A DNA stretch of 64,000 nt from an uncultured Dehalococcoidales bacterium (GTDB taxonomy: Bacteria > Chloroflexota > Dehalococcoidia > GIF9 > UBA5629). The stretch spans positions 7,206 through 71,205 of the forward strand of contig CAZKOL010000003.1 in assembly GCA_964554375.1 (NCBI GenBank), in the 5' to 3' direction. Made by a program: the position numbers and the translations under genes. Below, one piece after another: positions 1 through 64,000 of this stretch (positions within the stretch are counted from its first letter, which is position 1; the number at the start of each line of letters is the position of its first letter). The notes under the pieces were generated by a model. It saw only the letters and a program-made list of their open reading frames with translations, had not been told where the DNA came from and did no database searches.

Positions 1-110
1 AACGGGGCTGCAACAATGGACCTTGCCGCAATGCTTAACATATTTCCTGTTGCGGCACTGGAACTGGTCAGAGATTAAATGTTTACTTTTTACAGATGCT
101 GTTTTATGGC

Positions 111-1964
111 TCATTCCATGAACTTATTTCCAAGCATCAGCATCGATAACGGTTGAACCGCAGCCTGCACTACTATGCTGCTTTTATCAGCCTTGATCAA
201 CGTGCCCTTACCACGCCATCGCTTGTCCTCTGAGTCAATTAGAGCGTACCATCCTCTGGAAAATATCGCTGAATCCAGCGGCACTGTGTGCTGACCGAAA
301 TTAAAGTATAGCGTCACGCAGCTTTCACCCAACCATCGGCGAATATGCAAAAGGCCATCAGCATTGTCAGATACCAGCATATGGCGCTTGCTTAAATTGG
401 ACAAAGCCGGTACATTGCGGCGCAATGAAATCAGCCGCCGATAGTACTCAAGCATTTCTCTGTGTCGTAGCAGTTGGGCGGATGGCATGTTCAGTGTCGA
501 CTTAAGCATCGTAGATGCAGACGCAGGGTCGGGGGGCTCCGTTTTCCACTTAAACGCTGCGAATTCTTCACGGCGCCCTTTTCTGACTGCCTCAATCAAT
601 TTACTGTCCGAGTGGTCGATAAAATATAGGAACGGGGCTTCCTCACCGTATTCCTCCCCCATAAAGATTAGCGGCAGGAAGGGGGAAAGCAGCACTGTAG
701 AGGCCGCCAGCTTCAACGCCTCAAATGACACAAGTTTGCTAAGCCGTTCGCCATACATACGGTTGCCTACCTGGTCATGGTTCTGGGAAAACACGACCAA
801 CTTGCTTGGTGCGGCCCTTCTGGACGAAGTGCCACGGCTGCGTTTCCAGAAGGTGGCATATTGACCGGAATAGATGAATCCTTCCGCAAATGTTTTTTCT
901 AGTTGATGCCTTTTGCCGTAATCCATGTAATATCCCGTTTTTTCTTTCGTAAGAACCATGTGCAAAGAATGATGAAAATCATCATTCCACACCGCGTCAA
1001 GGCCATAACCACCTGACTTGCGAGGTTTGATCAAACGGACATCATTGGAATTGCTTTCGGCGATAACATGGATTTTCCTGTTTAGTTTTTCCCCGAGGCC
1101 ATGCACAGCAGCAGTCAATTCTTCGAGTATATTAAGAGGGGAACAATCAAATATGGCATGAACTGCATCCAAACGCAGCGCATCTATATGAAAATCGTTC
1201 ACCCAGTAAAGCGCATTTTGGATAAAATAGTTTCTGACACCGTCGCTATATGGACCATCATAGTTGACGGCCTCTCCCCATGGAGTCTCGTACTTGCTTG
1301 TGAAATAAGGCGCGAAATCACGCAGGTAATTCCCTTCTGGCCCCAGGTGGTTGTAGACTACATCGAGTACCACCGCCAGGCCATTTTTGTGACACTCATC
1401 AACCAATTCCTGCAGTCCCGATGGTCCGCCGTAACTGTTCTGCACGGCATAGGGGAAAACGCCATCATAGCCCCAGTTGCGGCAACCCGGGAACTGGGCT
1501 ATCGGCATTAGTTCGATGGCAGTAATTCCCAAATGCTTGAAATATTCCAGTTGAGCTATCACCGCCTTGAAAGTCCCCTCGCGTGAAAAAGTCCCCACAT
1601 GTAACTCATAGAATATGTACTGCTCGATAGGTATGCCCTGCCAGCCCTGATCTGACCATGCATAGATCGTGCTGATTACTTGGGAAGGGCCATGCACGCC
1701 AGCCGGCTGAAATCTGGAAGCCGGGTCAGGTCGCTCAAGTTCATCGTCCAACCGAAGGTAATAAAGCGTCCCAGCCCCTATATTTTCTAGCTGCCCGAGG
1801 AAATATCCACCAGCTACTCTGCGTAATTCACTGTGGAAGTCATGAGGGCCGACAATATGTAAGTGTACATGTTTCCGTCCAGGAGCCCAGACATTGAATT
1901 CGCATATACCCGTGCCACTCAAAATAGCGCCCGGTTGAATGTATTTCTTTATATTACCCGACAA
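111..1964 (-). CDS. treZ: malto-oligosyltrehalose trehalohydrolase (GH13)
   Basis: 617 aa ORF with GH13 catalytic motifs (VLDVVYNHLGPEGNYL, GYDGVFPY) and an N-terminal E-set domain typical of TreZ. Confidence 0.75.
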   Translation of the reverse strand: MSGNIKKYIQPGAILSGTGICEFNVWAPGRKHVHLHIVGPHDFHSELRRVAGGYFLGQLENIGAGTLYYLRLDDELERPDPASRFQPAGVHGPSQVISTIYAWSDQGWQGIPIEQYIFYELHVGTFSREGTFKAVIAQLEYFKHLGITAIELMPIAQFPGCRNWGYDGVFPYAVQNSYGGPSGLQELVDECHKNGLAVVLDVVYNHLGPEGNYLRDFAPYFTSKYETPWGEAVNYDGPYSDGVRNYFIQNALYWVNDFHIDALRLDAVHAIFDCSPLNILEELTAAVHGLGEKLNRKIHVIAESNSNDVRLIKPRKSGGYGLDAVWNDDFHHSLHMVLTKEKTGYYMDYGKRHQLEKTFAEGFIYSGQYATFWKRSRGTSSRRAAPSKLVVFSQNHDQVGNRMYGERLSKLVSFEALKLAASTVLLSPFLPLIFMGEEYGEEAPFLYFIDHSDSKLIEAVRKGRREEFAAFKWKTEPPDPASASTMLKSTLNMPSAQLLRHREMLEYYRRLISLRRNVPALSNLSKRHMLVSDNADGLLHIRRWLGESCVTLYFNFGQHTVPLDSAIFSRGWYALIDSEDKRWRGKGTLIKADKSSIVVQAAVQPLSMLMLGNKFME

Positions 1965-1998
1965 TTGAATTTAATATCCTTCCCCAATCAATGCCGAT

Positions 1999-4146
1999 TT
2001 ACGCTGTTTTCTTTCCTGATAATCTGCGGAACAGGATCAGCGATCTGGATGGCACATGAATGAGTGAACCGCCTTTGATTCGGCTATCTTCTTTTGTTTG
2101 TGCGGACATATTTGTGTCCATTATTATTTCCCAGGTGGCTCCGCGCACGAAAGCAGGTAATTGAAACTCAACGTTTTCATGGCAGGAATTTAATATCATG
2201 AAGAAATCATCGTCAATGAGTGGACTGCCGTCTTCATTAAGCTCACGTGTGGCATGACCACTGAGACGTACACCGATACAACGTATCCATTCTGATTCCC
2301 AATCATTGTCAGTCATCTCCAGCCCATCAGGCCTCAGCCACATGACATCCTTGATTTCTGATCCATGTATAGCCCGCCCCTGGAAAAACTTCCTTCTGTG
2401 AAACACCGCGTGTGATTTCCGCAGCGCTATCAGTTTGCGGGTGAACTCGAGCAACGCCATTTTCCTCTCGTCCATCTCCCAATTCAACCAGCTTATCTCA
2501 TTATCCTGACAATAGGCATTATTATTGCCCTGCTGCGTCCTATAGAATTCATCCCCGGCGCTAAGCATTGGTATACCCTGTGACAGCATGAGTGTAGCAA
2601 TAAAATTGCGCTTCTGTCTTTCCCTCAATTCAATAATATCAGGGTCATCTGTTGGCCCTTCTTTTCCGCAATTCCATGAAAGGTTCAGATCGAGGCCGTC
2701 ACGGTTTTCTTCACCATTAGCTTCATTGTGCTTATCGTTGTAGCTGACCAGGTCTTCAAGAGTGAAGCCGTCATGGCAGGCCACGAAATTGATGCTGGCG
2801 TAGGGGCTCCTGCCATCCCATTCATATAGGTCGCTGCTTCCGGTCAGCCTATAGCCAAGTTCGGCCATTTGGCCGGCATCACCGCGCCAGAAGCGTCTAA
2901 GGGTATCGCGGTATTTGCCGTTCCATTCCGTCCAGAGCAAGGGGAAATTACCGACCTGGTAACCACCTTCCCCAATATCCCAAGGTTCAGCTATCAGCTT
3001 GACCTGCGAAATGACCGGGTCCTGGTGAATAATGTCAAAAAAGGCCGATAATTTATCCACATTTTTTGTTTCTCTGGCTAGAGCGGATGCCAGGTCGAAA
3101 CGGAAACCGTCAACGTGCATTTCACTGACCCAGTAGCGCAGGCTATCCATAACAAGTTGCAGGACCTGAGGATGATTGGCATTAAGAATGTTGCCGGTGC
3201 CGCTGTAGTCCATATAATAGCGTTTATTTTCTGGATATAACCGATAATAGGTGGGATTGTCAATGCCACGGAAGCTAAGTGTAGGACCGAGTTGATTACC
3301 CTCGGCTGTGTGATTGTACACCACGTCGAGTATGACTTCCAGTCCTGCGCGATGCAAGGCCTTGACCATTGCCTTGAACTCAGTCACCTGTTGGCCGGCA
3401 TCTCCCGTGCTGGAGTAAACTGCAGAAGGTGAAAAATAATTCAGGGTATTGTATCCCCAGTAGTTTGTCAGCCCTTTTTCCGCCAGGTGCTTGTCAGGTA
3501 CAAACGTGTGTATTGGCATCAACTCTATAGTCGTAACGCCAAGCTTCTTGAGATATTCAAGCACCGGGGGAGAGGCGAGAGCTGAGTATGTACCCCTGAG
3601 TTCAGGTGGGACCGACTGGTTCTTAATGCTAAAGCCTCTCACATGCAACTCGTAAATAATTGTCTCTGACCAGGGAATACGCGGCAATTGATCATTCTCC
3701 CAGGGGAACGAAGAATCTATCACAATGCATTTAGGCACATATCCCACATCATTTGTTGCTTCAAACGATAAGTCTGAATCAGGATGCCCGATGCTATACC
3801 CGAATATGGAAGCATCAGTATCTACAGATCCAGTCACCGCTTTGGAATATGGATCTATAAGCAGCTTGTTATGATTAAAACGCAGGCCGTTCTCCGGGTC
3901 ATAAGGTCCATAGACCCTGTATGCGTATGTCTGGCCGATGCATATTCCATGTACGCACGCATGCCAGATATGGGCAGTCACTTCTTGAAGTGATATTCGC
4001 TCGTTTTCTACAATGGCGGACGGGCTAGCGAAAAGGCACAATTCAATCTTTTCTGCATGTTCAGAGTAAATGGCAAAATTGACACCGTCACCCAACCATG
4101 TACTGCCCAGAGGGTACGGTTTTCCTAATGTAACGCTTCTGACCAT
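1999..4146 (-). CDS. glgX: glycogen debranching enzyme / isoamylase (GH13)
   Basis: 715 aa. N-terminus (LGSTWLGDGVNFAIYSEHAEKIELCLF) and catalytic blocks (ILDVVYNHT, GFRFDLAS, EPWD) match GlgX/TreX. Confidence 0.8.
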   Translation of the reverse strand: MVRSVTLGKPYPLGSTWLGDGVNFAIYSEHAEKIELCLFASPSAIVENERISLQEVTAHIWHACVHGICIGQTYAYRVYGPYDPENGLRFNHNKLLIDPYSKAVTGSVDTDASIFGYSIGHPDSDLSFEATNDVGYVPKCIVIDSSFPWENDQLPRIPWSETIIYELHVRGFSIKNQSVPPELRGTYSALASPPVLEYLKKLGVTTIELMPIHTFVPDKHLAEKGLTNYWGYNTLNYFSPSAVYSSTGDAGQQVTEFKAMVKALHRAGLEVILDVVYNHTAEGNQLGPTLSFRGIDNPTYYRLYPENKRYYMDYSGTGNILNANHPQVLQLVMDSLRYWVSEMHVDGFRFDLASALARETKNVDKLSAFFDIIHQDPVISQVKLIAEPWDIGEGGYQVGNFPLLWTEWNGKYRDTLRRFWRGDAGQMAELGYRLTGSSDLYEWDGRSPYASINFVACHDGFTLEDLVSYNDKHNEANGEENRDGLDLNLSWNCGKEGPTDDPDIIELRERQKRNFIATLMLSQGIPMLSAGDEFYRTQQGNNNAYCQDNEISWLNWEMDERKMALLEFTRKLIALRKSHAVFHRRKFFQGRAIHGSEIKDVMWLRPDGLEMTDNDWESEWIRCIGVRLSGHATRELNEDGSPLIDDDFFMILNSCHENVEFQLPAFVRGATWEIIMDTNMSAQTKEDSRIKGGSLIHVPSRSLILFRRLSGKKTA

Positions 4147-4271
4147 AAAATCTCAGTAGCAAATTATACAATAGTTAGCGGTAAAAGCCTATGATCCGCA
4201 TTGCATCATAATTATTGTTACCGAAAGTAGTATCGTTGCCTCAAAAGTAGTGTTACCCAAGGGAGGAACAC

Positions 4272-4690
4272 ATGACACGAGGCAGAATACTGGAATACTT
4301 GCAAGCTGATAGAGGAAGGTATCTAAGAGCAATCAAAGCGGAGAAGAAAAAAGTCCTGGATGAGTTTGTCAGGGTAACTGGTTATCATCGAAAGTCAGCT
4401 ATTAGGGCATTGAATAGGCCAGATCACGTTAAGCGAATTGGAAAACGTGGCCGTCCGAGATAATACCAATCTTCGGTTTCCAGCGAATTGAAGTATCTGT
4501 GGGAGATAACTGACCATTTGTGCAGTAAGCGTTTGCATCCCCTCTTACCTTAGATTTTGAATGTCTTAAAGAGGAGTGTCGGTCACATCATCAGTCCCGA
4601 AGTAGAGACTGGCCTGAGAGCGCTTAGCCCATCGACTGTAGATAGACTATTGAGGACCTGTCACCAGAAAGGGGCCTGATTTATGACGCA
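4272..4690 (+). pseudogene. decayed transposase (integrase-core type) N-terminal remnant
   Basis: The 63 aa ORF (VTGYHRKSAIRALNRP) continues in two shifted frames (SELKYLWEITDHLCSKRLHPLLP; ILNVLKRSVGHIISPEVETGLRALSPSTVDRLL) typical of IS transposase N-termini. No catalytic domain follows. Confidence 0.45.
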
Positions 4691-4954
4691 ATGATCACTC
4701 ACCGGGGAACACTTATTTTGACGCAACACGTGACCCACAAAACTAACATTATGGCTGGTACCAAAAAGGGGAGGTCCTCACACACTTGTACTACTGATTG
4801 GGAATCCCCTGCATTTGATCTAAATCATTATTTGCTGCAACGATGCGCCTTTTAACGGGATATCCAATTCCTTTGAGACTATCGAGCCTCACCCATCGGA
4901 AGTAGTATTGGTATTGTAGTCAGCAGTTTTGAAATACCGCGTATTTGAGATAAA

Positions 4955-6808
4955 TCAATCCGGGCTCGTGGAATCAGGCGCAAGAGGAATAGTAAAACTG
5001 AAAGTACTTCCTTTGTCCAATTCACTTTCCACCCATATTTTTCCCCCATGCATTTCAACCATGGACTTGGTAATGCTCAAACCCAGGCCGGTTCCTCCGG
5101 TTTTACGTGTTACAGAATTATCCACTCTGTAAAACTTGGTGAATAATTTAAACTGCTCGTCAGCCGAAATTCCAATGCCACTATCCACTATATCTACCTG
5201 TCCATACTTTTCAATACTATGTGCTCGTACTGTTATTGATCCACCTTTTGTAATGTATTTACAGGCATTACTGATCAGGTTGGTCAGAATCTGAGTAAGA
5301 CGAGCGTTGTCCGCAAGTACAATTATGCGATTCTCCGGCATATTAAGATGTACTTCTGTTTCTTTTTCTTCCAATTGTGTTTGAAGCGAGGCAATGACTG
5401 AGTACACAATTTCCTGAAGGGTAATAGCTTTTATCTTCAGATCAACTCGCCCTGCTTCAATCCGAGAAATATCCAGCAAGTCGCTGACCAATGTTATCAG
5501 CCTATCAGAACTACCACGAACGATTTCAAGATAGCTTCTCTGTTCTTGACTAATAGCACCTGCTTCGCCATCCAATATCATATCTACAAAGCCTTTAATT
5601 GAGGTTATTGGGGTGCGAAGCTCATGCGAAACCATTGAAACGAACTCTGTCTTCAGCTGGTCTACTCGATCAAGCTCAGTAATATCATGGATAGCAAAAA
5701 CACAACGCCCTGACTGTCCAAACTGCCCTTTGATTGCCTGAATATTAATTTCAAGCACCAAATCTCGAAGTCGTTTTTTCACAACACAACCTGGTTTATC
5801 AAGCTGCTGCACTAAGATATCAGTTAGCTCACGTTGAGAAAGTCCCAGATAAGCCTCGATGTTGTTACCAATCATTTCTTCTGCAGAATGACCGAAAATT
5901 TTCTCGGTGGTTGGATTCAGAGACAAAATATTATTTGCAGAATCCAAGACAATTATCCCCTCGGCCATACTTGAGAGAATTGCTTGAATCTCATCTCTTT
6001 GATTAGTTATTTCGCGCGAAAGAGCTTCAATTCTATCTGTATATACTTTCAACTTATCGTATTCTGGCTTCATCGAATATGGGCCGTAGTTTACGATAAT
6101 ACTATGGTTCAGTCTTCTGTTAGTGATTGTAGTAATACTAAGGTTTGGAGCTTTTATCTTAGTCATCCTTAAGCCTATTTCATCAATATAACCTTCCTCA
6201 CCAGTAACCAATCTTATATAATCACGTTTTTTTACCCTACCTGTAGCAGTAATCTCAAATCCGGCAAAAATATCACCAAAAGTGTCGCGGAGGGCCAGGA
6301 ACATAACTAAAATTAGAATCCCGATACCGAGTAAAACCGCATTTGTCGGCACCCCCCAGATACTTAGAAGAGTTAACGCCACTACCACAAGCAGTAGTAT
6401 TAAAGCCGTCCGCTTTACAGTGGCCAGAAAGGATGACGGAATCTCCAATTTTTCCGAATATATTTTTATAAGCTTGTCTGCCATTCTGATAAAAACCCAC
6501 ACAATAGAGAGTATCAGTATGGTCCATAAGGCTTTCTCAGAAATCGATATCCAATCTTCAGGGAGCGCCGATACCGCTAAAGCCAGCGCTATACCGATGA
6601 TAATAAACCAAAAAAAAGAGGGGGCTTTTACCGTGCTAATTATCGCTATATTGCCTTCCCATTGTGCCTTATCCGCCCACCGATCAAACATATTCCAGCA
6701 TAATCTCCATAATGAATATCCTACTAGTATTACTAACAAGAACAATCCTGCAGGGATTAATACTCCGGACCATTCCTGAATTATCTGGATTATCTTTGAT
6801 TCATCCAT
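4955..6808 (-). CDS. MscS-like mechanosensitive channel domain - PAS - histidine kinase fusion
   Basis: N-terminal TM helices plus an MscS beta-domain signature (GDIFAGFEI...[36 protein letters not shown]). These are followed by PAS ([34 protein letters not shown]), HisKA (SHELRTP) and HATPase_c (GGTGLGLSI) domains. Confidence 0.75.
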
Positions 6809-6832
6809 TATTGCAGCAATCCAAAGTGGTAA

Positions 6833-7534
6833 CTAAAAAGGGGCGTCTCCTGGGATAACCACCAGACCATTTTCAGTAATGCGCATTCTATTCATGCCAG
6901 TATCATGTTTCGTACCACGCAATTTTGTTATCTGAATAGAACGAGATACAGGAGTGGTGTGAAGAACAATGACACCCTGAGCTATAAACTCTTCCACCCC
7001 ATATCGGCTGATCATATTTCCTTCTTGCGGCATTTCCGTTATGAGAATTGTGGTACACCCCAATTCACGCAGCAAGGAGCTCAAGCGCATAATATCGCGG
7101 CGAAGGCATAGCACGTCGGAATAGGGCAGCCCCAACTGAGACAGAGAGTCAAATACGATACGTTTGGCATCTATTTCCATTACCTGTTTATGTATAATAT
7201 CTAACATAGTATCAATTTTAACTTCATTACCGGGTAACTCGAACGGAGTGGGAGATTGCACAAATCTTAATTTACCCGTCTTGTTTAAACCTTCAAGGTC
7301 CCAACCATATCGTCCCATGTCTTGAGTTACATCAGAGATCTCTTCTTGTAATGTTACAAAAACACCATTTTCAGCATATTTGGTAGCCCCATTATAGAGA
7401 TACTGAATACCAAATGTAGTCTTCGCGGAGCCAGCTGCACCTGTAAGCAGGATTGTGCGTCCTCGTGGGAAGCCACCCTCTATGAGATCGTCAAATCCGG
7501 TTATTCCTGTTGGGACCCTCTCTATATCGGTCAT
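6833..7534 (-). CDS. single-domain KaiC-like RecA-superfamily ATPase
   Basis: TGITGFDDLIEGGFPRGRTILLTGAAGSAKTTFGIQYL matches the KaiC/RadA-like N-lobe. Strong RBS AGGAAAGGGAG. The Walker A is deviant (GAAGSAKT). Confidence 0.7.
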   Translation of the reverse strand: MTDIERVPTGITGFDDLIEGGFPRGRTILLTGAAGSAKTTFGIQYLYNGATKYAENGVFVTLQEEISDVTQDMGRYGWDLEGLNKTGKLRFVQSPTPFELPGNEVKIDTMLDIIHKQVMEIDAKRIVFDSLSQLGLPYSDVLCLRRDIMRLSSLLRELGCTTILITEMPQEGNMISRYGVEEFIAQGVIVLHTTPVSRSIQITKLRGTKHDTGMNRMRITENGLVVIPGDAPF

Positions 7535-7563
7535 CTCCCTTTCCTCTGTTTATAGTTATTTTT

Positions 7564-7818
7564 TCAGGCAGAATAGCGGGCTAATCTCGGATCTTTAAAG
7601 CGAAGAGCAAACAGCCTTGGCTTATCCCCGAGGCTAAATATCAGCTCTTTTTGCTGTAGATTATAAAGCACGCTGTGTATCTTAGAAAACGGAATATCGC
7701 ACAGAGCGCTGATAACCTTGGCGGTAGATTCGCCCTCCTGATTTAAGAATCTGAAGACTTTTATTTCATCTTCACTTAAATTGAGCAACTCAGGGTATCT
7801 GTCAATAAAAGCACTCAT
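7564..7818 (-). CDS. small winged-helix DNA-binding protein
   Basis: 84 aa from the ATG that has a GGGAGGG RBS. HTH-like segment STAKVISALCDIPFSKIHSVLYNLQQKEL. Sits between the two KaiC-like genes. Confidence 0.4.
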   Translation of the reverse strand: MSAFIDRYPELLNLSEDEIKVFRFLNQEGESTAKVISALCDIPFSKIHSVLYNLQQKELIFSLGDKPRLFALRFKDPRLARYSA

Positions 7819-7870
7819 AGTGTACTGCCCTCCCATTCCTTTCGCTCACGATGGAAAATAAAATCATTCA

Positions 7871-8986
7871 TCATTCAAGCGTCACCCATTCCCTTGAAAA
7901 CTTCGACCATTTCATATTGGCAACTCGGGCCATATGCGCATCCTGTATCTTTAACTCAATGACCACATCCATCAGATATTTCACATTATTTATTTCACGT
8001 TCATTGATGGACCCTTCTTCCACAATAAAGATACTGGAGACACCTCCATAACTTGATGCAGTGCGTGCAAGCTGAGCCAGGAACCGCTGGACTAAGACCA
8101 GTTCGAAATTGATAAACAAGCTGCTAACTGAATCTATTATCCTCCTTCCCCCGGACTTATCGGTGATCGTCTGCCCTAATTCCAAGCCAGCATCTGAAAT
8201 GATGGCAGCCAGCTGATTGAGGTCCATCATGCCGCTGATAGCAAACTTTTCATCACTTTTCACTACGCCTCTATTCCAGCTGAAGCAGTCCACCATACGG
8301 AACATGCTCTCCTGCTCGTATTGAATGAGGCTGTTTTTACCGAGCATCTCACCCAATATTTCTCTAATCATGGCAGGATCATCATCCAATGTTATTACCA
8401 TACACCTCTCTCCACTTAACATGCCTGCCGTGACGAATTGACGTGCTAAAGTGCTCTTGCCTGAACCAGTATCCCCGATAAACAATATGTTACTTCCTGG
8501 AGGTATACCTCCATCAAGCGCTACATCAAGGTTGGGCACACCGGTGGACACTCGCGTGGCTGGAGGAGGTTTCTCAATAATTTTTGCTGTTACAGCGGCT
8601 GTCTCATCTATAAAAGGCATTGAACGATTAAGCAATGCTGTAATCCGCGCACGTAACACGGGCATACTGAAAGGTTTAGTCACAAAATCATCTACCCCGT
8701 CACGGAAAGCCTTTAAAGCATCCTGTTCTTGCTGAAGCGCTGTCAACATAATTATCGGCAGAGCGCGTGTTTCCGGCATATTGCGTAATTCCCGTGCAAG
8801 TTCATAGCCATCTTTATCAGGCATCATTGCATCGGTAATTATGATGTCGGGCTTTCTCATCTTTATCATCGACAGTGCATCTGCAGCATTTTCAAAAGCA
8901 GCTACTTCAAAACCAGCCTTCCTCAACCCTGTTTTTAAAAGGCGTAAGATTCCAGGATCATCATCGATAATTATTACATAGCTCAT
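7871..8986 (-). CDS. response-regulator receiver domain fused to KaiC-like ATPase
   Basis: REC domain (IIIDDDPGILRLL...DIIITDAMMPDKDGYEL) followed by a KaiC-like domain with Walker A GDTGSGKST. Start chosen at the ATG with a GGAG RBS; the ORF-track start is an upstream TTG. Confidence 0.7.
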   Translation of the reverse strand: MSYVIIIDDDPGILRLLKTGLRKAGFEVAAFENAADALSMIKMRKPDIIITDAMMPDKDGYELARELRNMPETRALPIIMLTALQQEQDALKAFRDGVDDFVTKPFSMPVLRARITALLNRSMPFIDETAAVTAKIIEKPPPATRVSTGVPNLDVALDGGIPPGSNILFIGDTGSGKSTLARQFVTAGMLSGERCMVITLDDDPAMIREILGEMLGKNSLIQYEQESMFRMVDCFSWNRGVVKSDEKFAISGMMDLNQLAAIISDAGLELGQTITDKSGGRRIIDSVSSLFINFELVLVQRFLAQLARTASSYGGVSSIFIVEEGSINEREINNVKYLMDVVIELKIQDAHMARVANMKWSKFSREWVTLE

Positions 8987-9094
8987 GCGGTTCTCCGCCA
9001 AACAAACCCGGCTAGATAATTAGCCTTGATCTTACTTATTATTCTATATCCATTTCCTTCATTGCAGACTACATGATAGTTCATAATAGATAAT

Positions 9095-10777
9095 TTATAT
9101 TACATTATTAGTTGCCTCGTTAGACAACGAAAGTAAGTACTTGAGAGGGATTTCAATCCAGGTTGGTCTATTATTCAGTTCATAGTTTAGCTCGTATATA
9201 GCCTTTTCAAGTTGGAAGGCAGTCAACGCTTTTTGTGTTGCCTCTCTGGATGCAGGCAGATATGAAGTCGAGCCGTTTAAAGAAACGCTAAAATAGCCTT
9301 TGAGGAAATCCTTACAAACCTGTCCCTCCCAAATTCTACCCCATTTTTCCATCTCATTAAATCTGTTCTTTTGTAGCAGATTAAAATCAAACAGCTTCGA
9401 GTACACCGCATAATTAAAGGAGCGAAGCATCCCGGCTACATCTTTCAGCGGGCTGTTTTTAGCCCTCCTTTCTTTTAGTGTCCTGGCCGGTTCGCCTTCA
9501 AAATCAATGATTATCCAGTCAGAGACAGTTTTTAATACCTGTCCCAGATGATAATCACCGTGATAGCGTATTTTATGTGTCCTTTCATCAGCAAGCACCA
9601 CCAGGTCTCCGGCTTTGTTCAAATACATCAAATCATTCGTAAGTACCTGCTTAATCTGTTCCTGGATATGAAGCGGGAACAAGTTACATTTATCATTTAA
9701 AATATGCAGGACCTCACTGGTATACGATTGGATACTCTTAATCCATATGCGCATGTCAGATTCCTCAATTAGTTCAGGAGAAAAGTCATCGATCCCACAA
9801 TTCGACGCCAAAGCGTTATGCAATTCTCCGGTAATTTCCCCAAGGTGGAAAGCATCCTGCAAGTACGTATTTGAAAACTGACGTACCACCAATTCTTTCA
9901 TTTCAGGGGTCGCCTTATCTTCAGCAGACAGCAGGGACTCATCTTTCAGAATAAAGTCATAGAAATTGTGCAGATGCCCTAATGTATATTTCCATCCATC
10001 ACCCTGACTTACAATAAAATTCTGAAGTGAGGCTATAGTAGATTTGAAATCGCCTTTTCCAGAATACTCAATATATCCAGCTACCAAAGGCATATTTTTA
10101 AAATTGGTCATTGTGGTTAAAAAGAGGGGGATTTCCAGGTCAGGATTAGTCCCATTTGCCAGTCGACGAAAGTTTTTCATGACGAAAGCTTCATCGTAAA
10201 TAACCGATGTATTGCTCTGTTCCACCCCCATAAACCGGACAGAATTAACAGCTAACGGAGACTGCGCATCTCTGGAAGCAGTTAGTAATGCAGTAGCAGT
10301 ACAATTGAAATGACCAGCCATGGAATCGATACGTTCTGAAACTTCGACCATCTGCAGATGCTTACGTAAAAATTCCTCGTCTTGAAGCGCATTAAGAACC
10401 AGAAGATTGCTGATGGGAGTCTGTAGCTCCAGTATTACATCTTCAGAGATAACAGGCAGCTTTCCTGTCGGGGAATCAGGCGATTGAATAACTACAGGAA
10501 AATAATAGATTTCAGAATCTTCATTGTCATATAGCAGCTCTATCAGCATCATCACATATACCGGCAAGTTACAACTTACGAGAGCGGCATCATAGAGATG
10601 AATGTGTTTGATTCCCTTCATCTTGCTGCCGAACCACCGCTGTCTTTTTATATAGTCTATCGGCACGGCTTCTATTATTGACGGAAGCAGCGCAACATAA
10701 TCACCAGGTTCAACAAGGTTCGCAGTCCTGTAAGTTGGAAACTCCATGTTTTTCATTTCTTTCCAAGCTGCCGTCAT
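9095..10777 (-). CDS. mak: maltokinase (maltose 1-phosphotransferase, Pep2/Mak family)
   Basis: Catalytic-loop HGDYHLGQVL and DFEGEP...SPLKDVAGMLRSFNYA motifs are diagnostic of Mak-type kinases. Start codon uncertain. Confidence 0.65.
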   Translation of the reverse strand: MTAAWKEMKNMEFPTYRTANLVEPGDYVALLPSIIEAVPIDYIKRQRWFGSKMKGIKHIHLYDAALVSCNLPVYVMMLIELLYDNEDSEIYYFPVVIQSPDSPTGKLPVISEDVILELQTPISNLLVLNALQDEEFLRKHLQMVEVSERIDSMAGHFNCTATALLTASRDAQSPLAVNSVRFMGVEQSNTSVIYDEAFVMKNFRRLANGTNPDLEIPLFLTTMTNFKNMPLVAGYIEYSGKGDFKSTIASLQNFIVSQGDGWKYTLGHLHNFYDFILKDESLLSAEDKATPEMKELVVRQFSNTYLQDAFHLGEITGELHNALASNCGIDDFSPELIEESDMRIWIKSIQSYTSEVLHILNDKCNLFPLHIQEQIKQVLTNDLMYLNKAGDLVVLADERTHKIRYHGDYHLGQVLKTVSDWIIIDFEGEPARTLKERRAKNSPLKDVAGMLRSFNYAVYSKLFDFNLLQKNRFNEMEKWGRIWEGQVCKDFLKGYFSVSLNGSTSYLPASREATQKALTAFQLEKAIYELNYELNNRPTWIEIPLKYLLSLSNEATNNVI

Positions 10778-10802
10778 TGCTTACAAACCCTGATTACAGC
10801 AG

Positions 10803-12041
10803 TTATTTGATAACGGACCTCATCATTGCCAATTCATCACGCACCAAACGGGGAGTCAAGAAATTTTTGCGGACGTGCTCTCGACCTAAATTACCTAATT
10901 CCCTGGCATAATCATTATCGGCAATCAGTCTAACTATTTTTTCGGCACATTCCCTGATATTGCTAACCAGGCAATAATCCAATTGGCCCGTTAGCTGTAG
11001 GGGTATACCTCCCACTCGACTACCTATAACCGGTTTGCCTTTCCAGAGTGTTTCAGACACTGCCAGACCAAAGCCTTCACGTAATGATTTCAGAATACCC
11101 ACACTGCACACCCTTTGAAATACATTAACCTCAATATCGCCGATGCCGTCAATATTTGTGTAAACGTGAATATCCTCGTCTTTAGATGCTTCAGCATCCA
11201 CAAGCCGGAGTGTTGAAAAAGTCTCCGGGTCATCCAGTGTTAGTGAACTTATAATAACCAGCTGCAAATCAGGGATCTCATTTTTAACCGCAAAGAAACA
11301 TTCTATGATGCCCATAGGGTCTTTCCACTTGTCCAGCCTTGAAACGTGAAGAAGAATCGGCCTTTGCGGATCAATACCCAGGCTGCTTACAAATTCAAGG
11401 CTTTGATCCAGAGGAACATCACGGTTTTTCAGGCTGAGCGGATCAATAGCCGGGGCAATAGTCTTTATCACCGGTAATTTCAAGTCAGCCGGTATGAATT
11501 CCTGCATAGTAAATATAGCGCCTTGATATTCCTCGATAAGCGGTTTTAAAAATGTCCAGGCTGCCTTATCCGGTTCAGAAGAATCTAAATGACAGCGCCA
11601 TATCCAGCGTGCCTTTTTAGAACTAATAAAGTGTGGCAAAGCAAGAAGATGATGATTGTGGAGAATAACCACGTCATAGTTGTTATCAGCGAAATCAGCC
11701 GCAATATCGCTATTATACTGGAGATACAATTGCTTCTCTTCATCACCTAACTCCTGAGGAGATCCCTGTAAGGCATTATGTATAACTTTGGCAATGTTTA
11801 AAAACTTATCATTGCTGCGTAGCGCATACCAATCTGCCTGAATACCCAGGTCCTGTTCGATTGGAACTGTAGCGCAAAGAATTTCTGGCACCCCACCCCC
11901 AAATGGGGTTGAAGTTATGTTACACACCCGCAAACCACGAAGGTCCCGGGCAATTTGATTAACCTCCTCCAATAACAAATCATCAATAATGCCCTGATAT
12001 TGGGTTAGTTTTTTCTCTGCGGTAATAACTTTCTCTAGCAC
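10803..12041 (-). CDS. treT: trehalose glycosyltransferring synthase (GT4)
   Basis: 412 aa. Blocks STPFGGGVPEIL, KVIHNALQG, WIWRCHLDSSEP and REGFGLAVSETLWKGKPVIGSRVGGI closely resemble archaeal/bacterial TreT as recalled from memory. Confidence 0.65.
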   Translation of the reverse strand: MLEKVITAEKKLTQYQGIIDDLLLEEVNQIARDLRGLRVCNITSTPFGGGVPEILCATVPIEQDLGIQADWYALRSNDKFLNIAKVIHNALQGSPQELGDEEKQLYLQYNSDIAADFADNNYDVVILHNHHLLALPHFISSKKARWIWRCHLDSSEPDKAAWTFLKPLIEEYQGAIFTMQEFIPADLKLPVIKTIAPAIDPLSLKNRDVPLDQSLEFVSSLGIDPQRPILLHVSRLDKWKDPMGIIECFFAVKNEIPDLQLVIISSLTLDDPETFSTLRLVDAEASKDEDIHVYTNIDGIGDIEVNVFQRVCSVGILKSLREGFGLAVSETLWKGKPVIGSRVGGIPLQLTGQLDYCLVSNIRECAEKIVRLIADNDYARELGNLGREHVRKNFLTPRLVRDELAMMRSVIK

Positions 12042-12102
12042 GTGCTATTCTCTCACCTGTAACAGCAATTTAAATTGACGTTAAAATAGAAATACTCCCT
12101 CT

Positions 12103-13779
12103 CTATTCAACGTTACAAGTTCTCTCCTGAAATACAGATTCGTTTTTCATTTCCAGACGGAACCATAGAAAACCATATGGGCTTAGAGTCAACAAGTAGG
12201 GCAATTCTCCGATACGGGGGAAGCGTACTTCACCTAACAATTCAACAGGGATTGCTCCCTTGTATCTCTTCAGGTCCAGCTCCACCGGCTGAGAAGAATT
12301 TGCCAGGTTTTGCACGACGAGAATATTATCATCCTGGTAACTGCGGATGTATGCTAATACACAACTGTTTCTTGGTTTTAGAAACTCTAAAGTGCCACGG
12401 CCGAAAGCCCGGTGCTTCTTACGCACCGCAATCAATCTCTTCATACTATTGAGTAATGAACTGGGTGTACGCATTTGTGCCTCAACGTTAATGGTCTGAT
12501 AACCGTAGACCGGATTACTAATAACAGGCAGGTAGAGTTGCTCCGGATCTATCTCAGAGAATCCCCCATTCCGATCGACACTCCATTGCATGGGAGTTCG
12601 TACACCATTACGATCACCCAGATAAATGTTGTCACCCATTCCAATCTCATCTCCATAGTAGATAATTGGACTACCGGGCATTGTAAGCAGAATGCTGTTC
12701 AACAGTTCCACCTTTCGCCGGTCATTGTCTACCAATGGCGCAAGCCTGCGGCGTATCCCCAGATTCAATCGCATTCTAGAATCAGCCGCGTACGTTTGCC
12801 ACATAAAAGCGCGCTGCAATTCCGTGACCATTTCAAGGGTCACTTCATCATGATTACGCAGAAAGAGCCCCCACTGGCTAGTATCGGGGATCTCAGGAGT
12901 GCGGCTTATTACATTGACAATAGGTTGACGATTTTCTCTTGCCAGCGCCATAAAAATATTGGGCATGAGGGGAAAATGAAATGCCATATGAAATTCATCA
13001 CCATCTCCAAAATACTGACGAACGTCCCCGGGCAATTGGTTTGCCTCGGCCAGCAGCAGTCTATCCTGGTAATTTTCGTCTATTTTGCGGCGCAGTTCCT
13101 TGAAATATACATGATTTTCAGGAAGATTTTCACAGTCAGTGCCTTCTTGCTCAAATAGGTATGGAACAGCATCGCAACGCAGCCCGTCCATGCCCTTATC
13201 AAGCCAGAAAAAAGCTACCTTCAACATTTCCTCCTGCACCTGAGGATTATTATAGTTAAGGTCCGGCTGGTGGCTAAAGAAACGATGCCAGTAATACTTA
13301 TTTAAACCGGTATCTAATGCCCAATTAGATTTCTCCGTGTCAAGAAAAATAATGCGCGCATCCTTGTATTTGTCCTGATTATCACTCCACACATAGTAAT
13401 CATGTTTAGGATTATCGGGAGATCTGCGAGCTTCCTGAAACCACCGGTGCTGGTCCGAGGTATGGTTAACAACAAGGTCGGCAATAACCCGTATCCCCAG
13501 TAGATGCGCCTTATTAAGGAACGCCTGGAAGTCTTCAATGCTCCCGTAGTCCGGATGGATGTCATTAAAATCGGAAATATCGTAGCCATCATCCTTCAAA
13601 GGAGAGGGATAAAATGGCAGCAGCCAGATGCAGTCGATCCCCAACTCCTTGAGATAGTCCAGCTTTTCCGTTAAACCCCGAAAATCTCCTTTGCCATCGT
13701 TATTGGCGTCATAAAAAGCGCGTACATGCACCTCATAGAAAATTGCGTCCTTATACCATAGCCTATCCGAATCTTGCAT
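12103..13779 (-). CDS. treS: trehalose synthase / maltose alpha-D-glucosyltransferase (GH13)
   Basis: [29 protein letters not shown] and [15 protein letters not shown] are hallmark TreS motifs; length 558 aa. Confidence 0.85.
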
Positions 13780-13908
13780 ACTATCCCTTATACACGTTAA
13801 TTTTCAGCGATTCCTGAATCTCTCTAACCATTGCTTCTCTATAATCCAGGACGTTTACCTCTCGCTACATAAATATATTTCGCCTGACTTATCCTCTCTA
13901 ATAGTATT

Positions 13909-15906
13909 CTACATAAAATAATCAAAATCTCTCTCCGTGTGAATACGCCGCCGGATAAGGAATATATGGGCAGGACAAACAAACGGATTCAGTTCGATAT
14001 AATTGCGCCGGCCACTCCACAGGAAGCGGGAGTCGCTTAAAAGATCGTGCATCTGATACGGTTGCTCTGAATCAAAATTCAATAACTCGGGAGAGAGTTC
14101 TACCCATCCAGAGTGAGTATGATGCGGATCGAGGTTCACTATTACCAGCAATGTGTTGGACAGGTCATCAGTTGATTTGCTATAACAAATCAACTGGTCA
14201 TTATCAACTTCATGGAAAAGCAGATTCAAGTTGCTCTGAAGAGCAGCATTATCTCTCCGGATCTTATTCATTAGCGAAATAAAGTCGCGCAGGCTATCCT
14301 GTAGCCCTGTATTCCAGTGTTTTATCTCATATTTCTCAGAGTTAAGGTATTCTTCACTGCCCTGCTCTTTGGGGCTATTTTCACAAAGCTCGAAAGCAGG
14401 GCCATAGATTCCGTAACTAGCGCCCAGAGTAGCTGCCAGTACCAACCGCGACATAAAGGCTGGCCGCCCGCCGGATTGAAGATATTCCGTCAGAATATCC
14501 GGGGTATTAGGCCACAGGTTCGGACGAAAATACTCTCGGACTTCCGTTTTAGTAAGCTCATTTAAATATTGTGTTAATTCCCACTTTGTATTGCGCCAGG
14601 TAAAATAAGTGTAAGATTGCGTAAAGCCCAATTTAGCGAGATTGTACATTACCTTGGGACGAGTAAATGCTTCAGCCAGGAAGATAACATCAGGATAAGC
14701 CTCTTTTATTTCGGAAATCAACCATTCCCAAAAGCCGAAGGGCTTGGTGTGAGGATTGTCAATTCTGAATATGTGAATTCCCTGTTCAATCCAATAGACC
14801 ACAATGCTTTTTAACTCATCCCACAATTCACTCCAGTGCTCGGTATTGAAATTTAGAGGATAAATATCCTGATATTTTTTTGGTGGATTCTCAGCAAATT
14901 GCACCTTTCCATCCGCGCGCAACAGAAACCATTCAGGGTGCTGGGTCACATAGGGATGATCAGGCGAGCATTGGAAAGCTATGTCCATGGCAATTTCAAT
15001 GCCATAATTATTGGACTTTTGCACTAGATTATGAAAGTCTTCGGTAGTGCCCAACTCAGGAAGGATTTCTTTATGCCCGCCTTCCTGCGAACCTATTGCC
15101 CAGGGAGTTCCAGGGTCATCAGGATTGGCTGTAACGGTATTATTTTTCCCTTTGCGATCGGTTTGGCCAATAGGATGTATAGGAGGAAAATAGAGAACGT
15201 CAAAGCCCATTTCCGCAATATAGGGAAGCCAGTCTTCACAATCCTTGAACGTGCCATGGCGCAATTCCTGCGTGGCAGCCGAGCGGGGAAACATTTCATA
15301 CCATGTGCTGAAGCGGGCCTTCTCCCTATCAACTGAGACCGCCAATTCCTTAGGATAAGTGACGGCAAATCTTCTATCAGATAACTTGTCCATCGCTTCA
15401 GCGACATTTTCAGCAAGTATCAACTTCATCTTGTCTTTCTGCGATACCTGCTCCGATTGAAGCGCCTTTAGCCACTTGCCTATCAACCTTTTATCACCGT
15501 TAGCAGCTCTCAGGGATGCTTCTTCAATAAGCCGGGTACCTGCTATTAAATGAATTGCAGTATCTTCTTCACCTGCATTAAGCCTTTTCTCAAAGTTATC
15601 GCGCCAGGATTTAAAGCTATCAACCCAGGCTGTAACCGTGTAAAAGTAGTTTCCCAGCTCCGTTACTATAAATGACGCCCTCCACCGGTCATTGATAACA
15701 CGTTCCATGGGTATCTCACGCCACCGAGAATCAAGCGCTTGCCTATACGATAGTAAAGCAGTGAGTACATCGTGGCCATCAGCATAAATATCCGCCTCTA
15801 CTACCACCGTCTCACCTATAATTCGTTTAACTGGGAAACGTCCATCATTTATCGCAGGCTTCACAAGGTCTATAACTACTCGTGATCTACTATCTGTCTT
15901 TTTCAC
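13909..15906 (-). CDS. glgE: alpha-1,4-glucan:maltose-1-phosphate maltosyltransferase
   Basis: 665 aa. The N-terminus VVIDLVKPAINDGRFPVKRIIGE and GH13-like core match GlgE. Confidence 0.8.
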   Translation of the reverse strand: MKKTDSRSRVVIDLVKPAINDGRFPVKRIIGETVVVEADIYADGHDVLTALLSYRQALDSRWREIPMERVINDRWRASFIVTELGNYFYTVTAWVDSFKSWRDNFEKRLNAGEEDTAIHLIAGTRLIEEASLRAANGDKRLIGKWLKALQSEQVSQKDKMKLILAENVAEAMDKLSDRRFAVTYPKELAVSVDREKARFSTWYEMFPRSAATQELRHGTFKDCEDWLPYIAEMGFDVLYFPPIHPIGQTDRKGKNNTVTANPDDPGTPWAIGSQEGGHKEILPELGTTEDFHNLVQKSNNYGIEIAMDIAFQCSPDHPYVTQHPEWFLLRADGKVQFAENPPKKYQDIYPLNFNTEHWSELWDELKSIVVYWIEQGIHIFRIDNPHTKPFGFWEWLISEIKEAYPDVIFLAEAFTRPKVMYNLAKLGFTQSYTYFTWRNTKWELTQYLNELTKTEVREYFRPNLWPNTPDILTEYLQSGGRPAFMSRLVLAATLGASYGIYGPAFELCENSPKEQGSEEYLNSEKYEIKHWNTGLQDSLRDFISLMNKIRRDNAALQSNLNLLFHEVDNDQLICYSKSTDDLSNTLLVIVNLDPHHTHSGWVELSPELLNFDSEQPYQMHDLLSDSRFLWSGRRNYIELNPFVCPAHIFLIRRRIHTERDFDYFM

Positions 15907-15982
15907 TATAACTCACCTCGCTTTCACAGACAGCCAATGATAAGGCATTGCCATCAGTTTACTATAAACGCTTGCCATAAGA

Positions 15983-16012
15983 ACAATTTAGCATTGCGTT
16001 ATTTGACTAGCT
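15983..16012 (+). promoter_or_regulatory. candidate sigma70-type promoter for malQ-glgB
   Basis: TTGACT, a 17-18 nt spacer, then TAAGAT, in the 270-bp divergent intergenic region between glgE and malQ. Confidence 0.25.
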
Positions 16013-16178
16013 GCTCGGTGAAACGGTAAGATAGCAAATCAGACAGTAACCTTACCACCATTTGTTACCGCGTTCAAAATAATGCAACGTAAGAAGCATA
16101 ACCACGAGAGATATAAGTCCAATAAACAATTGGCCTGACAATAAAACTTCATCTGCCCTGGGGGAGTATATACATTTT

Positions 16179-18320
16179 ATGGACGCTCCGGAGAAGCAAG
16201 TGAATAGCTCCATTAAGTCGCTTTATGAACTTGCTCACCTGTACGGTATCCAGGTTGCCTATAATGACGTCGAACACCACCGCAGACAAGCTTCCGTCGA
16301 AACACTGTTAGCAACACTGCGATCTTTGGAGGCTCCTGTTGTGTCACTTGATGACATTCCTTCGGTTATCAGCGAAAAGAGGCAAGCGCTCTGGCAAAAC
16401 TACATTGAGCCTGTGCTGGTAGCCTGGGACGGGAACATGTCCCCTATCAACATACGTTTACCACAGAGGATGTCTGACAAACCTTTTAAAATTACTATCA
16501 CCCTGGAAAATGGAGACCGAGCCTGCTGGCATTGCCAGATTAACGATGTTTTACCCAGGATAAAGAAAGTAGACGTGAATGGAACCACGTATGTTATCAA
16601 GCTTTTTAAAATACCTGTCAAATTACCCTCAGGATATCACCAGCTCACGATAGAATTAGATAACATGGTAGTGCAGGCATTTATCATTTCAGCACCCCGG
16701 AAGACTTACTCTGATACAAACATGCTGAACAGTAAATGCTGGGGAGCATTCGTTCCACTTTATGCTCTGCATACCAGGGAGAGTTGGGGTGGAGGCAACT
16801 TCTCAGACATGGAGACCATGACGACGTGGGTCAGCGAAATGGGCGGCAAAGTTGTTGCTACCCTGCCACTGCTTTCTACCTTTTTCGAGAATACTTGCGA
16901 CGTCGGCCCCTATTCTCCCGCCAGCCGCCTATTCTGGAATGAAGTCTACATAGACATAAAAAAAATTGCAGAACTGGGAAGCTGCGATGCGGCAACAATG
17001 ATACTTGCGTCTGATACTTTCTGTAATAACCTGGACCTCATGCGGAAAGCATCCCATGTAGACTATCGCCTGCAAATTGATGTGAAGCGCCGAATACTGG
17101 AGCAACTGTCACGATATTGTTTTACGGAAAGCCCAGCCCAGAGGGAAAAATGTCTGAACTTCGTGATGATGAATCCAATGGTAGAAGACTATGCTAAATT
17201 CCGTGCCACCTGTGAAAAACGCCAGGAGCGCTGGCATTCATGGCCTTCCCCTCAAAAAGATGGAATGCTTTACCAGGAAGACTATAACGAAGAGATAAAA
17301 CAATATCATATATATGTACAATGGTTAGCCAGCGAACAACTCAAGGCAATCTCAAAAACAGCCAGTGAAAAAGATGTGAAATTATACTTTGACCTGCCGC
17401 TGGGAGTACATCCCGATAGCTATGATGTCTGGCGTGAAAAAGATGCCTTTTTGCCTGGAGTTTCGGCAGGAGCGCCTCCTGATACTTTCTTCACGAGGGG
17501 ACAGCAATGGGGTCTTACTCCTTTGAGCCCTGAGGGTATCAGAAAGCAGGGGTACAGATATTATATAAATTGCCTGCGAAACATTCTTAAATACTCGAGT
17601 ATCCTGAGGATCGACCACGTAATGGCTTATCACCGCCTTTACGTCATTCCAAATGGTTTTGATGCCCGTAATGGCGTTTATATGCGTTACCATCCATCGG
17701 AGTTCTACGCTATCGCGAGCCTTGAATCACATCGCAACAAGGCTATACTCCTGGGCGAGGACCTGGGCACAGTACCAGCAGAGGTCAGAAGAGCAATGGA
17801 GCAACATGATTTATACCGGCACTATGTCATTCAGTATGAAATCAGCCCCACTGAAGGAAAGCCATTCACTGCTGTACCGGAAAAAGTAGTAGCAAGTATT
17901 AATACCCATGATATGGCTACCTTCGCAGGCTTCTGGCAGGACGATGATATAAAACAGCGCTTTGAGCTTGGATTACTGGACAGCGATGGTGCAAAACAGG
18001 AACGCAGTGAACGCCAGCATATCAGGAAGATAGTCATTAAATTCCTCAAGCAGGAAAAGTTAATTAACTCATCGCAACCCGGCATCAGGGATATACTCAA
18101 AGGTATATTAAGCTTTCTCAGTTCAAGCCCGGCACGGATGGTTCTTATCAATGTTGAGGATCTCTGGTTGGAGATGAAACCTCAGAATATACCTGGCACG
18201 GTGGAGGAGTATCGCAATTATTGTAAAAAGTTATATTATCCATTTGAGGAATTCTCAAAGTCGCATGAAGTGTTGGAAATATTAAGTGAAGTCAATCAAA
18301 GACGCAGAGGAGAGAAATGA
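16179..18320 (+). CDS. malQ: 4-alpha-glucanotransferase (amylomaltase, GH77) with N-terminal extension
   Basis: The GH77 core (DLPLGVHPDSYDVW, QQWGLTPLSP, LRIDHVMAYHRLYVIP) is preceded by an N-domain of about 170 aa. Confidence 0.8.
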   Translation: MDAPEKQVNSSIKSLYELAHLYGIQVAYNDVEHHRRQASVETLLATLRSLEAPVVSLDDIPSVISEKRQALWQNYIEPVLVAWDGNMSPINIRLPQRMSDKPFKITITLENGDRACWHCQINDVLPRIKKVDVNGTTYVIKLFKIPVKLPSGYHQLTIELDNMVVQAFIISAPRKTYSDTNMLNSKCWGAFVPLYALHTRESWGGGNFSDMETMTTWVSEMGGKVVATLPLLSTFFENTCDVGPYSPASRLFWNEVYIDIKKIAELGSCDAATMILASDTFCNNLDLMRKASHVDYRLQIDVKRRILEQLSRYCFTESPAQREKCLNFVMMNPMVEDYAKFRATCEKRQERWHSWPSPQKDGMLYQEDYNEEIKQYHIYVQWLASEQLKAISKTASEKDVKLYFDLPLGVHPDSYDVWREKDAFLPGVSAGAPPDTFFTRGQQWGLTPLSPEGIRKQGYRYYINCLRNILKYSSILRIDHVMAYHRLYVIPNGFDARNGVYMRYHPSEFYAIASLESHRNKAILLGEDLGTVPAEVRRAMEQHDLYRHYVIQYEISPTEGKPFTAVPEKVVASINTHDMATFAGFWQDDDIKQRFELGLLDSDGAKQERSERQHIRKIVIKFLKQEKLINSSQPGIRDILKGILSFLSSSPARMVLINVEDLWLEMKPQNIPGTVEEYRNYCKKLYYPFEEFSKSHEVLEILSEVNQRRRGEK

Positions 18321-20290
18321 TGAAAGAACCAGAGAAAAAAGCCTCAGGCGGGTCACGGCCAAAAACAAAACCTGACAAAGTACAAAGCGACCTGAAAATA
18401 TTATCTGCGGATGACCTGTATCTCTTCAATGAAGGCAGTCACCTGAAACTATATGAGAAACTGGGAGCACATCCCATGGTCATTGACAGTGTCGAAGGGA
18501 CTTCCTTTGCTGTTTGGGCGCCCGATGCTAAACAAGTATCTGTGACGGGTGATTTTAATGGCTGGAATATGAGTAGCCACCCGCTGTATCAGCAAGAACA
18601 ATCCGGAATATGGCAGAGTTTTGTCCCGGGAATAACCAAAGGTAGTCTTTACAAGTACCATATAATCTCAAGACACAAGAATTACAAGGTTGATAAAGCA
18701 GACCCTTTTTCTTTATATAATGAAATCCCTCCCAAAACAGCTTCAATTGTATGGAATTTGGATTATGAATGGGGAGATCAGTCATGGATGCAAAACCGTT
18801 ATAAGAACAACTCATTAAATGGACCGATAACTATATATGAAGTGCATTTCGGCTCATGGATGAGGGTTTCAGATGAGGAAAACCGCTCATTATCCTATAG
18901 AGAAATGGCAGTAAAACTTGCTGACTACGTGACAAAGCTGGGTTTCACCCATGTGGAATTTTTGCCGCTCATGGACCATCCATTCTTTGGGTCATGGGGC
19001 TACCAGGTTACAGGTTATTTTGCCCCCAGCGCTTGTTATGGCGCCCCCCAGGACTTCATGTATCTTATCGACTATCTCCACCAGAGGGGCATTGGGATTA
19101 TTCTTGATTGGGTCCCATCCCATTTCCCTACTGACGAGCACGGGCTGGGTTTCTTTGATGGCACACATCTCTACGAACACAGCGATCCGAAAAAGGGATT
19201 TCACCCTGACTGGAAAAGTTACATCTTTAACTACGGCCGGCACGAAGTCAGAAGCTTCCTTCTCAGCAGTGCGCTTTTCTGGCTGGACAAATACCATCTC
19301 GACGGATTGCGCGTTGACGGCGTAGCTTCCATGTTGTACCTGGATTACTCCAGGAAGGAAGGTGAATGGATTCCCAACCAATACGGCGGCCGGGAAAATA
19401 TAGAGGCAACCTCATTGCTGCGGAGGCTTAATGAGGAAGTCTATAAGAACTATCCCGATGTGCAGACTATTGCCGAGGAATCCACTGCATGGCCCATGGT
19501 TTCCCGCCCAACATACCTTGGAGGATTGGGATTCGGCATGAAATGGGATATGGGCTGGATGCATGATATGCTCGAATATATAGCCAAGGACCCTGTTCAC
19601 AGGAAATTTCATTACAATAAATTAACATTCCGTATGCTTTATGCGTTTACGGAGAACTTTGTGCTTTCACTTTCACATGACGAGGTTGTGCACGGCAAAG
19701 GCTCTCTGCTGGGGAGAATGCCCGGAGATGACTGGCAAAAATTTGCCAACCTGAGGCTCCTGTTTAGCTACATGTATTCCCAGCCGGGAAAGAAACTGCT
19801 GTTTATGGGAGGGGAGTTCGGACAGTGGAGCGAATGGCACCATGACGCCAGCCTGGAATGGGATCTTTCGCAGTATGCTACTCATATGGGGGTGCAGCGA
19901 GCAGTCCAGGACCTGATAACCCTGTACCGCGGTGAACCAGCCCTCCATGAGTTGGATTTTGATGCCGCCGGGTTTGAATGGGTCGACTGTAACGATTCCG
20001 ACAACAGTGTCATTTCATTTTTGCGCAAAGGACGCTCTACCAAAGATGTTGTTTTAATCATTTGTAACTTCACGCCTGTAGTGCGCTATAACTATCGTAT
20101 CGGTGTGCAAAACGGTGGGTTCTGGAAAGAAATCTTCAACAGCGATGCTTCGCACTATAATGGGAGCGGACAGGGCAATATGGGTGGAGTTACCGCCGCT
20201 CCGCTGAAATTTCATGGCAGACCGTTCTCCCTGAATCTCACGCTACCACCGCTCGCCGCAGTTTTCTTCAAGAAGGAAGAACAGAAATAA
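18317..20290 (+). CDS. glgB: 1,4-alpha-glucan branching enzyme
   Basis: VWAPDAKQVSVTGDFNGWN, GIILDWVPSHFP and HDEVVHGKGSL. The start overlaps the malQ stop. Confidence 0.9.
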   Translation: MMKEPEKKASGGSRPKTKPDKVQSDLKILSADDLYLFNEGSHLKLYEKLGAHPMVIDSVEGTSFAVWAPDAKQVSVTGDFNGWNMSSHPLYQQEQSGIWQSFVPGITKGSLYKYHIISRHKNYKVDKADPFSLYNEIPPKTASIVWNLDYEWGDQSWMQNRYKNNSLNGPITIYEVHFGSWMRVSDEENRSLSYREMAVKLADYVTKLGFTHVEFLPLMDHPFFGSWGYQVTGYFAPSACYGAPQDFMYLIDYLHQRGIGIILDWVPSHFPTDEHGLGFFDGTHLYEHSDPKKGFHPDWKSYIFNYGRHEVRSFLLSSALFWLDKYHLDGLRVDGVASMLYLDYSRKEGEWIPNQYGGRENIEATSLLRRLNEEVYKNYPDVQTIAEESTAWPMVSRPTYLGGLGFGMKWDMGWMHDMLEYIAKDPVHRKFHYNKLTFRMLYAFTENFVLSLSHDEVVHGKGSLLGRMPGDDWQKFANLRLLFSYMYSQPGKKLLFMGGEFGQWSEWHHDASLEWDLSQYATHMGVQRAVQDLITLYRGEPALHELDFDAAGFEWVDCNDSDNSVISFLRKGRSTKDVVLIICNFTPVVRYNYRIGVQNGGFWKEIFNSDASHYNGSGQGNMGGVTAAPLKFHGRPFSLNLTLPPLAAVFFKKEEQK

Positions 20291-20753
20291 TGCGGGGAAC
20301 GTCACTAAAAACAATAATAACCGCACGGACAATGGTTTAGTGTGGCTATTTTATGGTTATTTTTTAGCTATACGACCACGCAGATATCCCATTGAACGTC
20401 ATTTCATGTGTAGGTCTGTTTCTTAAACGATAAACCTTCTATAAATCATGATTACGCCCAATACGAAAGCCAGGAAAAGACCGGCAATGCTGACATACAA
20501 AATTGTTGAATTATCAGATACTATAAAACTTCCAGCGGATATACTATTTACAGTGACCGGATTCTAAGACCGAGTGCTGCTAAATACGGGGTAAGGTCAA
20601 GCGCAATCTCACATTCAATTATTGTAACTACATTCCGCACGGGCAGATCGAATAATATATGCGCTACCTAATACTCTTTTCACCATTTTCATAGCTAAAA
20701 TGGTATTATTCATACAGGAATGGTAATTATAGATCTGGTTGAAGGAGGTTACA

Positions 20754-21398
20754 ATGCTCACTGTTTCAGAAGCTATTAATCAGCGGCGGAGCATACGCAG
20801 CTTCCGCAGCGACCCGGTGCCGGACGATGCCATCATCGCCATGCTTGAGGCCGCACGTCTTGCCCCATCCGGCAGCAACCGCCAGCCCTGGCGGTTCATA
20901 GTTGTGACGGACAAAGACGAGAAAGCAAAGCTGCGCAAAATATGTTTCGACCAGGCTTTTATCGAAGAGGCGCCCGTAGTGTTCGTCTGCTGTGTCGACC
21001 TCACCGCGTATGCCAGGGCCGCGCGGGAGAAACGTTCCCAGGAGTTTATCGACCATGGCGTACTCGATACGCTGTCGGGATATTTTGCCGATCCGGCGGT
21101 CCGCGAGCTGTTTTTAAACGCTCCGGATACCGACTTGAATGTGCATTTCATGACGGCCATGGCAAATACCTACATTGCAATTGAGCACATGGTATTAACC
21201 GCAACAGCACTGGGGCTGGGTTCCTGCTGGGTGGGAGCAATAGGCAGCGCCGAGGAGATGAATGCGATTTTCCATCTCCCCCCGGCTACATTCGTTGTCG
21301 CCGTGCTGCCGGTGGGACATCCTGCCAAGCTCCCGCCGCCCCGTCCACGTATCTCCTTGGATGCAATCCTGCTGCGTCCTTTGCACGTCCGGCCCTGA
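20754..21398 (+). CDS. nitroreductase family protein
   Basis: RRSIRSF...LAPSGSNRQPWRF motif. Start moved to the ATG that sits 5 nt after the GAAGGAGG RBS; the ORF-track start at 20739 is a TTG. Confidence 0.7.
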   Translation: MLTVSEAINQRRSIRSFRSDPVPDDAIIAMLEAARLAPSGSNRQPWRFIVVTDKDEKAKLRKICFDQAFIEEAPVVFVCCVDLTAYARAAREKRSQEFIDHGVLDTLSGYFADPAVRELFLNAPDTDLNVHFMTAMANTYIAIEHMVLTATALGLGSCWVGAIGSAEEMNAIFHLPPATFVVAVLPVGHPAKLPPPRPRISLDAILLRPLHVRP

Positions 21399-21481
21399 CC
21401 TGGATCCGTGGCCATTTATTGGGCGCATTCATCTATGGGTTCAGGACGCTGCCTCCTGTTTAAGCTATTACGGATGATGCG

Positions 21482-22036
21482 CTAGTCATAGTCATAGTAA
21501 TCATCCCAATCGTGATCATCGTAATCGTAATAATGGTGCGGGCTGGGCGTGCCGGTCACGGTAAACGTAACTTCACCTTCTATCCCCGTAACTACATCCT
21601 GGCAAACAGCACGATAGCTTCCGTTTGGCCATCCATAAGGATGAATCTCGATATCCGTGTCGCCATCCCACTCGGAAAAGGCCGTTAAGGATCTGTGGAT
21701 TTTGCCATCGGAGCCATAGATAGTGACTTTGACCTGACTGCCAGGAGTCAAGCCAATTATTCGAAGATCGAAATCTCCATAAGGCGATACCACTGGGGGA
21801 TCGGCATAGACCCACAGGCGGTTTGAAGCCGCGGTTGGATTTTGAATCGGGGGCATGGTTGCAGGTGTCTGATTCTGAACAGGCTGCTGAACAACAGGCT
21901 GTTGAACAACAGGCTGCTGTGGAGCCGGAACATATACTGTACGAGTGCACCCGAACGATGCCACTAATAGCGTCAACAGAATTACAGCTAACATGATCGA
22001 CCAAATAGTGCGGCTGAGATTCCAATCTTTAATCAC
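21482..22036 (-). CDS. secreted/membrane-anchored repeat protein with acidic aromatic tail
   Basis: N-terminal hydrophobic signal/anchor and a PQQPVVQQPVVQQPVQNQ repeat. The C-terminal tail is HHYYDYDDHDWDDYYDYD. Start chosen at the GTG 6 nt after a GGAGG RBS. Confidence 0.4.
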   Translation of the reverse strand: MIKDWNLSRTIWSIMLAVILLTLLVASFGCTRTVYVPAPQQPVVQQPVVQQPVQNQTPATMPPIQNPTAASNRLWVYADPPVVSPYGDFDLRIIGLTPGSQVKVTIYGSDGKIHRSLTAFSEWDGDTDIEIHPYGWPNGSYRAVCQDVVTGIEGEVTFTVTGTPSPHHYYDYDDHDWDDYYDYD

Positions 22037-22383
22037 AAACGTTCCTCCTTTCATTATTGATTCGCCACTATTGTATTCGTAGTGCAACCCGTTAATCAAG
22101 CCGGAAGCGGCTGAGTAACCCGCCTGCCGGTATGCGATATGATATGCGGGTGACAAGGCGCTGGCGGTTTTTGGAAATGGCGATCTCTGGATTGGTGGAG
22201 GTCATAAAAGCGCAACCTGATTGGAGTCCTGCTGTTATATATCTGACAGCACGGGGCTATGCACTTACTCTGTGAAGTAAACAGCCAACTACTGAAAGGC
22301 TGTAAAATGTGGCTCTACAGTCTATTTTAAAAAGCACCAGGGCGCAAAGCGGTAGTATACTATTATTTAGGGGAAAAACTGAG

Positions 22384-23193
22384 ATGCCTCAGGTCAAAGC
22401 AAACGATATCAACCTCTACTACGAGATTAGCGGGGAAGGTCCGCCGCTGCTGCTGATCAACGGCTACGGGGACCATGCCGGGCACTGGTTCTGTATGCGG
22501 CCGGCGCTGGAAGGAAGTTTTAAAGTGATAACCTTCGACAACCGCGGCGCAGGACGCAGTGATAAGCCGGATGTTCCCTATACGATGAAGATGCTGGCAG
22601 GCGACGCTGCGGCGCTGCTTGATTCACTGTGCATTACAAGGGCGAATGTTTTCGGCGTCTCCATGGGTGGCATGGTGGCCCAGGAGCTCGCGCTGGGCTA
22701 TCCGCAAAAACTCAATAGTCTGGTGCTGGGATGCACGATCCCCGGAGGGATAAATACGGTCTACCCGGAAACCGAGGCGCTGGCATTCCTGCTGGACGGT
22801 GAGCGGAGCAAGCGACTCACGCCTGCGGAAATGGCCCGTGAGATGTGGGCTTACACCTGCACGGCTGCCTTCATACAGGCACACCCGGAGGTGGGAGAGG
22901 AATATGTAAGGGTCACGACGATGTTAGCGGCGCCGCCACACGGGCTGCAGCGGCAGGGCGACGCTATCGCAGGACACGACATTTATGACAGGTTGCCCGG
23001 CATCGAGTTGCCAACGCTGGTGATCGCCGGCGTGGAGGATAGGCTTGTCCCTCCACAGAACTCAATAAATCTGGCAGAGCGTATACCTGGTGCGAAAGTC
23101 GTTTTACTGGAGAAGGCCGGACATGGCTTCTTCTATGAAGCTGCAGAGAGGGCCGGTAATGTCATTACTGACTTTTTGATTGCACGACACTAA
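22384..23193 (+). CDS. alpha/beta-fold hydrolase
   Basis: HG-motif region (INGYGDHAGHW), nucleophile elbow GVSMGG and a C-terminal His region. Confidence 0.6.
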   Translation: MPQVKANDINLYYEISGEGPPLLLINGYGDHAGHWFCMRPALEGSFKVITFDNRGAGRSDKPDVPYTMKMLAGDAAALLDSLCITRANVFGVSMGGMVAQELALGYPQKLNSLVLGCTIPGGINTVYPETEALAFLLDGERSKRLTPAEMAREMWAYTCTAAFIQAHPEVGEEYVRVTTMLAAPPHGLQRQGDAIAGHDIYDRLPGIELPTLVIAGVEDRLVPPQNSINLAERIPGAKVVLLEKAGHGFFYEAAERAGNVITDFLIARH

Positions 23194-23221
23194 CGGCGTA
23201 TTCTATTAAAGGTGATATCCT

Positions 23222-23827
23222 ATGGATACAATACTTAATTTGCTCAGGGATTTCGGCCTGACATTCGTGCCGCTGTTCGTTGCGATGGACTCCATCAGCA
23301 CTGTGCCTATACTGCTGTCGCTTACGCATGATCTGGCCGATAAAAAAAGAAACAGCGTAATACGCAACGCCTTGATCTATGCGCTGGCGCTGGGCCTCAT
23401 TTTCATAGTAGTCGGGAAGGGCATCTTCCTTTTCCTTGGCATCACGGTGAACGATTTCCTGGTGGCAGGCGGGTTGATACTGTTCCTGCTTGGCGCCAAG
23501 GAGCTGGTGGTGGGGAAGATGTTCGAAGCGCAGGCTATCGCAGGCGAGAATGTGATAGCTGTGGTGCCTCTGGCCACGCCGCTGGTGGTAGGTCCCGCCG
23601 TGCTTACCACTCTGCTGATCCTGACCGACCAGTATCACATTGTGATGGTCACGTTTTCGTTTATAGTAAACCTGCTGATATCATGGCTGCTATTTGCTCA
23701 GGCAAACAGGCTGGTCAGGGTGTTGGGGCATGGAGGGGTGCTGGCGCTATCCAAAGTGTTTGCACTGCTGCTGGCGGCCATCGCTGTGAGCATGATCCAC
23801 CGGGGCATAATGGCGTTTATAGGATAA
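23222..23827 (+). CDS. MarC family integral membrane protein
   Basis: Six predicted TM segments and a conserved N-terminus FVPLFVAMDSISTVPILLSL. Confidence 0.65.
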   Translation: MDTILNLLRDFGLTFVPLFVAMDSISTVPILLSLTHDLADKKRNSVIRNALIYALALGLIFIVVGKGIFLFLGITVNDFLVAGGLILFLLGAKELVVGKMFEAQAIAGENVIAVVPLATPLVVGPAVLTTLLILTDQYHIVMVTFSFIVNLLISWLLFAQANRLVRVLGHGGVLALSKVFALLLAAIAVSMIHRGIMAFIG

Positions 23828-23843
23828 TGATAGATATAGGATA

Positions 23844-23922
23844 GACGGGCCTGTAGGGGCGTACCTTCAGGTGCGCCCGAGAGGCCACAAGAGCGGACAG
23901 GCCTGAAGGCCCGTCCCTACAG
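23844..23922. repeat. REP-like palindromic intergenic repeat (modules X and Y)
   Basis: GTAGGGGCGTACCTTCAGGTGCGCCCG plus GCGGACAGGCCTGAAGGCCCGTCCCTAC. The same modules recur at 27.5/30.15, 32.25, 36.69 and 42.07 kb. Confidence 0.6.
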
Positions 23923-23936
23923 AAAGGAGGAGTGAT

Positions 23937-24545
23937 ATGTGGCTATGCAGCAATTGCCGGCACCTTGAGATTGCAGAGCGCAAGCCGGAGCACTGTCCGG
24001 TCTGCGGCGCGGCGCCCGATAAGCTGGTTGAATACAAGGATGATAAGATCAAGGGCACAAAAACTCTAAAGAACCTGCAGGTGGGCTTTGCGGCGGAATC
24101 CAAGGCCAACATACGCGACCAGGCCTTCGCCATCAAGGCCGACCAGGAGGGTTACCCCGCCATAGCCGGCCTGTTCAGGGCCATCGCTGAATCCGAGGCC
24201 GTCCATGCCTTCCACCAACTGCGGCTGCTGGGCGTGATCGCCGATACCCAGGAGAACCTTCAGGCTGCCTTTGAACGAGAGAATCTGGCCACCGAGGCCT
24301 ATCCTGAGTTTATCAAGGATGCCGGCGACGAGGGAAACAATGCAGTGGCCACCATATTCGGATATCACCGTGATGTTGAAAGGGGCCATGCCAAGTTATA
24401 TGAAAAGGCTTTGGATCGCCTGATGGACCCGCAGGGTGTCGACTACTATGTGTGCAGCGTTTGTGGCTACGTGAGCGTGGGTTTGGCGCCGGACGAGTGC
24501 CCCATCTGCAAAGCCCCCAAAGACAAGTTCAGGCGCATCGATTAG
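23937..24545 (+). CDS. rubrerythrin with N- and C-terminal rubredoxin-like domains
   Basis: N-terminal CxxC-x12-CxxC, a ferritin-like diiron core (E..ExxH pairs) and a C-terminal CxxC-x11-CxxC. RBS GGAGGAG. Confidence 0.75.
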   Translation: MWLCSNCRHLEIAERKPEHCPVCGAAPDKLVEYKDDKIKGTKTLKNLQVGFAAESKANIRDQAFAIKADQEGYPAIAGLFRAIAESEAVHAFHQLRLLGVIADTQENLQAAFERENLATEAYPEFIKDAGDEGNNAVATIFGYHRDVERGHAKLYEKALDRLMDPQGVDYYVCSVCGYVSVGLAPDECPICKAPKDKFRRID

Positions 24546-24575
24546 TATCCGGCTACCAGGGCCAATTCAATAGTC

Positions 24576-26564
24576 TCAGCCGCGCAGCTTTAAATACATC
24601 TGCTCGAGGTCTTCCAGCCACAGTGCGGGTTCAGCATCCGATGGCATCCTCCAGTCGCCCCGAGGGGACAGGCTCACGGAGCCGATCTTCGGTCCCTCGG
24701 GCAGGCAGGTCCGCTTGAACTGGTTGGCGAAAAAGCGCCTGATGAAATTTACCAGCCACCTGTTGAGGTCTTCCGGCGTATAGCGGCCGTCGAAAAGCTT
24801 CTGCTTTCTGGCCTCATTGGCTAAAAATAGTATCTTGCCCGGGCGCGTACCGAAGCGGACAAATGGATAAAGATAGAAATCGGCCAGCTCTACCGGGCCG
24901 ATGACGTCCTCGCTCCTCTGCGCAATCTGTCCCTTAACAGGCCGTCTCAGCTCGGGGGAGATGGGTGTATCCAGCACGTCCCTCAGTATTTTCTGCGCGG
25001 GCGACCCCGCCAGCTCCTCGTCGGCCACCCAGCGGATGAGATAGCGCACCAGAGTCTTGGGCACAGAAACGTTGATGTCGTAATGCGACATATGGTCGCC
25101 CGAGAAGGTGCTCCAGCCCAGGGCCACCTCGGTCAGGTCACCCGTACCCAGCAGTATGGCGTTCAGCCCGTTGGCCCTGTTGAAAAGGAACTCGGTGCGG
25201 TAGCGCGCCTGTATATTTTCGAAGACCACGTCCTCACGGCCGTCATGCCCGAGATCATCCATGTGCGCTTTGCACGTCTTTGTGATATCAACGCGCTCGA
25301 AGCTCACGCCCAGGGCTTTACATAATTCAGTAGCGTTGTCCCTCGTCCTGCGCGTGGTGCCGAAGCCGGGTAGTGTGCATGCAGTAACGTTTTTCACGGG
25401 CAGTTTAAGATAATCCATGGTCCTGACTGCCACCAGAAGGGCCAGTGTGGAATCAAGCCCGCCGGAGACGCCCAGCACGATGCGGCTAATGTGGGCCCCG
25501 GAGAGCTTTTTGGCCAGGGCGGCCACCTGCATGGAAAACATATCGCGGCACCTTTGCGCGCGCTTATCGGTATCCCCGGGGACAAAAGGATGAGGGTCGA
25601 TCGTCCTCACGAGGCTGTTGGCTGGGATATCGGTCACGGCTGCCTCTATGATGCGGAAGGGTTTTATGTGACCGGGCGACTGGCGGAAGCTGGTCAGCGA
25701 CACACGGTCGTGTACCAGGCGGTCGACGTCGATATCGGAAATGGTCAGGCCAGTATTACGCTCGAAAATGTGCGATTCGGCCAGCAGGCTGCCGTTCTCG
25801 GCGATCAGTGTGTGTCCGCCGAAGACGACATCGTTGGACGATTCGCCCATGCCGGTAGATACATAGCAGCAGGCTGCGGCGCATCTGCCCGACTCAGAGG
25901 TGACCATGGACCGGCGCCACTCCGCTTTGGCCAGGACTTCGTTGCTGGCGGAGATGTTGAGCAGCACTGTCGCCCCGGCGAGGGACTGGTATTCATGTGG
26001 GGCCAGCGGCACCCACATATCCTCGCAGATCTCCACGCCTATCATGGCCGATGGAAATCCCCGCAACGAGATAAGGACATTGGCGCCGAATGCAACGACC
26101 CTGTCTCTAATATGGACTATATCGGAGCAGGCATCCTCAGAGGAAACAAACCACCGGTTCTCGTAGAACTCCTTGTAAGACGGTAAGTATGTTTTAGGTA
26201 TGACAGCCAGAACCTGCCCACCGTTCAGCACTGCCGCACAGTTAAAGATCTTTTGGTCTATGCAGATGGGCAGGCCGGCCACTATCAACATGCCGCCGTC
26301 TGCGCTGCGCTCAGCCAGCCGCATCAGACCTTCTTCAGCCTTTGCCAGCAAGGATTGCTGCTGAACCAGGTCAGCTATGGTGTAGCCCGTGATCGACATC
26401 TCGGGGAAGGCCAGCACCTGCACGCCCTTTGACCTGGCCTGTTTGACCATGTCCAGCATGGCGTCGACATTGAAATCGACGTCGGCCACCCTCAGTTCGG
26501 GGACAGCCGCGGCTATCCTCAGAAATCCCAGGTCTCTGTTCAAAAATATCTTTTGTACCGCCAT
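24576..26564 (-). CDS. nadE: glutamine-dependent NAD+ synthetase
   Basis: N-terminal CN-hydrolase domain plus an NAD synthase domain with a PP-loop (GVSGGLDSTL). Confidence 0.85.
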   Translation of the reverse strand: MAVQKIFLNRDLGFLRIAAAVPELRVADVDFNVDAMLDMVKQARSKGVQVLAFPEMSITGYTIADLVQQQSLLAKAEEGLMRLAERSADGGMLIVAGLPICIDQKIFNCAAVLNGGQVLAVIPKTYLPSYKEFYENRWFVSSEDACSDIVHIRDRVVAFGANVLISLRGFPSAMIGVEICEDMWVPLAPHEYQSLAGATVLLNISASNEVLAKAEWRRSMVTSESGRCAAACCYVSTGMGESSNDVVFGGHTLIAENGSLLAESHIFERNTGLTISDIDVDRLVHDRVSLTSFRQSPGHIKPFRIIEAAVTDIPANSLVRTIDPHPFVPGDTDKRAQRCRDMFSMQVAALAKKLSGAHISRIVLGVSGGLDSTLALLVAVRTMDYLKLPVKNVTACTLPGFGTTRRTRDNATELCKALGVSFERVDITKTCKAHMDDLGHDGREDVVFENIQARYRTEFLFNRANGLNAILLGTGDLTEVALGWSTFSGDHMSHYDINVSVPKTLVRYLIRWVADEELAGSPAQKILRDVLDTPISPELRRPVKGQIAQRSEDVIGPVELADFYLYPFVRFGTRPGKILFLANEARKQKLFDGRYTPEDLNRWLVNFIRRFFANQFKRTCLPEGPKIGSVSLSPRGDWRMPSDAEPALWLEDLEQMYLKLRG

Positions 26565-26722
26565 ACTTCACCCCTGAAAAGTCAGCCCAGTTTTAAGACA
26601 ACTGAAAGGCCTTTTCCCTCTGAATAGTGCAGTGCCCCCGGGCTTTGGCTATAATAAACCGTCGCCCGGATAAAATCAAAACCGGCCATAACATATTTTA
26701 AGGTTTTCCCGGAGAAATTCAT

Positions 26723-27469
26723 ATGTTCAAACTAGTTTTACTGCGCCACGGCGAGAGCGCCTGGAACAGGGAGAACAGGTTCACAGGGTGGACCGATGTG
26801 GACCTTTCGGAAAAAGGCATGCTGGAGGCCAGACAGGCCGGGGCTATACTGAAGAAGGAAGGATATACCTTTGACCTGGCGTTCACCTCCGTTTTGAAGC
26901 GCGCCATACGTACGTTGTGGATAGTGCAGGACGAGATGGACCTGATGTGGATACCGGTTAAGAAATCGTGGCGCCTGAACGAGAAACATTACGGGGCTTT
27001 GCAGGGGCTGAACAAGTCCGAAACGGCTAAAAAATTCGGCGAGGATCAGGTGCTGGTCTGGCGCAGGAGCTACGATGTACCGCCTCCGCCGCTGGAAAAG
27101 GGCGATCCTCGCAGCCCGGCTGGCGAGCCGTGCTACCGGGAGCTCAAGCCGGGACAGGTACCGCTCTCGGAGAGCCTCAAGGACACCTACCGGAGGTGTT
27201 TGCCCTACTGGCACAGGTCCATCGCCCCGGCGGTAAAGTCCGGTAAAAAAGTAATAGTCTCGGCCCACGGCAACAGCCTGCGGGCGCTGGTCAAGTACCT
27301 GGACAATGTGCCGGACAGCGACATCGTCGCACTCAACATCCCCACCGGCATACCGCTGGTCTACGAACTGGACGGCAACCTCAAGAGAACCAGCAGCCGC
27401 TACCTGGCGAGCGAGCAGGAGCTCGAGCAGGCCATGAAAGCAGTGGCCGACCAGGGCAAAGCTAAATAG
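26723..27469 (+). CDS. gpmA: 2,3-bisphosphoglycerate-dependent phosphoglycerate mutase
   Basis: [29 protein letters not shown] and the RSYDVPPP motif. Confidence 0.9.
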
Positions 27470-27691
27470 CGCAGGGGTAGGCCGCTATGCAAACATGTAG
27501 GGACAGGCCTTCAGGGGTTCTGTTATAACCCTATTGATAGGCGAATTATAGCATGGGTTCTATACTCGCTTCTATTCTTTGATTTCATCGCATTCGTACT
27601 ACTAAATATTAGTCTTGGGTTTAGTGATCCTTACGTAGAAAGGAAAATATGCTATATAGCGTTAATCATATTGATTTCGCTACTGCTTATA

Positions 27692-27925
27692 TTATTTTAC
27701 GAATATAAGCACCCCAGCAACAAGAACGGCTCCAACAAACAATGCGGCGATCATAAGAATAAACTTGCCTTGCATGTCTATCCCAAAATCAAGTGTAGAA
27801 GTCTGAGTGTCTTTAGAAAGATTTTCAGATGGGGCATTACTGGTACTGCTCAACAAAAACCAGCAAATTGCCACGACTACAATCGTGATGATAATAATAG
27901 CGATCAATTTACTCATAATCCACAC
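27692..27925 (-). CDS. small hydrophobic membrane protein (passenger ORF)
   Basis: 77 aa with two predicted TM helices, inside the AT-rich element. No recognisable family. Confidence 0.25.
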   Translation of the reverse strand: MWIMSKLIAIIIITIVVVAICWFLLSSTSNAPSENLSKDTQTSTLDFGIDMQGKFILMIAALFVGAVLVAGVLIFVK

Positions 27926-28176
27926 ATACCTCCAAAGGCCGAAAAGTAATGACTATTACATCAATCTTATCAATTGCATCTTACTCAAATAAAATAGGAG
28001 GAAAACAAAATGGCAAAAAATATCAGGACAGAATTAATGACAACCCTAATCAACAGGACAAGCAAGGCTCCTGTCAAAACTCAGCGTAGTTTCATGATGA
28101 AGCATTGGAATGATCCAGTAGCCAAGCTTGAAAAGATGGTTAAAGAAGTCAAAGTCATAAACAAGCGCATTGTGCT

Positions 28177-28515
28177 TTAGAGCAATCCACTGGACTTCAA
28201 ATATGGATATGCCTTGATGTATATAGGTAGTTTTTTATATTTGCGCACATGGCTAAGGACAGCCTTTACTTCCATTTGCTTTGGATCATCGAAATTTCCA
28301 GCTAATGTGCATAAGAAGTATTTGCCCTTTGGACATCTTCTATTGCGAAGATGGGCAAGCAATCGTCCTTTTATGCTTGTCCGTGCGCTTGTACTGCTGC
28401 CTATATACACAGGCACTCTATTGATATCGCCTATCATGTATATTCCGACAAGGCCATCTTTAAGAACTGAGATATTATCACGTGTAAATTCGTACCACCT
28501 ATTTTCTACTGGCAT
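28177..28515 (-). CDS. GIY-YIG-like nuclease domain protein (passenger ORF)
   Basis: GIYMIGD...VYIGSSTS...R..H spacing resembles the GIY-YIG motif; 112 aa. Confidence 0.4.
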   Translation of the reverse strand: MPVENRWYEFTRDNISVLKDGLVGIYMIGDINRVPVYIGSSTSARTSIKGRLLAHLRNRRCPKGKYFLCTLAGNFDDPKQMEVKAVLSHVRKYKKLPIYIKAYPYLKSSGLL

Positions 28516-28630
28516 AAACCACCTCCTCTTTGATTATCTTACACGGGCAGATCATTTATTTCAATCGGTAATTTACAAAAATGTATCTATAACTATTGTG
28601 TGAGTACGTAATGCTTAATAGAATTGAAAG

Positions 28631-29695
28631 GTGCAATACATCGTGGAAGAAGTAACTTGTAAATACTGTAACTCAAACAACATCGTAAAAGATGGCACTA
28701 ATATTGGTGAACAGTATTACCTTTGCCGTTCATGCAATAAACGATTTAACCTCAAAGATGCATTGGTACATATGAAAACCCCTGTAAGTGCCGTATCTGC
28801 TGCTGTTTCTATGTATTACAGAGGAATGTCGATTAGTAATATTCGGGACGAATTGAAACAGCTATATAATCTAGATGTATCTGATTTTGCAGTCTATAAC
28901 TGGATTGAACGGTTTACCAAAGATGCTATAAAGATAACAGGGAACTATCATCCTGATACTGGTTACGTTTGGCTTGCAGATGAAACAGTTATTGATGTAG
29001 CAGGCAAACAGTACTGGCTGATCGATGTAATTGACCTCAAAACCCGCTTTCTTTTGGCCTCTAGGCTATCAGCGCATCGTTATATGGATGATATAAGGGA
29101 AACATTCAAAGAAGCTTACAATCGGGCTGGAAAGATGCCAAAAGTCATAATGACAGACCACCTGGTTGGATATGTACGTGCTATCCCATCAGTATTTGGC
29201 ACTAATACAAAACACTTACAGGTTGAAAAGCTCACATCGAAGCCAAACAATAACATTATTGAACGCTTGCATGGTACGATTAAATCACGCACAAAGATAA
29301 TGCGAGACCTGAAAAGTCCTGAGACAGCGGAATTAATACTCGATGGTTTCTTTGTGCATTATAACTTCATAAGACCGCATGAAACGCTATCAAAATCTGG
29401 CGATGATATAACACCTGCTATGAAAGCTAACATCAAGTTTCCTTATGAGAATTGGGAGCAATTGATACGGAATAGCCAAGTTGCTAAAGCGGAACCACCA
29501 CCTGCAAGATTTGATGTCCCTCATCTACCTGTTTATCCAATCAGTGAGAGAGAAAGGAAACAGGAATATGAGCGGATACGTAAACAAGAAAGAAGAAGGC
29601 AGTTAAAACTCGGTATGCCGCCTCTACGCAAACGCGGCCCAGCTAAACCAAAGAATATACAAGTAGCTATTCAGGCAGTAAGGACGGATAAATAA
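28631..29695 (+). CDS. IS6-family transposase with N-terminal zinc ribbon
   Basis: CKYCNS...CRSCN zinc finger. DDE-region blocks WLADETVIDVAGKQYWLIDVID, IMTDHLVGY and NNNIIERLHGTIKSR match the IS6 catalytic core (DETY...D, TD..Y, NNRIE..H..IK.R). Basic C-terminal tail. Confidence 0.75.
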   Translation: MQYIVEEVTCKYCNSNNIVKDGTNIGEQYYLCRSCNKRFNLKDALVHMKTPVSAVSAAVSMYYRGMSISNIRDELKQLYNLDVSDFAVYNWIERFTKDAIKITGNYHPDTGYVWLADETVIDVAGKQYWLIDVIDLKTRFLLASRLSAHRYMDDIRETFKEAYNRAGKMPKVIMTDHLVGYVRAIPSVFGTNTKHLQVEKLTSKPNNNIIERLHGTIKSRTKIMRDLKSPETAELILDGFFVHYNFIRPHETLSKSGDDITPAMKANIKFPYENWEQLIRNSQVAKAEPPPARFDVPHLPVYPISERERKQEYERIRKQERRRQLKLGMPPLRKRGPAKPKNIQVAIQAVRTDK

Positions 29696-29868
29696 GCACA
29701 ATGTTCTATTATGTCTTAAATACCGTTTTGAATAGTGGGCTTACACAACATCAAAAGGATGCGATTTTAAGTTACATTTTACTACTGGCTATTGTTATGT
29801 GTTTGGAAAGCGTAGCTTTATTTATAACATTGGTGACAGTTGTGAAATTGAGAAGATCAGCCAAGAAG

Positions 29869-30081
29869 TTACAGGCTTGTAAAAAATGATGCAATTTCTT
29901 CCCATAGTAAAATCAAACCCACAGCGTTGAGTAAAATTATGAATACTATTACATATCCAGTCGGGTCAAGCACTGACATCTGTAATAGAAGTAGGTTTAG
30001 TACCCATCCTACTAAGATATCAACAGCAATAACCACTACCAGAGATATTAACCCAAGAATGATTTTTATGATGTTATCCAT
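29869..30081 (-). CDS. small hydrophobic ORF (passenger, uncertain)
   Basis: 70 aa, entirely hydrophobic, inside the element. Could be non-coding. Confidence 0.15.
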   Translation of the reverse strand: MDNIIKIILGLISLVVVIAVDILVGWVLNLLLLQMSVLDPTGYVIVFIILLNAVGLILLWEEIASFFTSL

Positions 30082-30147
30082 CGATGTTAGTATAGGAGGG
30101 TGACAATATGAACGTCAATAGAGTTATAACAGAACCCCTTCAGGCCT

Positions 30148-30197
30148 GTCCGCGATGCGGGCGCAGATGAAGCAACGCCCCTACGGCTTAACTATCC
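30148..30197. repeat. REP-like repeat, right half of a copy split by the IS6-type insertion
   Basis: CCTTCAGGCCTGTCCGC plus CGGGCGCAGATGAAGCAACGCCCCTAC. The left half, GTAGGGACAGGCCTTCAGG, ends at 27515. Confidence 0.6.
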
Positions 30198-30205
30198 GCC
30201 TGCCC

Positions 30206-30946
30206 TTATTCTTCAGACGGGGATATGTCAGTGCGGTAGCTGTGCTTGATGGCGTCGGCGCGGGCCTCCGCGGATATGCTCTCCTCCCGGTATATGAGGC
30301 CGTCCTTGAGCCAGATGACCCGATCGCTGTATTCCCTCTGCTCAGGCTCATGCGTAACCATGAGTATGGTTTGCCCCAGTTCATCGCAGAGTTTGCGCAT
30401 CAGCCGCAGGACTATGCCCTTATTCTCCGTATCAAGGTTGGCGCAGGGTTCATCGGCGAACAGTATCTTGGAGCGGTTGACCAGGGCACGGGCGATGGCG
30501 ACGCGCTGCTGCTCGCCGCCGGAAAGCTGGCTGATCAGGTGATGAAGGCGCTCACCCAGCCCCACCTTCACCATGAGGTCCCCGGCTATCTTCATGTAGT
30601 CCTTCTTGCGCAGGCCCAGCAACAGGAGCGGCAGGTAAGCGTTTTCCAGCGCGTTCAATTCAGGTATCAGGGCATATTCCTGGAATACGTAGCCCAGGTT
30701 TTTCAGGCGGAACTCGGTCTTCTGCCAGTCGGACAGGCGCGATATATCATTGCCTTCCAGCAAGATATCTCCCGAAGTCGGCGTGTCCAGCAGCGCCAGC
30801 TGGTGCAGCAGCGTGGATTTGCCCGATCCGCTGGGGCCCATGATCGAGACGAACTGCCCGGGTGATACCTCGAAGCTCACACCTTTCAAGGCATGTACCG
30901 GCACGTGCCCCGCGTAGGTCTTTTTGAGGTTGCTGACCTTGATCAT
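30206..30946 (-). CDS. ABC transporter ATP-binding protein (MacB/LolD-like)
   Basis: Walker A GPSGSGKST, signature LSGGEQQR and Walker B ILFADEP. Confidence 0.85.
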   Translation of the reverse strand: MIKVSNLKKTYAGHVPVHALKGVSFEVSPGQFVSIMGPSGSGKSTLLHQLALLDTPTSGDILLEGNDISRLSDWQKTEFRLKNLGYVFQEYALIPELNALENAYLPLLLLGLRKKDYMKIAGDLMVKVGLGERLHHLISQLSGGEQQRVAIARALVNRSKILFADEPCANLDTENKGIVLRLMRKLCDELGQTILMVTHEPEQREYSDRVIWLKDGLIYREESISAEARADAIKHSYRTDISPSEE

Positions 30947-30953
30947 GACTTGA

Positions 30954-32192
30954 TCATCCCCATATGGCCCTGATAATATTTTCTCGCGCCACCCTCCACG
31001 AAGGGATGAAGCCCGCCAGTATGCTGACCACCAGCATGCTCACCACACTGGTCATGAACTCACCCGGCATGATGGCCAGGCTGACCTTGCCCATTGGGAA
31101 GTCGAGGGGATGGGCGATGAAGTACGGCTTAATGAACATCTCGATAACGGCAATGCCCAGACCTATGCCAACCAGGGCGTAAAAAAGTGCCAGGAAGATG
31201 TAGGACAGGATGATTATGCGCTCGTGCATGCCGATGGCCTTCATAATGCCGATTTGCCTCCGCCTGCTGACTGTGGCTATAAAGATCACGATGAATATGG
31301 TCACCCCGGTCACTATCAGGCCGATCAGTAGAATGATCCTCTTGATGATGTCGAAGCTCTGAGCGATACCCAGCACCAGGCCGATGAAGTCCTCCCAGGG
31401 CTTGATATCCTCCATCTCTATGCCGGCCTGCCGCAGCCTCTGGATATAATACGACTCGGGGTAGGCTTCGTCGGTCTTGACCAGTATCTCCGATGCCCGG
31501 TCGTGGATGCCCAGCACCGACTCCATCTCTTTCTGCGTGACAAAGATGGACATGTCAGAGAGAGGAAATACGGTGGAATAGATACCCTTGATGGTATAGT
31601 CGCGCACTATCCCATTGTGGTAGTACACCGTGATCTCGTCTCCTACTACTGCCCCTTTGAGCGACTGCACCTCAAGGGCCGCCCCGAAGCCGCCGGATAT
31701 CTCCCTGCCCATGATGACCTGGTCGCGGTCCGAGTCGCTCAGATATTCACCGGAGACCATGTACCTTGAGATGTTGGATACTTCGATATTTTCTTCAGGG
31801 CTGATGGATGTTATCGGCCAGCTCACGGACCTAATGTCTTTGCCTGTTTTATCAGGGTCATAGGTTACGATAGCCCCGGTCGAGTACCTCGAGCTGCACC
31901 CGATGATACCGGGTACGGTGTTTATCTTGCGCTTGAGCGAAGATACCTGCGTCAGGTACTGCTCGCTGTTGCCCGACTGGTCCTTGCCCGGCTTGATGAC
32001 TATGTTGGAAACATAGTTTGTCTTGGCCTGCTGGTAGATGAGGCTGACGGCCCCGCTCATTATGCCGGAGATGATATTGATCTGCATGAAGGCCACGGCC
32101 GCCACCAGGATGGTGAGCATGAGCGTGCCTATGCTGCCGCGCGTGATATACTTGTAAAAGAGGAAAACGGCCGCCCTTAAATCGTTCCACAT
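30954..32192 (-). CDS. ABC transporter permease, FtsX/MacB-like
   Basis: N-terminal TM, a large extracytoplasmic domain and a C-terminal FtsX 3-TM bundle. Start moved to the ATG at MWNDL because the longer ORF-track N-terminus runs through a REP copy. Confidence 0.7.
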   Translation of the reverse strand: MWNDLRAAVFLFYKYITRGSIGTLMLTILVAAVAFMQINIISGIMSGAVSLIYQQAKTNYVSNIVIKPGKDQSGNSEQYLTQVSSLKRKINTVPGIIGCSSRYSTGAIVTYDPDKTGKDIRSVSWPITSISPEENIEVSNISRYMVSGEYLSDSDRDQVIMGREISGGFGAALEVQSLKGAVVGDEITVYYHNGIVRDYTIKGIYSTVFPLSDMSIFVTQKEMESVLGIHDRASEILVKTDEAYPESYYIQRLRQAGIEMEDIKPWEDFIGLVLGIAQSFDIIKRIILLIGLIVTGVTIFIVIFIATVSRRRQIGIMKAIGMHERIIILSYIFLALFYALVGIGLGIAVIEMFIKPYFIAHPLDFPMGKVSLAIMPGEFMTSVVSMLVVSILAGFIPSWRVARENIIRAIWG

Positions 32193-32245
32193 CTTAAGAC
32201 TCGTACACCCTTCAAGCGCCTTTATTATACTATGCTGAAAAATGT

Positions 32246-32306
32246 TGGGACGGGCCTTCAGGCCTGACCGCGTATCGGGCGCAGCTAAAGCAACGCCCCT
32301 ACGTCC
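32246..32306. repeat. REP-like palindromic intergenic repeat
   Basis: GGGACGGGCCTTCAGGCCTGACCGCG plus CGGGCGCAGCTAAAGCAACGCCCCTAC. Confidence 0.6.
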
Positions 32307-32382
32307 ATTAATTATATTATACGTTGGCCCTTCAAGTCTGATATCATATTTAGCGCCCAAATTTCATTTAAAGAAGAGTGAC

Positions 32383-33639
32383 ATGCGAATCTGTATCTTG
32401 AGTTACCGCAGCTATCCATACTCTGGCGGGCAGGGGATTTATATGCGCTACCTGAGCAATGCACTCCGTGACCTGGGCCACGAAGTGGACATGATGTCGG
32501 GGCCGCCATATCCTATCGTAGACGATGGAGTTGGATTAATTAGACTACCGAGTTTGGACCTGTACAGGTTTGGGTCCTGGCAACGGCTGTTTATCGATCC
32601 CCGGAAGCTTAATACCCACGCCAACTTCATGGAATGGGGCGGCATCATGACCGGGTATTTCTCCGAACCGCTGGCCTTCGGCATGCGCGCCTACCGGTAC
32701 CTGTGCAAAAATGGCCTGAAAAAGTACGATGTCATACATGACAACCAGACCATGGCCTACGGGATCGCGGATATCCAGAAGGCGGGTTACCCTGTGGTGG
32801 AGACTATCCATCATCCGGTAACCATCGACCGTGACCTGGCCATACAGTCAGCCAAATCGCTCAAGGATAAGCTGGGATACCGCCGCTGGTTTTCATTCAC
32901 CGGTATGCAGATCAAGGTCGCCCGTCAACTGCCATTCATCATAACGGTGTCCGAGATGGCCAGGCGCCACATCCACGATATCTTCGGTATACCTGAATCC
33001 AGGATGAAGGTCATCTATAATGGCATAGATGCGGAGCTGTTCAGCCCCTCTGACGATGTGCCCAGACTAAATAATATGATCCTCATGGTCATGAGCCGCG
33101 ACACGGCTGTCAAGGGCCTGCGTTTCCTGCTGGAGGCGCTGGCCGAACTGAGGAATAGGTGGGACCTGAAACTGGTGGTTGTTGGCAGTACTCTGGGGGA
33201 TGGCGTTACTGAAAAGCTGATGGGCAAGCTGGGTGTTACAGAGGCGGTTACATTCTGTAATCAGATAGAAACGTCGGAGCTGATCCGGCTATACAGGTCA
33301 GCCACGCTTGTTGCCGTGCCCTCCACTTATGAAGGCTTTGGCATACCGGCCGCCGAGGCCATGGCCTGCGGGGCCCCGCTGGTATCGACCACGGCCGGAG
33401 CATTGCCCGAGGTTGTGGGCGACGCCGGTATCCTGATTCCGCCAGCCGATTCGGCCGCACTCACTGCTGCCATAGCACAGTTGATGGAGAGCCCGGCCAG
33501 GCGCAGTGAATACAGCATACTGGGAAGGAAGCGTATACTGGAAAAGTTCAACTGGAGTAACGCCGCCCGATTGACCGTCGAGGTATACGCGCAGGCTATA
33601 GAGGCCAAACGCGCCGGGATAACGCCGTCAGGCCGATGA
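32383..33639 (+). CDS. GT4 family glycosyltransferase (paralog 1)
   Basis: N-terminus MRICILSYRSYPYSGGQGIY and the C-terminal GT4 EX7E region (EGFGIPAAEAMACGAPLVST). Start placed at the ATG after an AAGAAGAG RBS. Confidence 0.75.
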   Translation: MRICILSYRSYPYSGGQGIYMRYLSNALRDLGHEVDMMSGPPYPIVDDGVGLIRLPSLDLYRFGSWQRLFIDPRKLNTHANFMEWGGIMTGYFSEPLAFGMRAYRYLCKNGLKKYDVIHDNQTMAYGIADIQKAGYPVVETIHHPVTIDRDLAIQSAKSLKDKLGYRRWFSFTGMQIKVARQLPFIITVSEMARRHIHDIFGIPESRMKVIYNGIDAELFSPSDDVPRLNNMILMVMSRDTAVKGLRFLLEALAELRNRWDLKLVVVGSTLGDGVTEKLMGKLGVTEAVTFCNQIETSELIRLYRSATLVAVPSTYEGFGIPAAEAMACGAPLVSTTAGALPEVVGDAGILIPPADSAALTAAIAQLMESPARRSEYSILGRKRILEKFNWSNAARLTVEVYAQAIEAKRAGITPSGR

Positions 33640-33731
33640 ATTCAGCGCAGTCTTGATAAACATCGCGAATAAATGTAAAATGGCTGCGTGTTTTCAAGGC
33701 AGAAATCAAGCGGTGTGACAGGCTGATATCA

Positions 33732-34988
33732 ATGCAGATATGTTTGTTGAGCTACAGGGCTTATAAATACTCAGGTGGCCAGGGTGTTTACGTCAGGTAC
33801 CTCAGCAGGTCCCTGCAGAGGCTGGGTCACAGCGTGGACGTGGTGGCGGGTCCTCCTTACCCGGACCTGGCAGATGGAATAAACCTGATCCGGCTACCGA
33901 GTTTGGACCTCTACAGGCTCCCGGAAAAGAGGCGCTACCTGATAAACCCGATGCGGCTCAACACATGGCCCAACTTCGCCGAATGGCTGGGCGAATGCAG
34001 CGGTTGTTTCACCGAGCCGCACACCTTCGGCATGAGAGCCTACAACATGTTCCGCCAGGACGGACATCTCAAGAAATACGACATCGTGCACGATAATCAG
34101 TGCATTACCGATGGAATATTCAAGATCAGGCAGATGGGTATACCTCTGGTGACCACCATCCATCACCCTATAACTATCGACCGTGAGCTCGCCCTCAAGG
34201 CCAGCAATTCAGCTTACAAATCATGGGGAATTCGCCGATGGTACTCCTTTGCCGATACGCAGATAAAGGTAGCCCGCCGTCTATCCCATTTCATCACGGA
34301 TTCAGAGCACTCATTGCAGGAGATTGTGAGCAGCTTCGGCTTGCCGCGTGAGCGGTTTAAAATAATCTACTGCGGTGTAGACGCAGACGTTTTCAGGGAG
34401 CAGCCCGGCCTCCAGCGTCCCGGCAACCGCATACTGGTGATTAACAGCGGGGATACACCGCTTAAGGGTTTAAAGTATTTATTGGAGGCTGTCGCTGAGC
34501 TGCGCAAGACGCGCGTGGTGGAGCTTACCATCGTCGGAGAGCCGCTGGTTAACGGGTACACAGAGGGACTGATTGAATCGCTCTGCCTGGGAGATTGCAC
34601 GCAGTACACCGGCAAGATAGATACTAATAGCCTGGTCAAGCAATATTCCTCGGCCACCATGCTGGTGGTGCCCTCCATTTATGAAGGGTTCGGCCTGCCC
34701 GCAGCGGAGGCCATGGCCTGCGGGACGCCCGTGATCTCCACCACTGCCGGCGCCCTGCCGGAGGTGGTAGGCGACGCCGGCATACTGGCGCCGCCGGGGG
34801 ATACAGGCGCACTGGTGGCAGCTATAAAAGCTCTTCTGGATGACGAAGCAAGGCGCAAAGAGCTGGGCGCTATGGGTGTTGAGAGGGTGAAGAGATTATT
34901 TAACTGGGACAAGGCAGCCGGGCAAACGGCGGATTACTACCGGGAAGCCATCGAGAGCCAGGGCAAGAATAAGATAAAGGTTGGATGA
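33732..34988 (+). CDS. GT4 family glycosyltransferase (paralog 2)
   Basis: Roughly 55% identical to the upstream paralog by eye (MQICLLSYRAYKYSGGQGVY...EGFGLPAAEAMACGTPVIST). Confidence 0.75.
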   Translation: MQICLLSYRAYKYSGGQGVYVRYLSRSLQRLGHSVDVVAGPPYPDLADGINLIRLPSLDLYRLPEKRRYLINPMRLNTWPNFAEWLGECSGCFTEPHTFGMRAYNMFRQDGHLKKYDIVHDNQCITDGIFKIRQMGIPLVTTIHHPITIDRELALKASNSAYKSWGIRRWYSFADTQIKVARRLSHFITDSEHSLQEIVSSFGLPRERFKIIYCGVDADVFREQPGLQRPGNRILVINSGDTPLKGLKYLLEAVAELRKTRVVELTIVGEPLVNGYTEGLIESLCLGDCTQYTGKIDTNSLVKQYSSATMLVVPSIYEGFGLPAAEAMACGTPVISTTAGALPEVVGDAGILAPPGDTGALVAAIKALLDDEARRKELGAMGVERVKRLFNWDKAAGQTADYYREAIESQGKNKIKVG

Positions 34989-34992
34989 TTTA

Positions 34993-36057
34993 ATGGTAAT
35001 GGATAACAGCGCTACATTCGAGATGCCGGAGCTGGAGGAGCTGTTATCCGAAAGGTTTCTCAGGCCGACCTTTGAAAGCATCGTCAGCGTGCAGGAGAAC
35101 AGGGGCTCCGTGCCCGAGAGCGAAGGCGGGTTGGTGGAGCCGTGGACCCACGTGGAGTGCGCCATGGCCATAGATGCCGGCAGCTACCACGACGAGGCGG
35201 AGAAAGCTTACGAATGGCTGGCGGGCATGCAGCTCCCCGATGGAAGCTGGTATGCCAACTATAAGGACGGCCAGCCCAAGGATATGTACAAGGTCTCGCA
35301 TGCCATCTCCTATATGGCTGTGGGCGCCTGGCACCACTACCTGGTGACAAACAACAGGGTCTTCCTCGATGATATGTGGCCCGTGGTGAGGAGAGCCGTT
35401 GATTACGTGCTGGATATGCGCGGGCCTAAGGGCGAGATTTACTGGGCCAGGGATGCGGCCGGCAGCGTTTACCCCACCGCCCAGATAGCCAGCTGCAGCT
35501 CATCATACCTCAGCATCAAATGCGCGTTGAAGATGGCGGATTTGATAGGAGAGGAGCGAAGGGACTGGGCGGAGGCCAACGAGGTCTTACGCACAGCCAT
35601 CCTCGACATGCCGCTGCCGTATGGAGACCCCATTGACGAGAAGACCATTTACGCCTTTGCCATGGACTGGTACTACCCCGCACTGTGCAGCGTCATCAAC
35701 GGGCGGGAAGCCGTTAGCAGGATATACGACAGCTGGGATAAATTCATCGTGCATGGCAAGGGATCGGTCTGCAACCTCGAAAAGCAGTGGGTCACTGCCG
35801 CAGAGAGCAGCGAATTAGCCATTTCCCTGGCGGCCCACGGCGAGTACAAGCAGTCGGCCATGATCTATTACTGGGTACACCAGATGAGGGACGAGGACGG
35901 GGCCTACTGGTACGGCGTGGCGTTTCCCGAACACGAGATCTGGCCTCTGACCAAGCCTACCTGGACCTCGGCCGCGGTCGTGCTGGCAGCCGACATGCTC
36001 AAGCCCATGTCAGCAACAAACCTTCTTTTCGATCACCACGGTATAGTGCTTTCTTAG
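34993..36057 (+). CDS. alpha/alpha-toroid (six-hairpin / prenyltransferase-like repeat) protein
   Basis: Repeated LPDGSWY and DEDGAYWYG motifs resembling (alpha/alpha)6 toroid repeats; the function is unknown. Start ATG chosen just after the upstream stop. Confidence 0.35.
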   Translation: MVMDNSATFEMPELEELLSERFLRPTFESIVSVQENRGSVPESEGGLVEPWTHVECAMAIDAGSYHDEAEKAYEWLAGMQLPDGSWYANYKDGQPKDMYKVSHAISYMAVGAWHHYLVTNNRVFLDDMWPVVRRAVDYVLDMRGPKGEIYWARDAAGSVYPTAQIASCSSSYLSIKCALKMADLIGEERRDWAEANEVLRTAILDMPLPYGDPIDEKTIYAFAMDWYYPALCSVINGREAVSRIYDSWDKFIVHGKGSVCNLEKQWVTAAESSELAISLAAHGEYKQSAMIYYWVHQMRDEDGAYWYGVAFPEHEIWPLTKPTWTSAAVVLAADMLKPMSATNLLFDHHGIVLS

Positions 36058-36672
36058 GATGCCCAGGCTGTCCACCATGGGCAGTTCCCTGTAATCGCCG
36101 CTCCCCAGCGCCAGCTTGTACACCTCGAAAGGCGCCTGACCACCTTTGGCAGGGTCGGGGTAGATGTCGTGAAAAACCAGGAATCCGCCCGGCAGCAGGT
36201 GCGGCGACCAGCAGCGGTAGTCCGATAGAGATGTCTGGTAGCTGTGCCCACCGTCGATAAAGACCAGGCCGAGTGGCGTCGCCCAGTTCCTGGCGGCGAC
36301 TCCGGACTGTGTGACCATGGGAACGACATTGTCCTCGAGGCCTGCTTTTTTCAAAGTGTCCTGCAGCAGGGGGAGACTATTTATGATGCCCTTGCGGCTG
36401 TCGAAGAGCTCGGGGTCGAAATACATCTGGCCGGGCTGCTGTTCCTCAGATCCGCGGTGGTGGTCTATGGTGAAAAGCGTGCTGTCAGCTCTTTTACAGG
36501 CTTCTCCCAAATATACGGCGGATTTGCCGCAGAAGCTGCCTATCTCCAGGCAGGGGCCGAGCGCGCAGGCTTCCAGTCCCAGCTCATACAGCCTGACGCC
36601 TTCGTCCTCGGCCAGAAAACCCTTGACTCCCGAGGCCAGCGCCGCAATCTTGCTGATAATAGCGTCCGTCAT
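36010..36672 (-). CDS. class I SAM-dependent methyltransferase (Methyltransf_24/TylF-like)
   Basis: LEIGSFCGKSAVYL and FIDGGHSYQTSLSDYRCWSPHLLPGGFLVFHDI. Start moved to MTDAIISK because the longer ORF-track N-terminus runs through a REP copy. Confidence 0.55.
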   Translation of the reverse strand: MTDAIISKIAALASGVKGFLAEDEGVRLYELGLEACALGPCLEIGSFCGKSAVYLGEACKRADSTLFTIDHHRGSEEQQPGQMYFDPELFDSRKGIINSLPLLQDTLKKAGLEDNVVPMVTQSGVAARNWATPLGLVFIDGGHSYQTSLSDYRCWSPHLLPGGFLVFHDIYPDPAKGGQAPFEVYKLALGSGDYRELPMVDSLGILRKHYTVVIEKKVCC

Positions 36673-36686
36673 CTCTTTTCCGTATT

Positions 36687-36719
36687 CGCGGGCGCAGCTA
36701 AAGCGACGCCCCTGCATCG
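36687..36719. repeat. REP-like repeat (X module only)
   Basis: CGCGGGCGCAGCTAAAGCGACGCCCCTGCATCG. Confidence 0.55.
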
Positions 36720-36721
36720 TA

Positions 36722-39700
36722 TTACAGATCCCTCCTGCGCGATATGACCACATAGGCATTTATAAGTAGCAGCAGGACAACGACGATAACGATGATAATC
36801 CAGATCCAGAAATTTGAAGCAGCCGGTACCTGGCCGGACTTGGTCCTGGCGTCCGGCTGCTTCTGCGGCTGCGTGATGTTCTCTGACAGTGTAAACGTGC
36901 CTACCGGGCTGGGGTCGCTGATCACAGGGGCAACAGCCTTGACCTGCCAGAAATACGGGGTAGAAAAAGGTAATGGGCTCTTTAGCTCGAAAGCCGTGGT
37001 CTCGGTATTTTCCTGGACGATCACATCCTGAAGCTGAGCATCCCTGGCCAGTGTAAATTGATACATCCTGGCATTTTTGATGGGCGACCAGCTGAAACGG
37101 ATGGGAGGCAGGCAATTGCTGCATATGCCGTCCACCGGTGTCAGCAGCGTAGGCCCCATGTATTCAGAGGTGACCATGAAGCCCGGCCTGACCGAGAAGA
37201 ACAGTGTCGCTGACCATGGGCTGTGTATTGGCGTGTCCTTCCACGACCTCGACCCGCGCACCCTCCAGTAGTAGGATCGCCCTACTTCCAGTACGCCGGG
37301 CGAGATCCAGCAGGACGGTGCTTCCTGGTCGGCGGGGGTTACGATCCAGGAGCCCGTGACGTCGTCGACCGGGGTCATCTGCAGTTGCTGGGTGAGCGGC
37401 AGGGTGAAGTTGACATCCTTGGCTATCAGGAGATCGTAGCCATAGATGTCCTTAAGAGGACGCCACTTGAAATCGACCTGCTGAGAACGTCCGGTTACGG
37501 GATCGGCCCCTATGAGGCTGCCGGGGGCAGGCGCCGTGGGCCAGGGCCCCAGCTTGGCCACCGAGTCCACGAATTGCCACAGGCAGCCCACTTTAGTGGT
37601 GAAATTATATGGCCTGTTGTCGATTGCCCAGAGAGTGTTATAGGTATTTGACGATATGTGCAGCGACGTTGGCTCACGCGTGAATTGGACCAGATTTGTC
37701 TGCGGAATCCCATCTATGAGCTGGTCCCATTGTGGTGCGGGTGGAACCCTTACCCTGGCCTCCAGTGTGCGGTCGGCGCCGCTGCTGCTAAGGGTCGGAT
37801 CGATATTCGTGTTCCAGGCGCCGTAGAGAACGCTGTTGAGCATGCAGATACCGTAGAAGCCCCTGTCGATAGGGTCGAGGGGGTCCCAGTTGGTGCTGGT
37901 ATCCATGGTCCAGCGGTAGATGAGGCCGTCTGCGTTGGTGATGGTGTCGTCGATTCCGGCATAGATGTTTTTGTTGCTGTCGTATAGATCGTCCACGGCG
38001 ACGTGCACATTGCCCTGCATGGGCAGATCTTTAAGGACGGTGAACTGCGGTATGATGGCCGAGAAATCGGCCCAGGCTACGCTGGTGTCGGCGTTCCCCT
38101 CGCTGCCCACGAAGACCAACTCTTTGTCCGAACTGTCTTTTACAGGGTTACACACCATGTGCGCCGGGGCCAGCATGTTGGTATTGAGCCTTTTCACGGT
38201 CTGCCAGGCAGCGCCGCTCTGGCTGAGCTTACGAACATTATAGTCATCCAATACGTACATGGAAGATTCATCCAGCAGCGATATGTCTTTGACAATTGTG
38301 CCGGCCAGCACAGCCGTCCATGTATCGCCCGAGTCGGCGGAATAGGTGATGTTGTCTGTGCCCAGGTCGGCAAAGACCACGACGTTGCTTATGGTTGACG
38401 ATGCCGTATCGCTGGGAGCCAGGCGCAGTATGGCGCCGCTGTCGCTGGACGGAAGGGTGAAGGTACGTTCCCACAGGCGTCCCAGAGGATCGCTGGCGCT
38501 ACGCCATACGCTGTCGATACCGGGTGTTGTATTGTCGGTATTTAGTGAAGACAGATAGAGCGTGCTATTTCCGACTACTGCCGATCCCTCTGGCTTCTCC
38601 ACCGCGGCCACATCCGACAGTACGCTGATCGTAGTATTGATGATGCCGATCTGGTTCCAGGTGGACCCGCTGTCCATGCTGTACTGGAAGGCCGACTCGT
38701 CTGACTGTGCTTTAGTCAATTTGGATAAAGGCCATTGTCCCGGCGCCCAACCGGTTCCACCCAGCGTGGAGTTCTCCGAGCTTGTGCCGCAATAGGCCCT
38801 GCTGCCGTCTGAACTCCAGGCCAGCAGCACGTTGGCGCGGCCTGTGCCGCCGTCGCCGGTGTTGCCTCCGCCGGTTGGCGATTTCAGACTGTCGGATTTG
38901 AGCCATGTGACACACCCCGAGCAGGTTGCCTGTGCATTCGAGCTTTGCCAGACGTTGGCCATGGCCCGCGCGGCGCTGGCGGTGGCCTCGCCGGCCAGGA
39001 GTATGCCTGTCGCATTGGTGCCGGTATAGGCAATGGAGGATATGCGTTGCCCAGAGGCAGCCTGGATAGGCGGCGTGATAGTGAATGTGGTTGGCGTGGG
39101 GCTGATGTAAAATACGGCTGAGGCCGTAGTATTATCAAATACGTTGACAAAACACCCGCGCAGGCTTGAATCGGTGCCCACGTAATCGGAGGGCAGCTCG
39201 ATGCCGGTGCGTATAATGTTAGTGGCCAGGTATCCGCCGAGGAGCACCGGGTAGGCCGCGTAGCCGGCTGCGTTATCCCACTGGGTGGTATTAAGCGTTG
39301 TATCGTGTTTGCCCAGGTGTAGGGCGGCCGTTGCCGGCGCGGTGAATGCAATAACTGCCATGGTCTGGTCCGAGATGTAATCCGGTGAGAATTTCACCGA
39401 TGTAACGGCCGTCCATCCGCCTGGTGGATCCTGGTTTACCCAGGCGCCGGAGAAGGTACTGCTGTATGTTCTAGTCCAAACGCTGCCCCCAAGTCCCGCT
39501 ACTCTGCGGGTCCCGATTGCTATATCCCTGCTCTGGCCACTCGAGTTGTATTTCGATATATCCAGACAGCTGATGTACTCGTCGGGGTTCAATGTCATTC
39601 CGGTGCCCGGTGCCACGATGTTCCAGGTGGTGCCGCCGTCGGTGGAGTAATATGCTATGCGTGGGCCTGCCGCAGCAGGGAGGACGGCGTCGTCTATGAC

Positions 39701-40087
39701 GGCGATGATGAAGTTTGCATTATCAGGCGCTACTGCTATATTCCATACCGCCCTGTTGCCGGCTGCTGTAGTAAGGTTGGTGTTGATTGAGGAGAGCCAA
39801 TTATATCCGGCGTCGGTGGATTTATACAGGTTCATACTTGTTACAGAGCTATTGTCGGTGCTGACAGCGTAAAAGGTGCGGTTGTCCGGTCCCAGCGCCA
39901 GGTCGTTTATGCCGCAGGTGCGTATGAACATGCCGTTGGAACCGTTCCAGGGTGTATCCACCACGCTCCAGGCCAGCGTCCTGCTGGTGGCTGCGCTGCT
40001 TTGGACGCAGGGAACAAGCAAGCTAATTAAAGCTAAAATGGAAAGGACAAGAATAAACGGGTATGGCCGGCGTACAATTCTCATCAA
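36722..40087 (-). CDS. large cell-surface BNR/Asp-box repeat protein with C-terminal TM anchor
   Basis: 1121 aa. N-terminal signal peptide and multiple S-x-D-x-G-x-T-W boxes (YSTDGGTTWNIV, YSADSGDTWTAV, SMDSGSTWNQIG, KSTDAGYNWLSS). S/T/G/N-rich, with Ig/FN3-like C-terminal modules and a final hydrophobic anchor followed by RRRDL. Confidence 0.6.
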   Translation of the reverse strand: MMRIVRRPYPFILVLSILALISLLVPCVQSSAATSRTLAWSVVDTPWNGSNGMFIRTCGINDLALGPDNRTFYAVSTDNSSVTSMNLYKSTDAGYNWLSSINTNLTTAAGNRAVWNIAVAPDNANFIIAVIDDAVLPAAAGPRIAYYSTDGGTTWNIVAPGTGMTLNPDEYISCLDISKYNSSGQSRDIAIGTRRVAGLGGSVWTRTYSSTFSGAWVNQDPPGGWTAVTSVKFSPDYISDQTMAVIAFTAPATAALHLGKHDTTLNTTQWDNAAGYAAYPVLLGGYLATNIIRTGIELPSDYVGTDSSLRGCFVNVFDNTTASAVFYISPTPTTFTITPPIQAASGQRISSIAYTGTNATGILLAGEATASAARAMANVWQSSNAQATCSGCVTWLKSDSLKSPTGGGNTGDGGTGRANVLLAWSSDGSRAYCGTSSENSTLGGTGWAPGQWPLSKLTKAQSDESAFQYSMDSGSTWNQIGIINTTISVLSDVAAVEKPEGSAVVGNSTLYLSSLNTDNTTPGIDSVWRSASDPLGRLWERTFTLPSSDSGAILRLAPSDTASSTISNVVVFADLGTDNITYSADSGDTWTAVLAGTIVKDISLLDESSMYVLDDYNVRKLSQSGAAWQTVKRLNTNMLAPAHMVCNPVKDSSDKELVFVGSEGNADTSVAWADFSAIIPQFTVLKDLPMQGNVHVAVDDLYDSNKNIYAGIDDTITNADGLIYRWTMDTSTNWDPLDPIDRGFYGICMLNSVLYGAWNTNIDPTLSSSGADRTLEARVRVPPAPQWDQLIDGIPQTNLVQFTREPTSLHISSNTYNTLWAIDNRPYNFTTKVGCLWQFVDSVAKLGPWPTAPAPGSLIGADPVTGRSQQVDFKWRPLKDIYGYDLLIAKDVNFTLPLTQQLQMTPVDDVTGSWIVTPADQEAPSCWISPGVLEVGRSYYWRVRGSRSWKDTPIHSPWSATLFFSVRPGFMVTSEYMGPTLLTPVDGICSNCLPPIRFSWSPIKNARMYQFTLARDAQLQDVIVQENTETTAFELKSPLPFSTPYFWQVKAVAPVISDPSPVGTFTLSENITQPQKQPDARTKSGQVPAASNFWIWIIIVIVVVLLLLINAYVVISRRRDL

Positions 40088-40178
40088 ATATCTATTAACC
40101 GTACCCCGTTACTATAAGTTGTGTAGTAAACTGGAGAAAAGCAGATTTACCTGAAATCTACCATAAATCCTGCCCTAT

Positions 40179-40207
40179 TTGCAAAATGGCAAATCGCATG
40201 TTAGATT
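40179..40207 (+). promoter_or_regulatory. candidate sigma70-type promoter upstream of pilB
   Basis: TTGCAA, a 17 nt spacer, then TAGATT. Confidence 0.3.
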
Positions 40208-40349
40208 AAACTAAAAGGCATATGGGTATGGTCCAGGCAGTCGAAGCGGGCCGGAATAGACTAAAGGTGTGGTAGCCTATTTTGATAATGGTATTTTAAT
40301 ACGTACAATTTAAGTGGGCCTGATAATAATTTAATAATTTGAGGTACTC

Positions 40350-42047
40350 ATGGCAAACAATCCGGATAATCCCAGAGCTAAAGGTGGCGCCCCTGGTGGG
40401 GCAACTCAGCAGGGCATTGCCAAGCTGAACGTCCAGTATGCGGCGCCCATGCCGCAGGCCCTGGGATTGATACCAGAGGACGTGGCCAAAAGGTACAAGG
40501 TGCTGCCATTGGCGCTGGAGAACAACACGCTGCGGATTTTTATGGCCAATCCAAGCGATGTACTGACCATTGAAAACCTGTCGATTTATACCAGGAGGCG
40601 CATTGAGCCGGTGGCCGCCTCAGAAGCGGATATCAAGGAAGGCATTGAGTACAATTATCGAGCTCTAAAGGATGCTTCCAGACTGGACGCCGGGACGGGC
40701 TTAGACACAGGACCGGTAAACACGCTCCCTCCGCGCACAGCGCCGCGTGTAGCTGGGCCCGCGGCACCCCCCGCTGCTACGGGGACTGCCGGTACCGCTG
40801 GTCCGGTCGTTCCTGCACAAGCCGCCGGCATATTACCCCTGCCCCCATATGACGATAGAGTAATTCCACCTGAGATAACCAGCGATTCTCCCATAGCTCA
40901 CCAGCTCGATAAGATGCTGGACGAAGCCGTCAAGGCCAGAGCATCCGATGTACACATCGAGCCGGATGACGACAGGCTGCGTATACGCTACAGGATCGAT
41001 GGCATATTGCATGAAGTGGCCTCGCTGCCCCTGACCGTGCACCACGGTCTCATTTCGCGTATAAAAATCCTCTCAGATATGAATATCGCTGATCACAGGC
41101 GGCCCCAGGATGGCCAGTTCTCCTTTGATTCAGATAATAAATATATAGATGTTCGTGTGGCTACCGTGAATACGGTTAATGGCGAGATGGCTGTATTGCG
41201 TCTGCTGGACAAATCGGTGGCAGCGATGGCTCTGCCCCAGGTCGGGTTTTTGCGTGAGAGCCAGGAGATGTTTGAGCAGATGCTTATGATGCCATATGGC
41301 ATGGTGCTTATCAGCGGCCCCACCGGCGCGGGCAAGACGACCACACTTTATGCCGCCGTCAATTCCCTGGATCGTGTAGGCAAGAATATAATAACCGTGG
41401 AGGACCCTGTCGAATATCGCTTTTCAGACATTAACCAGATACAGGTTAATGTAAAGGCCGGCCTGACCTTTGCCAGCGGGCTGCGCGCCATAGTGAGGCT
41501 CGACCCCGATGTCATCCTGGTGGGCGAAATCCGCGACAGCGAGACAGCTCTGATAGCCGTCCAATCGGCCCTGACCGGACATCTCGTGCTGTCTTCAGTG
41601 CACGCCAACGACACGGTGGGTGCAGTCTTTCGCCTGATTGACCTCGGGGTAGAACCCTTCCTGATCAGTTCAGCCCTGATTGGTATCGTGGCCCAGCGTA
41701 TGGTGCGGCGAGTCTGCCCTCATTGTGCTCGCAAGGTGACGGCGCCACTGGTAGAGCAGCTGGCCTATGAAAAAGAGATGGGAGAGGCGAGGGCGGAATT
41801 CATGTACGGCGAAGGATGCAAGGTGTGCGTGCATACCGGCTATCTCGGCCGCACTGCTATATTCGAGATACTGACAATAACCGATAATATTCGCAGGATG
41901 ATAGTGGGCGGTTCGAGCAACACCGATATACGGGCCGCCGCACTCAGCGAAGGACTGGTGCCCATCGCCCGCTACGGCATGCTGCAGGCCAAGGCCGGCA
42001 TTACCACACCCTACGAGGTACTGCGAAACGCCTATACCATTTCCTGA
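40350..42047 (+). CDS. pilB: type IV pilus assembly ATPase PilB/GspE
   Basis: N-terminal GSPII_E_N/MshEN-like domain, Walker A GPTGAGKTTT and a tetracysteine motif (CPHCAR...CKVC). Confidence 0.85.
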   Translation: MANNPDNPRAKGGAPGGATQQGIAKLNVQYAAPMPQALGLIPEDVAKRYKVLPLALENNTLRIFMANPSDVLTIENLSIYTRRRIEPVAASEADIKEGIEYNYRALKDASRLDAGTGLDTGPVNTLPPRTAPRVAGPAAPPAATGTAGTAGPVVPAQAAGILPLPPYDDRVIPPEITSDSPIAHQLDKMLDEAVKARASDVHIEPDDDRLRIRYRIDGILHEVASLPLTVHHGLISRIKILSDMNIADHRRPQDGQFSFDSDNKYIDVRVATVNTVNGEMAVLRLLDKSVAAMALPQVGFLRESQEMFEQMLMMPYGMVLISGPTGAGKTTTLYAAVNSLDRVGKNIITVEDPVEYRFSDINQIQVNVKAGLTFASGLRAIVRLDPDVILVGEIRDSETALIAVQSALTGHLVLSSVHANDTVGAVFRLIDLGVEPFLISSALIGIVAQRMVRRVCPHCARKVTAPLVEQLAYEKEMGEARAEFMYGEGCKVCVHTGYLGRTAIFEILTITDNIRRMIVGGSSNTDIRAAALSEGLVPIARYGMLQAKAGITTPYEVLRNAYTIS

Positions 42048-42062
42048 GCGTTGATCAATCCT

Positions 42063-42106
42063 GCGACGTAGGGGCGTACCTCCAGGTGCGCCCGCATTAG
42101 GGTAGT
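42063..42106. repeat. REP-like repeat (X module, inverted orientation)
   Basis: GTAGGGGCGTACCTCCAGGTGCGCCCG, between pilB and pilC. Confidence 0.55.
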
Positions 42107-42199
42107 ACGATAGTACTATTATAATTTTGACCAAGGGTCTATTTACTATTCATCCATGTAATGTATCATTATAAAGGGATACTATCTTCGGGAAAATAG

Positions 42200-43414
42200 A
42201 TGGATTACGAGTATATCGGCTACACCGCTGACAGGCAGGTGGTCAAGGGAAAGATCGATGCTTCCGGGGAGAAGGATGCGGAGGACAGGCTGGCGGCAAG
42301 CGGTTACCAGATACTTAGCCTGAAAGCAAAAGGAGGGTCTATCATAACAGGTATGCCCTCACTGTTCGAGAAGGGGGCCAAGCAGGAGGAGATCGTACTC
42401 TTCTCCCGGCAGCTTGCGCTGCTGCTGGAATCGGGCGTGGGCATTGTGCAGAGTCTTGACCTGCTTAAGGCCCAGACCACCAACAAAGCCTTTGCCGGGA
42501 TGCTGGACACCATAATATCAGACCTGCGCGCAGGCAACCCGCTATCGGCTACGCTGGAAAAGCATCCCAGGGCGTTCAACAGGATGTACTGCAAGATGAT
42601 AGCCGTGGGTGAGCAAACCGGCCAGCTGGAGAGCGTGCTGCGCAATCTTGCCGGCTATGCCGAACAGTCCACCGCTGCAACGCGCAAGATAAGGCAGGCC
42701 ATGACCTACCCCATCATAGTGCTGGTTTTGGCAGTGGCCGTGGGTTTTCTGGCTGTTACATTTATATTGCCGCCCATCATGGACATGTTCAAAACCCTGG
42801 GCGGCGAGCTTCCCTTTATGACTGTGATGCTCATTGGTTTCGTCACCTTCATGGGCAGCTACGGTGTATATGTGATGCTGGCTGTGCTGGCCGGCTGCCT
42901 GCTTCTCTACATGTATACCAGGACACCAGATGGTGCACTGCAAAAGGACCGCTTCTTACTGAAAATACCCATGATGGGCAGGCTTAACCTGATAAATACA
43001 TTGGCGCGCATCTGCCGCAGCATCACCATACTTTTTCGTTCCGGCCTGCCTCTGCCCGAGATACTTAAGCTCACGGCCGAGTCGAGCGGCAACATGGTCA
43101 TCTCCAATGCGCTGATGGACGTGGAACAGGATATCATCAAGGGGGAGGGACTGGCCTCGGCCATGGGACGGCATCCCGAGTTTCTGCCGCTCATGGTAGA
43201 GATGACCCGTGTGGGTGAGGAGACGGGAAACCTGGACAATACGCTCACCATCGTGGCCGATAGCTTCGAGATCGAGGCTGCCGACAAGCTGACGGCTGTG
43301 CTTGGTATGATCGAACCGGTCATGACCATCGTTATAGGGCTGGCTGTAGGCTTCCTGGCGTTATCCATTTTTGTACCGCTTTACTCCGGCATGAGCCTGG
43401 TAGGAGGTGGATGA
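42200..43414 (+). CDS. pilC: type IV pilus platform protein PilC/GspF
   Basis: Two GspF repeats and three TM segments. Confidence 0.85.
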   Translation: MDYEYIGYTADRQVVKGKIDASGEKDAEDRLAASGYQILSLKAKGGSIITGMPSLFEKGAKQEEIVLFSRQLALLLESGVGIVQSLDLLKAQTTNKAFAGMLDTIISDLRAGNPLSATLEKHPRAFNRMYCKMIAVGEQTGQLESVLRNLAGYAEQSTAATRKIRQAMTYPIIVLVLAVAVGFLAVTFILPPIMDMFKTLGGELPFMTVMLIGFVTFMGSYGVYVMLAVLAGCLLLYMYTRTPDGALQKDRFLLKIPMMGRLNLINTLARICRSITILFRSGLPLPEILKLTAESSGNMVISNALMDVEQDIIKGEGLASAMGRHPEFLPLMVEMTRVGEETGNLDNTLTIVADSFEIEAADKLTAVLGMIEPVMTIVIGLAVGFLALSIFVPLYSGMSLVGGG

Positions 43415-43839
43415 TGATGGCCAATTTGCGGATGCACAGGTCAGAAAGGGGTGTCTCTCTGGCAGAGGTATTAGTTGCCCTTGTCATCCTTGCTTTTGTG
43501 GGTGTAGCGGTCATCGCCGGTGTTTTTACGTCTATCAAAAGCAATGAAACTGCTCGTACCCGTATTTCTGCCGAAAGTCTGGCACGCTCTGAAATCGAAT
43601 TTGTTTACTCACAGCCATATGTAGCTACGAACTGGACTTATATCCTGCCAGATAATCCATCATATCCGGCAGGATGGGATGCAACCCATAGCATGCCGGA
43701 GGGCTATGCTGGCTATTTAATCACGGTGTCTGCAAGCGAGAATGATTCTGGCACAAAGAGTAGTAAACAAAAAATAACCGCAGCCGTGAGTTATAACGGC
43801 AGCCCGGTTTTAACTATAGTCACATACCAGGCGCAATGA
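43411..43839 (+). CDS. prepilin-type N-terminal cleavage/methylation domain protein (minor pilin)
   Basis: The class III signal pattern G-VSLAEVLVALVIL has Glu at +5. Start overlaps the pilC stop. Confidence 0.55.
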   Translation: MMMANLRMHRSERGVSLAEVLVALVILAFVGVAVIAGVFTSIKSNETARTRISAESLARSEIEFVYSQPYVATNWTYILPDNPSYPAGWDATHSMPEGYAGYLITVSASENDSGTKSSKQKITAAVSYNGSPVLTIVTYQAQ

Positions 43840-43875
43840 TTAACTAATTCGCATAATGACAGAAGGCTATTGTTA

Positions 43876-44391
43876 ATGGGTTATAAGAAACAAAACGGGT
43901 TTACCCTGGTCGAGCTTCTCGTCATAATAGGAATCCTCGGGTTCCTTTCTGCTGCAATAGCCATGACTTTCAGTGTGGTAACGAGGACCAGCACCATGGC
44001 AATGGGGCAGACCAGGGCATTGAGCCAGGTGAACCAGGCAGGAAGCTGGATCTCGCGGGACGTGGAAAACGCCGTAGCCAGCACTGTGCAGCCAACCACA
44101 GGAAATATACTATGTTCGATGCAAAGTTCGGTGTGGAACGGCTCGACTTTTGGTGCGGAAAATATAACATATATGATTAATAATGGGGTACTAACGCGAA
44201 CCAGCCAGCTCGGCATCAATCCCGCAAATACCATTAACGTTGCGCAGTTCATTGAAGGCCCGAGTGCTGACACCACGTATTTTTCGTCCGAAAACACTAC
44301 AAACAAATATTTCGTATTGACCGTAAAGGCTAATTACAACAACTCCGTTTTTACCAGGGTTTACAAGATGAAACAGGTGCTTACTCAGTAA
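43876..44391 (+). CDS. prepilin-type N-terminal cleavage/methylation domain protein (minor pilin)
   Basis: KKQNG-FTLVELLVIIGIL is a canonical type IV prepilin leader. Start placed at the ATG after an AGAAGG RBS. Confidence 0.65.
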   Translation: MGYKKQNGFTLVELLVIIGILGFLSAAIAMTFSVVTRTSTMAMGQTRALSQVNQAGSWISRDVENAVASTVQPTTGNILCSMQSSVWNGSTFGAENITYMINNGVLTRTSQLGINPANTINVAQFIEGPSADTTYFSSENTTNKYFVLTVKANYNNSVFTRVYKMKQVLTQ

Positions 44392-44409
44392 GCAGGAGGG
44401 CATCTCATC

Positions 44410-45729
44410 ATGTTTAATAAATCGATATGGAAGAGGTTAAAAGGCCAATCGGGCATGGCGTTGCCGATGGCCCTGATACTGCTGGTCGTGGCATCATTCA
44501 TAGTTGTGCCCGGCCTGTGGGCTACAGGCAGCATGCTTAAGATTAACCATGATATGGAAAATGATAACACGGCATATTATGCTGCTAAGGCGGGTATTGC
44601 AGATGCTTACTGGAGATTTAAAAATCCTGAGATGGCTCGATCTTTTCCTTATCCGCTGGATAATCCAGTAAACAACATGACCGTAAATGTCTCGCAGGTA
44701 AGTAAGACAGTGGTGGGTTCTACCACGACTTATGTTATCAAGTCGGCTGCCACACTTAACAGTAAACTATGGAGCACTGTCTATGCTTCGATTGATGTTA
44801 ACTCCGGAAGCGGATATCCTTTTGATTACGCCATTGCCAGCACGGACGGGAACATCGAGATTCACTGCAATGCCCATGTAAATTCTATACCGACTAATGG
44901 CCAGGCTAATGTATTTGCCAATGGTGAACTCAATGTGGATACCTGCCTCTCTGCCGATGTAAATGGTACAGGATATTACACAACTGGTACACCGGATTGC
45001 CGGCGTATCACAGGTGGGTGCACAAAAAAGACAGCGGTTGTATTCCAAGAGCTGGATATATCATGGTATTGGGCCCAGGCAGAAAGAGGTAACGCCTTGC
45101 CCAGCCCACCAGCATGCTGGCCAACGAAAACCTGCAGCATACCTACCACGTATGGAGCCACAACCTATACAATTTACGGCGGTACTGCAGCAAGTCCCAC
45201 TTACCTGGGGCAAGAAGGCAAGACTTCATACATTGACGGTAATCTGGAACTTGATCATCAATCGGGTGGCAAAGAGCGAATTATATTGCGAGGTGTAGTA
45301 TGGGTAAACGGTAACATCAGCATTGAAGGTGGTACCTACATCTATACGGACCCGAGCCAACAATGTTATTTACTGGCGCATGGGGGTGCGGTGGATCACC
45401 ATAGTATAACGTTGGTCACAAATTCTAAAATAATGTCTACCACAAACAACTTGAATCTAATATCTGACAATGGTGATATTACGATTGAAAGCGGTGTTGA
45501 TGGCCCGACTATAGGCGCCCCGGTGCTCCTCGGTGTCTTCTATGCTCCAAACGGCGCAATTATAGTTAATTCTAACTCCGACGTAATCGCCAGTGCAGTC
45601 CTCGGAAAAAGCGTCAAATTAGAAAGTAACGTTACTATCAATTACGATACAGCCCTTCGAGATAATCCGCCTGATGGTTTTGAAATTAACGTTACCTCCG
45701 TAAAGATGACGGGGTACAGTGGTCAGTAG
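44410..45729 (+). CDS. large pilus-associated protein (PilX/PilY-like candidate)
   Basis: 439 aa with an N-terminal hydrophobic segment. N/T/G-rich and embedded in the pilus operon. No firm family match. Confidence 0.3.
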   Translation: MFNKSIWKRLKGQSGMALPMALILLVVASFIVVPGLWATGSMLKINHDMENDNTAYYAAKAGIADAYWRFKNPEMARSFPYPLDNPVNNMTVNVSQVSKTVVGSTTTYVIKSAATLNSKLWSTVYASIDVNSGSGYPFDYAIASTDGNIEIHCNAHVNSIPTNGQANVFANGELNVDTCLSADVNGTGYYTTGTPDCRRITGGCTKKTAVVFQELDISWYWAQAERGNALPSPPACWPTKTCSIPTTYGATTYTIYGGTAASPTYLGQEGKTSYIDGNLELDHQSGGKERIILRGVVWVNGNISIEGGTYIYTDPSQQCYLLAHGGAVDHHSITLVTNSKIMSTTNNLNLISDNGDITIESGVDGPTIGAPVLLGVFYAPNGAIIVNSNSDVIASAVLGKSVKLESNVTINYDTALRDNPPDGFEINVTSVKMTGYSGQ

Positions 45730-45812
45730 AATATTGTTCAGCTTGCTGATGCTGTGTTGAATACGGTAGGTTTTCATGTATAATAGGAATAAATACCTGA
45801 AGAATAAAGAAT

Positions 45813-46409
45813 GTGGCATCGCCTGTAGAAGCACCTAAAGCAACCAAGAGTAATATATCGCAGCGCCTGCCGCGCCTCAGTACCTCCGTCTGGCTGATCC
45901 TCATACTGGCCCTCTTTTTAATCGTCATGGCGCCAATGGTCACGGGCTATATTGAGCAGGTATCACAGCAGGCTGCAATACAGTTGCAGATAGACCAGGT
46001 CCAATCGCAGATCGACGAATTGAATGCCAAAATGGCATCCCTGACCACTGCTACGACCGAGGCGGCCAGGATGAAGGCTGAACTGGAAGTGGCCAAATTG
46101 CAGTATAAAAATATCGGCGATAACGCCGAGGTTTCGCAGATCATCATGGCGCTGGCATGGGACTATGACATCACCATCACCAGTATGACGGTCTCCCAGG
46201 CGATAAACAAGATGCTGGGCACGGACTACCCCGTGCTCACCTACTCTCTCAGCCTGTCTGGCCAGGTGGCCAATTTTCAGAATTTCCTGATTGCTGCGGG
46301 TAACAGGTTGCCATCATGCCAGTTCACCAGCGTTTCCATCACGCCGGCCACGGTGGAAGGGGAACTGGATAACGCCTCTGTAAATTTACAGGTTTACTGC
46401 AATGAATGA
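45813..46409 (+). CDS. PilO/GspM-like pilus alignment protein
   Basis: N-terminal TM, a coiled-coil (QIDQVQSQIDELNAKMASL) and a C-terminal alpha/beta domain. GTG start, weak RBS. Confidence 0.4.
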   Translation: MASPVEAPKATKSNISQRLPRLSTSVWLILILALFLIVMAPMVTGYIEQVSQQAAIQLQIDQVQSQIDELNAKMASLTTATTEAARMKAELEVAKLQYKNIGDNAEVSQIIMALAWDYDITITSMTVSQAINKMLGTDYPVLTYSLSLSGQVANFQNFLIAAGNRLPSCQFTSVSITPATVEGELDNASVNLQVYCNE

Positions 46410-46430
46410 CCTGAGGTACAGCTGCACGAC

Positions 46431-47327
46431 GTGATTACAATCAATATCGAAGACAGCTCGGTGAAAATCACCTCGGTAAAGGGGAAACGGGTGGTCTTTG
46501 CGGCGGAAGCCCCGCTGGAGGCAGACTGGGTACAGAACGGCATTGTTTTTGAGAAAGCGCACGTCAGCCAGGTGATCAGCATGGTGCTGGCACAGTATAA
46601 AATACGTGAAAAGGAGGCGGTGGCCAGCGTCAGTGGCTTACACTCGATCTACAGGGTTGTGTACGTGCCCAAGCTGAACCGTGAATTGCTGGCGGAAGCG
46701 GCCAGGAAGGAGATGGCGCGGGCTGTAGCAGTACCCCTTTCATCGATCTATACGTCATGGGCCGACGTGAAGATATCGGACAGTGAGATTGCCCTCTGCC
46801 TGGTGGGCCTTCCCTTCGATAACGTCAATTCGGTAATCGAGACAATCAAGCTCTCCGGTATGCAATTGAAATACCTTGAACTCAAACCGCTGGCAGTGTC
46901 CCGCGTTATCGATGAAAAAACCGCTATCGTGATTAACGTGCAGGCAAATTGCTTCGATCTGACGGTTATGAACAACGGCATCCCCGAAATAGTCCGCAGC
47001 CTGCCTTTTCAGGGTGGAGCTGCGATGAGCGAAGGGGATAAGGCCAGGATGGTCAAGGAAGAAGTGGACCGGACCATCAATTTCTACAATTCCGGCCACC
47101 CGAATAGTCCGCTGGGTACGCAAACATATTGCATAGTTAGCGGCATACTACGCGAGACCCTATCCATGGTGATGGGGTACCCGGTTAAGCCGGCCCCGGC
47201 CTTGCTAACCTATCCGCCGGGGCAGGACGGCAACGATTTTATTGTCAACAGCGGCCTGGCGTTGCGCACTATAAATCCATTGACGAAGGTAGATATAAAT
47301 TGTATTGCCGAGCGCGGCGCCGGCTGA
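46431..47327 (+). CDS. pilM: type IV pilus assembly protein PilM (actin-like ATPase fold)
   Basis: PilM-like length and blocks; sits next to the PilN/O-like genes. Confidence 0.65.
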   Translation: MITINIEDSSVKITSVKGKRVVFAAEAPLEADWVQNGIVFEKAHVSQVISMVLAQYKIREKEAVASVSGLHSIYRVVYVPKLNRELLAEAARKEMARAVAVPLSSIYTSWADVKISDSEIALCLVGLPFDNVNSVIETIKLSGMQLKYLELKPLAVSRVIDEKTAIVINVQANCFDLTVMNNGIPEIVRSLPFQGGAAMSEGDKARMVKEEVDRTINFYNSGHPNSPLGTQTYCIVSGILRETLSMVMGYPVKPAPALLTYPPGQDGNDFIVNSGLALRTINPLTKVDINCIAERGAG

Positions 47328-47841
47328 CAGGCCGGCTGCGGCAGGCTTAAACGCGGCCCCGCTGATCGCCCTGGGCGTCTGCGCTGCGCTGGTTCTGGGC
47401 ACGTGGGTAATGAGCGGCATGGCGGAAAAACAAACGGCCGATATGCAATTGCTGCTGAGCCAGAAGGCCGCCCAGCTTGGCAGCATGCAAAAACAGTACC
47501 GTGACGTAATAGACTTGACTACTAAAGCGAGCGATGCTGATCAGCAGATGCTGGCCCGGCTTAACGCGCCCATCAAGTATCTTGCTGAACAGAGGGGCAT
47601 GGTAAATCGCGACCTCGGGCAGGTTTTTGCAGCCCTGCCGGCTACCGTGTACCTGACAAGTGTTACCGATGACGGGAATCTCATACAGGTGCAGGGCTCG
47701 GCCCCCAGCGAAGAGATAATACTCAATTATGCCCGTGACCTGAGGAACTCGGGGATGTTCAGACTGGTATTGATAAGCTCGGTTGGCGCCAGCACTTACA
47801 CGGAAGTGACTTTTACCATTCAGTTGACTGTAAAACAGTGA
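47305..47841 (+). CDS. PilN-like pilus alignment protein
   Basis: N-terminal TM, then a coiled-coil and a C-terminal domain. The start codon (a TTG in the ORF track) is uncertain. Confidence 0.4.
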   Translation: MPSAAPADRPAAAGLNAAPLIALGVCAALVLGTWVMSGMAEKQTADMQLLLSQKAAQLGSMQKQYRDVIDLTTKASDADQQMLARLNAPIKYLAEQRGMVNRDLGQVFAALPATVYLTSVTDDGNLIQVQGSAPSEEIILNYARDLRNSGMFRLVLISSVGASTYTEVTFTIQLTVKQ

Positions 47842-47862
47842 ACCCGGGAAATATCAAATAAG

Positions 47863-48927
47863 ATGCATATCGACGAGTTATTGAAGCTGGCGGGGGAGAG
47901 CAGGGCCTCGGACCTGCACCTTATCGTGGGCGTGCCGCCCCTCTTCCGCATCGACGGTGAACTGAGACCTGCCGAAGGCCTGCCCGTGATGAAGCACGAG
48001 GATATCGACCATCTATTCAACCAGATCGCGCCTGCACGACAGCGGGACATCTTTTCCAAGGAGCTCGAGGTCGACTTTGCCTATTCCCTGCAGAGTGGTG
48101 GGCGGGGCAGGTGCAACGCCTGCTGGCAACAGGGATCAATCAGCCTTGCCGTACGCCTGCTGCCACAGCGCATACCGACAGTAGAAGACCTTGGCCTGCC
48201 CGATATGTGCAAGGAATTGATCAACAGGCCCCGGGGACTGATATTGGTCACCGGCCCAACGGGTTCAGGTAAGAGCACCAGCATCGCCGCCATGCTCAAT
48301 CACCTCAACAACACCATGAAGCGCTACATCGTAACCATCGAGGATCCCGTTGAGTACGTGCACCCCAATATAAAATGCGCTTTTTCTCAAAGGGAGTTGG
48401 AGCAGGACACGCACTCCTTTGTCAACGCCCTCAAGTACGTGCTCAGGCAGGACCCTGATGTGATACTGGTGGGCGAAATGCGCGACCTCGAAACGGCGTC
48501 GGCCGTGATGACCGTGGCCGAGACCGGCCACCTGGTATTATCCACGGGCCATGCTCCCAGCGCAGCCCAGTCGGTGGAAAGGATAGTGGATATGTTTCCT
48601 CCGCATGAGAGGAGCATGGCGCAGGCCCGCCTGGCGTCGACGCTTCTCGCTGTCTTCAGCCAGGTATTGGTGCCGCGCATCAGCGGAGGCAGGGTGGCGG
48701 CGGTGGAGATAATGCTGGCCAACGCGGCGGTCAAGAACCTGATACGCGAGGACAAACCCTTCCTAATACCAAACACCATACGCACCAGCTCCAATGTTGG
48801 CATGAAAACGCTGGATGACGCACTGGTCGACCTGTACAGGAAGGGGATTATCACAAGGGAGTACGTATTCGCCTTTTGCCAGGACGCTGAGGATGTGAAC
48901 AAGCTTCTGAGGGCGGCAAACATCTGA
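47863..48927 (+). CDS. pilT: twitching-motility retraction ATPase PilT
   Basis: Walker A GPTGSGKST and the overall length. Confidence 0.85.
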   Translation: MHIDELLKLAGESRASDLHLIVGVPPLFRIDGELRPAEGLPVMKHEDIDHLFNQIAPARQRDIFSKELEVDFAYSLQSGGRGRCNACWQQGSISLAVRLLPQRIPTVEDLGLPDMCKELINRPRGLILVTGPTGSGKSTSIAAMLNHLNNTMKRYIVTIEDPVEYVHPNIKCAFSQRELEQDTHSFVNALKYVLRQDPDVILVGEMRDLETASAVMTVAETGHLVLSTGHAPSAAQSVERIVDMFPPHERSMAQARLASTLLAVFSQVLVPRISGGRVAAVEIMLANAAVKNLIREDKPFLIPNTIRTSSNVGMKTLDDALVDLYRKGIITREYVFAFCQDAEDVNKLLRAANI

Positions 48928-48945
48928 TTAAAACGGAGAATAAAA

Positions 48946-48983
48946 AGAGGGGCTCGAAATCGATTTCGAGCCCCTCTTTTTTT
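48946..48983. terminator. bidirectional rho-independent terminator between pilT and pilA
   Basis: Perfect 15-bp inverted repeat GAGGGGCTCGAAATC/GATTTCGAGCCCCTC, flanked by AAAAA on one side and TTTTTTT on the other. Confidence 0.6.
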
Positions 48984-49003
48984 AGCACAGTATCAATAAT
49001 GAT

Positions 49004-49336
49004 TTAGGGGCAGGCGTCTTGGGTTATGGCGCCGGTGCTCTGGTCGACCGTATATGTGCACTTAGGTGCGCTTAAGAGGTAATCTTTCACACTGCTATTA
49101 GTAGCTCCCGCAGTTATCGGGGTTGCTGGAGGCGTGCCATTATGCTCATACATGTAGGCAGCTACTGCGGTCTGGATGTTTGCCATATCAGTGGCATTGG
49201 CCTCGCTCTCTCCTGAGCCGATAAACTTGGTCACATTGAGGACGACCACCGCTGCTAATGTGCCCAATATAGCTATGACCACCAGTAACTCGATGAGCGT
49301 GAAACCCTTATTACCGTACTTGAAAAACTTTTTCAT
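49004..49336 (-). CDS. pilA: type IV major pilin
   Basis: The KGFTLIELLVVIAILG prepilin leader and a GGAGGG RBS. The C-terminus is S/T-rich and carries a disulfide pair (C...C). Confidence 0.75.
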   Translation of the reverse strand: MKKFFKYGNKGFTLIELLVVIAILGTLAAVVVLNVTKFIGSGESEANATDMANIQTAVAAYMYEHNGTPPATPITAGATNSSVKDYLLSAPKCTYTVDQSTGAITQDACP

Positions 49337-49548
49337 ATTTCCCTCCATATTCTATTTTGCCTGCCCGTACCGACCTCACAGGGCTCTTTTATTTACACAT
49401 TATTTATACATTATCTATATCGCAAGGTCAATAGCCTGATGGTAATCCCTTGGCAGTACTTAAGTACCGCTCTTGCACATAAACCAGTTTATGTTATATC
49501 TTAGCAAAGATAATGGACGTGACAAAAGTCATAAGGTCAGTGGCCTGA

Positions 49549-52014
49549 ATGCGCACCGATAATAATCCGGCCGATACCACACGGTCCGGTAGGTTGGATA
49601 TTGCATTGGAGGCTACATGGCTGCTGCTCATATTTTTGCTACCGGTCTATTTTAACCCGCTTGGCTACCAGGCCTTCTATTTTGCCAAGGCGCTGTTGCT
49701 GCAATTTGGGGTTTGCCTGCTGTTAGGTCTCTATTTAGCCCGCTGGTTTCTTGCAGGCCATCATGAGGCTCCGTTCAATCTGTTATTGGCTCTCAGACGA
49801 TCATCACTGCAGGTCGCAGTAATAGTATTCGGCCTGTTGTGGGCGGTTTCGACTGTATTATCCATCATGCCCGAGGCAAGTTTCTGGGGCAGCCTTGCGC
49901 GCAAGAACGGCTTGAGCACCTTAATAGCCTGGGTCGTATTATTTTTCATCGTGGCCCAGGGCGTGCGCAATAAGTCGCAGCTTTATAGGGCGCTGACTGT
50001 ACTGATTGTTTCTGCCGGTATAGTATCTCTATTCGGTATCCTGGAGTTAGCTGATCCCCGGCTGTTAGCATGGCTTTCAAGAAACGGCCGGGTATCGGCA
50101 ACCGATGGCAATCCGCTTTCTTTGAGTTGCTTTATAGCTATGGTGCTTCCCGCTAATCTGGCCCTGATTACAATAGTCTGGTATGGCCCGGATGGGGGCA
50201 TTAAAAAGGCGGTTAAAGTTACCGGATTTACACTGGTATTCACCCTGCAAATGATCTGCCTGTACCTTGCTCAGTATTCCATAACCATACTGCTTTTCAT
50301 ACCCGGCATGTTCATTTATTTTCTGCTGACAGGAATTTCTTTAAGAAGAAAGGCCACCATTGCTTTGAGCGCAGTAGCGCTTGCGATGCTCCTGCTATTG
50401 GCGGCTATTATTGTCGGCCAGACGCTGATGCCGCGGACGGTTGATACAGCTGTTGCCCCGGCTACCCCGGATACTACAGTGGCAGGGCAGGCCGGCTTGA
50501 ACACACTTGGTTTGAGAGCAAAGCAATGGACCTGCGCAATAAGCGTTGTCCTTGATTCGCCTGAAGTGCCGTTGTATGACAATAATCACCATTTTTTACG
50601 GAGGTGGACGGGTTATGGCCCGGAAATGTTTGTGATAGCTTCACAGGCTGACTATCCTCCTGCTATGAAGAGTAATGACACCTATAATTCCATGTTACTT
50701 GGCCAACCGGAAAACCATTACCTTTACCTAGCCGCCACCGTAGGGCTGCTTGGACTGGCTGCATTCCTGGCTGTTATTTTAATATTCTTTTATCTGGGAT
50801 TGAGGTTGCTGCGCAAATCCCGGGAGAAGGACGTGATTTACCTGGCGTCTGCTTTTATGGCAGGCATTGCACAGTATTGCGTCCATATACTGTTTAACCC
50901 GACTGCCATCCTGCCGGAATTCATGTTCTGGTTGATGTTAGCTTTAATGGCTGCCATGACCAGGATGGAGATGACCGGGGGTGATGAACTTGATGCGTTT
51001 GCCAGTTATGGATCAGGGATAAAGAGATCATCGGAAAAGGCAGACAGCGGAAAGCTCCGGAAAGCCACTGCGGTCTTTGTGGTAATCGTATTCATAGGGG
51101 TGGGGTTTAGCCTGACTTTCAGCCCTGCACTGGCAGATATGAAATTGAATAGTGCTTTGAGGACTTGGTCAAGCGATTCAAACAAGACTATGGCAAACTT
51201 GGCCGAGGCTGCGAACCTCGAACCGGGCGAATCCGTTTACTATGGTTACGTCGGGGCATATGCATTTAAGCTGGCTGTCGCTTCGAATGATGCCGCAGAA
51301 AAATCCAAACTTATGGCCTTGAGCACTGCAGCCTATGGAGCTGCCGGTAAGCGTGAGCCATACCTGGCGTACTGGAGCTGTACCACAGGTGATGTCTATA
51401 CATACTGGGCCAACCATGATGATCCTGACAAGTGGACGGATGCGCTTCGTTATTATAAGCGTGCGGATATTCTTATGCCGGGCAACGCGGTCATCCTCAA
51501 CAAATGGGCGCTGGCCCTGATGTTGAAAGGGGATTACGCAGAGGCGGGCCGAAAGCTGTCCGAGTCACGCAGCGCAGATGGAGAATGGGTTCCTACGACT
51601 TACTATACCGGGCTTCTTGATATATACGAGCACTGCTACTGCACCGCCGGTTATTGCTTCGTGTCCCCGGTAGAGAGGAAGATCGAGAATGTGGGGCCTT
51701 ATATCAGCTTCTGTAGTCAGCTTGCTCTGTATGAGGATCTTGGCAAAGTAGTGGATGGGTTAAAAATATATGACGGTTGCCACCCGGGGGACTGGATCGG
51801 GCAGGCGCTGCTGGGCATTGCTGAAGTGTACGATAATAAGTTGGCAGCCGCGGAGGACTCTTTCCGCAGGTCTGCCCGTAATGTACCTCCGGAGCACGCC
51901 GGTATGCTTAAGGAAATAATTACACGTATGGGTAAGGATAATCCGGGCTTCCAGCTGATGGCGCAGGATATAGCCGACTCGCTTAATGTAAAAATACCCG
52001 GCAATACCAGGTAG
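49549..52014 (+). CDS. O-antigen-ligase (Wzy_C)-like polytopic membrane protein with C-terminal TPR domain; candidate pilin O-glycosyltransferase
   Basis: About 12 predicted TM helices over the first 470 aa with Wzy_C-like topology, followed by a soluble TPR-like region. Lies divergent to pilA and upstream of pilD. Confidence 0.5.
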   Translation: MRTDNNPADTTRSGRLDIALEATWLLLIFLLPVYFNPLGYQAFYFAKALLLQFGVCLLLGLYLARWFLAGHHEAPFNLLLALRRSSLQVAVIVFGLLWAVSTVLSIMPEASFWGSLARKNGLSTLIAWVVLFFIVAQGVRNKSQLYRALTVLIVSAGIVSLFGILELADPRLLAWLSRNGRVSATDGNPLSLSCFIAMVLPANLALITIVWYGPDGGIKKAVKVTGFTLVFTLQMICLYLAQYSITILLFIPGMFIYFLLTGISLRRKATIALSAVALAMLLLLAAIIVGQTLMPRTVDTAVAPATPDTTVAGQAGLNTLGLRAKQWTCAISVVLDSPEVPLYDNNHHFLRRWTGYGPEMFVIASQADYPPAMKSNDTYNSMLLGQPENHYLYLAATVGLLGLAAFLAVILIFFYLGLRLLRKSREKDVIYLASAFMAGIAQYCVHILFNPTAILPEFMFWLMLALMAAMTRMEMTGGDELDAFASYGSGIKRSSEKADSGKLRKATAVFVVIVFIGVGFSLTFSPALADMKLNSALRTWSSDSNKTMANLAEAANLEPGESVYYGYVGAYAFKLAVASNDAAEKSKLMALSTAAYGAAGKREPYLAYWSCTTGDVYTYWANHDDPDKWTDALRYYKRADILMPGNAVILNKWALALMLKGDYAEAGRKLSESRSADGEWVPTTYYTGLLDIYEHCYCTAGYCFVSPVERKIENVGPYISFCSQLALYEDLGKVVDGLKIYDGCHPGDWIGQALLGIAEVYDNKLAAAEDSFRRSARNVPPEHAGMLKEIITRMGKDNPGFQLMAQDIADSLNVKIPGNTR

Positions 52015-52016
52015 TA

Positions 52017-52814
52017 TTGACAAGGATTGAATTGGAAATAATTGTTGCCGCCATCTTTTTTCTGCTCGGCATCAGCGTGGGCAGCTTCCTCAACGTGGTG
52101 GCCGACCGCGTTCCTGCCGGCGAATCCATTCTCCGCCCTCCCTCCCACTGTTTCAGTTGCGGCCACCTTTTAGAGCCGCGCGATCTCTTCCCCATCGTCA
52201 GCTACCTGTTGTTGAGGGGGAAGTGCCGATACTGCGGGAAGACTATTCCCATGCGCTCCGTGCTGGTCGAGCTGGCCAGCGGGCTGCTCTTTGTAATGGC
52301 GCTTACCATATTCGGGCTGAGCTGGCAGACGCTGAGCGCCATTATTTTCGGGTCGTTGTTCATAGTCCTTTTCTTAACCGATTTGGAGCGAGGCCTGCTG
52401 CCGCACGTTATCGTCTACCCCGGCACTGCCACAGCCCTGGTCTTCGCGGCGCTCAGGCCGCTCACGGGCACGACACCGGGCCTGTTAAGCTCCCTGGCCG
52501 GGTTGGGTGTAAGCTATGGCATCTTCTTAATCATCTGGGCCGTGCCCAGGATGTTCAAGAAAGACATCATCGGTTTCGGGGATGTGGGTATAGCAGGGTT
52601 GATTGGCGCGTCAGTCGGATACCCCACCGCCCTGGTGGCATTATCAATTGGTATCCTGGCCGGCGGCCTGGCCGCCGCCATGCTGGCGCTATTCAAGGTT
52701 AAGAAACTCAGCGAACCGCTGCAGTTCGGCATGTTTTTAGCCTTCGGTGGCATGATGGCGCTCTTCTGCGGGCAGGACATCGTAGATGCCCTGCGGCAAC
52801 TTCTCACGCTGTGA
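52017..52814 (+). CDS. pilD: prepilin peptidase (A24 family)
   Basis: N-terminal CxxC...CxxC zinc motif (CFSCGHL...CRYCGK) and a C-terminal peptidase A24 TM domain (FGDVGIAGLIGA). Confidence 0.8.
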   Translation: MTRIELEIIVAAIFFLLGISVGSFLNVVADRVPAGESILRPPSHCFSCGHLLEPRDLFPIVSYLLLRGKCRYCGKTIPMRSVLVELASGLLFVMALTIFGLSWQTLSAIIFGSLFIVLFLTDLERGLLPHVIVYPGTATALVFAALRPLTGTTPGLLSSLAGLGVSYGIFLIIWAVPRMFKKDIIGFGDVGIAGLIGASVGYPTALVALSIGILAGGLAAAMLALFKVKKLSEPLQFGMFLAFGGMMALFCGQDIVDALRQLLTL

Positions 52815-53042
52815 ACCGGGCATAATTAACGCGGTAAAAATTTTTCTGACAAATTCATTTACGTTCAAGCAGGGTATTGACATATATGCGGTTATGTGCT
52901 AACTTTATCAACGTCCCAAGTAATCAAAGTTGGAACGGGGAGGCAGAGGCCCTAACACATGGCAAGCGAAGGCTGGTCGGTGCGAGGGGGTGGATGAGGA
53001 ACCGGGATAACGAGGTTACTTGGGGCGTTTTATTTTTTGACG

Positions 53043-54464
53043 CTATTCCAGCACTACTATAGAGGGAAGATTGCGGTATTTGCCGCCCATGTCCAGACCG
53101 TAGCCGACCACGAACTCATCAGGTATCTCGAAACCCACGTAGTCCAGGTGCACATCTATCAGCCTCCGCACCCGCTTATCCAGCAGGGTGCAAACTTTCA
53201 GGCTGGCCGGCTTGCGTGCAGACAGGTTATTTAGCACATAGTTCAGTGTCATGCCTGTGTCCACGATGTCCTCCACCATCAGCACGTGTTTGTTCTCGAT
53301 ATCGGTATCCAGGTCTTTCATTATCCTTACTGAGAGGTCTGCTTTGTCCGCCGGCGTGGATATGGCCATAAAATCCACTGTCACCGGTATGGATATATTG
53401 AGCATAAGGTCGGACAGAAAGCACACAACACCCTTCAGGATGCCGATCAGGACAAGCTCCTGGCCCTGGTAATCCCTCGATATCTGCTTGGCCAGCAATT
53501 TGACGCGTCGCTGGATCTGGGTCTTGTTGAACAGGTAGCGCTGCACACCCGTCATTTTGCTCTCGCCCAGGGGGATGAAACCGTGCCTGGCAAACAATTT
53601 CAAATAGTCTCCCTTGTTGAGCAGCTTGATACTGATATCGGGGTATAGCTCCTTGAGGTGGCGAACTTTGCGGTTTTTCTCCGTGATGAGGCTCTGCCTG
53701 GACGTGGTAAGCTCGATATACAGGTCTATCTCGGGCAGGTAGAAGTCAGGGGTGAACATCTCCGTGATCCGGTTATCCTGCGAGGAAAGCGGGAAGGAGC
53801 GCGGTTCGTACAGCCACTCCACCTGGTAGAAATCTAAAAGGCGGGCGAATTCCTCCTCGCTGGGGTGCCCGAAATTAACGGGCCTGATGGGCGATAGCGG
53901 GAGGTCGGAAAAGCTGGTCAGCCTCTTCTGCTGCGTGATGTTGGCCTGGTGGCGGTTGCTGAGATCCTGGGCAAGCTCTATCTTCTCAAGAGTCAACGAT
54001 AGTATGTTGGCCACTGTGGAGATGAAGTCCTTCTCGTTGGGCTTGAAGTGCCGCTTCTCCCGTGTGTAAACCCTTATCTCGCCGATCACCTCGCCATGCT
54101 GTAGGATGGGCGCCCCCAGCAGGGACTTGAGGTTCTCGCGGGCGGCATGCTCCGGGTACTGGGTGCGCTTATCCGAGTAAATATCCTCTACAGAAACTAT
54201 CTTGCCGTCGAGTATGTCAGGGTAGCTTTTACGGGCATTGATGGCCCCCTTGCGCAGGTACAGGTCGCTCAGACCCCAGGCGCCTATGATATCCAGGTAT
54301 TCCCTGCGCGGGTTGAGCAGCATAACGGCGCAGCCGGAGGCATGCAAACCCCTGGCGGCGCCGGCAGCGATGGTGCTGACCAGCTTTTTAAACGATAGGC
54401 TATCGTTGGCAGCCTTGACTATTTGCTTATAAGCAAGGGAATAGCGATTCTCAGTGGCATCCAT
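53043..54464 (-). CDS. hpt: GAF sensor domain - unknown middle domain - hypoxanthine/guanine phosphoribosyltransferase fusion
   Basis: N-terminal GAF of about 170 aa. The C-terminal 175 aa are a full Hpt (VEDIVDTGMTL PRPP loop, GYGLDMGGKYRNLP). A roughly 150 aa middle segment carries a DUF559/PD-(D/E)xK-like motif, TPDFYLPEIDLYIELT. Confidence 0.6.
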   Translation of the reverse strand: MDATENRYSLAYKQIVKAANDSLSFKKLVSTIAAGAARGLHASGCAVMLLNPRREYLDIIGAWGLSDLYLRKGAINARKSYPDILDGKIVSVEDIYSDKRTQYPEHAARENLKSLLGAPILQHGEVIGEIRVYTREKRHFKPNEKDFISTVANILSLTLEKIELAQDLSNRHQANITQQKRLTSFSDLPLSPIRPVNFGHPSEEEFARLLDFYQVEWLYEPRSFPLSSQDNRITEMFTPDFYLPEIDLYIELTTSRQSLITEKNRKVRHLKELYPDISIKLLNKGDYLKLFARHGFIPLGESKMTGVQRYLFNKTQIQRRVKLLAKQISRDYQGQELVLIGILKGVVCFLSDLMLNISIPVTVDFMAISTPADKADLSVRIMKDLDTDIENKHVLMVEDIVDTGMTLNYVLNNLSARKPASLKVCTLLDKRVRRLIDVHLDYVGFEIPDEFVVGYGLDMGGKYRNLPSIVVLE

Positions 54465-54498
54465 TCATCACACACCTCACAAATCCTGCCAGGTTATA

Positions 54499-57129
54499 TC
54501 ATCCGCATTTAGTATAGCCGCAGCCTGGACAGATATGGCAACCCTCCTGGTAAACCAGCTGGTTGCCGCAATCCGGGCACTGGCCGGTGTAATTGGCCGG
54601 CTGGCTCAAGCCGTATTTCGCCGATACGCTATCATCCTCTTTTTTAGCATATTTCTCAAGTACGCTGCCGATGGCGTCGGCGCAGGACAGGATGGCACGG
54701 CCGTTCTCCCAGGATACAGAGGGACACCTGATGGTCCTGAGTTGCTTTATAACCGAGCCTACCTCTATGCCCGAACGTAGCACCAGTGAGATCAGCCTGC
54801 TGGTGGCCTCAAGCTGTGCAGAGGCACAGCCGCCGGCTTTGCCCAGGCTGGAGAATACCTCGCAGATGCCCTTGTCATCGAAGTTGACTGTTACGTATAT
54901 ATAGCCGCAACCGGTCGTAACACGCTCGGTTATACCCCTGGTGATCTTGGGCCTCTGACGGGGCGCCGGCCTGGCCTCGCTTTCAGTATCCATGGCTTTG
55001 GCCTTTGGGGTTTCCTTCCGGCCTGTATTGAGGACCTGGCTTTCTCGGCTCCTGTCCCTGTAGATGGTAATGCCCTTGAGGCCGGATTTATAGGCCAGCA
55101 TATATACTTTCTGCACATCATCTATCGTAGCCTCAAAAGGAAGGTTGACCGTTTTAGAGACAGCGCTGTCCGTGTATTTCTGGAAGGCTGACTGTATCTT
55201 CACGTGCCAATCAGGTGAGATCTCATGAGAGGTTACAAAGACCTCTTTTACCCAGGCGGGCACTTCCTTCATGTCATGCAGGCTGCCGCCCTCTGCCAGC
55301 TTTTTCATCAACTCGGGTGAGTAAAAGCCCTCCTCCCTGGCAACGGCTTCGAAATAGGGGTTGATCTCTATCAGAGTCTGGCCGTCCAGTATGTGACGGA
55401 AATAGCTGAGCGCGAAGAGGGGCTCGATGCCGCTGGAGCAGTTGGCGATGATACTCAGCGTGCCGGTGGGGGCGATGGTGGTCCGAGTGGCGTTCCTGAC
55501 CCTGAGGCCGTCATTGCTATCGTAGGTGCTCCCGCCGAAGGCAGGGAAGAGGCCGCGCGAAGTACCCAGCGAAACAGATTCGGCGGTGGCCTTATCGGAG
55601 ATAAATCGCATGACCTTCTCTGCTGTCTCCAAAGCTTTTTCAGAATTATAGGGCACGCGAAGCTGGATGAGCATGTCGGCGAAGCCCATTACCCCGAGGC
55701 CGATCTTGCGGGTCTTGCGCGTCATCTCGTCTATCTGGGGCAGTGGAAACTGGTTCACCTCGATAACATCGTCCAGGAAGCGCACGGCCAGTTTAATAGT
55801 CTCCCCGAGCTTGTTATAGTCGATCTCGCAATCACCGTTGGACCGGCGCAGCATGTGGGAGAGGTTGATCGAGCCCAGATTGCATGATTCGTAGGGGAGA
55901 AGGGGTTGCTCACCGCAGGGATTGGTGCTCTCTATCCTGCCCAGGTTGGGCGTGGAGTTGGCTGCATTGATACGGTCTATGAAGATGATGCCGGGATCGC
56001 CGGTACTCCAGGCCATATCGACTATCTTGCAGAAGACCTGGCGGGCGTTGAGCCGCCCTTCCACTGCCCTGGTGTTGGGGTTGACCAGACTGTAATCTCC
56101 ATCGGCTTCGACGGCCTGCATGAAGCTATCGGTGACCGCCACGGATATGTTGAAGTTGGTGAAAGCTTTGGGGTCCTCCTTGGAAGTGATGAATTCCAGG
56201 ATATCGGGATGGTCCACGTTGAGGATGCCCATATTTGCCCCCCGCCGCATGCCGCCCTGCTTGATAACATCGGTTGCCGTATCGAAGGCGCGCATGAATG
56301 ATACGGGCCCGCTGGCAACGCCGCCGGTGGACCCCACGCGGTCCAGCTTGGGCCTGAGGCGGGAAAAGGAGAAGCCCGTGCCTCCCCCGCTCTTGTGAAT
56401 AAGAGCCGTGTACTTGACGGCATCGAAAATGGATTCCATGGTGTCTTCGATCGGGAGAACGAAGCAGGCGGACAGTTGTCCCAAATCCCGTCCGGCATTC
56501 ATGAGCGTGGGCGAATTGGGCAGGAAGTCCAGCGAGGTCATCAGCCGGTAAAACATGTCTTCCCAGTTCCCCACAGCGGCGTTGCTGTCGAATACCAGTT
56601 CGGCCGAAGCAATGTGCCTGCTGACCCTGCTGAAAAGATCCTCGGGTTTCTCTTCGGGGTTGCCCTGGCTGTCTTTCTGCAGGTACCTTTTCTCCAGAAC
56701 GACCATGGCGTTCTCTGACAGCTTTAATTCAACAGGCGCAGGTTTGTCGGCCGGCGGCGATTTGCCCGCCCGCGCAGGATTTGCTGCGGGCGGAGATTGC
56801 ACGGCCTGTCTTTCAGCCGGCGGCCTGGCGCTGGCCTTTTCAGCCAGCAACTCGTTTACTATCGTCACTATGCGCTCCTTGGGTGGCAGAGGAAGTGTGA
56901 CGGGCGCTACCAGATGCTCCATGCCCGGCAGGGCGGGTTCGATCCTTTTGGCTGTGGTCTGTTCATCCATAGACATTCTCTTCTCCAAACTCGATATTAC
57001 TTGCTCAGTCAGCTCCTCGAGCTCACGCCTGTCGGTGATGCCCATGGTCTGGGTATAGGTAAAAACCGTCCTTGCGACGAAATTCCTTACGGAATCGGGG
57101 AGCTGGTTTCTGGCCTGCTTATTTACCAT
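54499..57129 (-). CDS. nrdJ: adenosylcobalamin-dependent ribonucleotide reductase (class II)
   Basis: Conserved NrdJ N-terminal block (MVVLEKRYLQKD) and a C-terminal zinc ribbon (CPDCG...CPGCG). An N-terminal extension of about 140 aa means the true start may be internal. Confidence 0.85.
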   Translation of the reverse strand: MVNKQARNQLPDSVRNFVARTVFTYTQTMGITDRRELEELTEQVISSLEKRMSMDEQTTAKRIEPALPGMEHLVAPVTLPLPPKERIVTIVNELLAEKASARPPAERQAVQSPPAANPARAGKSPPADKPAPVELKLSENAMVVLEKRYLQKDSQGNPEEKPEDLFSRVSRHIASAELVFDSNAAVGNWEDMFYRLMTSLDFLPNSPTLMNAGRDLGQLSACFVLPIEDTMESIFDAVKYTALIHKSGGGTGFSFSRLRPKLDRVGSTGGVASGPVSFMRAFDTATDVIKQGGMRRGANMGILNVDHPDILEFITSKEDPKAFTNFNISVAVTDSFMQAVEADGDYSLVNPNTRAVEGRLNARQVFCKIVDMAWSTGDPGIIFIDRINAANSTPNLGRIESTNPCGEQPLLPYESCNLGSINLSHMLRRSNGDCEIDYNKLGETIKLAVRFLDDVIEVNQFPLPQIDEMTRKTRKIGLGVMGFADMLIQLRVPYNSEKALETAEKVMRFISDKATAESVSLGTSRGLFPAFGGSTYDSNDGLRVRNATRTTIAPTGTLSIIANCSSGIEPLFALSYFRHILDGQTLIEINPYFEAVAREEGFYSPELMKKLAEGGSLHDMKEVPAWVKEVFVTSHEISPDWHVKIQSAFQKYTDSAVSKTVNLPFEATIDDVQKVYMLAYKSGLKGITIYRDRSRESQVLNTGRKETPKAKAMDTESEARPAPRQRPKITRGITERVTTGCGYIYVTVNFDDKGICEVFSSLGKAGGCASAQLEATSRLISLVLRSGIEVGSVIKQLRTIRCPSVSWENGRAILSCADAIGSVLEKYAKKEDDSVSAKYGLSQPANYTGQCPDCGNQLVYQEGCHICPGCGYTKCG

Positions 57130-57664
57130 TTTGCTGTTTCAACCTCGACCGCCGCCTCTGCCCGGACATCTCAGCTTTGTTGATAAGCGGGAGTTGGCCG
57201 TCAAGGGGCGCGCCAAGCTTGCTCTCGATAAGTGTATCGACTGCCTGCTTGAGAGTAGTGATATCGGAAAACTCGTAGTAAACGCTGGCAAAGCGTATGT
57301 AAGCGATATGGTCCAGTTCCGACAGCCGCGTCACCACGATCTTGCCGATAAGCGTACTGGGTATCTCGGTCCTGCCCAGGCTGTAAAGCTCAGCCTCAAT
57401 GGTCTCCACTAATTTCTCGATAGTGCCAGTCGGCATGGGACGTTTCTCGCAGGCCTTGCGTATTCCGGAGAATAACTTCTCACGGTCGAACTCTTCCCGG
57501 CGCCCATCCTTTTTTATCACATACAGGCTCCTGTTCTGCAGCCTTTCGTAAGTGGTAAAGCGCGCCCGGCACACGGTGCACTCGCGCCGCCGCCTGATCT
57601 CATCTCCCAGGCTCCTCGAGTCTATTACCTTGGATTCCGGCTCACCGCAAGAAGGACACTTCAT
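57119..57664 (-). CDS. nrdR: transcriptional repressor NrdR
   Basis: The MKCPSCG...CTVC zinc ribbon followed by an ATP-cone; basic C-terminal tail. Confidence 0.85.
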   Translation of the reverse strand: MKCPSCGEPESKVIDSRSLGDEIRRRRECTVCRARFTTYERLQNRSLYVIKKDGRREEFDREKLFSGIRKACEKRPMPTGTIEKLVETIEAELYSLGRTEIPSTLIGKIVVTRLSELDHIAYIRFASVYYEFSDITTLKQAVDTLIESKLGAPLDGQLPLINKAEMSGQRRRSRLKQQNGK

Positions 57665-57670
57665 CTCACA

Positions 57671-57717
57671 ACACTATAATATGTGGTTTAACTGGATACT
57701 AACACAACATATAGTAA
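57671..57717 (-). promoter_or_regulatory. two putative NrdR boxes
   Basis: ACACTATAATATGTGG (57671-57686) and ACACAACATATAGTAA (57702-57717) approximate the acaCwAtATaTwGtgt consensus. They lie 31 bp apart and directly upstream of nrdR. Confidence 0.35.
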
Positions 57718-57744
57718 GAGTCAATGGTCTAATAGACATAAATG

Positions 57745-57777
57745 GGACGGGGCGGAGAAATTTTCTCCGCCCCGTCC
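57745..57777 (-). terminator. stem-loop downstream of ftsZ (candidate terminator)
   Basis: Perfect 16-bp inverted repeat GGACGGGGCGGAGAAA/TTTCTCCGCCCCGTCC with a 1-nt centre. The minus-strand tail is only moderately T-rich. Confidence 0.4.
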
Positions 57778-57807
57778 ACAGGGATACTATGGTTCAGTTA
57801 TTAAAGG

Positions 57808-58920
57808 TCAGCGCTGCATCCTGTTGATGCCTACCGGTTGAGGGGCTGCCGCTTGCGCATTGGGATAACGCGAGCCTCTCCTCAAGAATGAGGGTACATC
57901 GAGACTATCTTCGGTAGCTCCTCTCAGCAGCCTGCGCAATTCGACCTCTGTGGGTACGCCGGAACCATACTGCGCGGTGAAGCCTGTAGCAATGATGGTG
58001 ATCTGGACCTCGTCCTCCATCTGCGGATTGAAGACGACGCCGAAGATGATGTTGGCATCGGGGTCTACTGACTGTGAGATCACGTCGGCTGCCTCGTTGC
58101 ACTCGAAGAGGGTCAGGTTGCTGCCGCCCGTGACATTGAAGAGTACGCCCTTGGCGCCGCTGATCGATACGTCGAGCATCGGGCTGGCCAGCGCGTTTTT
58201 GGCGGCTTCTACTGCCCTGTTGGTACCTTTCCCGCGGCCGACTGACATCCAGGCCGGACCGGAGTTCTTCATAATAGCCCTGATGTCCGCGAAGTCGAGA
58301 TTGATGAGGCCGGGGACAGTCACGACCTCGGCGATGGCCTGCACGCCCAGGCGCAGCACATCGTCTGCCAGCCTGAAGGCATTGTCCACGGTGGTCTTGT
58401 TGTCACAGAGTTCTACAATGCGGTCGTTGGGGATGATGACCAGCGTGTCTACCTTATCGCAAAGCTGCAGTATGCCTTCCTCGGCGACCTTCATGCGGCG
58501 GCCGCCCTCGAAGGAGAAGGGCTTGGTGACGATGGCGATTGTGAGTGCGCCTGAGGACCTGGCGGTTTCAGCTACCACGGGTATGCTGCCTGTGCCTGTG
58601 CCGCCGCCCATGCCGGCCGTGATGAATACCATGTCAGCGCCGGCCACCACTTCCTGGATGGCCTGGCGGCTTTCCTCGGCAGATTTGCGCCCGACGTTGT
58701 GGTCGCCGCCGGCGCCGAGGCCGCGGGTTAGTTTCTCTCCGAGCTGGATGCGGACCGGTACTTCGGCCAGTGCCAGAGCCTGGGCATCGGTGTTCATGCA
58801 AATGAATTCCACGCCCTTGATGCCTTCACGGACCATGCGGGTGATGGCGTTGGATCCGCCGCCCCCGCAGCCGATAGCCTTGATTTTGGCCGGTGCGGTC
58901 GAGAACATTGATTTTGACAT
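57808..58920 (-). CDS. ftsZ: cell division GTPase FtsZ
   Basis: GCGGGGSN, the GGGTGTG tubulin signature and a C-terminal linker and tail. Confidence 0.95.
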   Translation of the reverse strand: MSKSMFSTAPAKIKAIGCGGGGSNAITRMVREGIKGVEFICMNTDAQALALAEVPVRIQLGEKLTRGLGAGGDHNVGRKSAEESRQAIQEVVAGADMVFITAGMGGGTGTGSIPVVAETARSSGALTIAIVTKPFSFEGGRRMKVAEEGILQLCDKVDTLVIIPNDRIVELCDNKTTVDNAFRLADDVLRLGVQAIAEVVTVPGLINLDFADIRAIMKNSGPAWMSVGRGKGTNRAVEAAKNALASPMLDVSISGAKGVLFNVTGGSNLTLFECNEAADVISQSVDPDANIIFGVVFNPQMEDEVQITIIATGFTAQYGSGVPTEVELRRLLRGATEDSLDVPSFLRRGSRYPNAQAAAPQPVGINRMQR

Positions 58921-58957
58921 TCTTTATTAAACCTCCTGCTATTTACCTAATATTTAT

Positions 58958-60178
58958 TTATGCGCCGAAGAATTTCTTGAGCATACCCATGACGTTATTT
59001 AACGAGCTTGCCTGCTGGGGCTTGGCTTCCCAGGTGGGCTTGCCGCCGGTCTTGATGGCCCAGAGCAGCAAACCTACGCCGGTAGCGTTGGCCGGATCAT
59101 GCAGAACGTCGGTAATACCATATACTCCCATCGGCTCGCCGATCCTGGTGGGGATGCGTATGGTGGCGCGGGCCAGCGCTTCCAGCCCGTTCATCTTGGA
59201 CCCGCCGCCGGTCATAACCAGGCCTGCAGGGGCCAGCGCGGCGTAGCTGGTATCGGGCATTTCGAGCAGTATCAGCCTGAGCAGCTCTTCCATGCGGTCC
59301 CTCAGTATGTTGCTGAGGTCCTTGTAGGAGACGCTGTGTCCATCCTCCACTGTCAACGTGGAGCCCTCGTCCTTTGACCCGGTCTCGGGATAAACGTTGC
59401 CGTACTTCTTCTTCATCGCCTCGGCGATCTCGAAGGGCAATCCAAGGCCGATGGAGAGGTCGCTGGTGAACTGGTAGCCGGCCACCGGTATAATGGACGT
59501 GTGGTAGATGCTGCCGTCCCTGAATACGGCGATGTCTGTGGTGCCGCCACCGATATCAGCCATGATCACGCCGATCTCCTTCTCTTCGGGGGTGAGAACG
59601 GACTCGCCGCTGGCCAGCGGCTCGAGCACCAGGTCGTCGATCTCGACTCCCACGCTGCGCACACACTTGACCAGGTTTTGTACGGAGGCGGTTGAGGCTG
59701 TGATTATATGTGTCTCAACATCCAGCCGGAATCCGTGCATGCCCACCGGGTTCTTGATCTTCTCCTGGGTATCCAGGCTGTAGCCGCGGGGTATCTGGTG
59801 CAGTATCTTCCTGTCATCGGGTATATTCATGTTCTTGGCCGCAGACAGCACGCGTGACAGGTCGTCCGACCTTACCAACCTGTCGGTGCGCGGTATGGCA
59901 ACAACACCGTGGCTGTTGACCGAGCTGATGTGCCGGCCTGTGACACCGATGTAAGCCGACTCGATCTTTACGCCGCTGGCCTGCTCAGCGCGCTTTACCG
60001 ATTCGGCTACCGAGTCCCTGGCCTCCTCGACATTGACCACCATGCCTTTGTGAAGGCCATGGGACGGTACCTGTCCGACACCGAGCACCTGAAGCGCACC
60101 CCCGGAATCAAGGGTGGCAACTATGGTGCATATCTTGGTTGTGCCCACGTCGATGCCGGTAATTAGTTTTTTGGTCAT
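58958..60178 (-). CDS. ftsA: cell division protein FtsA
   Basis: Actin-like ATPase: GIDVGTTKI and DIGGGTTD. Confidence 0.9.
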   Translation of the reverse strand: MTKKLITGIDVGTTKICTIVATLDSGGALQVLGVGQVPSHGLHKGMVVNVEEARDSVAESVKRAEQASGVKIESAYIGVTGRHISSVNSHGVVAIPRTDRLVRSDDLSRVLSAAKNMNIPDDRKILHQIPRGYSLDTQEKIKNPVGMHGFRLDVETHIITASTASVQNLVKCVRSVGVEIDDLVLEPLASGESVLTPEEKEIGVIMADIGGGTTDIAVFRDGSIYHTSIIPVAGYQFTSDLSIGLGLPFEIAEAMKKKYGNVYPETGSKDEGSTLTVEDGHSVSYKDLSNILRDRMEELLRLILLEMPDTSYAALAPAGLVMTGGGSKMNGLEALARATIRIPTRIGEPMGVYGITDVLHDPANATGVGLLLWAIKTGGKPTWEAKPQQASSLNNVMGMLKKFFGA

Positions 60179-60227
60179 TAATACTAGCCTCCTTCGATTT
60201 AATGCTTACTAATAATCTAATATTTGC

Positions 60228-60362
60228 TACAAGAAGTAGAGGATGGTGATTGCTATTATCAGGCTGATGAAAACGACGCCATCGAAGACCATGCCCCCGA
60301 ATATGGTCAGGAGTTTCCGGTCATTGCTCAGGATGGAGTTAAGTCTTTTTGATCCGATCATT
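60228..60362 (-). CDS. small single-TM protein between rsmH and ftsA (FtsL-position ORF)
   Basis: 44 aa (MIGSKRLNSILSNDRKLLTIFGGMVFDGVVFISLIIAITILYFL) preceded by a GAAGGAGG RBS. Below the ORF-track length cutoff. Confidence 0.3.
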
Positions 60363-60382
60363 TTCTTTGCCTCCTTCATTTT

Positions 60383-61318
60383 CTATAGCTTAACCGCCAC
60401 ACGGAGCCTGGCGCTCCGACTGCGCGGATTTCTTTCGATCTCTTGCTCTCCGGGATACACCGGGTGCCTGCTGACCAGGTCCAGTGACGGTTTATGCTGG
60501 CAGCGGCATTGCGGTATTGTGGGTGGGCAGATGCAGCCCCTGGTCTCGCGCAGCATAAAGTTCTTTACAATGCGGTCCTCGAGGGAGTGATAGCTGATCA
60601 CTGCCAGCCTCCCGCCGCTTGCCAGGCAGTTCAGGCTCTGTTCCAGCGCAGTCGTCAGGTGGTCGAGCTCGCGGTTGACAGCTATGCGCAGGGCCTGGAA
60701 GGTCCTGGTGGCGGGATGTATCTTGCTGTAGCGGTCACCTACTGTGCCGGCGACTATAGCGGCAAGGTCTGCAGTATCCGAAATGGGGCGGTGGTCGACT
60801 ATATTCCTGGCTATTTGATTAGCCATAGGTTCCTCGCCGTAGATGAGTATAAGCTGGGCAAGCTTGTTTTCAGGTAGTCGATTCACGATATCTGCGGCGG
60901 TAAGCTGCTCATCAGGGTTGAACCTCATATCCAGAGGGCCGTTTAACTGGAAGCTGAAACCCCGCTCCGCGCTGGCCAACTGCAGCGATGAAAGCCCAAG
61001 GTCGAAGAGGATACCGCTGGCGCCGGAGAAGCCGGTCTCGAGACAGATGTTCTCAAGGTTGTAGAAATTGTCGTTGATAATGACTGAGCTTTCGAAGAAG
61101 TCGTACAGGTTGTGCTGGGCCAGCCTTATGGCCTCGGGGTCGGCGTCTATGCCCAGGAGATGGCCGCCGGGCTGGCATTTCGACAGGATGGCAAGCGCAT
61201 GTCCCCCGCCCCCGAGGGTGCAATCGATGTAACGCTTCCCCGGACTGACATCTAGCGCCTCCGCCACCTCATCCACGAGGACCGGTGTATGCACCCTGTT
61301 TGCTAAAGCAACGCTCAT
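60383..61318 (-). CDS. rsmH: 16S rRNA (cytosine1402-N4)-methyltransferase
   Basis: HTPVLVDEV, DCTLGGGGHA and LGVSSLQL. Confidence 0.9.
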   Translation of the reverse strand: MSVALANRVHTPVLVDEVAEALDVSPGKRYIDCTLGGGGHALAILSKCQPGGHLLGIDADPEAIRLAQHNLYDFFESSVIINDNFYNLENICLETGFSGASGILFDLGLSSLQLASAERGFSFQLNGPLDMRFNPDEQLTAADIVNRLPENKLAQLILIYGEEPMANQIARNIVDHRPISDTADLAAIVAGTVGDRYSKIHPATRTFQALRIAVNRELDHLTTALEQSLNCLASGGRLAVISYHSLEDRIVKNFMLRETRGCICPPTIPQCRCQHKPSLDLVSRHPVYPGEQEIERNPRSRSARLRVAVKL

Positions 61319-61743
61319 TTCCTTTCCTCCAGTATCTCCATCAACTGGCGCGCATCGTCAGTTGACGGGCGTTCTTTTTGCCACTGGACGGGGTTCCAGA
61401 TCTCAAAGCAATTATTGGTACCCAGTACAACCGCGGCTTCCGATATCGAGCACCTCTCGCGCAGTGTAGAAGGCAGGGCGATCCTTCCCTGGTTGTCTAT
61501 GTTGACCTCGTTGGCATTGCTGAAGATAAACCGGTTGATCCTCCTCTCCTTGTCGGAGACCAGGAAGCTGGCCGGCGCCTGGTTGGAGGTCATTTTGTTC
61601 CAGTCAGCTCTGGTATAGGCGGTAATGCAGTTATCTGCCACCATGGTCAACACCAGACCGTCCTCTATTTCCCTGCGGAACCTTGGAGGAAGGGGCAGCC
61701 GTCCCTTGTTATCAACTTTGTATTCGTATTCGCCGACAAACAT
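61315..61743 (-). CDS. mraZ: transcriptional regulator MraZ
   Basis: MFVGEYEYKVDNKGRLPLP and a duplicated MraZ fold. Confidence 0.9.
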   Translation of the reverse strand: MFVGEYEYKVDNKGRLPLPPRFRREIEDGLVLTMVADNCITAYTRADWNKMTSNQAPASFLVSDKERRINRFIFSNANEVNIDNQGRIALPSTLRERCSISEAAVVLGTNNCFEIWNPVQWQKERPSTDDARQLMEILEERK

Positions 61744-61766
61744 TACAATTTAACCTTCAAACCCGG

Positions 61767-62132
61767 TTATACTAAGAGATACTCCCGCTCAACTTCTCCT
61801 TCGAGATTTCTTATGGCGCTCCAGTCCAGCCTTGCTAGTTCCTGCACATAGTCGCTCAATGCATGTTCGGGGTTTAACGAGTAGTGTGCGATGCCGCTGG
61901 CGCAATACCTTTCCTCCACCATGCCCTTGTCGATCAGCTCACGCAGCATCTCGCGAAGATGGTAGTGCGTGATGTCGAGCACATGCGCAATGCCGTCAAG
62001 GTTGAACTTGGCCTGGGGATGCCTGACCCAGAAGAGCAGCAGGCGTAAGCGGTGTCCTGTGAAATCATTTTCCCTCAAAAAAGAGATGAGATCGTGGTCC
62101 GTCATGTTCTCGCACTGACTATTTATAACCAT
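61767..62132 (-). CDS. hypothetical protein (possible wHTH)
   Basis: 121 aa upstream of mraZ; no clear family. Confidence 0.3.
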   Translation of the reverse strand: MVINSQCENMTDHDLISFLRENDFTGHRLRLLLFWVRHPQAKFNLDGIAHVLDITHYHLREMLRELIDKGMVEERYCASGIAHYSLNPEHALSDYVQELARLDWSAIRNLEGEVEREYLLV

Positions 62133-62437
62133 ATCATTTCCCCTTTTTTACCACTTTTTACCACTATGTCCCATTATCTACACCTTTCCACCCACTTGTC
62201 AATAGCTTTTTAGGGAAAAGTCATTATGCAGGGCGAAAATTTGGACGCTGCTCAATGCATTAATCAGTGAAAATTCACAAATTGTGGTGACGGGAAGCGG
62301 TAAGGCACAACATGTAGTTTATTAGATCATGTGTTCTAGTATTCGCGTAAGGATGGTCTTCGTGGTTGCAAATTTGGTTGTACGAGTGTGTTATGGTAGA
62401 ATTACGTGCCTTTTCAGGCAATTGGATTTAACACACA

Positions 62438-63181
62438 ATGTTGAGGATCGATATTTTAACCATTTTTCCGGAAGCTTTCTCAGGCTATCTGGAGCATAGC
62501 ATCGTTGGCCGGGCCCTGGGAAAGCGGATTGTTGATATACGGCTGCATAATATAAGGTCTTTCACCCATGACAGGCGCCATACGGTGGATGATTATTGCT
62601 ATGGCGGCGGCGCCGGGATGGTTATGAAGCCGGAGCCGCTGTTTGAAGGGGTGGAATGGCTGCGTGGGGAGATAGGCGCAGGCGACTACCCGGTAGTGTT
62701 GCTTACCCCCCAGGGCAGACTATTCACGCAGGAGACAGCGGGCAGATATGCCGCACTTAATAATCTAATAATGATATGCGGGCACTACGAAGGTGTGGAC
62801 GAGAGGGTTTCCGAGCACCTGGTCAATGATGAGATAAGTATCGGGGACTACCTCATGAGCGGCGGTGAGCCGGCAGCCATGGTCATTATCGATTGCCTGG
62901 TCAGGTTGCTGCCGGGGGCCCTCGGTTCGCAGATGTCCCTGGACGAGGAATCGCATGTCGGCGGTTTGCTGGAATATCCTCACTACACCAGGCCTCCGCA
63001 GTTCCGGGGATGGAAGGCGCCTGATGTGCTGCTGTCGGGAAATCACAAGGAGATCGCTGACTGGAGGCGGAGGCAGAGCATCCTGCGGACGGCGCACAGA
63101 CGTCCCGACCTGCTGTGCAAGGCGGAATTAACAGATATCGAGCTAAATCTGGTAAAATCTGCGGATTTGAATAATAATTGA
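62438..63181 (+). CDS. trmD: tRNA (guanine37-N1)-methyltransferase
   Basis: RIDILTIFPE, DDYCYGGGAGMVMKPEP and GHYEGVDER. Confidence 0.9.
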   Translation: MLRIDILTIFPEAFSGYLEHSIVGRALGKRIVDIRLHNIRSFTHDRRHTVDDYCYGGGAGMVMKPEPLFEGVEWLRGEIGAGDYPVVLLTPQGRLFTQETAGRYAALNNLIMICGHYEGVDERVSEHLVNDEISIGDYLMSGGEPAAMVIIDCLVRLLPGALGSQMSLDEESHVGGLLEYPHYTRPPQFRGWKAPDVLLSGNHKEIADWRRRQSILRTAHRRPDLLCKAELTDIELNLVKSADLNNN

Positions 63182-63210
63182 TAATACTAAATTAAGGAAA
63201 GGGATCGATC

Positions 63211-63636
63211 ATGGATATAAATACCATCGGAAAGAATAAGGCCAAACCGGGCCTGCCCAAGCTGTCGCCCGGCGACAACGTACGCGTCAGCTTCAAGATA
63301 AAGGAGGCCAGCCGGGAGCGGCTGCAGACTTTCCCGGGACTTATTATTAAAGTCACCAGGCATAATTCGGGAGGCAATTTCACGGTACGCAGAGTGACCT
63401 CGGGCGTAGGTGTTGAACATACCTTTCCCCTGGCCTCTCCTCTGCTGGAGAAGATAGAGGTGGTGCGCCACGGAAAGGTCAGGCGCAGCAAACTGTACTA
63501 TATCAGGCGGCTCAGCACCAAGGAAGCAAGGCTCAAGGAAAGGCGTGAGAGGGTCTCCGAGGCGGCCTCGCCGGCCCCTGTTGAAGATATGCTGACCGTC
63601 CCTGAGCCCGAGGCTCCCGCAAGCGAAACTAACTAA
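63211..63636 (+). CDS. rplS: 50S ribosomal protein L19
   Basis: GDNVRVSFKIKEASRERLQTFPGLIIKV and the GKVRRSKLYY motif; has a C-terminal extension. Confidence 0.9.
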   Translation: MDINTIGKNKAKPGLPKLSPGDNVRVSFKIKEASRERLQTFPGLIIKVTRHNSGGNFTVRRVTSGVGVEHTFPLASPLLEKIEVVRHGKVRRSKLYYIRRLSTKEARLKERRERVSEAASPAPVEDMLTVPEPEAPASETN

Positions 63637-63641
63637 GCAGG

Positions 63642-64000
63642 ATGAAATTTGCTGAGGTAGCAGTCGGCGCAGCCGGCGGCCACCGACATACTTTCACCTA
63701 CTCTGTACCTGCTTCACTCGAGGTAGAACCCGGCTGCGCGGTGTCCGTGCCCTTCGGGCCGAGGGTCGTGCGCGGCATCGTTACCGGACTGTCGGACATC
63801 GCAGCGGTACCCGAGACACGGGATATCATCAGCGTCATTTCGCCCGTTCCGCTGGTCACGCCCGGGCGCATCAGGTTGGCATCATGGATAGCCGACCATT
63901 ACATGGCCCCCGTTTTCAATGCCCTTACCCTGATGCTGCCTCCGGGATTCGAAAGCAAGCGGCAGGTTAAGCCCAAATATCATAAATACCTCACTTTAAA
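63642..64000 (+). CDS. priA: primosomal protein N' (PriA), 5' partial
   Basis: MKFAEVAVG...HRHTFTYSVP...VSVPFGPRVVRGIV is the typical PriA N-terminal 3'-DNA-binding domain. Truncated by the window end. Confidence 0.7.
   Translation, partial: MKFAEVAVGAAGGHRHTFTYSVPASLEVEPGCAVSVPFGPRVVRGIVTGLSDIAAVPETRDIISVISPVPLVTPGRIRLASWIADHYMAPVFNALTLMLPPGFESKRQVKPKYHKYLTL

Follow-up and report, generated by a model that had tools for sequence, protein, structure and literature searches.

Which process is served by four signalling genes that lie among the trehalose and alpha-glucan genes of an uncultured Dehalococcoidales bacterium? The stretch of DNA analysed, here called the window, comprises 64,000 nucleotides, and the four genes occupy positions 4955-8986 on its minus strand, between mak and glgX. 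From comparative sequence analysis we read them, with moderate confidence, as one conserved operon encoding a tension (turgor or osmotic)-responsive two-component pathway that would adjust trehalose and alpha-glucan metabolism. The genes and their nearest neighbours are listed in the direction in which the module is read.

10803-12041, minus strand: TreT, trehalose glycosyl-transferring synthase (Pfam TreT_GT1, E 7e-43; NCBIfam TreT, E 8e-101)
9095-10777, minus strand: maltokinase Mak/Pep2 (NCBIfam TreS_Cterm 'putative maltokinase', E 5e-103)
8987-9094, minus strand: AT-rich spacer of 108 bp between mak and the REC-KaiC gene
7871-8986, minus strand: REC-KaiC-like response regulator, 371 aa, ATG at 8986 (longest ORF 7871-9001)
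7564-7818, minus strand: TrmB-type winged helix-turn-helix (wHTH) protein, 84 aa, ATG at 7818 (ORF 7564-7836)
6833-7534, minus strand: KaiCs, single-domain KaiC-like ATPase (class S), 233 aa, CI-like
4955-6808, minus strand: MscS-like/PAS/HisKA/HATPase sensor histidine kinase, 617 aa
4272-4463, plus strand: remnant (N-terminal part) of an ISNCY-family transposase, within the 808 bp that separate the kinase gene from glgX

A first-pass annotation had placed four co-oriented genes with these domains at this site, and a Pfam search of the four proteins matched the expected domains above the curated thresholds. Its account of the flanks was likewise correct: Mak, TreT, TreS and GlgE are encoded upstream, GlgX and TreZ downstream, and MalQ and GlgB divergently. 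The gene directly upstream of the module is that of Mak, part of the TreS-Mak-GlgE alpha-glucan route. The locus is more than a chance arrangement: 35 blocks of public assemblies contain it in identical form, and diverged relatives keep the order of the four genes. No second set of histidine kinase, receiver or KaiC-like genes occurs elsewhere in the 64 kb window.

Gene starts, spacers and the transposase remnant

Public gene calls and the N-termini of orthologues agree on ATG 8986, with the ribosome-binding site GGAG, as the likely start of the REC-KaiC gene, and on ATG 7818, preceded by GGGAGG, as that of the wHTH gene. The longest REC-KaiC ORF begins at TTG 9001 and gives 376 aa; residue numbers below refer to this form. 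Because of these two starts the intergenic gaps measure 108 bp between mak and the REC-KaiC gene and then 52, 29 and 24 bp, in place of the 24-35 bp originally proposed. A strong ribosome-binding site had also been assigned to each downstream gene; the kinase start at 6808 is without a clear Shine-Dalgarno sequence, although kinase residues 1-40 are kept in orthologues.

The spacer at 8987-9094 contains a -10-like TATAGAAT and, as a terminator-like hit, the hairpin GGCTAATTATCTAGCC with a T-run (9025-9010); such patterns might tentatively mark a promoter or an attenuator that serves the module. Similar ATAGAAT/ATAGAGT elements precede the orthologous gene in L006 and L008, the genes upstream being different in L008. 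Promoter and terminator scans gave background level only, which counts against the main reading.

The transposase scar is real. ORF 4272-4463 shares 46-48% identity (E about 1e-5) with the N-termini of ISNCY-annotated transposases from plasmid records (tblastn) and is followed by broken frames; an NCBIfam search with this ORF gave no match. The remnant adjoins the four-gene system and is not a part of it. That the module was acquired as a unit, as the scar had been taken to suggest, finds no support in synteny or composition. In the relative L006 (69% identity) the order GlgE-TreS-TreT-Mak-module-GlgX is unchanged and the position of the remnant is taken by a glucanotransferase-like gene, and the GC content of the module (0.41-0.45) is that of mak and treT; a GC content below that of the rest of the window is seen only for the sugar locus as a whole (1-20 kb). 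IS elements are also present near the locus.

The four proteins

Residues 1-245 of the kinase comprise five hydrophobic segments with an MscS-type pore-lining TM3 followed by the beta-domain, and a coiled linker comes next (hydropathy and motifs). A profile of this N-terminus run against the PDB retrieved Escherichia coli MscS (residues 31-232) and YnaI (47-259) at E about 5e-19. The C-terminal part contains PAS (273-378), HisKA with H395 and HATPase_c; Pfam matches are MS_channel_2nd (E 5e-8), PAS, HisKA (E 7e-21) and HATPase_c (E 6e-31). No element of the kinase core is missing: it has the H-box SHELRTP (H395), the N-box NLISNACK (510) and the G1 and G2 boxes DSGIG (542) and GTGLGL (572). 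PAS-HisKA-HATPase follows the beta-domain directly, and no Pfam match to the C-terminal alpha/beta vestibule domain MS_channel_3rd was obtained in the kinase; TM3a is rich in bulky residues, as against the Gly/Ala-rich AFGVGGLAVALALRD of the full-length relative P0127. With its vestibule domain gone and little of the Gly/Ala packing of the pore left, the MscS-derived domain resembles a sensor more than a valve. The same architecture is found in L006, L007, L008 and one further 50%-identity cluster, P0138.

The closest relatives of the sensor domain are proteins joining an MscS-like part to DUF5752, at least seven of them among the top 150 representatives. One such gene precedes treT by 13 bp within a glycogen cluster (L084), another lies between otsA-otsB and treT (L089). 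This sensor-domain subfamily is tied to trehalose operons independently of the module, a point absent from the first-pass annotation, which had considered an osmo-responsive role along with time-keeping; it strengthens the case for an osmotic or turgor input. Two points count against the main reading here: an MscS scaffold is heptameric and a kinase dimeric, with no obvious fit in symmetry, and the kinase could instead pair with a NarL-type REC-GerE regulator. The gene of this regulator lies about 6 kb past TreZ, outside the window.

The response regulator consists of a REC domain (9-120), a linker (130-146) and a KaiC-like 'class F' domain (151-376), with Pfam scores of 106.9 bits (E 8e-31) for Response_reg and 87.4 bits (E 1e-24) for KaiC/PF06745, whose curated cut-off is 26.6 bits. 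The residues expected of a receiver (acidic pocket, phospho-acceptor Asp, T/S, Lys) are all in place: across 26 homologues D13, D14, D57 and K109 do not vary, and T/S87 is conserved. The fused domain retains Walker A (GDTGSGKS) and Walker B (RRIIDS), but LDDDP (DD) stands in place of the catalytic EE, and MKW replaces the Arg-finger motif K-[LM]-R-G-T. ATP binding is probable in this domain, which is probably divergent in catalysis. An AF2 model of the protein (pLDDT 82) matches KaiC at E 1e-13, and its output domain superposes on the KaiC-like PH0284 (2dr3) with a TM score of 0.77.

KaiCs matches PF06745 with 213.8 bits and, like the fused domain, belongs to the KaiC family with its RecA-like fold; it shares 40% identity with the CI domain of KaiC and matches archaeal PH0186 at E 1e-53. 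Its motifs are Walker A GAAGSAKT, VTLQEE, Walker B RIVFDS and KLRGTKH, the first two being non-canonical. All 13 orthologues encoded downstream of REC-KaiC genes carry GxAGSGKT, whereas the window protein has GAAGSAKT (G to A). It also has Q at the first catalytic-Glu position, a further point against the main reading; the P-loop may be degenerate and the ATPase weak.

The 84-aa protein has the N-terminal winged helix-turn-helix of the TrmB family (Pfam TrmB, PF01978, 34.4 bits, cut-off 25.6; orthologues match too). It is a DNA-binding domain only, from which the sugar-binding C-terminal effector domain of TrmB is absent. In L006-L010 its gene always directly precedes that of the KaiCs orthologue, and the adjacency of the two is strict in six genomes.

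Linkage to trehalose genes and the proposed output

The order REC-KaiC, wHTH, KaiCs, MscS/PAS kinase recurs in three Dehalococcoidales MAGs (L006, L007, L008; 62-69% identity), which supports the proposal that two-component and KaiC-like parts form a single signalling unit. L009 and L010 have the order REC-KaiC, TreT, wHTH, KaiCs; all relatives are uncultured MAGs. The physical tie to trehalose and alpha-glucan genes, likewise proposed at the outset, is conserved despite rearrangement and so not accidental: such genes lie within 10 kb of the module in 7/7 Dehalococcoidales-type loci, window included, in at least three arrangements, and the linkage outlasts at least three rearrangements among relatives at 47-69% identity. 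None of the 70 or so loci of other phyla shows it. Among the enzyme genes, treT has the tightest link to the module in relatives: in L009, L010 and L081 it comes straight after the REC-KaiC gene, and in L006 and L008 it is near the module. It is the likeliest controlled target.

Beyond the Dehalococcoidales-type loci the recurring unit is a widespread KaiC-like partner gene, KaiC-up, abutting the REC-KaiC gene (62/76 loci, several phyla), again outside any trehalose context. Two observations on this gene count against the main reading. KaiC-up is missing from the window, and L081 has KaiC-up, REC-KaiC and TreT with no wHTH, KaiCs or kinase gene nearby; because L081 keeps REC-KaiC and TreT, the wHTH protein is not required for the treT link.

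Under the preferred reading the kinase would detect bilayer tension or cell volume through its MscS-derived, YnaI-like domain of five transmembrane segments and pass the signal via PAS to the kinase core, which would autophosphorylate at H395. The phosphoryl group would move to D57 of the REC-KaiC-like protein and alter the assembly state of its KaiC-like output domain, as in NtrC-like REC-ATPase regulators. The altered assembly would shift the interaction of this protein with KaiCs, on this reading the catalytically canonical partner, and the KaiC-like complex might then sequester, release or remodel the sensor-less TrmB-type wHTH protein, which would set transcription of neighbouring sugar genes, treT foremost. 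The flow suggested by the first-pass annotation, in which the kinase acts on REC-KaiC and the standalone KaiC-like ATPase is the partner, is plausible at most; the kinase and receiver genes share an operon position in the window and in L006-L008, and in most relatives the conserved partner is another KaiC-like gene, absent from this region. Transcription as the output is pointed to by BTAD(SARP)-REC-KaiC-like fusions (P0068, P0071), which link the KaiC-like output domain to transcription activators, and by NtrC-type regulator genes that follow the REC-KaiC gene in other loci. The TrmB operator TACTN3AGTA did not occur in the locus in a pattern search of the 64 kb, where its single occurrence (37283) is at chance level, and orthologous upstream regions showed no common palindrome or 8-mer on comparison; this negative operator search counts against the main reading.

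The same input could also act after translation, with the KaiC-like proteins binding TreT, Mak or GlgE or serving as autokinases or scaffolds while the wHTH protein autoregulates the operon only. We consider this possible though unlikely: it would suit the L081 arrangement, the three loci with treT straight after the REC-KaiC gene, the negative operator search and the control of trehalose synthesis in Thermoproteus tenax by protein-complex formation (PMC3634074), but the strict wHTH/KaiCs adjacency and the fusions and neighbours that indicate transcription speak against it, as does the want of an evident enzyme-binding domain. If the module were instead a general stress or energy-state hub, its proximity to sugar genes, by clade synteny or island-level co-transfer, would have no regulatory meaning. 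In other phyla the KaiC-up/REC-KaiC pair indeed sits amid the housekeeping genes purA, hisG, hisD and gidB with no conserved effector, and the low GC of the sugar locus and the IS elements close by fit such a transfer. Persistence of the linkage through the rearrangements, including treT right after the REC-KaiC gene, and the independent association of the sensor subfamily with trehalose operons make this improbable.

A working solute-release valve, reported on or gated by the kinase, would make efflux of trehalose or other solutes on hypo-osmotic shock primary and signalling secondary. The loss of the vestibule domain, the bulky pore-lining helix and the complete kinase core render this very improbable, even with a clearly MscS-like TM3 and beta-domain, a truncated MSC in a trehalose operon as precedent (PMC3634074) and the MscS-like/DUF5752 relatives within such operons. 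Least credible of all is a KaiC-based timer or hourglass for carbon storage, similar to the way in which KaiC controls glycogen in cyanobacteria. The resemblance of KaiCs to the CI domain and the change of phosphorylation with culture age in Pseudomonas KaiC homologues (bioRxiv 10.1101/2022.01.26.477890) would favour it; against it, each of the two proteins has just one KaiC-like domain and lacks CII with its S/T phosphosites, the fused domain is without the Glu pair and Arg finger, and the P-loop of the window KaiCs looks degenerate. No KaiB-like ORF was found in the 64 kb window (phmmer, with a KaiB sequence as query), and no KaiA or KaiB gene occurs in any related module. The time-keeping part of the original proposal is dropped on these grounds.

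Comparison with known systems

In the cyanobacterial KaiC-SasA/CikA-RpaA system KaiC is double-domain, depends on KaiA and KaiB, and stands upstream of the kinase. The window has no detected KaiA/B genes and no CII phosphosites. Here one polypeptide contains both the receiver and a KaiC-like domain, so that the kinase presumably acts on the KaiC-like protein, unlike in cyanobacteria. Regulators of the NtrC type (REC-AAA+) are analogous in that phosphorylation governs how an ATPase ring assembles, and GvpD of the haloarchaeal GvpD/GvpE pair in that a P-loop protein of the KaiC family controls a transcription factor. The ATPase of the window is RecA-like, in contrast to the AAA+ superfamily of NtrC, and has no sigma-54 interaction motif; matches to Pfam GvpD_P-loop are weak, and no GvpE-like activator is present.

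The view of archaeal KaiC-like proteins as 'signal transduction hubs' reportedly stems from Makarova et al. 2017, as relayed by Galperin et al. 2018 (PMC5847659). In that account, archaeal single-domain KaiC-like ATPases, some of them inactivated (iKaiC), are joined to REC or other signalling domains and proposed as signalling hubs, and a KaiC-REC fusion of Methanosarcinaceae is reported only from six methanogen genera. The REC-KaiC family described here differs in being bacterial, spread over several phyla and accompanied by a conserved abutting KaiC-like partner gene.

Pseudomonas putida and P. protegens have a KaiC-family ATPase whose gene accompanies those of a receiver protein and of a histidine kinase with a PAS domain; this KaiC adds to osmotic and oxidative stress resistance and binds the PAS domain of the kinase (bioRxiv 10.1101/2022.01.26.477890). 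The Pseudomonas KaiC is double-domain with phosphosites, its receiver is a separate single-domain protein and no metabolic genes are linked, whereas the window has two single-domain KaiC-like units (one receiver-fused and probably divergent in catalysis), a wHTH protein and an MscS-derived sensor.

Two further systems serve as precedents for the main reading. The msc-gt-tpsp operon of T. tenax, in which the gene of a truncated MscS-like membrane protein is co-transcribed with trehalose synthesis genes, has been read as part of an osmotic stress response, its stand-alone MSC of 197 aa being a proposed efflux valve (PMC3634074). It encodes no kinase, receiver or KaiC-like protein and uses the TPS/TPP pathway, as opposed to TreT and TreS-Mak-GlgE in the window. 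In Thermococcales the gene of a TrmB-family winged-helix regulator lies beside treT (PMC4158304); its C-terminal effector domain senses maltose and trehalose, in contrast to the 84-aa DNA-binding domain of the window, whose locus is free of the TrmB operator.

Organization and origin of the locus

The trehalose and alpha-glucan locus is transcribed from the minus strand in the order GlgE, TreS, TreT, Mak, four signalling genes, a gap, GlgX and TreZ, with MalQ and GlgB lying divergently on the plus strand.

15906-13909, minus strand: GlgE (Pfam and NCBIfam)
13779-12103, minus strand: TreS (Pfam and NCBIfam)
12041-10803, minus strand: TreT (Pfam and NCBIfam)
10777-9095, minus strand: Mak (Pfam and NCBIfam)
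8986-4955, minus strand: four signalling genes, namely a receiver fused to a KaiC-like output domain (REC-KaiC), an 84-aa winged-helix protein (wHTH), a single-domain KaiC-like ATPase (KaiCs) and an MscS-like/PAS histidine kinase (Pfam)
4954-4147: gap of 808 bp
4146-1999, minus strand: GlgX (Pfam and NCBIfam)
1964-111, minus strand: TreZ (Pfam and NCBIfam)

Pfam assigned to the four signalling genes the domains that the first-pass annotation had described. REC-KaiC probably starts at ATG 8986 and wHTH at ATG 7818; both starts, like that of KaiCs at 7534, follow a good Shine-Dalgarno sequence. None precedes the kinase start at 6808, although the first 40 residues are kept in orthologues. The strong ribosome-binding site first ascribed to every downstream gene is present for wHTH and KaiCs but not for the kinase. 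With these starts the gaps from mak onward come to 108, 52, 29 and 24 bp, instead of the 24-35 bp first given. Public assemblies of metagenomes and genomes contain the identical locus in 35 blocks. No further kinase, receiver, KaiC-like gene or orthologue of KaiC-up (the KaiC-like gene that abuts REC-KaiC in most related loci) was found within the 64-kb window.

Promoter and terminator counts equaled the shuffled expectation, and the scan therefore gives no information on operon structure. The locus contains no TrmB site (TACTN3AGTA), and no palindrome (arms of 5-6 nt, spacer 0-10) or 8-mer is common to 15 upstream regions from seven genomes. The GlgE-MalQ intergenic region, aligned with that of the close relative L006, shows scattered identity only, repeats in 4100-16300 are short and chance-like, and Rfam matched no RNA family in the window. 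A hairpin, GGCTAATTATCTAGCC followed by GGGTTTGTTT, lies at 9010-9025 between mak and the REC-KaiC start codon; it is not kept in the three closest relatives (L006-L008) and might act as a weak terminator or attenuator or serve as a protein-binding dyad.

The transposase scar reported beside the module is real: the gap holds the N-terminal fragment of an ISNCY transposase (tblastn against plasmids), which had no match in NCBIfam. Acquisition of the module as a unit through this element is not supported: in L006 the synteny is unchanged, with a glucanotransferase-like gene at the position that the remnant occupies in the window (no remnant of that gene was found in the window's gap), and the GC content of the module equals that of mak and treT. 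As the whole sugar locus (1-20 kb) is low in GC (0.42-0.48 versus 0.50-0.58 in 20001-64000), any transfer concerns the whole island, and the trehalose/alpha-glucan region may have arrived by horizontal transfer as a sugar island. An IS240-type DDE transposase ORF is located at 28631-29695 and an IS3-type element left of the window. The product of the minus-strand ORF 21482-22156 begins with a hydrophobic segment, contains repeats of QQPVV and has an acidic and aromatic YDYDDHDWDDYYDYD tail.

KaiC-like proteins and the MscS-derived kinase

In Pfam, REC-KaiC matches Response_reg (E 8e-31) and PF06745 (E 1e-24), KaiCs matches PF06745 with its single KaiC-like domain (E 3e-63), and wHTH is a TrmB-type winged-helix protein (E 2e-8). 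The functional residues of the receiver are complete (D13, D14, D57, T87 and K109, numbered on the 376-aa ORF form) and invariant or conserved across 26 homologues. An AlphaFold model of REC-KaiC (26 homologues, pLDDT 82) consists of the receiver, a disordered linker (130-146) and a RecA-like domain; superposition of the latter on the KaiC-like PH0284 gave a TM of 0.77. KaiCs shares 40% identity with the CI domain of KaiC and is near the archaeal single-domain PH0186. Only five close matches to wHTH were found, with no fusion proteins among the homologues. When 150 KaiC-like sequences of related loci were aligned, they fell into three classes.

Motifs of the three KaiC classes
Class S (KaiCs): Walker A GxAGSGKT; catalytic EE site [E/Q]E; Walker B hhhhDS; Arg-finger K[LM]RGTxH
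Class U (KaiC-up): Walker A GEPGTGKT; catalytic EE site DE; Walker B hhhhDP; Arg-finger KMRGT
Class F (fused domain): Walker A GxxGxGKS; catalytic EE site DD (D206 and D207 invariant); Walker B RRhhDS; Arg-finger MKW

Judged by its motif set, class F appears catalytically divergent though the nucleotide-binding motifs are retained. In this it recalls the archaeal domains termed 'iKaiC' (PMC5847659). The KaiCs of this organism has the Walker A motif GAAGSAKT (window 7421-7444, residues 31-38), as against GxAGSGKT in 13/13 orthologues; since many assemblies carry exactly this protein, a sequencing error is not the cause. Its first catalytic-Glu position is Q, as in three other class-S sequences, and ATP binding or hydrolysis may be weakened. 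Fusions of a BTAD (SARP-type transcription activator domain) to REC-KaiC-like proteins also exist (P0068 and P0071, 561-631 aa), which by analogy would tie the class F output domain to transcription activators.

The kinase comprises an MscS beta-domain, PAS, HisKA and HATPase_c (Pfam), and its core has H395 together with the N, G1 and G2 boxes. Five hydrophobic segments precede a genuine TM3 and beta-domain of MscS type; a profile of the N-terminus matches the structures of MscS and YnaI from E. coli (E ~5e-19), and PAS and kinase core stand where the C-terminal vestibule domain of the channel would be. Most of the Gly/Ala pattern of the pore-lining helix is gone; a full-length relative retains it. 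Close relatives of the sensor domain are few (11 representatives at E < 1e-30 in collections of 5.8 and 1.8 billion proteins) and are mostly fusions of an MscS-like part to DUF5752; others are fused to a LuxR-type (GerE) HTH (P0124, P0125), and only one other 50%-identity cluster (P0138) has the MscS-PAS-kinase architecture. Among the texts searched, none was found to describe a fusion of MscS to a histidine kinase, which does not prove its absence.

Neighborhoods of related loci

In the protein collection, REC-KaiC-like proteins make up about 70 full-length clusters. Bacteria and archaea, at one genome per species, contain 188 matching stretches, which belong to Dehalococcoidales, many Marinamargulisbacteria, Abditibacteriaceae, Binatia, groundwater 'Deltaproteobacteria', Brocadiales and others. 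The proteins of the window were used to scan the six-frame ORFs of 78 loci. In 62 of 76 loci from several phyla (L010-L083) a class-U gene abuts or overlaps the REC-KaiC start (e.g., L010 9289-11137 and L012 9269-11104), an arrangement that suggests translational coupling and a two-protein complex. This pair is the real conserved core of the REC-KaiC family; the class-U gene is missing from the window and from its three closest relatives, L006-L008 (62-69% identity). A class-S gene lies downstream in 13 loci, both classes occur in nine and neither in ten, and a histidine kinase is found within 10 kb in 25. The order REC-KaiC, wHTH, KaiCs, MscS/PAS kinase recurs in L006, L007 and L008.

The proposed tie of the module to sugar genes was upheld: trehalose or alpha-glucan genes adjoin it in 7/7 Dehalococcoidales-type loci, in differing arrangements.

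Arrangements in Dehalococcoidales-type loci
L006: synteny as in the window
L007: module, MalQ-like, GlgE-like, GlgE, TreS
L008: module, then MalQ-like (opposite strand), TreS, TreT, Mak
L009, L010: KaiC-up, REC-KaiC, TreT, wHTH, KaiCs (L010 further on: hybrid kinase, receiver, GT2 glycosyltransferase)
L081: KaiC-up, REC-KaiC, TreT, GT2

A linkage that outlasts rearrangement argues for function. The GT2-family (cellulose-synthase-like) glycosyltransferase following the module/treT cluster in two of these relatives (L010 17051-18667, L081 12570-13616) may be another glucan-related target. No trehalose or glucan genes were found in the scanned loci from other phyla, and outside Dehalococcoidales there is no conserved effector; the flanks are housekeeping genes or other regulators (including NtrC-type, REC-PAS-kinase, and kinase plus REC) in lineage-specific synteny. 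Six loci of Marinamargulisbacteria have, immediately after REC-KaiC, a gene for a GlgC/GlmU-like sugar-nucleotidyltransferase (NTP_transferase plus hexapeptide; e.g., L040 11109-12488), which may be another carbohydrate link outside Chloroflexota.

The relatives of the sensor domain provide a second, independent line for the trehalose link. Both MscS-like plus DUF5752 fusions that could be placed on contigs fall within trehalose operons, one in a GH57/GlgA/GlgC-like cluster, where it precedes treT by 13 bp (L084 8001-9380), and one between otsA-otsB and treT (L089 4663-6036). Just left of the window (L087), a stand-alone DUF5752 gene (14993-15367) lies with a GlgC-like nucleotidyltransferase beside TreY. 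DUF5752, for which the literature search found no paper, appears to be an uncharacterized trehalose-associated domain. An orphan NarL-type response regulator (REC-GerE; L087 17632-18402), about 6 kb past TreZ and outside the window, could be a second partner of the kinase.

Proposed pathway and comparison with known systems

Most likely, judging from sequence and analogy, the module is a tension- or turgor-sensing two-component pathway acting on trehalose/glucan genes. The receiver of REC-KaiC would control assembly or partner choice of the KaiC-like ATPases, these in turn would control the sensor-less TrmB-type wHTH, and wHTH would set transcription of treT and the glucan genes; we infer each step from uncultured organisms. 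Several findings weigh against this mechanism: L081 has the treT link without wHTH, the usual partner gene KaiC-up is missing from the window, the P-loop of KaiCs is atypical, and no operator was found at the locus. The time-keeping role raised in the first-pass annotation is not supported, whether as clock or as hourglass: there is no CII domain, related modules contain neither KaiA nor KaiB, the fused domain appears catalytically divergent, and phmmer with a KaiB query found no KaiB-like ORF within the 64-kb window. An anti-phage defense function was dismissed, as PADLOC gave marginal partial matches only. Were the module an ordinary stress two-component system, the gain would be modest, namely an annotation for a recurrent MAG gene cluster.

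The tension- or turgor-sensing reading can be extended in two parts. REC-KaiC would represent an undescribed, phylum-spanning class of bacterial response regulators, whose catalytically divergent output would work in a hetero-oligomer with a canonical single-domain KaiC-like ATPase (KaiC-up in most lineages, here KaiCs), and in Dehalococcoidia it would be a hub driven by a histidine kinase with a recycled MscS channel as sensor, leading directly from membrane tension to trehalose/alpha-glucan synthesis. We advance the two parts together only tentatively, as possible but somewhat doubtful; if both are true, the module would provide the first sensor kinase derived from a mechanosensitive channel and the first KaiC-like hub in bacteria whose metabolic target can be identified. 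To our knowledge, an output is known for only a minority of KaiC homologues outside cyanobacteria. For the hub considered here, probable targets (treT and the TreS-Mak-GlgE route) and a probable signal (membrane tension) are both at hand, and it is therefore directly testable. In MscS itself the tension response of the sensor domain is already understood, and the kinase is a concrete candidate for how a histidine kinase can sense mechanical or osmotic stress. The occurrence of the REC-KaiC-like gene with its abutting partner in Margulisbacteria, Binatia, Abditibacteria, Brocadiales and others points to a sizeable uncharacterized regulator class.

The texts searched contain no description of the combination, which consists of a sensor kinase derived from MscS, a bacterial class of REC-KaiC-like regulators whose KaiC-like partner gene abuts theirs, and a conserved link to treT. 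Taken singly, two-component systems, signalling hubs of KaiC-like type and the placing of MscS genes next to those for trehalose have already been described or proposed. [quoted passage not shown]

Follow-up and report, generated by a model that had tools for sequence, protein, structure and literature searches.

Perception of osmolarity or membrane tension by bacterial kinases such as EnvZ, KdpD and MtrB is debated, and the sensing elements are structurally nondescript. CbrA, a transporter-domain kinase, has been proposed to sense through a transporter-like membrane domain. EnvZ and DesK have been proposed to read the physical state of the membrane (PMC8320348, PMC11237406). Sensing in EnvZ, DesK and CbrA is attributed to ordinary transmembrane (TM) helices or solute-transporter folds, and none of the three is known to carry a domain homologous to the mechanosensitive channel MscS. 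Membership in the MscS superfamily is defined by significant homology to a region of about 87-90 residues that begins with the pore-lining helix (TM3) and includes the upper vestibule (beta-domain) (PMC4560390). The bCNG channels are superfamily members with a C-terminal signalling-type domain, by description a ligand-binding input, and their role is thought to be other than osmotic rescue. In the archaeon Thermoproteus tenax, the msc-gt-tpsp genes link a truncated MscS to trehalose synthesis, and a joint response to osmotic stress has been proposed (PMC3634074). Fusions of KaiC with a receiver domain (REC) are archaeal and limited to Methanosarcinaceae in the census of Makarova, Galperin and Koonin (2017), as reported in PMC5847659.

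The locus described here, located in a 64,000-nt stretch of Dehalococcoidales DNA (the window), encodes an MscS-derived membrane module fused to a PAS histidine kinase (HK). Literature searches using domain-architecture and kinase terms as well as DUF5752 yielded no description of an MscS-histidine kinase fusion.

Architecture of the fusion protein

The open reading frame predicted at 4955-6808 is present on the minus strand. It starts with ATG, encodes 617 aa and fills these coordinates including the stop codon. The gene and its segments are:

4955..6808, minus strand: MscS-PAS-histidine kinase gene, 617 aa (Pfam; identical protein on three contigs)
6359..6808, minus strand: four N-terminal TM helices, residues 1-150, sensor-paddle region (hydropathy, AF2, YnaI alignment)
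6239..6358, minus strand: TM3a and amphipathic TM3b, residues 151-190, hinge R174-D175 (PDB sequence match, family alignment, AF2)
6080..6238, minus strand: MscS beta-domain (upper vestibule), residues 191-243 (Pfam PF00924; five AF2 strands)
5963..6079, minus strand: junction and long signalling helix with a/d heptad pattern, residues 244-282 (family alignment, AF2)
5681..5962, minus strand: cytoplasmic PAS domain, residues 283-376 (Pfam PF00989, 38.2 bits; AF2 secondary structure)
5450..5680, minus strand: DHp/HisKA hairpin, residues 377-453, phospho-accepting His395 in SHELRTP (Pfam, alignment, AF2)
4955..5449, minus strand: catalytic ATP-binding domain, residues 454-617, N/G1/F/G2 boxes family-invariant (Pfam, alignment)

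Five TM helices, including TM3, were recognized, the first four by hydropathy and in the AF2 model. The kinked MscS TM3a/TM3b helix is followed by the MscS beta-domain, a heptad-repeat helix, the PAS domain and an intact HisKA/HATPase_c pair. Pfam matched PF00924, PAS, HisKA and HATPase_c, which bears out the proposed fusion of an MscS domain to PAS-HisKA-HATPase. The string quoted in the original prediction (GDIFAGFEI...) corresponds to residues 178-242 of the translation. The MscS part had been described as the N-terminal third; it is N-terminal, but occupies 40% of the protein (residues 1-243) and lacks the third MscS domain. PF21082, which represents this domain and is found in canonical relatives such as P0011, gave no Pfam match in the kinase protein.

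The start codon of the 617-aa form is backed by the conservation of helix 1, in which W13, P19 and W38 are invariant. The exact protein is encoded by an uninterrupted reading frame on three independent metagenome contigs. An erroneous joining of adjacent MscS and PAS kinase genes, through misassembly or a frameshift, is a most improbable explanation, as is a chance similarity to MscS. An error of this kind is ruled out by the three contigs and by about 19 diverged protein clusters sharing the junction, and chance similarity by profile, sequence and structure evidence, each of which is significant. Nothing speaks for an artefact beyond the inconsistent public annotation and one public start site, which shortens the protein to 578 aa.

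The PAS domain was located by Pfam at residues 273-335 (PF00989, 38.2 bits, cutoff 22.6), and the segment 284-375 shows the mixed beta/alpha structure of a PAS fold in AF2. HisKA (386-453, 74.4 bits) and HATPase_c (500-610, 107.6 bits) follow. With the H-box on a DHp hairpin (AF2 helices 377-412 and 421-451) and with N, G1, F and G2 boxes, the protein has the elements of a HisKA-type (class I) kinase. H395, N510/N514, D542-G544-G546, F556/F559 and G572/G574/G576 are invariant in 17 family sequences, and the kinase core is predicted to be catalytically intact and PhoR/WalK-like. Residues 251-608 scored 312 bits against the NCBIfam model of PnpS (cutoff 400), 289 against WalK (725) and 261 against PhoR (334). 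The window kinase has a related core without being an equivalog member of these families. It shares the PAS-HisKA core with them, and the receiver of its partner is PhoB-like; its N-terminal sensor is unrelated, and the output of the partner is a KaiC-like ATPase instead of an OmpR-type DNA-binding domain. Apart from the kinase core, no part of the protein is as highly conserved as the junction and linker (residues 244-282), which show a clean heptad pattern.

The MscS-derived membrane module

The Pfam MS_channel profile had been set beforehand as the test of the MscS-like region. MS_channel_2nd (PF00924) matched residues 175-241 with 33.5 bits (E=4.7e-8), above the gathering cutoff of 20.2. 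In a PDB sequence search with residues 1-266, MscS-family channels were the sole matches, the best being MscS of Helicobacter pylori (4HW9, E=3.3e-9, query residues 102-241) and of T. tengcongensis (3T9N, E=1e-6). The AF2 monomer model of residues 1-284 reached a pLDDT of 94.7. All of the top 50 PDB matches of this model in Foldseek were MscS-family channels, led by the 5-TM paralogue YnaI, and the alignment with YnaI 6URT comprised about 234 columns covering all five helices. PF00924, 4HW9 and the Foldseek matches place the region from TM3 through the beta-domain within the superfamily as defined above. Sequence and modelled fold both show residues 1-243 to be homologous to MscS/YnaI over the membrane part and the beta-domain.

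Residues 1-150 contain two extra helices and the equivalents of TM1 and TM2 (AF2 helices 3-48, 51-79, 84-121 and 125-150, each with a pLDDT above 90), and their interfacial Trp residues are family-invariant. G206 and N230 of the beta-domain are invariant in 131 of 131 aligned relatives. Common to MscS and YnaI structures (6URT, 9H95; 4HW9, 3T9N, 2OAU) and the window protein are the five-helix membrane domain, the TM3a/TM3b kink, the beta-domain and the gate leucines. The window protein differs by the missing cage and barrel, a lost Gly/Ala motif, the hinge exchanges Q to R and N to D, and a coiled-coil-PAS-kinase C-terminus. Where MscS has the alpha/beta domain and the C-terminal barrel of the cage, AF2 placed a single long helix behind the beta-domain.

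A pore-lining helix and a beta-domain signature had been claimed from the sequence. Both elements are homologous to MscS, but the signature of the pore helix is degenerate, Leu, Ile, Val or Phe replacing the Gly/Ala packing residues. In canonical relatives, these residues are 80-96% conserved. The canonical motif G165, G166, A168 and A170 became L/F, I/V/F, V/L/I and I/V/F, respectively, in the HK family. On average, Gly and Ala make up a fraction of 0.20 of the TM3a core in the HK family, versus 0.43 in 85 canonical relatives retaining the alpha/beta domain, none of which falls below 0.30 (0/85), and 0.50 in Escherichia coli MscS. The Gly/Ala-rich TM3a of the superfamily is thus absent from the HK family. 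Throughout the family the hinge is altered, with R for Q at 174 and D for N at 179. L167 and L171 correspond to the gate leucines L105 and L109 of E. coli MscS in the alignment of this analysis, and the hydrophobic character of these gate positions is preserved. Leu occurs at 167 in 10 of 13 family members and at 171 in seven of 13, with other hydrophobic residues elsewhere (L, F or V at 171).

These features bear on the possibility of a bifunctional channel-kinase, in which a tension-gated pore would release solutes, e.g. trehalose, on downshock and report its gating simultaneously to the kinase. Since the L167/L171 gate equivalents and a canonical beta-domain are retained, residual channel activity is possible. 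A naturally truncated MscS of T. cruzi (9BGQ) was among the structural matches (TM-score 0.81 on the target), and the missing full cage alone therefore does not exclude a pore-forming assembly. In the T. tenax operon, a 197-aa TM-only MscS protein has been proposed to release trehalose (PMC3634074). On the other hand, bulky residues replace the small Gly/Ala required for packing seven TM3a helices in every fused form, the hinge exchanges extend through the family, and the cytoplasmic vestibule is absent. Furthermore, canonical MscS genes adjoin TreT/OtsA in two related loci (L006, L008) and supply a valve separately. A bifunctional protein is considered unlikely. The erosion of the packing motif speaks for a sensor and against a functioning channel. 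Most likely, the module acts as a receptor and has lost the capacity to serve as an efficient solute valve.

Solved MscS-family proteins are heptamers, and the PDB entries matched here all comprise seven chains. HisKA kinases act as dimers. A heptameric arrangement as in MscS would conflict with the stoichiometry of a kinase dimer, a mismatch which poses an interesting structural question in itself.

In comparison with the bCNG channels, the domain added to the window protein is an output kinase, which replaces the cage. No cNMP-binding domain, the mark of bCNG channels, was among the Pfam matches. Because the added domain is an output enzyme, the MscS part is seen as input and not as effector. 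The derived MscS module was found with three regulatory outputs: the PAS histidine kinase, DUF5752 and a GerE helix-turn-helix domain (LuxR-HTH). DUF5752 corresponds to PDB 4CSO, 'OrfY, transcription factor'; nothing on OrfY was found in the literature searched. Being joined to three different outputs, the module behaves as an input domain.

The signalling cassette and the trehalose genes

The KaiC-like ATPase gene lies 24 bp upstream of the kinase gene and is preceded by two further regulatory genes:

6833..7534, minus strand: single-domain KaiC-like P-loop ATPase, 233 aa (Pfam PF06745, 213.8 bits)
7564..7836, minus strand: TrmB-type winged-helix DNA-binding protein, 90 aa (Pfam PF01978, 34.4 bits)
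7871..9001, minus strand: response regulator of REC and KaiC-like ATPase, 371 aa, probable start ATG at 8986 (Response_reg 106.9 bits, KaiC 87.4 bits)

The translation of the REC-KaiC gene contains the receiver set DDD, IIITD, MLTA and VTKP and the Walker A motif GDTGSGKST. A REC pocket fused to a P-loop domain identifies a two-component system with a KaiC-type response regulator. Adjacency and family type make REC-KaiC the likely phospho-acceptor of the MscS-PAS kinase. Archaeal KaiC hubs, as far as covered by the source cited above, resemble the cassette in a fusion of REC with a KaiC/RadA-like ATPase, a stand-alone KaiC-like protein and a small winged-helix protein downstream of a two-component kinase. 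The window system differs from the archaeal fusions reported there in being bacterial, in its N-terminal REC and in its tie to trehalose genes. A scan of positions 4000-11000 for promoters and terminators gave counts not above those of shuffled sequence, and a comparison between loci of the region preceding REC-KaiC revealed no conserved palindromic operator.

The order REC-KaiC, TrmB, KaiC, HK, with the kinase gene last, occurs in the window and in five loci of other genomes (L004/L013, L005/L010, L006, L011, L012), the kinases of which are about 50-57% identical. A further locus, L028, has the same output cassette and TreT. Its kinase is a soluble PAS/GAF protein with a core 49% identical to that of the window kinase, and the input to the cassette appears to be modular.

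The kinase was said to lie within a trehalose locus. NCBIfam agrees, with TreZ, GlgX, a putative maltokinase, a TreT-like synthase, TreS, MalQ and GlgB. Upstream (9095..15906) and downstream (111..4146) of the kinase gene, and co-directional with it, are located:

9095-10777, minus strand: putative maltokinase (NCBIfam 345.5 bits, below cutoff 375)
10803-12041, minus strand: TreT-like trehalose synthase (NCBIfam 337.8 bits, below cutoff 775)
12103-13779, minus strand: TreS (NCBIfam, above cutoff)
13909-15906, minus strand: GlgE-type maltosyltransferase (precomputed Pfam GlgE_dom_N_S / GLGE_C on identical contigs)
111-1964, minus strand: TreZ (NCBIfam, above cutoff)
1999-4146, minus strand: GlgX/TreX debranching enzyme (NCBIfam, above cutoff)

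The maltokinase, TreT-like, TreS and GlgE-type genes are presumed to be the regulated genes. TreS and TreT lie within about 8 kb of the cassette in the window and in all five loci, on differing sides, which argues for selection on the linkage and not for frozen synteny. T. tenax shares the genetic link between a truncated MscS and trehalose synthesis. Its MscS is a separate small protein, proposed as efflux valve, without kinase, PAS or KaiC, and the archaeal system uses TPSP, not TreS/TreT. No rRNA, tRNA or Rfam elements were found within the window.

The L028 kinase also bears on a reading in which the MscS part just tethers and oligomerizes the kinase, and PAS reads the real signal, which may be a metabolite, the redox state or a partner protein, for instance a KaiC-like ATPase. 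The kinase cores most similar to that of the window protein are those of soluble multi-PAS/GAF kinases that operate with the same cassette, so that PAS-based sensing would be ancestral in the lineage; the signal might in fact be received by the PAS domain, which shows good conservation. However, about 240 residues are needless for a simple anchor, nor would such an anchor account for the canonical conservation of the beta-domain, the invariant interfacial Trp set and the near-invariant junction between beta-domain and helix. The occurrence of one module with three output domains is typical of input domains. A mere scaffold is therefore regarded as improbable.

With slightly better than even confidence, the protein is taken as a sensor histidine kinase with an MscS-derived input, which would pass tension through the kinase and REC-KaiC to trehalose/glucan control as a receptor, not as an efficient valve. 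A direct coupling of membrane tension or osmotic downshift to phosphorylation, as predicted from the sequence, is retained as a proposal. The lipid-exposed paddle helices would sense the tension of the membrane or the packing of its lipids, as in MscS. Movement of TM3b and the beta-domain would then travel down the coiled-coil helix and the PAS domain and toggle the kinase and phosphatase states, setting the phosphorylation level of REC-KaiC. REC-KaiC, the second KaiC-like ATPase and the TrmB-type protein may jointly adjust how strongly the trehalose/alpha-glucan enzymes are expressed (or how active they are). On a change in turgor, carbon would be shifted between trehalose, an osmolyte, and glucan, which is osmotically inert. 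The fusion and the position of the cassette beside trehalose genes suggest that membrane tension may be hard-wired to the control of compatible solutes.

The proposed sensing element has channel relatives in which the response to tension is understood at the atomic level. It is linked to a standard kinase through a short helix of high conservation, and the output would be trehalose versus glucan. If the receptor reading is true, the protein offers a tractable model for the coupling of force to phosphorylation, a case of a channel that became a receptor and a design template for synthetic mechanosensors.

Distribution of the fused modules

The fused modules form one clade, which comprises 35 of 36 fused forms and none of the 85 canonical relatives (24 of 25 bootstraps in a distance tree). 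W151 and R174 are derived residues common to them. DUF5752 fusions are encoded directly upstream of TreT. A trehalose locus around every fused module was ruled out by the one GerE-fusion locus examined (L009), which is without trehalose genes; the trehalose link is thus not universal for the module. A wider reading, put forward tentatively and at somewhat less than even odds, regards this MscS branch as no longer a channel but a portable membrane-tension receptor with at least three outputs (two-component kinase, OrfY-like, LuxR-type HTH), of which the kinase and OrfY versions would control trehalose/glucan homeostasis. If this is true, prokaryotic mechanosensory input domains would gain a new class, and the fusion would be the first histidine kinase with a physical stimulus predictable from a structurally understood tension sensor.

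MscS-HK fusions were found in four of about 185,000 species genomes. A profile search of metagenome contigs with alignment of the junction gave matches to the beta-domain only and no new kinase fusion. The architecture is common to the approximately 19 protein clusters, with 606-620 aa and 48-63% identity, and all cluster members originate from Dehalococcoidales/Chloroflexota MAGs according to the source names. Their public annotation alternates between 'mechanosensitive ion channel' and 'ATP-binding protein', labels which mask the MscS-kinase architecture.

Domain architecture and family of the MscS-PAS kinase

The fusion protein joins an MscS-derived membrane module to a PAS domain and a histidine kinase.

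Reading frame and Pfam domains of the MscS-PAS kinase
Window 4955..6808, minus strand: MscS-PAS kinase gene, 617 aa
Residues 175-241: MS_channel_2nd (PF00924), E=4.7e-8, 33.5 bits (cutoff 20.2)
Residues 273-335: PAS, E=1.6e-9, 38.2 bits (cutoff 22.6)
Residues 386-453: HisKA, E=7.3e-21, 74.4 bits (cutoff 26.9)
Residues 500-610: HATPase_c, E=5.8e-31, 107.6 bits (cutoff 26.4)

The MscS signature strings quoted in the original prediction are residues 178-242 of the translation. Failure of this region in profile detection had been named beforehand as grounds for rejection; PF00924 recognizes it above cutoff, and the remainder is PAS-HisKA-HATPase as predicted. By hydropathy the protein has five TM segments and, after them, an amphipathic one; from a 131-sequence alignment, AF2 models residues 1-284 at pLDDT 94.7. 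Helices at 3-48, 51-79, 84-121 and 125-150 precede a kinked pair (156-172/174-189), five beta strands (197-242) and a single long helix (247-282). Foldseek's top 50 PDB matches all belong to the MscS channel family, the best being the 5-TM paralogue YnaI with ~234 aligned columns. With residues 1-266, phmmer retrieved only MscS-family channels from the PDB, 4HW9 (E=3.3e-9) and 3T9N (E=1e-6) before MSL1 and YnaI, in alignments spanning TM1 to the end of the beta-domain. The full-length monomer model reached pLDDT 72 and pTM 0.36. A public gene call (P0169, 578 aa) begins at Met40 and loses the first TM helix (codons 1-39, window 6692-6808). The invariance of W13, P19 and W38 in the family alignment supports the 617-aa start.

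The kinase motifs are invariant in a 17-member family alignment, and the protein is predicted to be a bona fide HisKA kinase. Its core is PhoR/WalK/PnpS-like, yet scores below the cutoffs for the PhoR, WalK and PnpS equivalogs. The best conserved segment after the kinase motifs is the beta-domain/helix junction, whose helix shows a clean a/d heptad with hydrophobic residues at 10 of 13 core positions. HisKA kinases function as dimers, whereas every solved MscS-family relative is a heptamer. This mismatch of stoichiometry is the main difficulty for the fusion.

Three metagenome contigs, assembled independently, encode the exact protein next to identical neighbours, and a profile search yielded ~19 clusters (606-620 aa, 48-63% identity) with PF00924, PAS, HisKA and HATPase_c. 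An artefactual fusion is extremely improbable. The next matches are kinases without an MscS part, at less than half the score. All clusters with a named source are Chloroflexota. In a scan of one genome per species (n=185,579) with a junction-specific alignment as pattern, only four genomes contained the complete junction, all Dehalococcoidales/Chloroflexota MAGs; scanning added no further junction-bearing fusions from a large metagenome collection. An exhaustive search of 1.84 billion representatives returned mostly ordinary MscS proteins of ~350 aa as module relatives. The architecture is rare and phylogenetically narrow. Public databases hold it unrecognised, under the names 'mechanosensitive ion channel' or 'ATP-binding protein'. 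In a 2021 review of mechanical-stress sensing by histidine kinases, MscS appears only as a channel in its own right (PMC8320348). No description of an MscS-kinase fusion was found in a literature search of incomplete coverage; the architecture is apparently undescribed as far as searched, and a prior account elsewhere is possible. Both parts are of known kinds; their fusion is mechanistically suggestive and directly testable.

Pore features and alternative outputs of the membrane module

The beta-domain is of canonical type: all 131 relatives have G206 and N230. PF21082, the third MscS domain (alpha/beta part of the cytoplasmic cage), was not found by Pfam in the window protein. The small-residue motif of TM3a is lost throughout the kinase family. 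Canonical relatives carry LTALGVGGLAVALALQD, with Gly/Ala positions 80-96% conserved; the kinase family has L/F, I/V/F, V/L/I and I/V/F there. The Gly+Ala fraction of the TM3a core is 0.20 in the kinase-fused family, 0.43 in 85 relatives retaining the alpha/beta domain (0/85 below 0.30) and 0.50 in E. coli MscS. In MscS the seven TM3a helices need the Gly/Ala pattern to pack closely and to slide. Because pattern and cage are both lost, the sequence suggests a module that is probably no longer an efficient valve. The counterparts of the E. coli gate leucines persist, and the hinge is changed throughout the family, with R for Q at 174 and D for N at 179. A bifunctional channel-kinase, which would still conduct, is considered unlikely. 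The protein falls within the published MscS superfamily sequence definition (PMC4560390) and lacks both the Gly/Ala motif in TM3a and the cage, which are structural hallmarks of working channels.

The nearest module relatives are ~460-aa DUF5752 fusions and ~335-360-aa GerE/LuxR HTH fusions. DUF5752 matches PDB entry 4CSO at E=6.5e-26; the entry bears the title 'OrfY protein, transcription factor'. W13, W151 and R174 are derived residues common to all fused forms and rare in canonical channels. In a neighbour-joining tree built from the shared module, one split separates 35 of 36 fused proteins from all 85 canonical channels and recurs in 24/25 bootstrap replicates; monophyly of the kinase family is seen in 21/25. 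Since a single membrane module pairs with three regulatory outputs, it appears to behave as an input domain. The GerE/LuxR fusions (P0031, L009 4210-5298; P0007, P0008, P0023, P0025, P0033, P0056) would be membrane-bound one-component regulators. No trehalose genes lie near the fusion at L009, the sole such locus examined; sigma factors and kinases are close by. Module-only proteins inside the fused clade (P0026, P0027, P0030, P0032, P0040; 243-271 aa) stop just past the beta-domain and may be either fragments or truncated MscS proteins that stand alone. In P0020 (603 aa) a duplicated N-terminal TM block precedes module and DUF5752, and P0157 (569 aa) is an MscS with ~330 unassigned C-terminal residues.

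The trehalose/glucan locus and the proposed switch

The co-directional minus-strand order is GlgE-type maltosyltransferase, TreS, TreT-like synthase, maltokinase, REC-KaiC, TrmB-wHTH (90 aa), KaiC-like ATPase, MscS-PAS kinase, an 808-bp gap, GlgX and TreZ; MalQ and GlgB are divergent. Intergenic gaps within the cassette, REC-KaiC to kinase, measure 24-34 bp. Five loci of other genomes have the identical cassette order, with kinases 50-57% identical, and in each of them TreS and TreT are no more than about 8 kb away. They may precede the cassette, follow it or directly adjoin it, and this varying position argues for selected linkage. The trehalose locus named in the original prediction is confirmed, TreS, TreT-like, TreZ and GlgE-type genes flanking the kinase. 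The REC-KaiC receiver is PhoB-like and carries the motifs usual for such domains (acidic pocket, Asp, Thr and Lys). Proteins of the REC-KaiC type make up a broader family, with about 70 clusters, Margulisbacteria among them. In archaea, signalling hubs built on KaiC and KaiC-REC fusions are already known (PMC5847659). A genetic link of trehalose synthesis to a truncated MscS has been reported in T. tenax (PMC3634074).

Both MscS-DUF5752 genes examined (L007 8001-9380, L008 8001-9383) are directly upstream of a TreT gene, the latter after OtsA/OtsB, the former within a glycogen cluster. A stand-alone DUF5752 gene (124 aa, L001 19837-20211) lies just beyond the window's left edge, in the glucan locus of the same organism. 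Canonical three-domain MscS genes adjoin TreT or OtsA at L006 14789-16147 (452 aa) and L008 4363-5706 (447 aa), so that a separate valve would accompany the sensor-type module there.

In another Dehalococcoidales MAG (L028 6286-13630), KaiC, REC-KaiC, TreT, TrmB and KaiC are followed by a soluble 1045-aa multi-PAS/GAF kinase in place of the MscS kinase, TreT being embedded in the output set. Its residues 434-784 (PAS-DHp-CA) are 49% identical to window residues 263-611. Because this soluble kinase serves the same output set, kinase core and output were presumably already dedicated to the cassette, and the MscS module appears to be an exchangeable input. A PAS domain thus accompanies the core with and without the module; that PAS is the sensor and the MscS part a mere membrane anchor is nevertheless judged improbable, given the module's three outputs.

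On balance, and with modest confidence, the protein is taken as a channel-derived sensor driving a kinase/phosphatase switch. The module would sense membrane tension or lipid packing, and the signal would pass along the junction helix and toggle the kinase between its two states. Output may run through REC-KaiC, the second KaiC-like ATPase and the TrmB-type DNA-binding protein, balancing trehalose against alpha-glucan. The original prediction thus stands in part: fusion and trehalose/glucan locus hold, and the coupling of tension to phosphorylation stays conjectural.

The 808-bp gap (window 4147-4954) carries an opposite-strand ORF, 4272-4463 (+), 63 aa and basic, which is also called on the metagenome contigs. 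It has no Pfam match and may be what is left of a mobile-element HTH. A TGATAATATGA-like extended -10 element lies ~45 nt upstream of REC-KaiC where the cassette heads its own transcription unit (L004 ~7740, L005 ~7740, L011 ~7240); neither the window nor L012 has this element, and in both the cassette comes after the maltokinase gene. GC is 0.41-0.48 over the glucan/trehalose locus (window 1-20000) versus 0.46-0.60, mostly above 0.50, over 22000-64000. At 28-30 kb, an IS240/rve-type transposase (28631-29695) occupies a pocket with a GC of 0.38; low GC and transposase pocket may mark acquired DNA. Window 53043-54464 (-) encodes an unusual regulatory-enzyme fusion of 473 aa, with an N-terminal GAF domain and a C-terminal phosphoribosyltransferase.

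Follow-up and report, generated by a model that had tools for sequence, protein, structure and literature searches.

GTAG-headed hairpin repeats, assignable to REP elements by sequence, in intergenic regions of an uncultured Dehalococcoidia bacterium

What are the short palindromes that recur between genes in this 64-kb stretch of DNA (the window) from an uncultured Dehalococcoidia bacterium, and how might they have spread? The sequence-only reading had listed five intergenic copies between positions 23844 and 42106 and called them REP-like, and all five sites are present where it had placed them. The label was also borne out, because the units are short, GTAG-headed, extragenic, hairpin-forming, multi-copy and arranged in inverted dimers. 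GTAG-tagged REPs are a known sort of bacterial selfish or regulatory DNA. At the sequence level, the repeats of the window, mostly back-to-back pairs, can be assigned to the REP elements of this GTAG-tagged superfamily (Di Nocera, De Gregorio & Rocco 2013, PMC3733652; Nunvar et al. 2010, PMC2817692).

The repeat unit is 26 nt long and consists of an unpaired 5' GTAG, a 9-bp GC-rich stem and a 4-nt loop, with the consensus GTAGGGRCR-N4-TYYA-N4-YGYCC. The stem base (GGRCR/YGYCC) is conserved and the stem top varies via compensatory changes; the tetraloops in the window are TTCA, TTTA or TCCA (TYYA). The two modules proposed earlier, X and Y, are both real, but they are two stem variants of a single unit type, each with a 5' GTAG(GG) head, which pair as a heterodimer. 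The stem of X, previously given as the 5 bp GGGCG/CGCCC, is actually 9 bp. Seven units are complete and an eighth is split by an IS6-family insertion sequence. All are intergenic and are spread over five sites from 23.8 to 42.1 kb; three of the sites hold inverted X/Y pairs with GTAG outward, and two hold lone units. Six of the eight heads read GTAG, one GTTG and one GCAG.

Doublet A lies between the stop of a MarC-family gene (23827) and the start of a rubrerythrin gene (23937). Its left half is an X unit (GTAGGGGCGTACCTTCAGGTGCGCCC, 23853-23878, plus strand; covariance model 42.3 bits, E 4e-12), followed after a 16-nt spacer by a Y unit (GTAGGGACGGGCCTTCAGGCCTGTCC, 23895-23920, minus strand) that ends 3 nt ahead of the rubrerythrin ribosome-binding site AAGGAGG. 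In doublet B, the Y unit (plus strand) is cut in its loop into a 5' part at 27497-27515 and a 3' part at 30137-30151. Its partner X' (GTAGGGGCGTTGCTTCATCTGCGCCC, 30159-30184, minus strand; covariance model 34.5 bits) is downstream of an ABC ATPase gene that converges with a histidine-phosphatase gene. Doublet C is in the divergent region between an FtsX permease gene and the first glycosyltransferase gene, with a GTTG-headed Y unit (32244-32269, plus strand; covariance model 26.5 bits) and, after a 7-nt spacer, an X' unit (GTAGGGGCGTTGCTTTAGCTGCGCCC, 32277-32302, minus strand) whose 26-mer was found identical in a phage contig (L237).

The first lone unit, REP D, is an X' with a decayed head, GCAG (36690-36715, minus strand; covariance model 27 bits), after the stop of a BNR/sortilin-like gene (1121 aa) and ahead of the start of a methyltransferase gene. 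The second, an X with the loop TCCA (42068-42093, plus strand), was detected by motif search and covariance model between pilB (T2SSE ATPase) and pilC (T2SSF), and is found in every strain from L001 to L006. Each lone unit is sense to both of its flanking genes. The placement at operon boundaries proposed earlier therefore stands only in part: pilB and pilC are likely co-transcribed, doublet C occupies a divergent promoter region, and one copy abuts a ribosome-binding site. Three ORF calls in the window run through repeats.

The family is far more frequent than chance would give. In the window, module X, searched as GTAGGGGCGT-N10-GCGCCC with at most 3 mismatches, had five matches against 0.49 expected, and none of 100 shuffles reached five; module Y had two sites against 0.00 expected from shuffles, and the merged X+Y motif six matches against 0.03. 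With its filters switched off, a covariance model recovered seven full units (E <= 1e-6), and no other match in the 64 kb was convincing. The whole window gave no match at Rfam gathering thresholds, and a tRNA scan of it found none. Further copies beyond the window, whose absence had been named as the observation that would count against the family, were found elsewhere in the hundreds. An anchor-only scan, which leaves seven inner stem pairs free and has the G of GTAG and the next GG fixed by construction, detected 211 copies against 0.2 expected in 853 kb of genome stretches pre-selected for holding a copy.

The inner stem pairs were 95% formed in these anchor-only copies, and likewise in the 63 copies outside the search pattern. 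Among 84 distinct sequences, 93.9% of cells were paired, compared with 73.5% in shuffles (0 of 500 reached the observed value), and both sides had changed in 177 cells against 55 expected; slid-stem controls were 29-46% paired. On these figures, the hairpin is under selection. Wobble pairs differed by strand (G-T 82 vs A-C 13), a ratio inflated by the search pattern and 15:7 in independent copies. As a sign of one functional strand this asymmetry was weakened once pattern-fitting copies were removed. By folding, doublet A can form a single long hairpin (-40.5 kcal/mol, z -4.45), and doublets B and C form two separate hairpins each and no single long one, because their halves are different stem variants.

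The copies are organized mainly as dimers. The GTAG-outside arrangement was the commonest, making up 60 of 104 adjacent pairs, with gaps mostly of 2-20 nt. Seven doublets from unrelated loci could be aligned end to end including the spacer, with homology stopping at GTAG and CTAC. One locus (L030) is a BIME-like array of alternating orientation with an 88-nt period and linkers of 12 and 24 nt, and tandem arrays of units occur in L026, L017 and L237. Only 26 of the 211 copies (12%) lie deep in an ORF, compared with 86% coding sequence. The spreading unit appears to be an inverted heterodimer of the REPIN-like or BIME-like kind, that is Y, a spacer of 6-16 nt and X with the GTAG heads outward, and the lone units look like leftovers of doublets.

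Copies occur in Chloroflexota (mostly Dehalococcoidia), Planctomycetota, Acidobacteriota, Zixibacteria, Coatesbacteria, Gemmatimonadota and others, and near-identical 26-mers with the conserved unpaired head recur in different phyla. Complete chromosomes with copies include OY970123.1 and OY969567.1 from Chloroflexia MAGs and CP070839.1 from a Zixibacteria MAG. Eight units were counted in 64 kb of the window organism, and at least several matches per MAG among the matches listed. Presence and absence were seen between strains and species, a sign of mobility or turnover. Doublet C is missing from strain L004, with flanks too diverged between strains to place its boundaries, and strain L001 has a different doublet between the two glycosyltransferase genes. 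The relative L018 carries a REP cluster, and the counterpart at 45729-45813 of the window is without it. A decayed unit is found in the Dehalococcoidia MAG PPR_0282 (JBFYUA01; L121) at the position orthologous to REP D.

We consider it probable that one explanation covers these results: the repeats would be GTAG-tagged REPs that spread as Y-spacer-X heterodimers and are mobilised by a REP-associated tyrosine transposase (RAYT). In such a mechanism, the hairpin of the GTAG strand would form on single-stranded DNA, and an HUH/Y1 RAYT encoded elsewhere in the genome would recognise it and cut and rejoin alongside it. This action could copy doublets to new intergenic sites with no target duplication. 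Once transcribed, the hairpins might serve as 3' or inter-cistronic stem-loops in mRNAs, and they might offer structured targets to other elements, such as the IS6 insertion in doublet B. That the unpaired GTAG head and the whole doublet are conserved across phyla points to a DNA-reading protein, not a generic RNA hairpin.

A RAYT gene was searched for in several ways. None was found in the window by Pfam (about 50 ORFs), the REP-bearing genome loci (0.85 Mb) and the phage loci (0.23 Mb) yielded no intact one, and RAYT probes had no match in the 28 phage loci. E. coli RayT had no match by phmmer against all locus ORFs, and in a large protein search it matched only Enterobacteriaceae, which is uninformative for the Dehalococcoidia lineage. 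A regular expression for HUH...YxxxNP found nothing over the locus ORFs. All-against-all ORF clustering revealed only ordinary housekeeping families as recurrent REP neighbours, and ten REP-bracketed ORFs gave GrpE, ferredoxin, ThiE and similar proteins by Pfam and no transposase. One locus (L110) preserves 45 aa of a decayed RAYT C-terminus at a distance of 33 bp from a doublet of the TYYA-loop subtype; tblastn gave this remnant E values of 8e-7 and 2e-6 to the RAYTs of S. maltophilia and R. baltica. When the remnant was used as a query with its Cys set back to Tyr, the sole match was another remnant. The L110 remnant has an ortholog in L224, likewise beside a doublet, and the metagenome of L224 also contains the window organism.

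A RAYT family with the motif LWQRNY[YH]EH (P0121-P0149, L141-L223, L257) is tied to sister hairpins headed GTAGGGGC, which were present in and around the RAYT gene at 77 of 80 loci of this family. These hairpins share with the window units the head GTAGGGGC, the stem base, the 26-nt size and the GTAG-outside doublets, but they have an 8-bp stem and a 6-nt loop of the CCYGT type. In the DNA that was sampled, the TYYA-loop and CCYGT-loop subtypes were seldom found together (3 of 214 and 1 of 171). Some neighbours, among them GTAGGGGCGGGTTTCAAACCCGCCC in L257, are a single base away from the variants paired with X in L001, L226 and L245. The RAYT-linked subtype sits in frame within its RAYT gene, and an inverted TTCA-loop copy would give TGA there.

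It could also be supposed that the repeats are in the first place RNA elements selected by the host, for mRNA 3' protection, for cistron balance (for example pilB versus pilC) or for factor-dependent pausing or termination, and that their spread is secondary. We regard this as unlikely, though several results are in its favour. Both lone units of the window are sense to their flanking genes, G-U-compatible pairs favour the fold of the GTAG strand (-18.4 kcal/mol for the hairpin at 42068-42093, against -13.2 on the opposite strand), and E. coli REPs are reported to stabilise mRNA (background of PMC3733652). On phage contigs, units lie between structural genes, often directly after the major head gene, and are mostly sense (41 vs 18, p 0.004, with 11 of these from one contig). 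In bacterial loci, however, orientation to transcription is unbiased (53 sense and 44 antisense, p 0.42), the doublets are symmetric, doublet C lies in a divergent promoter region and not at a 3' end, and the T-tract is absent.

The phage copies, on contigs such as IMGVR_UViG_3300037492_000559, also allow a wider proposal, which we hold with little confidence: a single REP superfamily with GTAGGGRC head, variable stem and TYYA loop in at least seven bacterial phyla and in tailed phages, in some cases with the same 26-mer, trafficked by phages or seeded into them, serving as RNA-level expression punctuation and having a split or unrecognised RAYT. Phages would then carry the units as sense tandem arrays behind the capsid gene and further structural genes.

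That the copies are intrinsic (Rho-independent) terminators, alike through convergent design of GC-rich hairpins, is very improbable. At three of the five sites GC-rich stem-loops do come after genes, and the sequence-only reading had offered termination as a role, next to possible mRNA-stability and recombination-hotspot roles. But the sequence after units reads GAGAGG, GCATTA and GCGATG, and since no T-tract follows any unit, they are not intrinsic terminators. Between 23000 and 42500 a terminator scan made 14 terminator-like calls, and none of them falls on a unit. Convergence also fits poorly with near-identical 26-mers bearing a conserved unpaired head across phyla, or with a pair between divergent genes.

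Still less credible is that the repeats are miniature inverted-repeat transposable elements (MITEs) which arose from a DDE insertion sequence, for example the IS6-family element of the window, and are moved by it. The doublets are indeed short inverted repeats, and the element sits at one of them. This element is 2621 bp long (27516-30136, plus strand), has terminal inverted repeats GGTTCTGTTATAAC and contains a DDE_Tnp_IS240 transposase gene (28631-29695; Pfam E 5e-20). It is flanked by an 8-bp target-site duplication, CCTTCAGG, at 27508-27515 and 30137-30144, the first copy of which ends the 5' part of the split Y unit and the second begins its 3' part. Strains L138 and L139, otherwise identical, are without the IS and keep the Y unit of doublet B intact. 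This empty site with an intact pair proves that the element inserted into the loop of a pre-existing Y unit, as had been supposed from the window. The MITE origin is contradicted: the IS ends bear no relation to the repeat, the doublet that the IS interrupts is older than the insertion, and direct duplications are absent around the doublets. In addition, some units stand alone and others form head-to-tail arrays. A CRISPR array was ruled out by the constant 10-24-nt linkers and the alternating orientation, and no cas genes are in the window.

For annotation of the window, the repeats account for the odd intergenic palindromes and for the IS6 target, and a terminator label is unsuitable. More widely, REPs are much studied in Proteobacteria and hardly in uncultured lineages, and the outcome here is a structure-supported REP consensus for Dehalococcoidia and several candidate phyla. 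Such repeats break metagenome assemblies and generate spurious ORFs. The family is an entry point toward its RAYT, and the phage copies, if genuine, could be a system for testing REP movement between host and virus and tuning of phage structural-gene expression.

Literature matches for repeat strings such as GTAGGGGCG were only irrelevant eukaryotic ones. The E. coli REP/BIME elements with TnpA-REP (RayT, b0228) share with our units the GTAG head and inter-cistron placement, and their alternating arrays of two REP types resemble L030. Their sequence is unrelated beyond GTAG, our units are simple hairpins without bulged long loops, and a homolog of E. coli RayT is not detectable in the window or loci. 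As in the REPINs of Pseudomonas fluorescens (Bertels & Rainey 2011, PMC3116915), two inverted REPs and their spacer are conserved as one unit, singletons resemble remnants, and one doublet (A) can form a long hairpin. Unlike REPINs, the window doublets are heterodimers, their spacer is only 6-16 nt, and a cognate single-copy RAYT is only presumed.

For the GTAG superfamily itself, GTAG REPs, HH/TT dimers, G-T pairs and RAYT association were described (PMC3733652; PMC2817692). The superfamily has 24 published consensus families (PMC3733652). GTAG REPs were previously reported in Chloroflexi and Planctomycetes, including GTAG-23 of the Chloroflexi species Thermomicrobium roseum, which is described as grouped into a small number of large blocks and as lying within CCGSSCC palindromes; the copies of our family are dispersed. 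A flanking RAYT gene was not found for the TYYA-loop subtype in the window or about 1.1 Mb of loci, unlike the RAYT association of the superfamily. Stems are 6-13 bp in the superfamily and 9 bp here. Both have the terminal unpaired GTAG, a short loop, compensatory stem sub-families and G-T pairs. Both are extragenic, in the superfamily mostly between unidirectional or convergent genes, and both form GTAG-outside dimers (the "HH" type of the superfamily), often heterodimers, and clusters of reiterated dimers.

The palindromic repeats between genes of the window had been read from sequence alone as two modules, X and Y, and all their motifs were found at their places in the six named stretches. 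The distinction itself was not kept: read from the GTAG end, X is GTAGGGGCGTACCTTCAGGTGCGCCC and Y is GTAGGGACGGGCCTTCAGGCCTGTCC, both consist of an unpaired GTAG followed by a 9-bp stem with a 4-nt loop, and one merged motif covers both. A third variant, X' (GTAGGGGCGTTGCTTTAGCTGCGCCC), carries a T-T mismatch within the stem. Of the five sites, three are inverted doublets whose GTAG heads lie on the outside, namely A (23853-23920, spacer 16 nt), B (27497-30184, spacer 7 nt with the inserted IS removed) and C (32244-32302, spacer 7 nt), and two are single units, D (36690-36715), whose head is decayed to GCAG, and E (42068-42093). One long hairpin (-40.5 kcal/mol, z -4.45) is possible for doublet A, two separate hairpins form in each of B and C, and for unit E the fold of the GTAG strand (-18.4 kcal/mol) is more stable than that of the opposite strand (-13.2 kcal/mol).

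The window holds 5 occurrences of module X (GTAGGGGCGT-N10-GCGCCC, at most 3 mismatches), a count reached by 0 of 100 shuffles (0.49 expected). Module Y was present at 2 window sites (0.00 expected), and the merged motif gave six window units (0.03 expected). A covariance model built from 84 distinct family members and run on the whole window with filters off detected seven complete units (E <= 1e-6) and no further convincing unit; the half-unit truncated by the IS scored E 0.49. On the basis of these counts and matches, the repeat family is real and, inside the window, restricted to 23.8-42.1 kb. A perfect palindrome with a 15-bp stem, GGACGGGGCGGAGAA-AT-TTCTCCGCCCCGTCC, lies at 57744-57777 in the interval from the ftsZ stop to the nrdR start; it lacks a GTAG head (covariance-model E 0.08) and could be either an unrelated hairpin or a terminator working in both directions.

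Flanking genes were assigned by Pfam on the ORFs beside each site, and every window site is intergenic. Site A lies between a MarC-family gene and rubrerythrin in the same direction, the doublet ending 3 nt before the ribosome-binding site; site B is between convergent histidine phosphatase and ABC ATPase genes; and site C is between divergent FtsX permease and GT4 glycosyltransferase genes. Site D separates a 1121-aa BNR/sortilin-like gene from a methyltransferase and site E separates pilB from pilC, both pairs being co-directional. Mechanical ORF calls at 30954-32360, 32242-33639 and 36010-36759 cross units and reach too far, judged by the genes called in sister contigs, where the FtsX gene is called 412 or 468 aa according to extension through the REP units; REP units inflate gene models. 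In the same window, two adjacent KaiC-family ATPase genes (6833-9001), one fused to a response-regulator receiver domain, adjoin a PAS histidine kinase with a mechanosensitive-channel domain.

An exact degenerate pattern for X, X' and Y was scanned against one genome per GTDB species, and the family extends beyond the window, with at least 117 stretches against about one by chance. Among the matches listed, the labels in the record titles were Chloroflexota (71 loci, mostly Dehalococcoidia), Planctomycetota (12, including Brocadiales), Acidobacteriota (11), Coatesbacteria (5), Zixibacteria (4), Gemmatimonadota (3), Stahlbacteria (2), a few Bacillota and one Segatella isolate. The stem top differs by lineage; the exact X variant of the window had 21 copies among the matches listed, in Chloroflexota only, and some stem variants, e.g. 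GTAGGGACAGACCTTCAGGTCTGTCC, were found under three phylum labels. MAG binning errors could be a partial source of this cross-phylum sharing. Inverted pairs of GTAGGGGCAGCGCTTTATGCCTGCCC type, about 130 nt apart, were seen in the cultured Bacteroidota genome Segatella buccae ATCC 33574 (L081, L098) and in a Ruminococcus MAG of Bacillota (L087, L107), suggesting related elements in gut and oral bacteria.

The matched loci were rescanned with anchors only (GTAGGG, loop TYYA, final CC), so that structure was not built into the pattern, and 211 copies were found in 853 kb (0.2 in shuffles). The seven free stem pairs were 95% formed, with an equal figure in 63 copies outside the original pattern. 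Over 84 distinct sequences, pairing held in 93.9% of cells against 73.5% in column shuffles (0 of 500 reached 93.9%), both-side changes numbered 177 cells against 55 expected, and sliding the partner by 1-3 columns lowered pairing to 29-46%.

Neighbouring units under 200 nt apart formed 104 pairs, 60 of them with GTAG outside and mostly with gaps of 2-20 nt. Locus L030 holds an alternating array with an 88-nt period whose X-spacer-Y unit matches doublet A, and L026 and L017 hold head-to-tail arrays. Seven doublets taken from unrelated loci can be aligned over their full length, with the spacer, and the similarity ends at GTAG and CTAC; therefore the doublet behaves as the unit being copied. 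Only 26 of the 211 copies lay deep inside long ORFs, which hold 86% of the DNA. Relative to flanking co-directional genes, 53 copies of the bacterial loci were sense and 44 antisense, showing no bias. Another small repeat family, CATTGCGAGCGAAGCGAAGCAATC / GATTGCTTCGTCGCTTCGCTCCTCGCAA, which is also an inverted repeat, adjoins GTAG units in several genomes (L001 ~3250-3300, L004 ~2760-2860, L086 ~1370-1400, L030 410-440, L018 ~1250-1290).

Strains of the window organism differ in their doublets: L004 lacks doublet C, and L001 has a different doublet between its two glycosyltransferase genes, one stem of which shows compensatory changes (GGGTG/CACCC replacing GGGCG/CGCCC). Three contigs of the Dehalococcoidia MAG PPR_0282 are syntenic with the window at ~68-78% nucleotide identity, which assigns the window organism to class Dehalococcoidia. 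These contigs carry a decayed unit at the position of unit D plus an extra doublet, and a three-unit cluster in an intergenic region whose window counterpart (45729-45813) is empty. From these strain differences and the PPR_0282 comparison, the copies are in part old and inherited and in part gained or lost after the split from the PPR_0282 lineage.

Site B is interrupted by an IS6-family element (27516-30136) with inverted ends GGTTCTGTTATAAC and a DDE_Tnp_IS240 transposase, which is unusually long (2.6 kb) and also has several small ORFs without Pfam match (27671-27949, 28214-28603). In most strains the element is fixed at site B, but it is missing from L138 (ENA) and L139 (JGI), whose phosphatase and ABC proteins are identical to those of the window. 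The IS-free junction of these two strains is GTAGGGACAGGCCTTCAGGCCTGTCC-GCGATGC-GGGCGCAGATGAAGCAACGCCCCTAC, and therefore the element, which the sequence-only reading had already placed in a repeat copy, inserted into the loop of a Y unit that was present before, and its insertion duplicated the 8 bp CCTTCAGG. Eight bp is also the target duplication expected of IS6-family elements.

The pattern for X, X' and Y also matched 28 IMG/VR contigs, some from metagenomes that contain the window organism (3300028168, 3300028299), and several of their 26-mers are identical to window units. Tailed-phage contigs with units include L237 (2188-8996), L226/L245, L244 and L228; L237 has a major head gene (phrog_212, E 7e-61), L245 a portal gene and L244 a minor tail gene. 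Between structural genes the units stand in tandem arrays. L237 has twelve, in tandem groups between genes, all 12 in the direction of the ORFs and two directly 3' of the major head gene. Over the phage contigs, 41 units were sense and 18 otherwise (p 0.004, L237 alone giving 11), which speaks for some constraint in phages, RNA-level or linked to replication. No RAYT (REP-associated tyrosine transposase) was found in the 28 contigs. Since the units are present in phage contigs, the elements are not restricted to chromosomes.

The movement of GTAG-headed REPs has been attributed to RAYTs, which are HUH/Y1 transposases and usually REP-flanked (PMC2817692; PMC3733652). For the TYYA-loop subtype of the window, no intact RAYT was found in the window or in REP-bearing loci. 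In the Dehalococcoidales MAG L110, a 45-aa open frame lies 33 bp from a TYYA-loop doublet and aligns to the C-terminal catalytic motif (RKEEVLEEVALCILNNPVRTGLA...) of the RAYTs from S. maltophilia (E 8e-7) and R. baltica (E 2e-6) in a small search, with Cys in place of the catalytic Tyr. Its sole database relative is an orthologous remnant (83% identity) in JGI metagenome 3300005645, which also contains the window organism, and a degenerate unit overlaps the stop codon of this remnant. With the Roseiflexus "RAYT" given in the PMC3733652 supplement as the starting sequence, we retrieved a RAYT family with the motif LWQRNY[YH]EH and the JGI annotation "REP element-mobilizing transposase RayT"; 77 of its 80 metagenome loci have GTAGGGGC-headed 26-nt hairpins. 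These share head and stem base with X but differ from it in the 8-bp stem and the CCYGT loop. Few loci hold both subtypes; a partial exception is L257, whose neighbours are one base off variants paired with X in L001 and phage contigs. From family resemblance and a remnant, we infer that the TYYA-loop units may be moved by a RAYT.

RAYTs of the LWQRNY[YH]EH family nearly always contain a GTAGGGGC doublet inside their own coding sequence, just past the HUH motif (L141-L223, L253, L257; e.g. L142 2594-3219, L148 3001-3384), with the in-frame reading VGAGPRACP...GQPQGVAPT. Across the doublet, 72 of 84 ORFs remain open, and one member, L143, is without the insert. A literature search found no paper containing these peptides.

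For the nature of the units, the sequence-only reading had suggested terminators among other roles. Intrinsic terminators do not fit, because a T-tract is absent: no T-run follows any window unit, and the terminator-like sites of 23000-42500 include none of the units. MITEs were ruled out by the lack of a target duplication and of a matching IS, CRISPR arrays were rejected for these units, and the units belong to no Rfam family. At the sequence level they have the size, the GTAG tag, the compensatory stem sub-families, the extragenic position, the GTAG-outside heterodimers and the reiterated clusters of the GTAG-tagged REP superfamily. GTAG REPs were known earlier from Chloroflexi and Planctomycetes (PMC3733652), therefore this kind of element is already known and the family of the window is an added member. 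Less expected are its breadth over uncultured phyla and its occurrence in phage genomes, and, as a side aspect, a RAYT family whose own gene contains a REP doublet in frame.

Follow-up and report, generated by a model that had tools for sequence, protein, structure and literature searches.

Organization of the Locus

The window, that is, the whole stretch of 64,000 nucleotides that was analyzed, belongs to a Chloroflexota (Dehalococcoidia-like) chromosome. It contains one copy of the transposable element described here, which interrupts a REP-like repeat lying between two convergent genes, gpmA and an ABC-transporter ATPase gene. The features of the locus are listed below.

23850-23925, minus strand: intact copy of the REP-like unit (nhmmer E 1e-18)
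27497-27507: left half of the interrupted host REP-like hairpin (GTAG GGACAGG)
27508-27515: left copy of the 8-bp target duplication CCTTCAGG
27516-30136, plus strand: whole transposable element (2,621 bp, GC 0.38), delimited by the empty-site contig L074 and an identical copy in L004
27516-27537, plus strand: left terminal inverted repeat GGTTCTGTTATAACCCTATTGA
27692-27925, minus strand: small protein of 77 (or 74) aa with two hydrophobic helices; family matches weak and sub-threshold
28010-28180, plus strand: 56-aa basic protein, the conserved partner of the GIY-YIG protein; its gene converges on the GIY-YIG gene, with a 4-bp overlap at the 3' end of the latter
28177-28515, minus strand: stand-alone GIY-YIG nuclease domain of 112 aa, DUF7508-type; its gene and the transposase gene are divergently oriented
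28631-29695, plus strand: transposase of 354 aa (GTG start at 28631) or 350 aa (GTG start at 28643); Pfam DDE_Tnp_IS240 5e-20, NCBIfam transpos_IS6
29701-29889, plus strand: 62-aa small membrane protein, 77% identical in L008
29869-30081, minus strand: 70-aa small membrane protein, convergent with and overlapping the 62-aa ORF, 84% identical in L008
30115-30136, minus strand: right terminal inverted repeat, reverse complement GGTTCTGTTATAACTCTATTGA, with an inward-facing promoter-like TTGACG-18-TATACT
30137-30144: right copy of the target duplication CCTTCAGG, from the empty-site comparison
30145-30195: right half of the interrupted hairpin (CCTGTCC) and second hairpin of the REP-like unit of ~65 nt (GGGCG...CGCCCCTAC)
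32238-32315, plus strand: intact copy of the REP-like unit (nhmmer E 9e-24)

The element begins with GGTTCTGTTATAAC at 27516-27529, and the sole other occurrence of this sequence in the 64 kb, with up to two mismatches allowed, is the inverted one at 30123-30136. The chance expectation for such matches is 0.22, and two matches were found in 0 of 100 shuffles. The left 14-bp repeat had been placed correctly in the sequence-only reading, and it extends to a 22-bp repeat with one mismatch (27516-27537 and 30115-30136), the outermost bases of which are GGTTCTGTT. The right repeat had been set at 30134-30147, which is 11 bp off: the element ends at 30136, the duplication recurs at 30137-30144, and the right half of the host palindrome follows at 30145-30151. 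The proposed match to the terminal consensus of the IS6 family holds, as the first 14 nt agree with the IS6/IS26 consensus GGTTCTGTTGCAAA at 11 of 14 positions (PMC6807381); G1, G2, and G7 are kept, and G10 is replaced by A. The interior is AT-rich, as had been noted, the GC content being 0.36-0.41 within the element and 0.55-0.60 in its immediate flanks.

It should be noted that TTGACG-18-TATACT in the right repeat is a consensus match only and overall no better than chance; the promoter/terminator scan gave a site count not above that of shuffles. The Rfam scan of the element and the hairpin found no family, and no guide RNA was evident. No further copies of the element were found in the 64-kb window.

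The empty site that the sequence-only reading had suggested looking for was found in the metagenome contig L074. This contig holds the same locus without the element. Its alignment to the window runs as far as 27515 at 99.7% identity and resumes at 30137 at 99.9% identity, the two parts overlapping by 8 bp. Because it has a single CCTTCAGG (L074:2946-2953) and an intact palindrome, the boundaries of the element, the duplication, and the target are proven, and the direct 8-bp repeat at both ends is indeed a target duplication of the IS6 size. Both the filled and the empty alleles are present in metagenomes.

Transposase and Related Elements

The transposase consists of an N-terminal CxxC...CxxC zinc ribbon followed by an IS6-type HTH and a DDE core. 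It was matched by the NCBIfam model NF033587 (transpos_IS6) with 138.1 bits, the cutoff being 125, over model positions 4-202 of 202. Its N-terminus scored above the cutoffs of the NCBIfam models IS1_IS1595_Zn (34.3 against 28) and IS256_N_4Cys (34.7 against 27), and these matches establish the IS6-like DDE transposase with a zinc ribbon that had been read from the sequence. Across 31 relatives, residues D113, D172, E207, and K214/R216 show little or no variation, and the four cysteines of the zinc ribbon (CKYC...CRSC) show none. A record look-up returned the 350-aa form of the transposase (P0001) and not the exact 354-aa form. In the plasmid collection, the annotated proteins that matched best were ISCpe7-family transposases, with 31-34% identity over residues 44-259.

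The length of 350-354 aa compares with about 340-353 aa in the zinc-finger branch of the IS6 family (clade h / VII). The single-gene IS6 layout of about 700-900 bp is not that of the element, whose 2,621 bp contain six ORFs, at least four of them supported as genes. An ordinary IS6 element of 0.8 kb, which had served as the yardstick, is the wrong one; the proper comparison is the zinc-finger branch, whose members in ISfinder measure 1.2-1.8 kb (PMC7986276). The element belongs to this branch and carries passengers ('tIS'). It probably represents a separate, Chloroflexota-centred clade.

Nineteen relatives have GGTT-type ends (mostly GGTTCT) and perfect 8-bp duplications and are 1,366-3,942 bp in length. 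The duplications of the relatives, for example GATTTTTG and CGCCTAGC, are unrelated to CCTTCAGG. Relatives from Dehalococcoidia MAGs are routinely long (1.4-3.9 kb) and share the ends and the 8-bp duplication size of the element, and the extra small genes in the clade amount to 0.4-2.9 kb.

Passenger Genes

Five extra ORFs lie between the terminal repeats and are carried along in a second copy of the element found in another context. Three of them encode small membrane proteins, as had been anticipated, and are real genes, probably so in the case of the 77-aa ORF. The dN/dS of the 62-aa ORF is 0.09, compared with 0.11 for the transposase; that of the 70-aa ORF, which also occurs in L016, is 0.19. 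By these values, both ORFs are under purifying selection.

The GIY-YIG-like ORF reported earlier proved to have the fold and motifs of a stand-alone GIY-YIG domain: its 112 aa include the GIY and YIG motifs, the conserved Arg, the metal-binding Glu, and the beta-beta-alpha-beta-alpha core. The protein alone scores below the threshold of the Pfam GIY-YIG family PF01541 (14.7 against 22.6 bits); among 53 members of its family, 30 match GIY-YIG and 44 match DUF7508 (E < 0.01). The homologue search with the 56-aa protein yielded one near-identical protein, and the Pfam search assigned it no family. Homologues in the same convergent position are found in L010, L012, L028, L076, L077, L079, and L082. 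The AF2 model of the protein is a helical hairpin of low confidence (pTM 0.29).

The GIY-YIG gene and its partner occupy the same position in ten related elements. The module adjoins IS240-type transposases in L008-L010, L012, L023, L028, L075-L077, and L088 and is also found near SWIM+DDE_Tnp_1 transposases, in L082 (adjacent and divergent) and L079 (about 2.3 kb off). In all seven informative contexts, a DDE transposase is located less than 2.5 kb away, usually immediately divergent, and two unrelated transposase families are involved. No case of the module away from a transposon was seen among the sampled contexts. We conclude that the GIY-YIG gene and its 56-aa partner are an exchangeable two-gene module found almost exclusively beside DDE transposases.

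In the leading reading, to which we give somewhat less than an even chance, the module may serve the element as a predicted two-part nuclease whose substrates would be transposition intermediates or else empty or donor sites. A substantial competitor is that transposition does not involve the two genes, which would be common cargo, selfish or useful to the host (a toxin-antitoxin-like addiction pair, a restriction/defence nuclease, or a free-standing homing-type cassette); addiction or defence comes close in likelihood to a role for the element. Such cargo would explain why the module differs between the near-identical transposases of L009 and L010 and why it is absent from L007, a close relative that still has a fresh duplication. 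Because L007 shows this duplication without the module, the module is dispensable for insertion. A nuclease gene that converges on and overlaps the gene of a tiny protein also recalls addiction modules, and Tn3-family transposons have toxin-antitoxin pairs inside their transposition module (PMC7157771). Against ordinary cargo stand the constant company of DDE transposases of two unrelated families and the absence of the module elsewhere in the sampled contexts. Likewise, none of the ORFs of the element matched the defence-system models, and the phage protein families gave generic transposase matches only, those of the small ORFs being sub-threshold noise.

Insertion at the Centre of a REP-like Hairpin

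The interrupted palindrome is 22 bp long with a 9-bp stem. In silico removal of the element regenerates GGACAGGCCTTCAGGCCTGTCC, which is naturally intact in L074 and belongs to a unit repeated in the window; the earlier observation that the insertion splits a REP-like palindrome with rejoinable halves is thus borne out. The insertion is positioned at the dyad, a 7-nt stem, the 8-bp duplicated centre, and another 7-nt stem following one another. REP copies often number more than 100 per genome; the unit of ~65 nt is present in the 64-kb window in three full and two partial copies, a density of about one per 13-20 kb. The same architecture with changed stems is found in other Dehalococcoidia MAGs (L007, L016-L019).

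The symmetry of the target was measured by counting how many positions are complementary to their counterparts across the centre of the duplication. In the window element, L007, and L019, 10-11 of 11 pairs are complementary, and at random control positions at least 8 complementary pairs occurred in 0.1%. Given this control frequency, the chance of 3 of 19 elements having at least 10 of 11 pairs is about 1e-6. Three more elements, L016, L017, and L018, are inserted in the same REP type in the same register, and REPs are otherwise absent or single in each locus of 8-11 kb. Since the two-fold symmetric cut at the hairpin centre recurs in the nearest relatives, this sub-clade of transposases is likely to prefer a symmetric or extrudable target. 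The insertions of the more distant members of the clade lie outside palindromes, and hairpin targeting is therefore no family-wide trait.

It is improbable that the landing in hairpins reflects no targeting at all, only the survival of insertions in harmless intergenic repeats of a gene-dense genome. The site between two convergent genes does make the insertion likely to be neutral, just three to eight cases are known, and the more distant relatives fit such a view. However, neutrality would not put the duplication on the exact dyad (7+8+7) in the window element, L007, and L019, nor would it give the same register in L016-L018. It would also have to contend with the rarity of the hairpins, none or one other being present per locus of 8-11 kb, and with the small chance given above for three such elements among 19.

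Movement of the Element as One Unit

A 100% identical copy of the 2,621-bp element with the same two ends was found in a second context, L004:1498-4118, and also in L084, these being two independent assemblies. In L004, the copy terminates precisely at GGTTCTG/CAGAACC with no palindrome halves there, and its ends agree with those of the window element. The flanks of L004/L084 have no match to the window and show weak matches to Arc-like regulators only. All 2,621 bp thus move together, and the element is intact and recently active. We are highly confident of its identity, boundaries, and family and of its recent insertion.

The contexts known for the exact 2,621-bp element are two only, with one copy in the window. 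The relative L010 contains two copies in inverted orientation; like the mismatched flanks described below, these are only an indirect sign of transposition through cointegrates. The phage records searched by DNA gave no match to the element, and the IMG/VR viral contigs held no close relative, with one weak distant match.

In L004/L084 and L016-L018, the two flanks of the copy are mismatched. We take these flanks to be leftovers of the cointegrate pathway or of inter-copy recombination; those in L004 and L016-L018 could instead be metagenome assembly chimeras across a 2.6-kb repeat.

The sequence-only reading had left two options, a cargo-carrying IS6 derivative and a composite that had lost an inner end. 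Since an identical copy exists in a second context and no internal repeat was found, the element is an IS that carries passengers, not a composite in decay; only the first option stands. A minimal IS of ~1.6 kb (transposase and right part) that captured neighbouring DNA and lost its inner repeat would suit the mosaic left 1.1 kb, as the relatives have the transposase and right end in common and differ on the left, and some relatives measure just 1.4-1.8 kb. Nevertheless, such an origin is very unlikely: the degenerate internal repeat proposed near 28.55 kb as the mark of this minimal IS did not emerge, the best internal match being 10/14, as in shuffles, with no internal 22-mer match at up to 3 mismatches. 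Moreover, the same outer ends bound the second-context copy and fit the empty site, and the GIY-YIG gene and its partner keep their position in the ten related elements. That the true inverted repeats are 37-bp arms (27501-27537 and 30115-30151), with the palindrome halves and CCTTCAGG owned by the element and no duplication made, is suggested by a repeat search reporting 37-nt arms of 92% complementarity and by similar extended complementary arms in several relatives, but this is extremely improbable and was ruled out by the L074 empty site, which already has the whole palindrome and a single CCTTCAGG, and by the ends of the L004 copy, the duplications of the relatives being unrelated as well.

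Discussion

The element is of a known kind with two unusual habits, namely a cargo of nuclease and membrane-protein genes and insertion at a hairpin centre, and the points raised below leave this basic picture as it is. The ISCpe7 / ISCbo1 / ISTps1 / ISNth1 group constitutes clade h of Varani et al. 2021 and clade VII of Harmer & Hall 2019. The element resembles this group in its N-terminal CxxC zinc finger before an IS6-type HTH-DDE core, in the size of its transposase (340-353 aa in the group), and in its 8-bp duplication, but its transposase is just about 34% identical over the core. Elements of the ISCpe7 group are 1,226-1,349 bp long with one gene and come from Clostridia (PMC6807381), whereas the present one has 2,621 bp and six genes and comes from Chloroflexota. 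The group also seldom starts with GG and its outermost bases are seldom complementary (PMC6807381), in contrast to the perfect GGTTCTGTT ends found here.

ISDsp3 of Dehalococcoides sp. BAV1, compared by description, makes an 8-bp duplication and comes from the same bacterial class as most of the relatives. It is the only IS6-family entry recorded with a passenger gene (PMC7986276); its 1,456 bp encode one hypothetical passenger and a transposase of 319 aa that lacks an intact zinc finger (PMC6807381). With IS26, IS257, and ISS1 the element shares the DDE core with a trailing K/R, the 8-bp duplication, the end consensus GGTTCTGTTGCAAA (11/14), and copies with mismatched flanks, which are expected from cointegrates and inter-copy recombination. 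Those elements, by contrast, are single-gene ISs of about 0.8 kb that lack the zinc finger, and experiments have been done on their mechanism; the IS6 review reports no hairpin targeting.

Insertion in a fixed register inside extragenic palindromes is also the habit of the REP-targeting IS1397, ISKpn1, IS621, ISPpu9/10, ISPa11, and ISRm22. These belong to the IS3, IS110, IS4, IS256, and IS5 families, with no IS6 member there (PMC1525189). The REP at the site of the element differs from theirs, being a Chloroflexota-specific unit of ~65 nt.

An analogy is offered by accessory genes of other transposons, namely those of TnsA (Tn7) and TnpB (IS200/IS605 and IS607) and the toxin-antitoxin pairs of the Tn3 family (PMC7157771). 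Like them, the GIY-YIG gene is a second, non-transposase gene within the element, tied to more than one transposase family and dispensable for insertion chemistry. Its fold is GIY-YIG rather than restriction-enzyme-like or RuvC-like, with no guide RNA evident.

The DDE transposition model of IS6/IS26 was taken as the template for the pathway of the element. On this model, the transposase would bind the terminal repeats via the zinc ribbon and HTH, nick the 3' ends, and attach these to phosphates of the target with an 8-bp stagger. A donor-target cointegrate would then arise by replication through the element, and recombination between the two copies would yield the simple insertion with its duplication. 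Copy-in transposition is extrapolated here from relatives about 25-34% identical and should be read as presumptive.

Transposition of IS6 members yields cointegrates, for which no resolvase encoded by the element itself is known (PMC7986276); host recombination is thought to be needed for their resolution. By analogy with TnsA, the nuclease might cut the non-transferred strands and so turn copy-in into cut-and-paste; it could possibly resolve cointegrates, a step with no known IS6 enzyme; or, by analogy with TnpB, it might cleave empty sites and thereby promote homing. Taken as a whole, the most far-reaching interpretation is an undescribed IS6-like subgroup of Chloroflexota in which the transposase homes to the dyad of REP hairpins and a dedicated two-part nuclease (GIY-YIG with a basic or zinc-binding protein of ~57 aa), common to unrelated DDE transposons, acts in the transposition cycle. 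We offer this combination tentatively, as rather unlikely to hold in full.

The membership of the long zinc-finger ISs in the IS6 family is disputed between Harmer & Hall 2019 and Varani et al. 2021, one argument against it being that their ends are unlike those of IS26. A zinc-finger transposase combined with near-consensus IS6 ends and clean 8-bp duplications argues for one family. As a whole clade carries 0.4-2.9 kb of extra genes, the description of IS6 elements as 0.8 kb with one gene fails outside clinical bacteria. The predicted nuclease module, which is element-borne and compatible in structure with such a task, is an obvious candidate for cointegrate resolution. Insertion centred on the dyad of a hairpin makes target choice by a DDE transposase accessible to study in a simple system, and homing to the REP dyad, if true, would have no precedent in the IS6 family.

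Ends of the Element and Its Empty Site

Direct reading of the sequence placed the left end of the IS6-type element, GGTTCTGTTATAAC, at 27516-27529 and the reverse complement of this end at 30123-30136. The element is 2,621 bp long, and its features are as follows:

27516-30136, IS6-type element
27692-27925 (-), 77-aa membrane ORF
28010-28180 (+), 56-aa basic ORF
28177-28515 (-), 112-aa GIY-YIG ORF
28631-29695 (+), transposase
29701-29889 (+), 62-aa membrane ORF
29869-30081 (-), 70-aa membrane ORF

With up to 2 mismatches allowed, GGTTCTGTTATAAC occurred just twice in the 64 kb; 0.22 matches were expected and no shuffled sequence contained two. The inverted repeat extends over 22 bp with 1 mismatch (27516-27537 and 30115-30136), and CCTTCAGG lies immediately outside each end (27508-27515 and 30137-30144). 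The GC content is 0.36-0.41 within the element versus 0.55-0.60 in the adjoining flanks. The sequence-only reading had placed the right-hand repeat at 30134-30147, an error of 11 bp; apart from this, its observation was real and its interpretation essentially right.

The public metagenome contigs were searched exactly for the element-free site rejoined in silico, and a single contig (L074) was found. It aligned with window positions 24561-27515 at 99.7% and 30137-32208 at 99.9%, and the two blocks overlapped in L074 by exactly 8 bp. L074 is an element-free version of this chromosomal locus; it has a single CCTTCAGG, which is double in the window, and the palindrome GGACAGGCCTTCAGGCCTGTCC is intact. 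Because of this natural empty site, both boundaries are fixed, the 8-bp duplication proposed earlier is proven, and the palindrome is host DNA into which the element inserted, as had been supposed, with an 8-bp staggered target cut. The 37-bp arms returned by a repeat search were ruled out as the element's own ends by the same site.

Elsewhere in the window, positions ~2000-20300 have a GC content of 0.41-0.46 versus 0.52-0.59 in the remainder. The stretch contains an alpha-glucan/trehalose cluster coding for a GlgE-like maltosyltransferase, a TreT-like synthase, MalQ, amylases and a branching-enzyme-like protein; it further encodes two KaiC-family ATPases, one with a fused receiver domain, and a protein in which a PAS histidine kinase is joined to a mechanosensitive-channel domain.

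Transposase and Relatives

The transposase ORF encodes 354 aa, or 350 aa from the second GTG, the form on record. It matched Pfam DDE_Tnp_IS240 (5e-20) and the entire NCBI IS6 equivalog model (138 bits; curated cutoff 125), carries CxxC...CxxC in its first 40 residues and passed two curated zinc-ribbon domain models. An alignment of 31 transposase relatives showed that four Cys, two Asp, the Glu and a trailing K/R are invariant or nearly so. The closest annotated genes in 72,556 plasmids were Clostridium ISCpe7-family IS6 transposases (31-34% identity). Zinc-finger IS6 transposases constitute clade h (Varani et al. 2021, PMC7986276), equivalent to clade VII (Harmer & Hall 2019, PMC6807381), for which the literature reports single-gene elements of 1.2-1.35 kb and no experimental data (PMC7986276, PMC6807381). 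In contrast to these ISCpe7-type members, the present element measures 2,621 bp and has several genes; the sole IS6-family member recorded with a passenger gene is ISDsp3 of Dehalococcoides (PMC7986276). We assign the element to the IS6 zinc-finger branch as a new member that is unusually large and carries extra genes.

Scanning one genome per species revealed 68 loci, of which all but a few belong to Dehalococcoidia/Chloroflexota MAGs; a neighbouring protein with a match of ≥90% identity indicates that the window's host is likewise a member of the Chloroflexota. Ends were called by a script pairing GGTT-type ends around each transposase gene, which yielded 19 elements flanked by perfect 8-bp duplications; their ends mostly begin GGTTCT, and all the elements are AT-rich (GC 0.33-0.55). 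As their lengths are 1,366-3,942 bp, long gene-carrying elements are the rule in this clade. The ends approach the short IS26-type consensus GGTTCTGTTGCAAA (11/14 in the window element, up to 12/14 in the relative L063), and the outermost end bases are perfectly complementary in these Chloroflexota elements, whereas the long clostridial elements have the opposite pattern, with ends unlike IS26, which was taken as an argument against IS6 membership (Harmer & Hall, PMC6807381).

In a more distant transposase sub-clade (loci L020, L026, L033, L044 and L052), the left flanks share the motif TGTCAAGTT(N4-5), which adjoins the 8-bp duplication on its outer side. Its TGTCAA is the reverse complement of TTGACA, and the motif points either to a preferred target close to a -35-like box or to insertion within another repeated element. 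In loci L038 (~4285-4302) and L067 (~2960-2980), the left duplication is directly preceded by ...ACAGAACC, the terminus of an IS6-type repeat, so another IS copy ends 8 bp away from each of these elements; in L038 there is, in addition, a second transposase gene in inverted orientation (2783-3526). Locus L010:2810-8077 (OY970123.1) holds two inverted 2.36-kb copies of a related element around a 555-bp spacer of tandem ~120-bp repeats, both outer flanks lying in a CCCCTCTCCyGGGAGAGGGG palindrome; the pair may have arisen by inversion through intramolecular replicative transposition, or it may be a composite. The archaeal/other distant members L066 (1023-1568) and L067 (1712-2431) have an extra N-terminal SWIM-type zinc finger, CxCPDH...CKHIHAV, before the CxxC ribbon, and their transposase genes are frameshift-split.

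Target Hairpin

The interrupted 22-bp palindrome lies within a ~65-nt unit, GTAGGGACrGGCCTTCAGGCCTGwCC...GGGCGCA..TGAAG..ACGCCCCTAC, present in the window in three full and two partial copies; its first hairpin has a 9-bp stem on folding. The 8 bp duplicated by the element are those at the centre of this hairpin (7+8+7 geometry). The same geometry was found in the relatives L007 (GGGCGGG TTTGAAAA CCCGCCC; same unit architecture, changed stems) and L019 (GGACAGA CCTTAAGG TCTGTCC), and L016, L017 and L018 occupy the same repeat in the same register, with the two flanks coming from differing repeat variants. Complementary pairs about the duplication centre numbered 10/11 for the window element and L007 and 11/11 for L019; randomly chosen positions of these loci reached at least 8 pairs in 0.1% of cases. 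Apart from the target, each of those 8-11 kb loci contains at most one such hairpin repeat. For L009 and L013, the insertion point is within or next to another palindrome, and for L012 it is in the T-tract that follows a hairpin; the same pair count showed that the insertion sites of more distant relatives are not in palindromes. We consider it likely that the sub-clade around the window element prefers hairpin centres as its target. REP-targeting is documented for the IS3, IS110, IS4, IS256 and IS5 families (PMC1525189) and undocumented for IS6, whose review mentions neither palindromes nor hairpins (PMC7986276); dyad-centred insertion into a REP-like hairpin has not been described for the IS6 family.

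The window also has long perfect palindromes at 57745-57777 (GGACGGGGCGGAGAA-att-TTCTCCGCCCCGTCC, beginning like the REP stem) and at 48942-48981 (AAAAAGAGGGGCTCGAAAT-cg-ATTTCGAGCCCCTCTTTTT, which has A/T tracts and resembles the hairpin of a bidirectional terminator).

Movement as a Single Unit

The identical transposase occurs on ~10 JGI contigs and a one-residue variant on 15 more, in all but one context at the gpmA/ABC-transporter locus. The exceptional context was assembled twice independently (contigs L004 and L084) and contains a 100% identical 2,621-bp copy with the same start and stop bases amid unrelated small ORFs. The sequence-only reading had proposed either a cargo-carrying element or a composite with a lost inner end. 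Since the best inner terminal repeat within the element matched at 10/14, the level of shuffled sequences, and the identical copy has the same ends, the composite is rejected; the extra genes and the whole 2,621 bp recur and move as a unit, in agreement with the cargo-carrying alternative. The identical copies, together with the filled and empty alleles, show recent activity.

The L004 copy has no duplication (left flank GAATCAAA, right flank CCTAAAGA). A chimeric assembly across the repeat is possible; for an IS6-type element, such a mismatch would be the expected trace of cointegrate formation or recombination between copies. By analogy with IS26-type elements (PMC7986276), the 3' ends would be nicked and strand transfer would follow, replication would then give a cointegrate, and recombination between its two copies would resolve it. 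This copy-in pathway would explain both the clean insertion in the window and the copies with mismatched flanks.

The second home (L004:1-1497 and 4119-5081; L084) consists of successive small ORFs, all on one strand, with a GC content of 0.44-0.45, including one for an Arc/ribbon-helix-helix-like regulator; its flanks matched neither the window nor the phage collections. The region may belong to a plasmid, prophage or island that was the donor or recipient of the element.

Cargo Genes

The 112-aa ORF has the motif GIY-x10-YIG, and searching 1.8 billion representative proteins with a profile gave 143 clusters, mostly of 100-115 aa. Among 53 sampled members, 44 matched Pfam DUF7508 and 30 matched GIY-YIG; Tyr26, Gly39, Arg51 and Glu82 are invariant or nearly so. 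On the basis of the motif, family matches and invariant residues, the ORF is predicted to be a bare GIY-YIG catalytic domain. The gene for this domain and the transposase gene are divergent in the window, in L008, L009, L010, L012, L023 and L028, and in four other metagenome contexts; two remoter members are located near transposases of another family (SWIM + DDE_Tnp_1). The 56-aa ORF of the window is convergent with the nuclease gene, overlapping its 3' end by 4 bp, and has homologues in the same position in L010, L012, L028, L076, L077, L079 and L082. In L008, L009 and L075, the partner position is taken by a Cys-rich 48-aa ORF with a weak zf-C3Hc3H match. The GIY-YIG gene and its small convergent partner are thus a conserved two-gene module. 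The 62-aa and 70-aa membrane ORFs are also real genes, kept in L008 with dN/dS of 0.09 and 0.19 versus 0.11 for the transposase.

The module is dispensable and exchangeable, because L007 (transposase 73% identical) lacks it yet has a perfect duplication, and L009 and L010 have near-identical transposases with differing module types. An addiction or defence cargo, which would be expendable and swapped between elements in this manner, fits almost as well; against it stands the almost invariable linkage to DDE transposases, belonging to two families, which suggests that the module plays a role in the element's own life. Such a conserved GIY-YIG nuclease module has not been described for the IS6 family, which has no known cointegrate-resolving enzyme (PMC7986276). 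If the module does serve the element, it could cleave strands, resolve cointegrates or cut empty sites.
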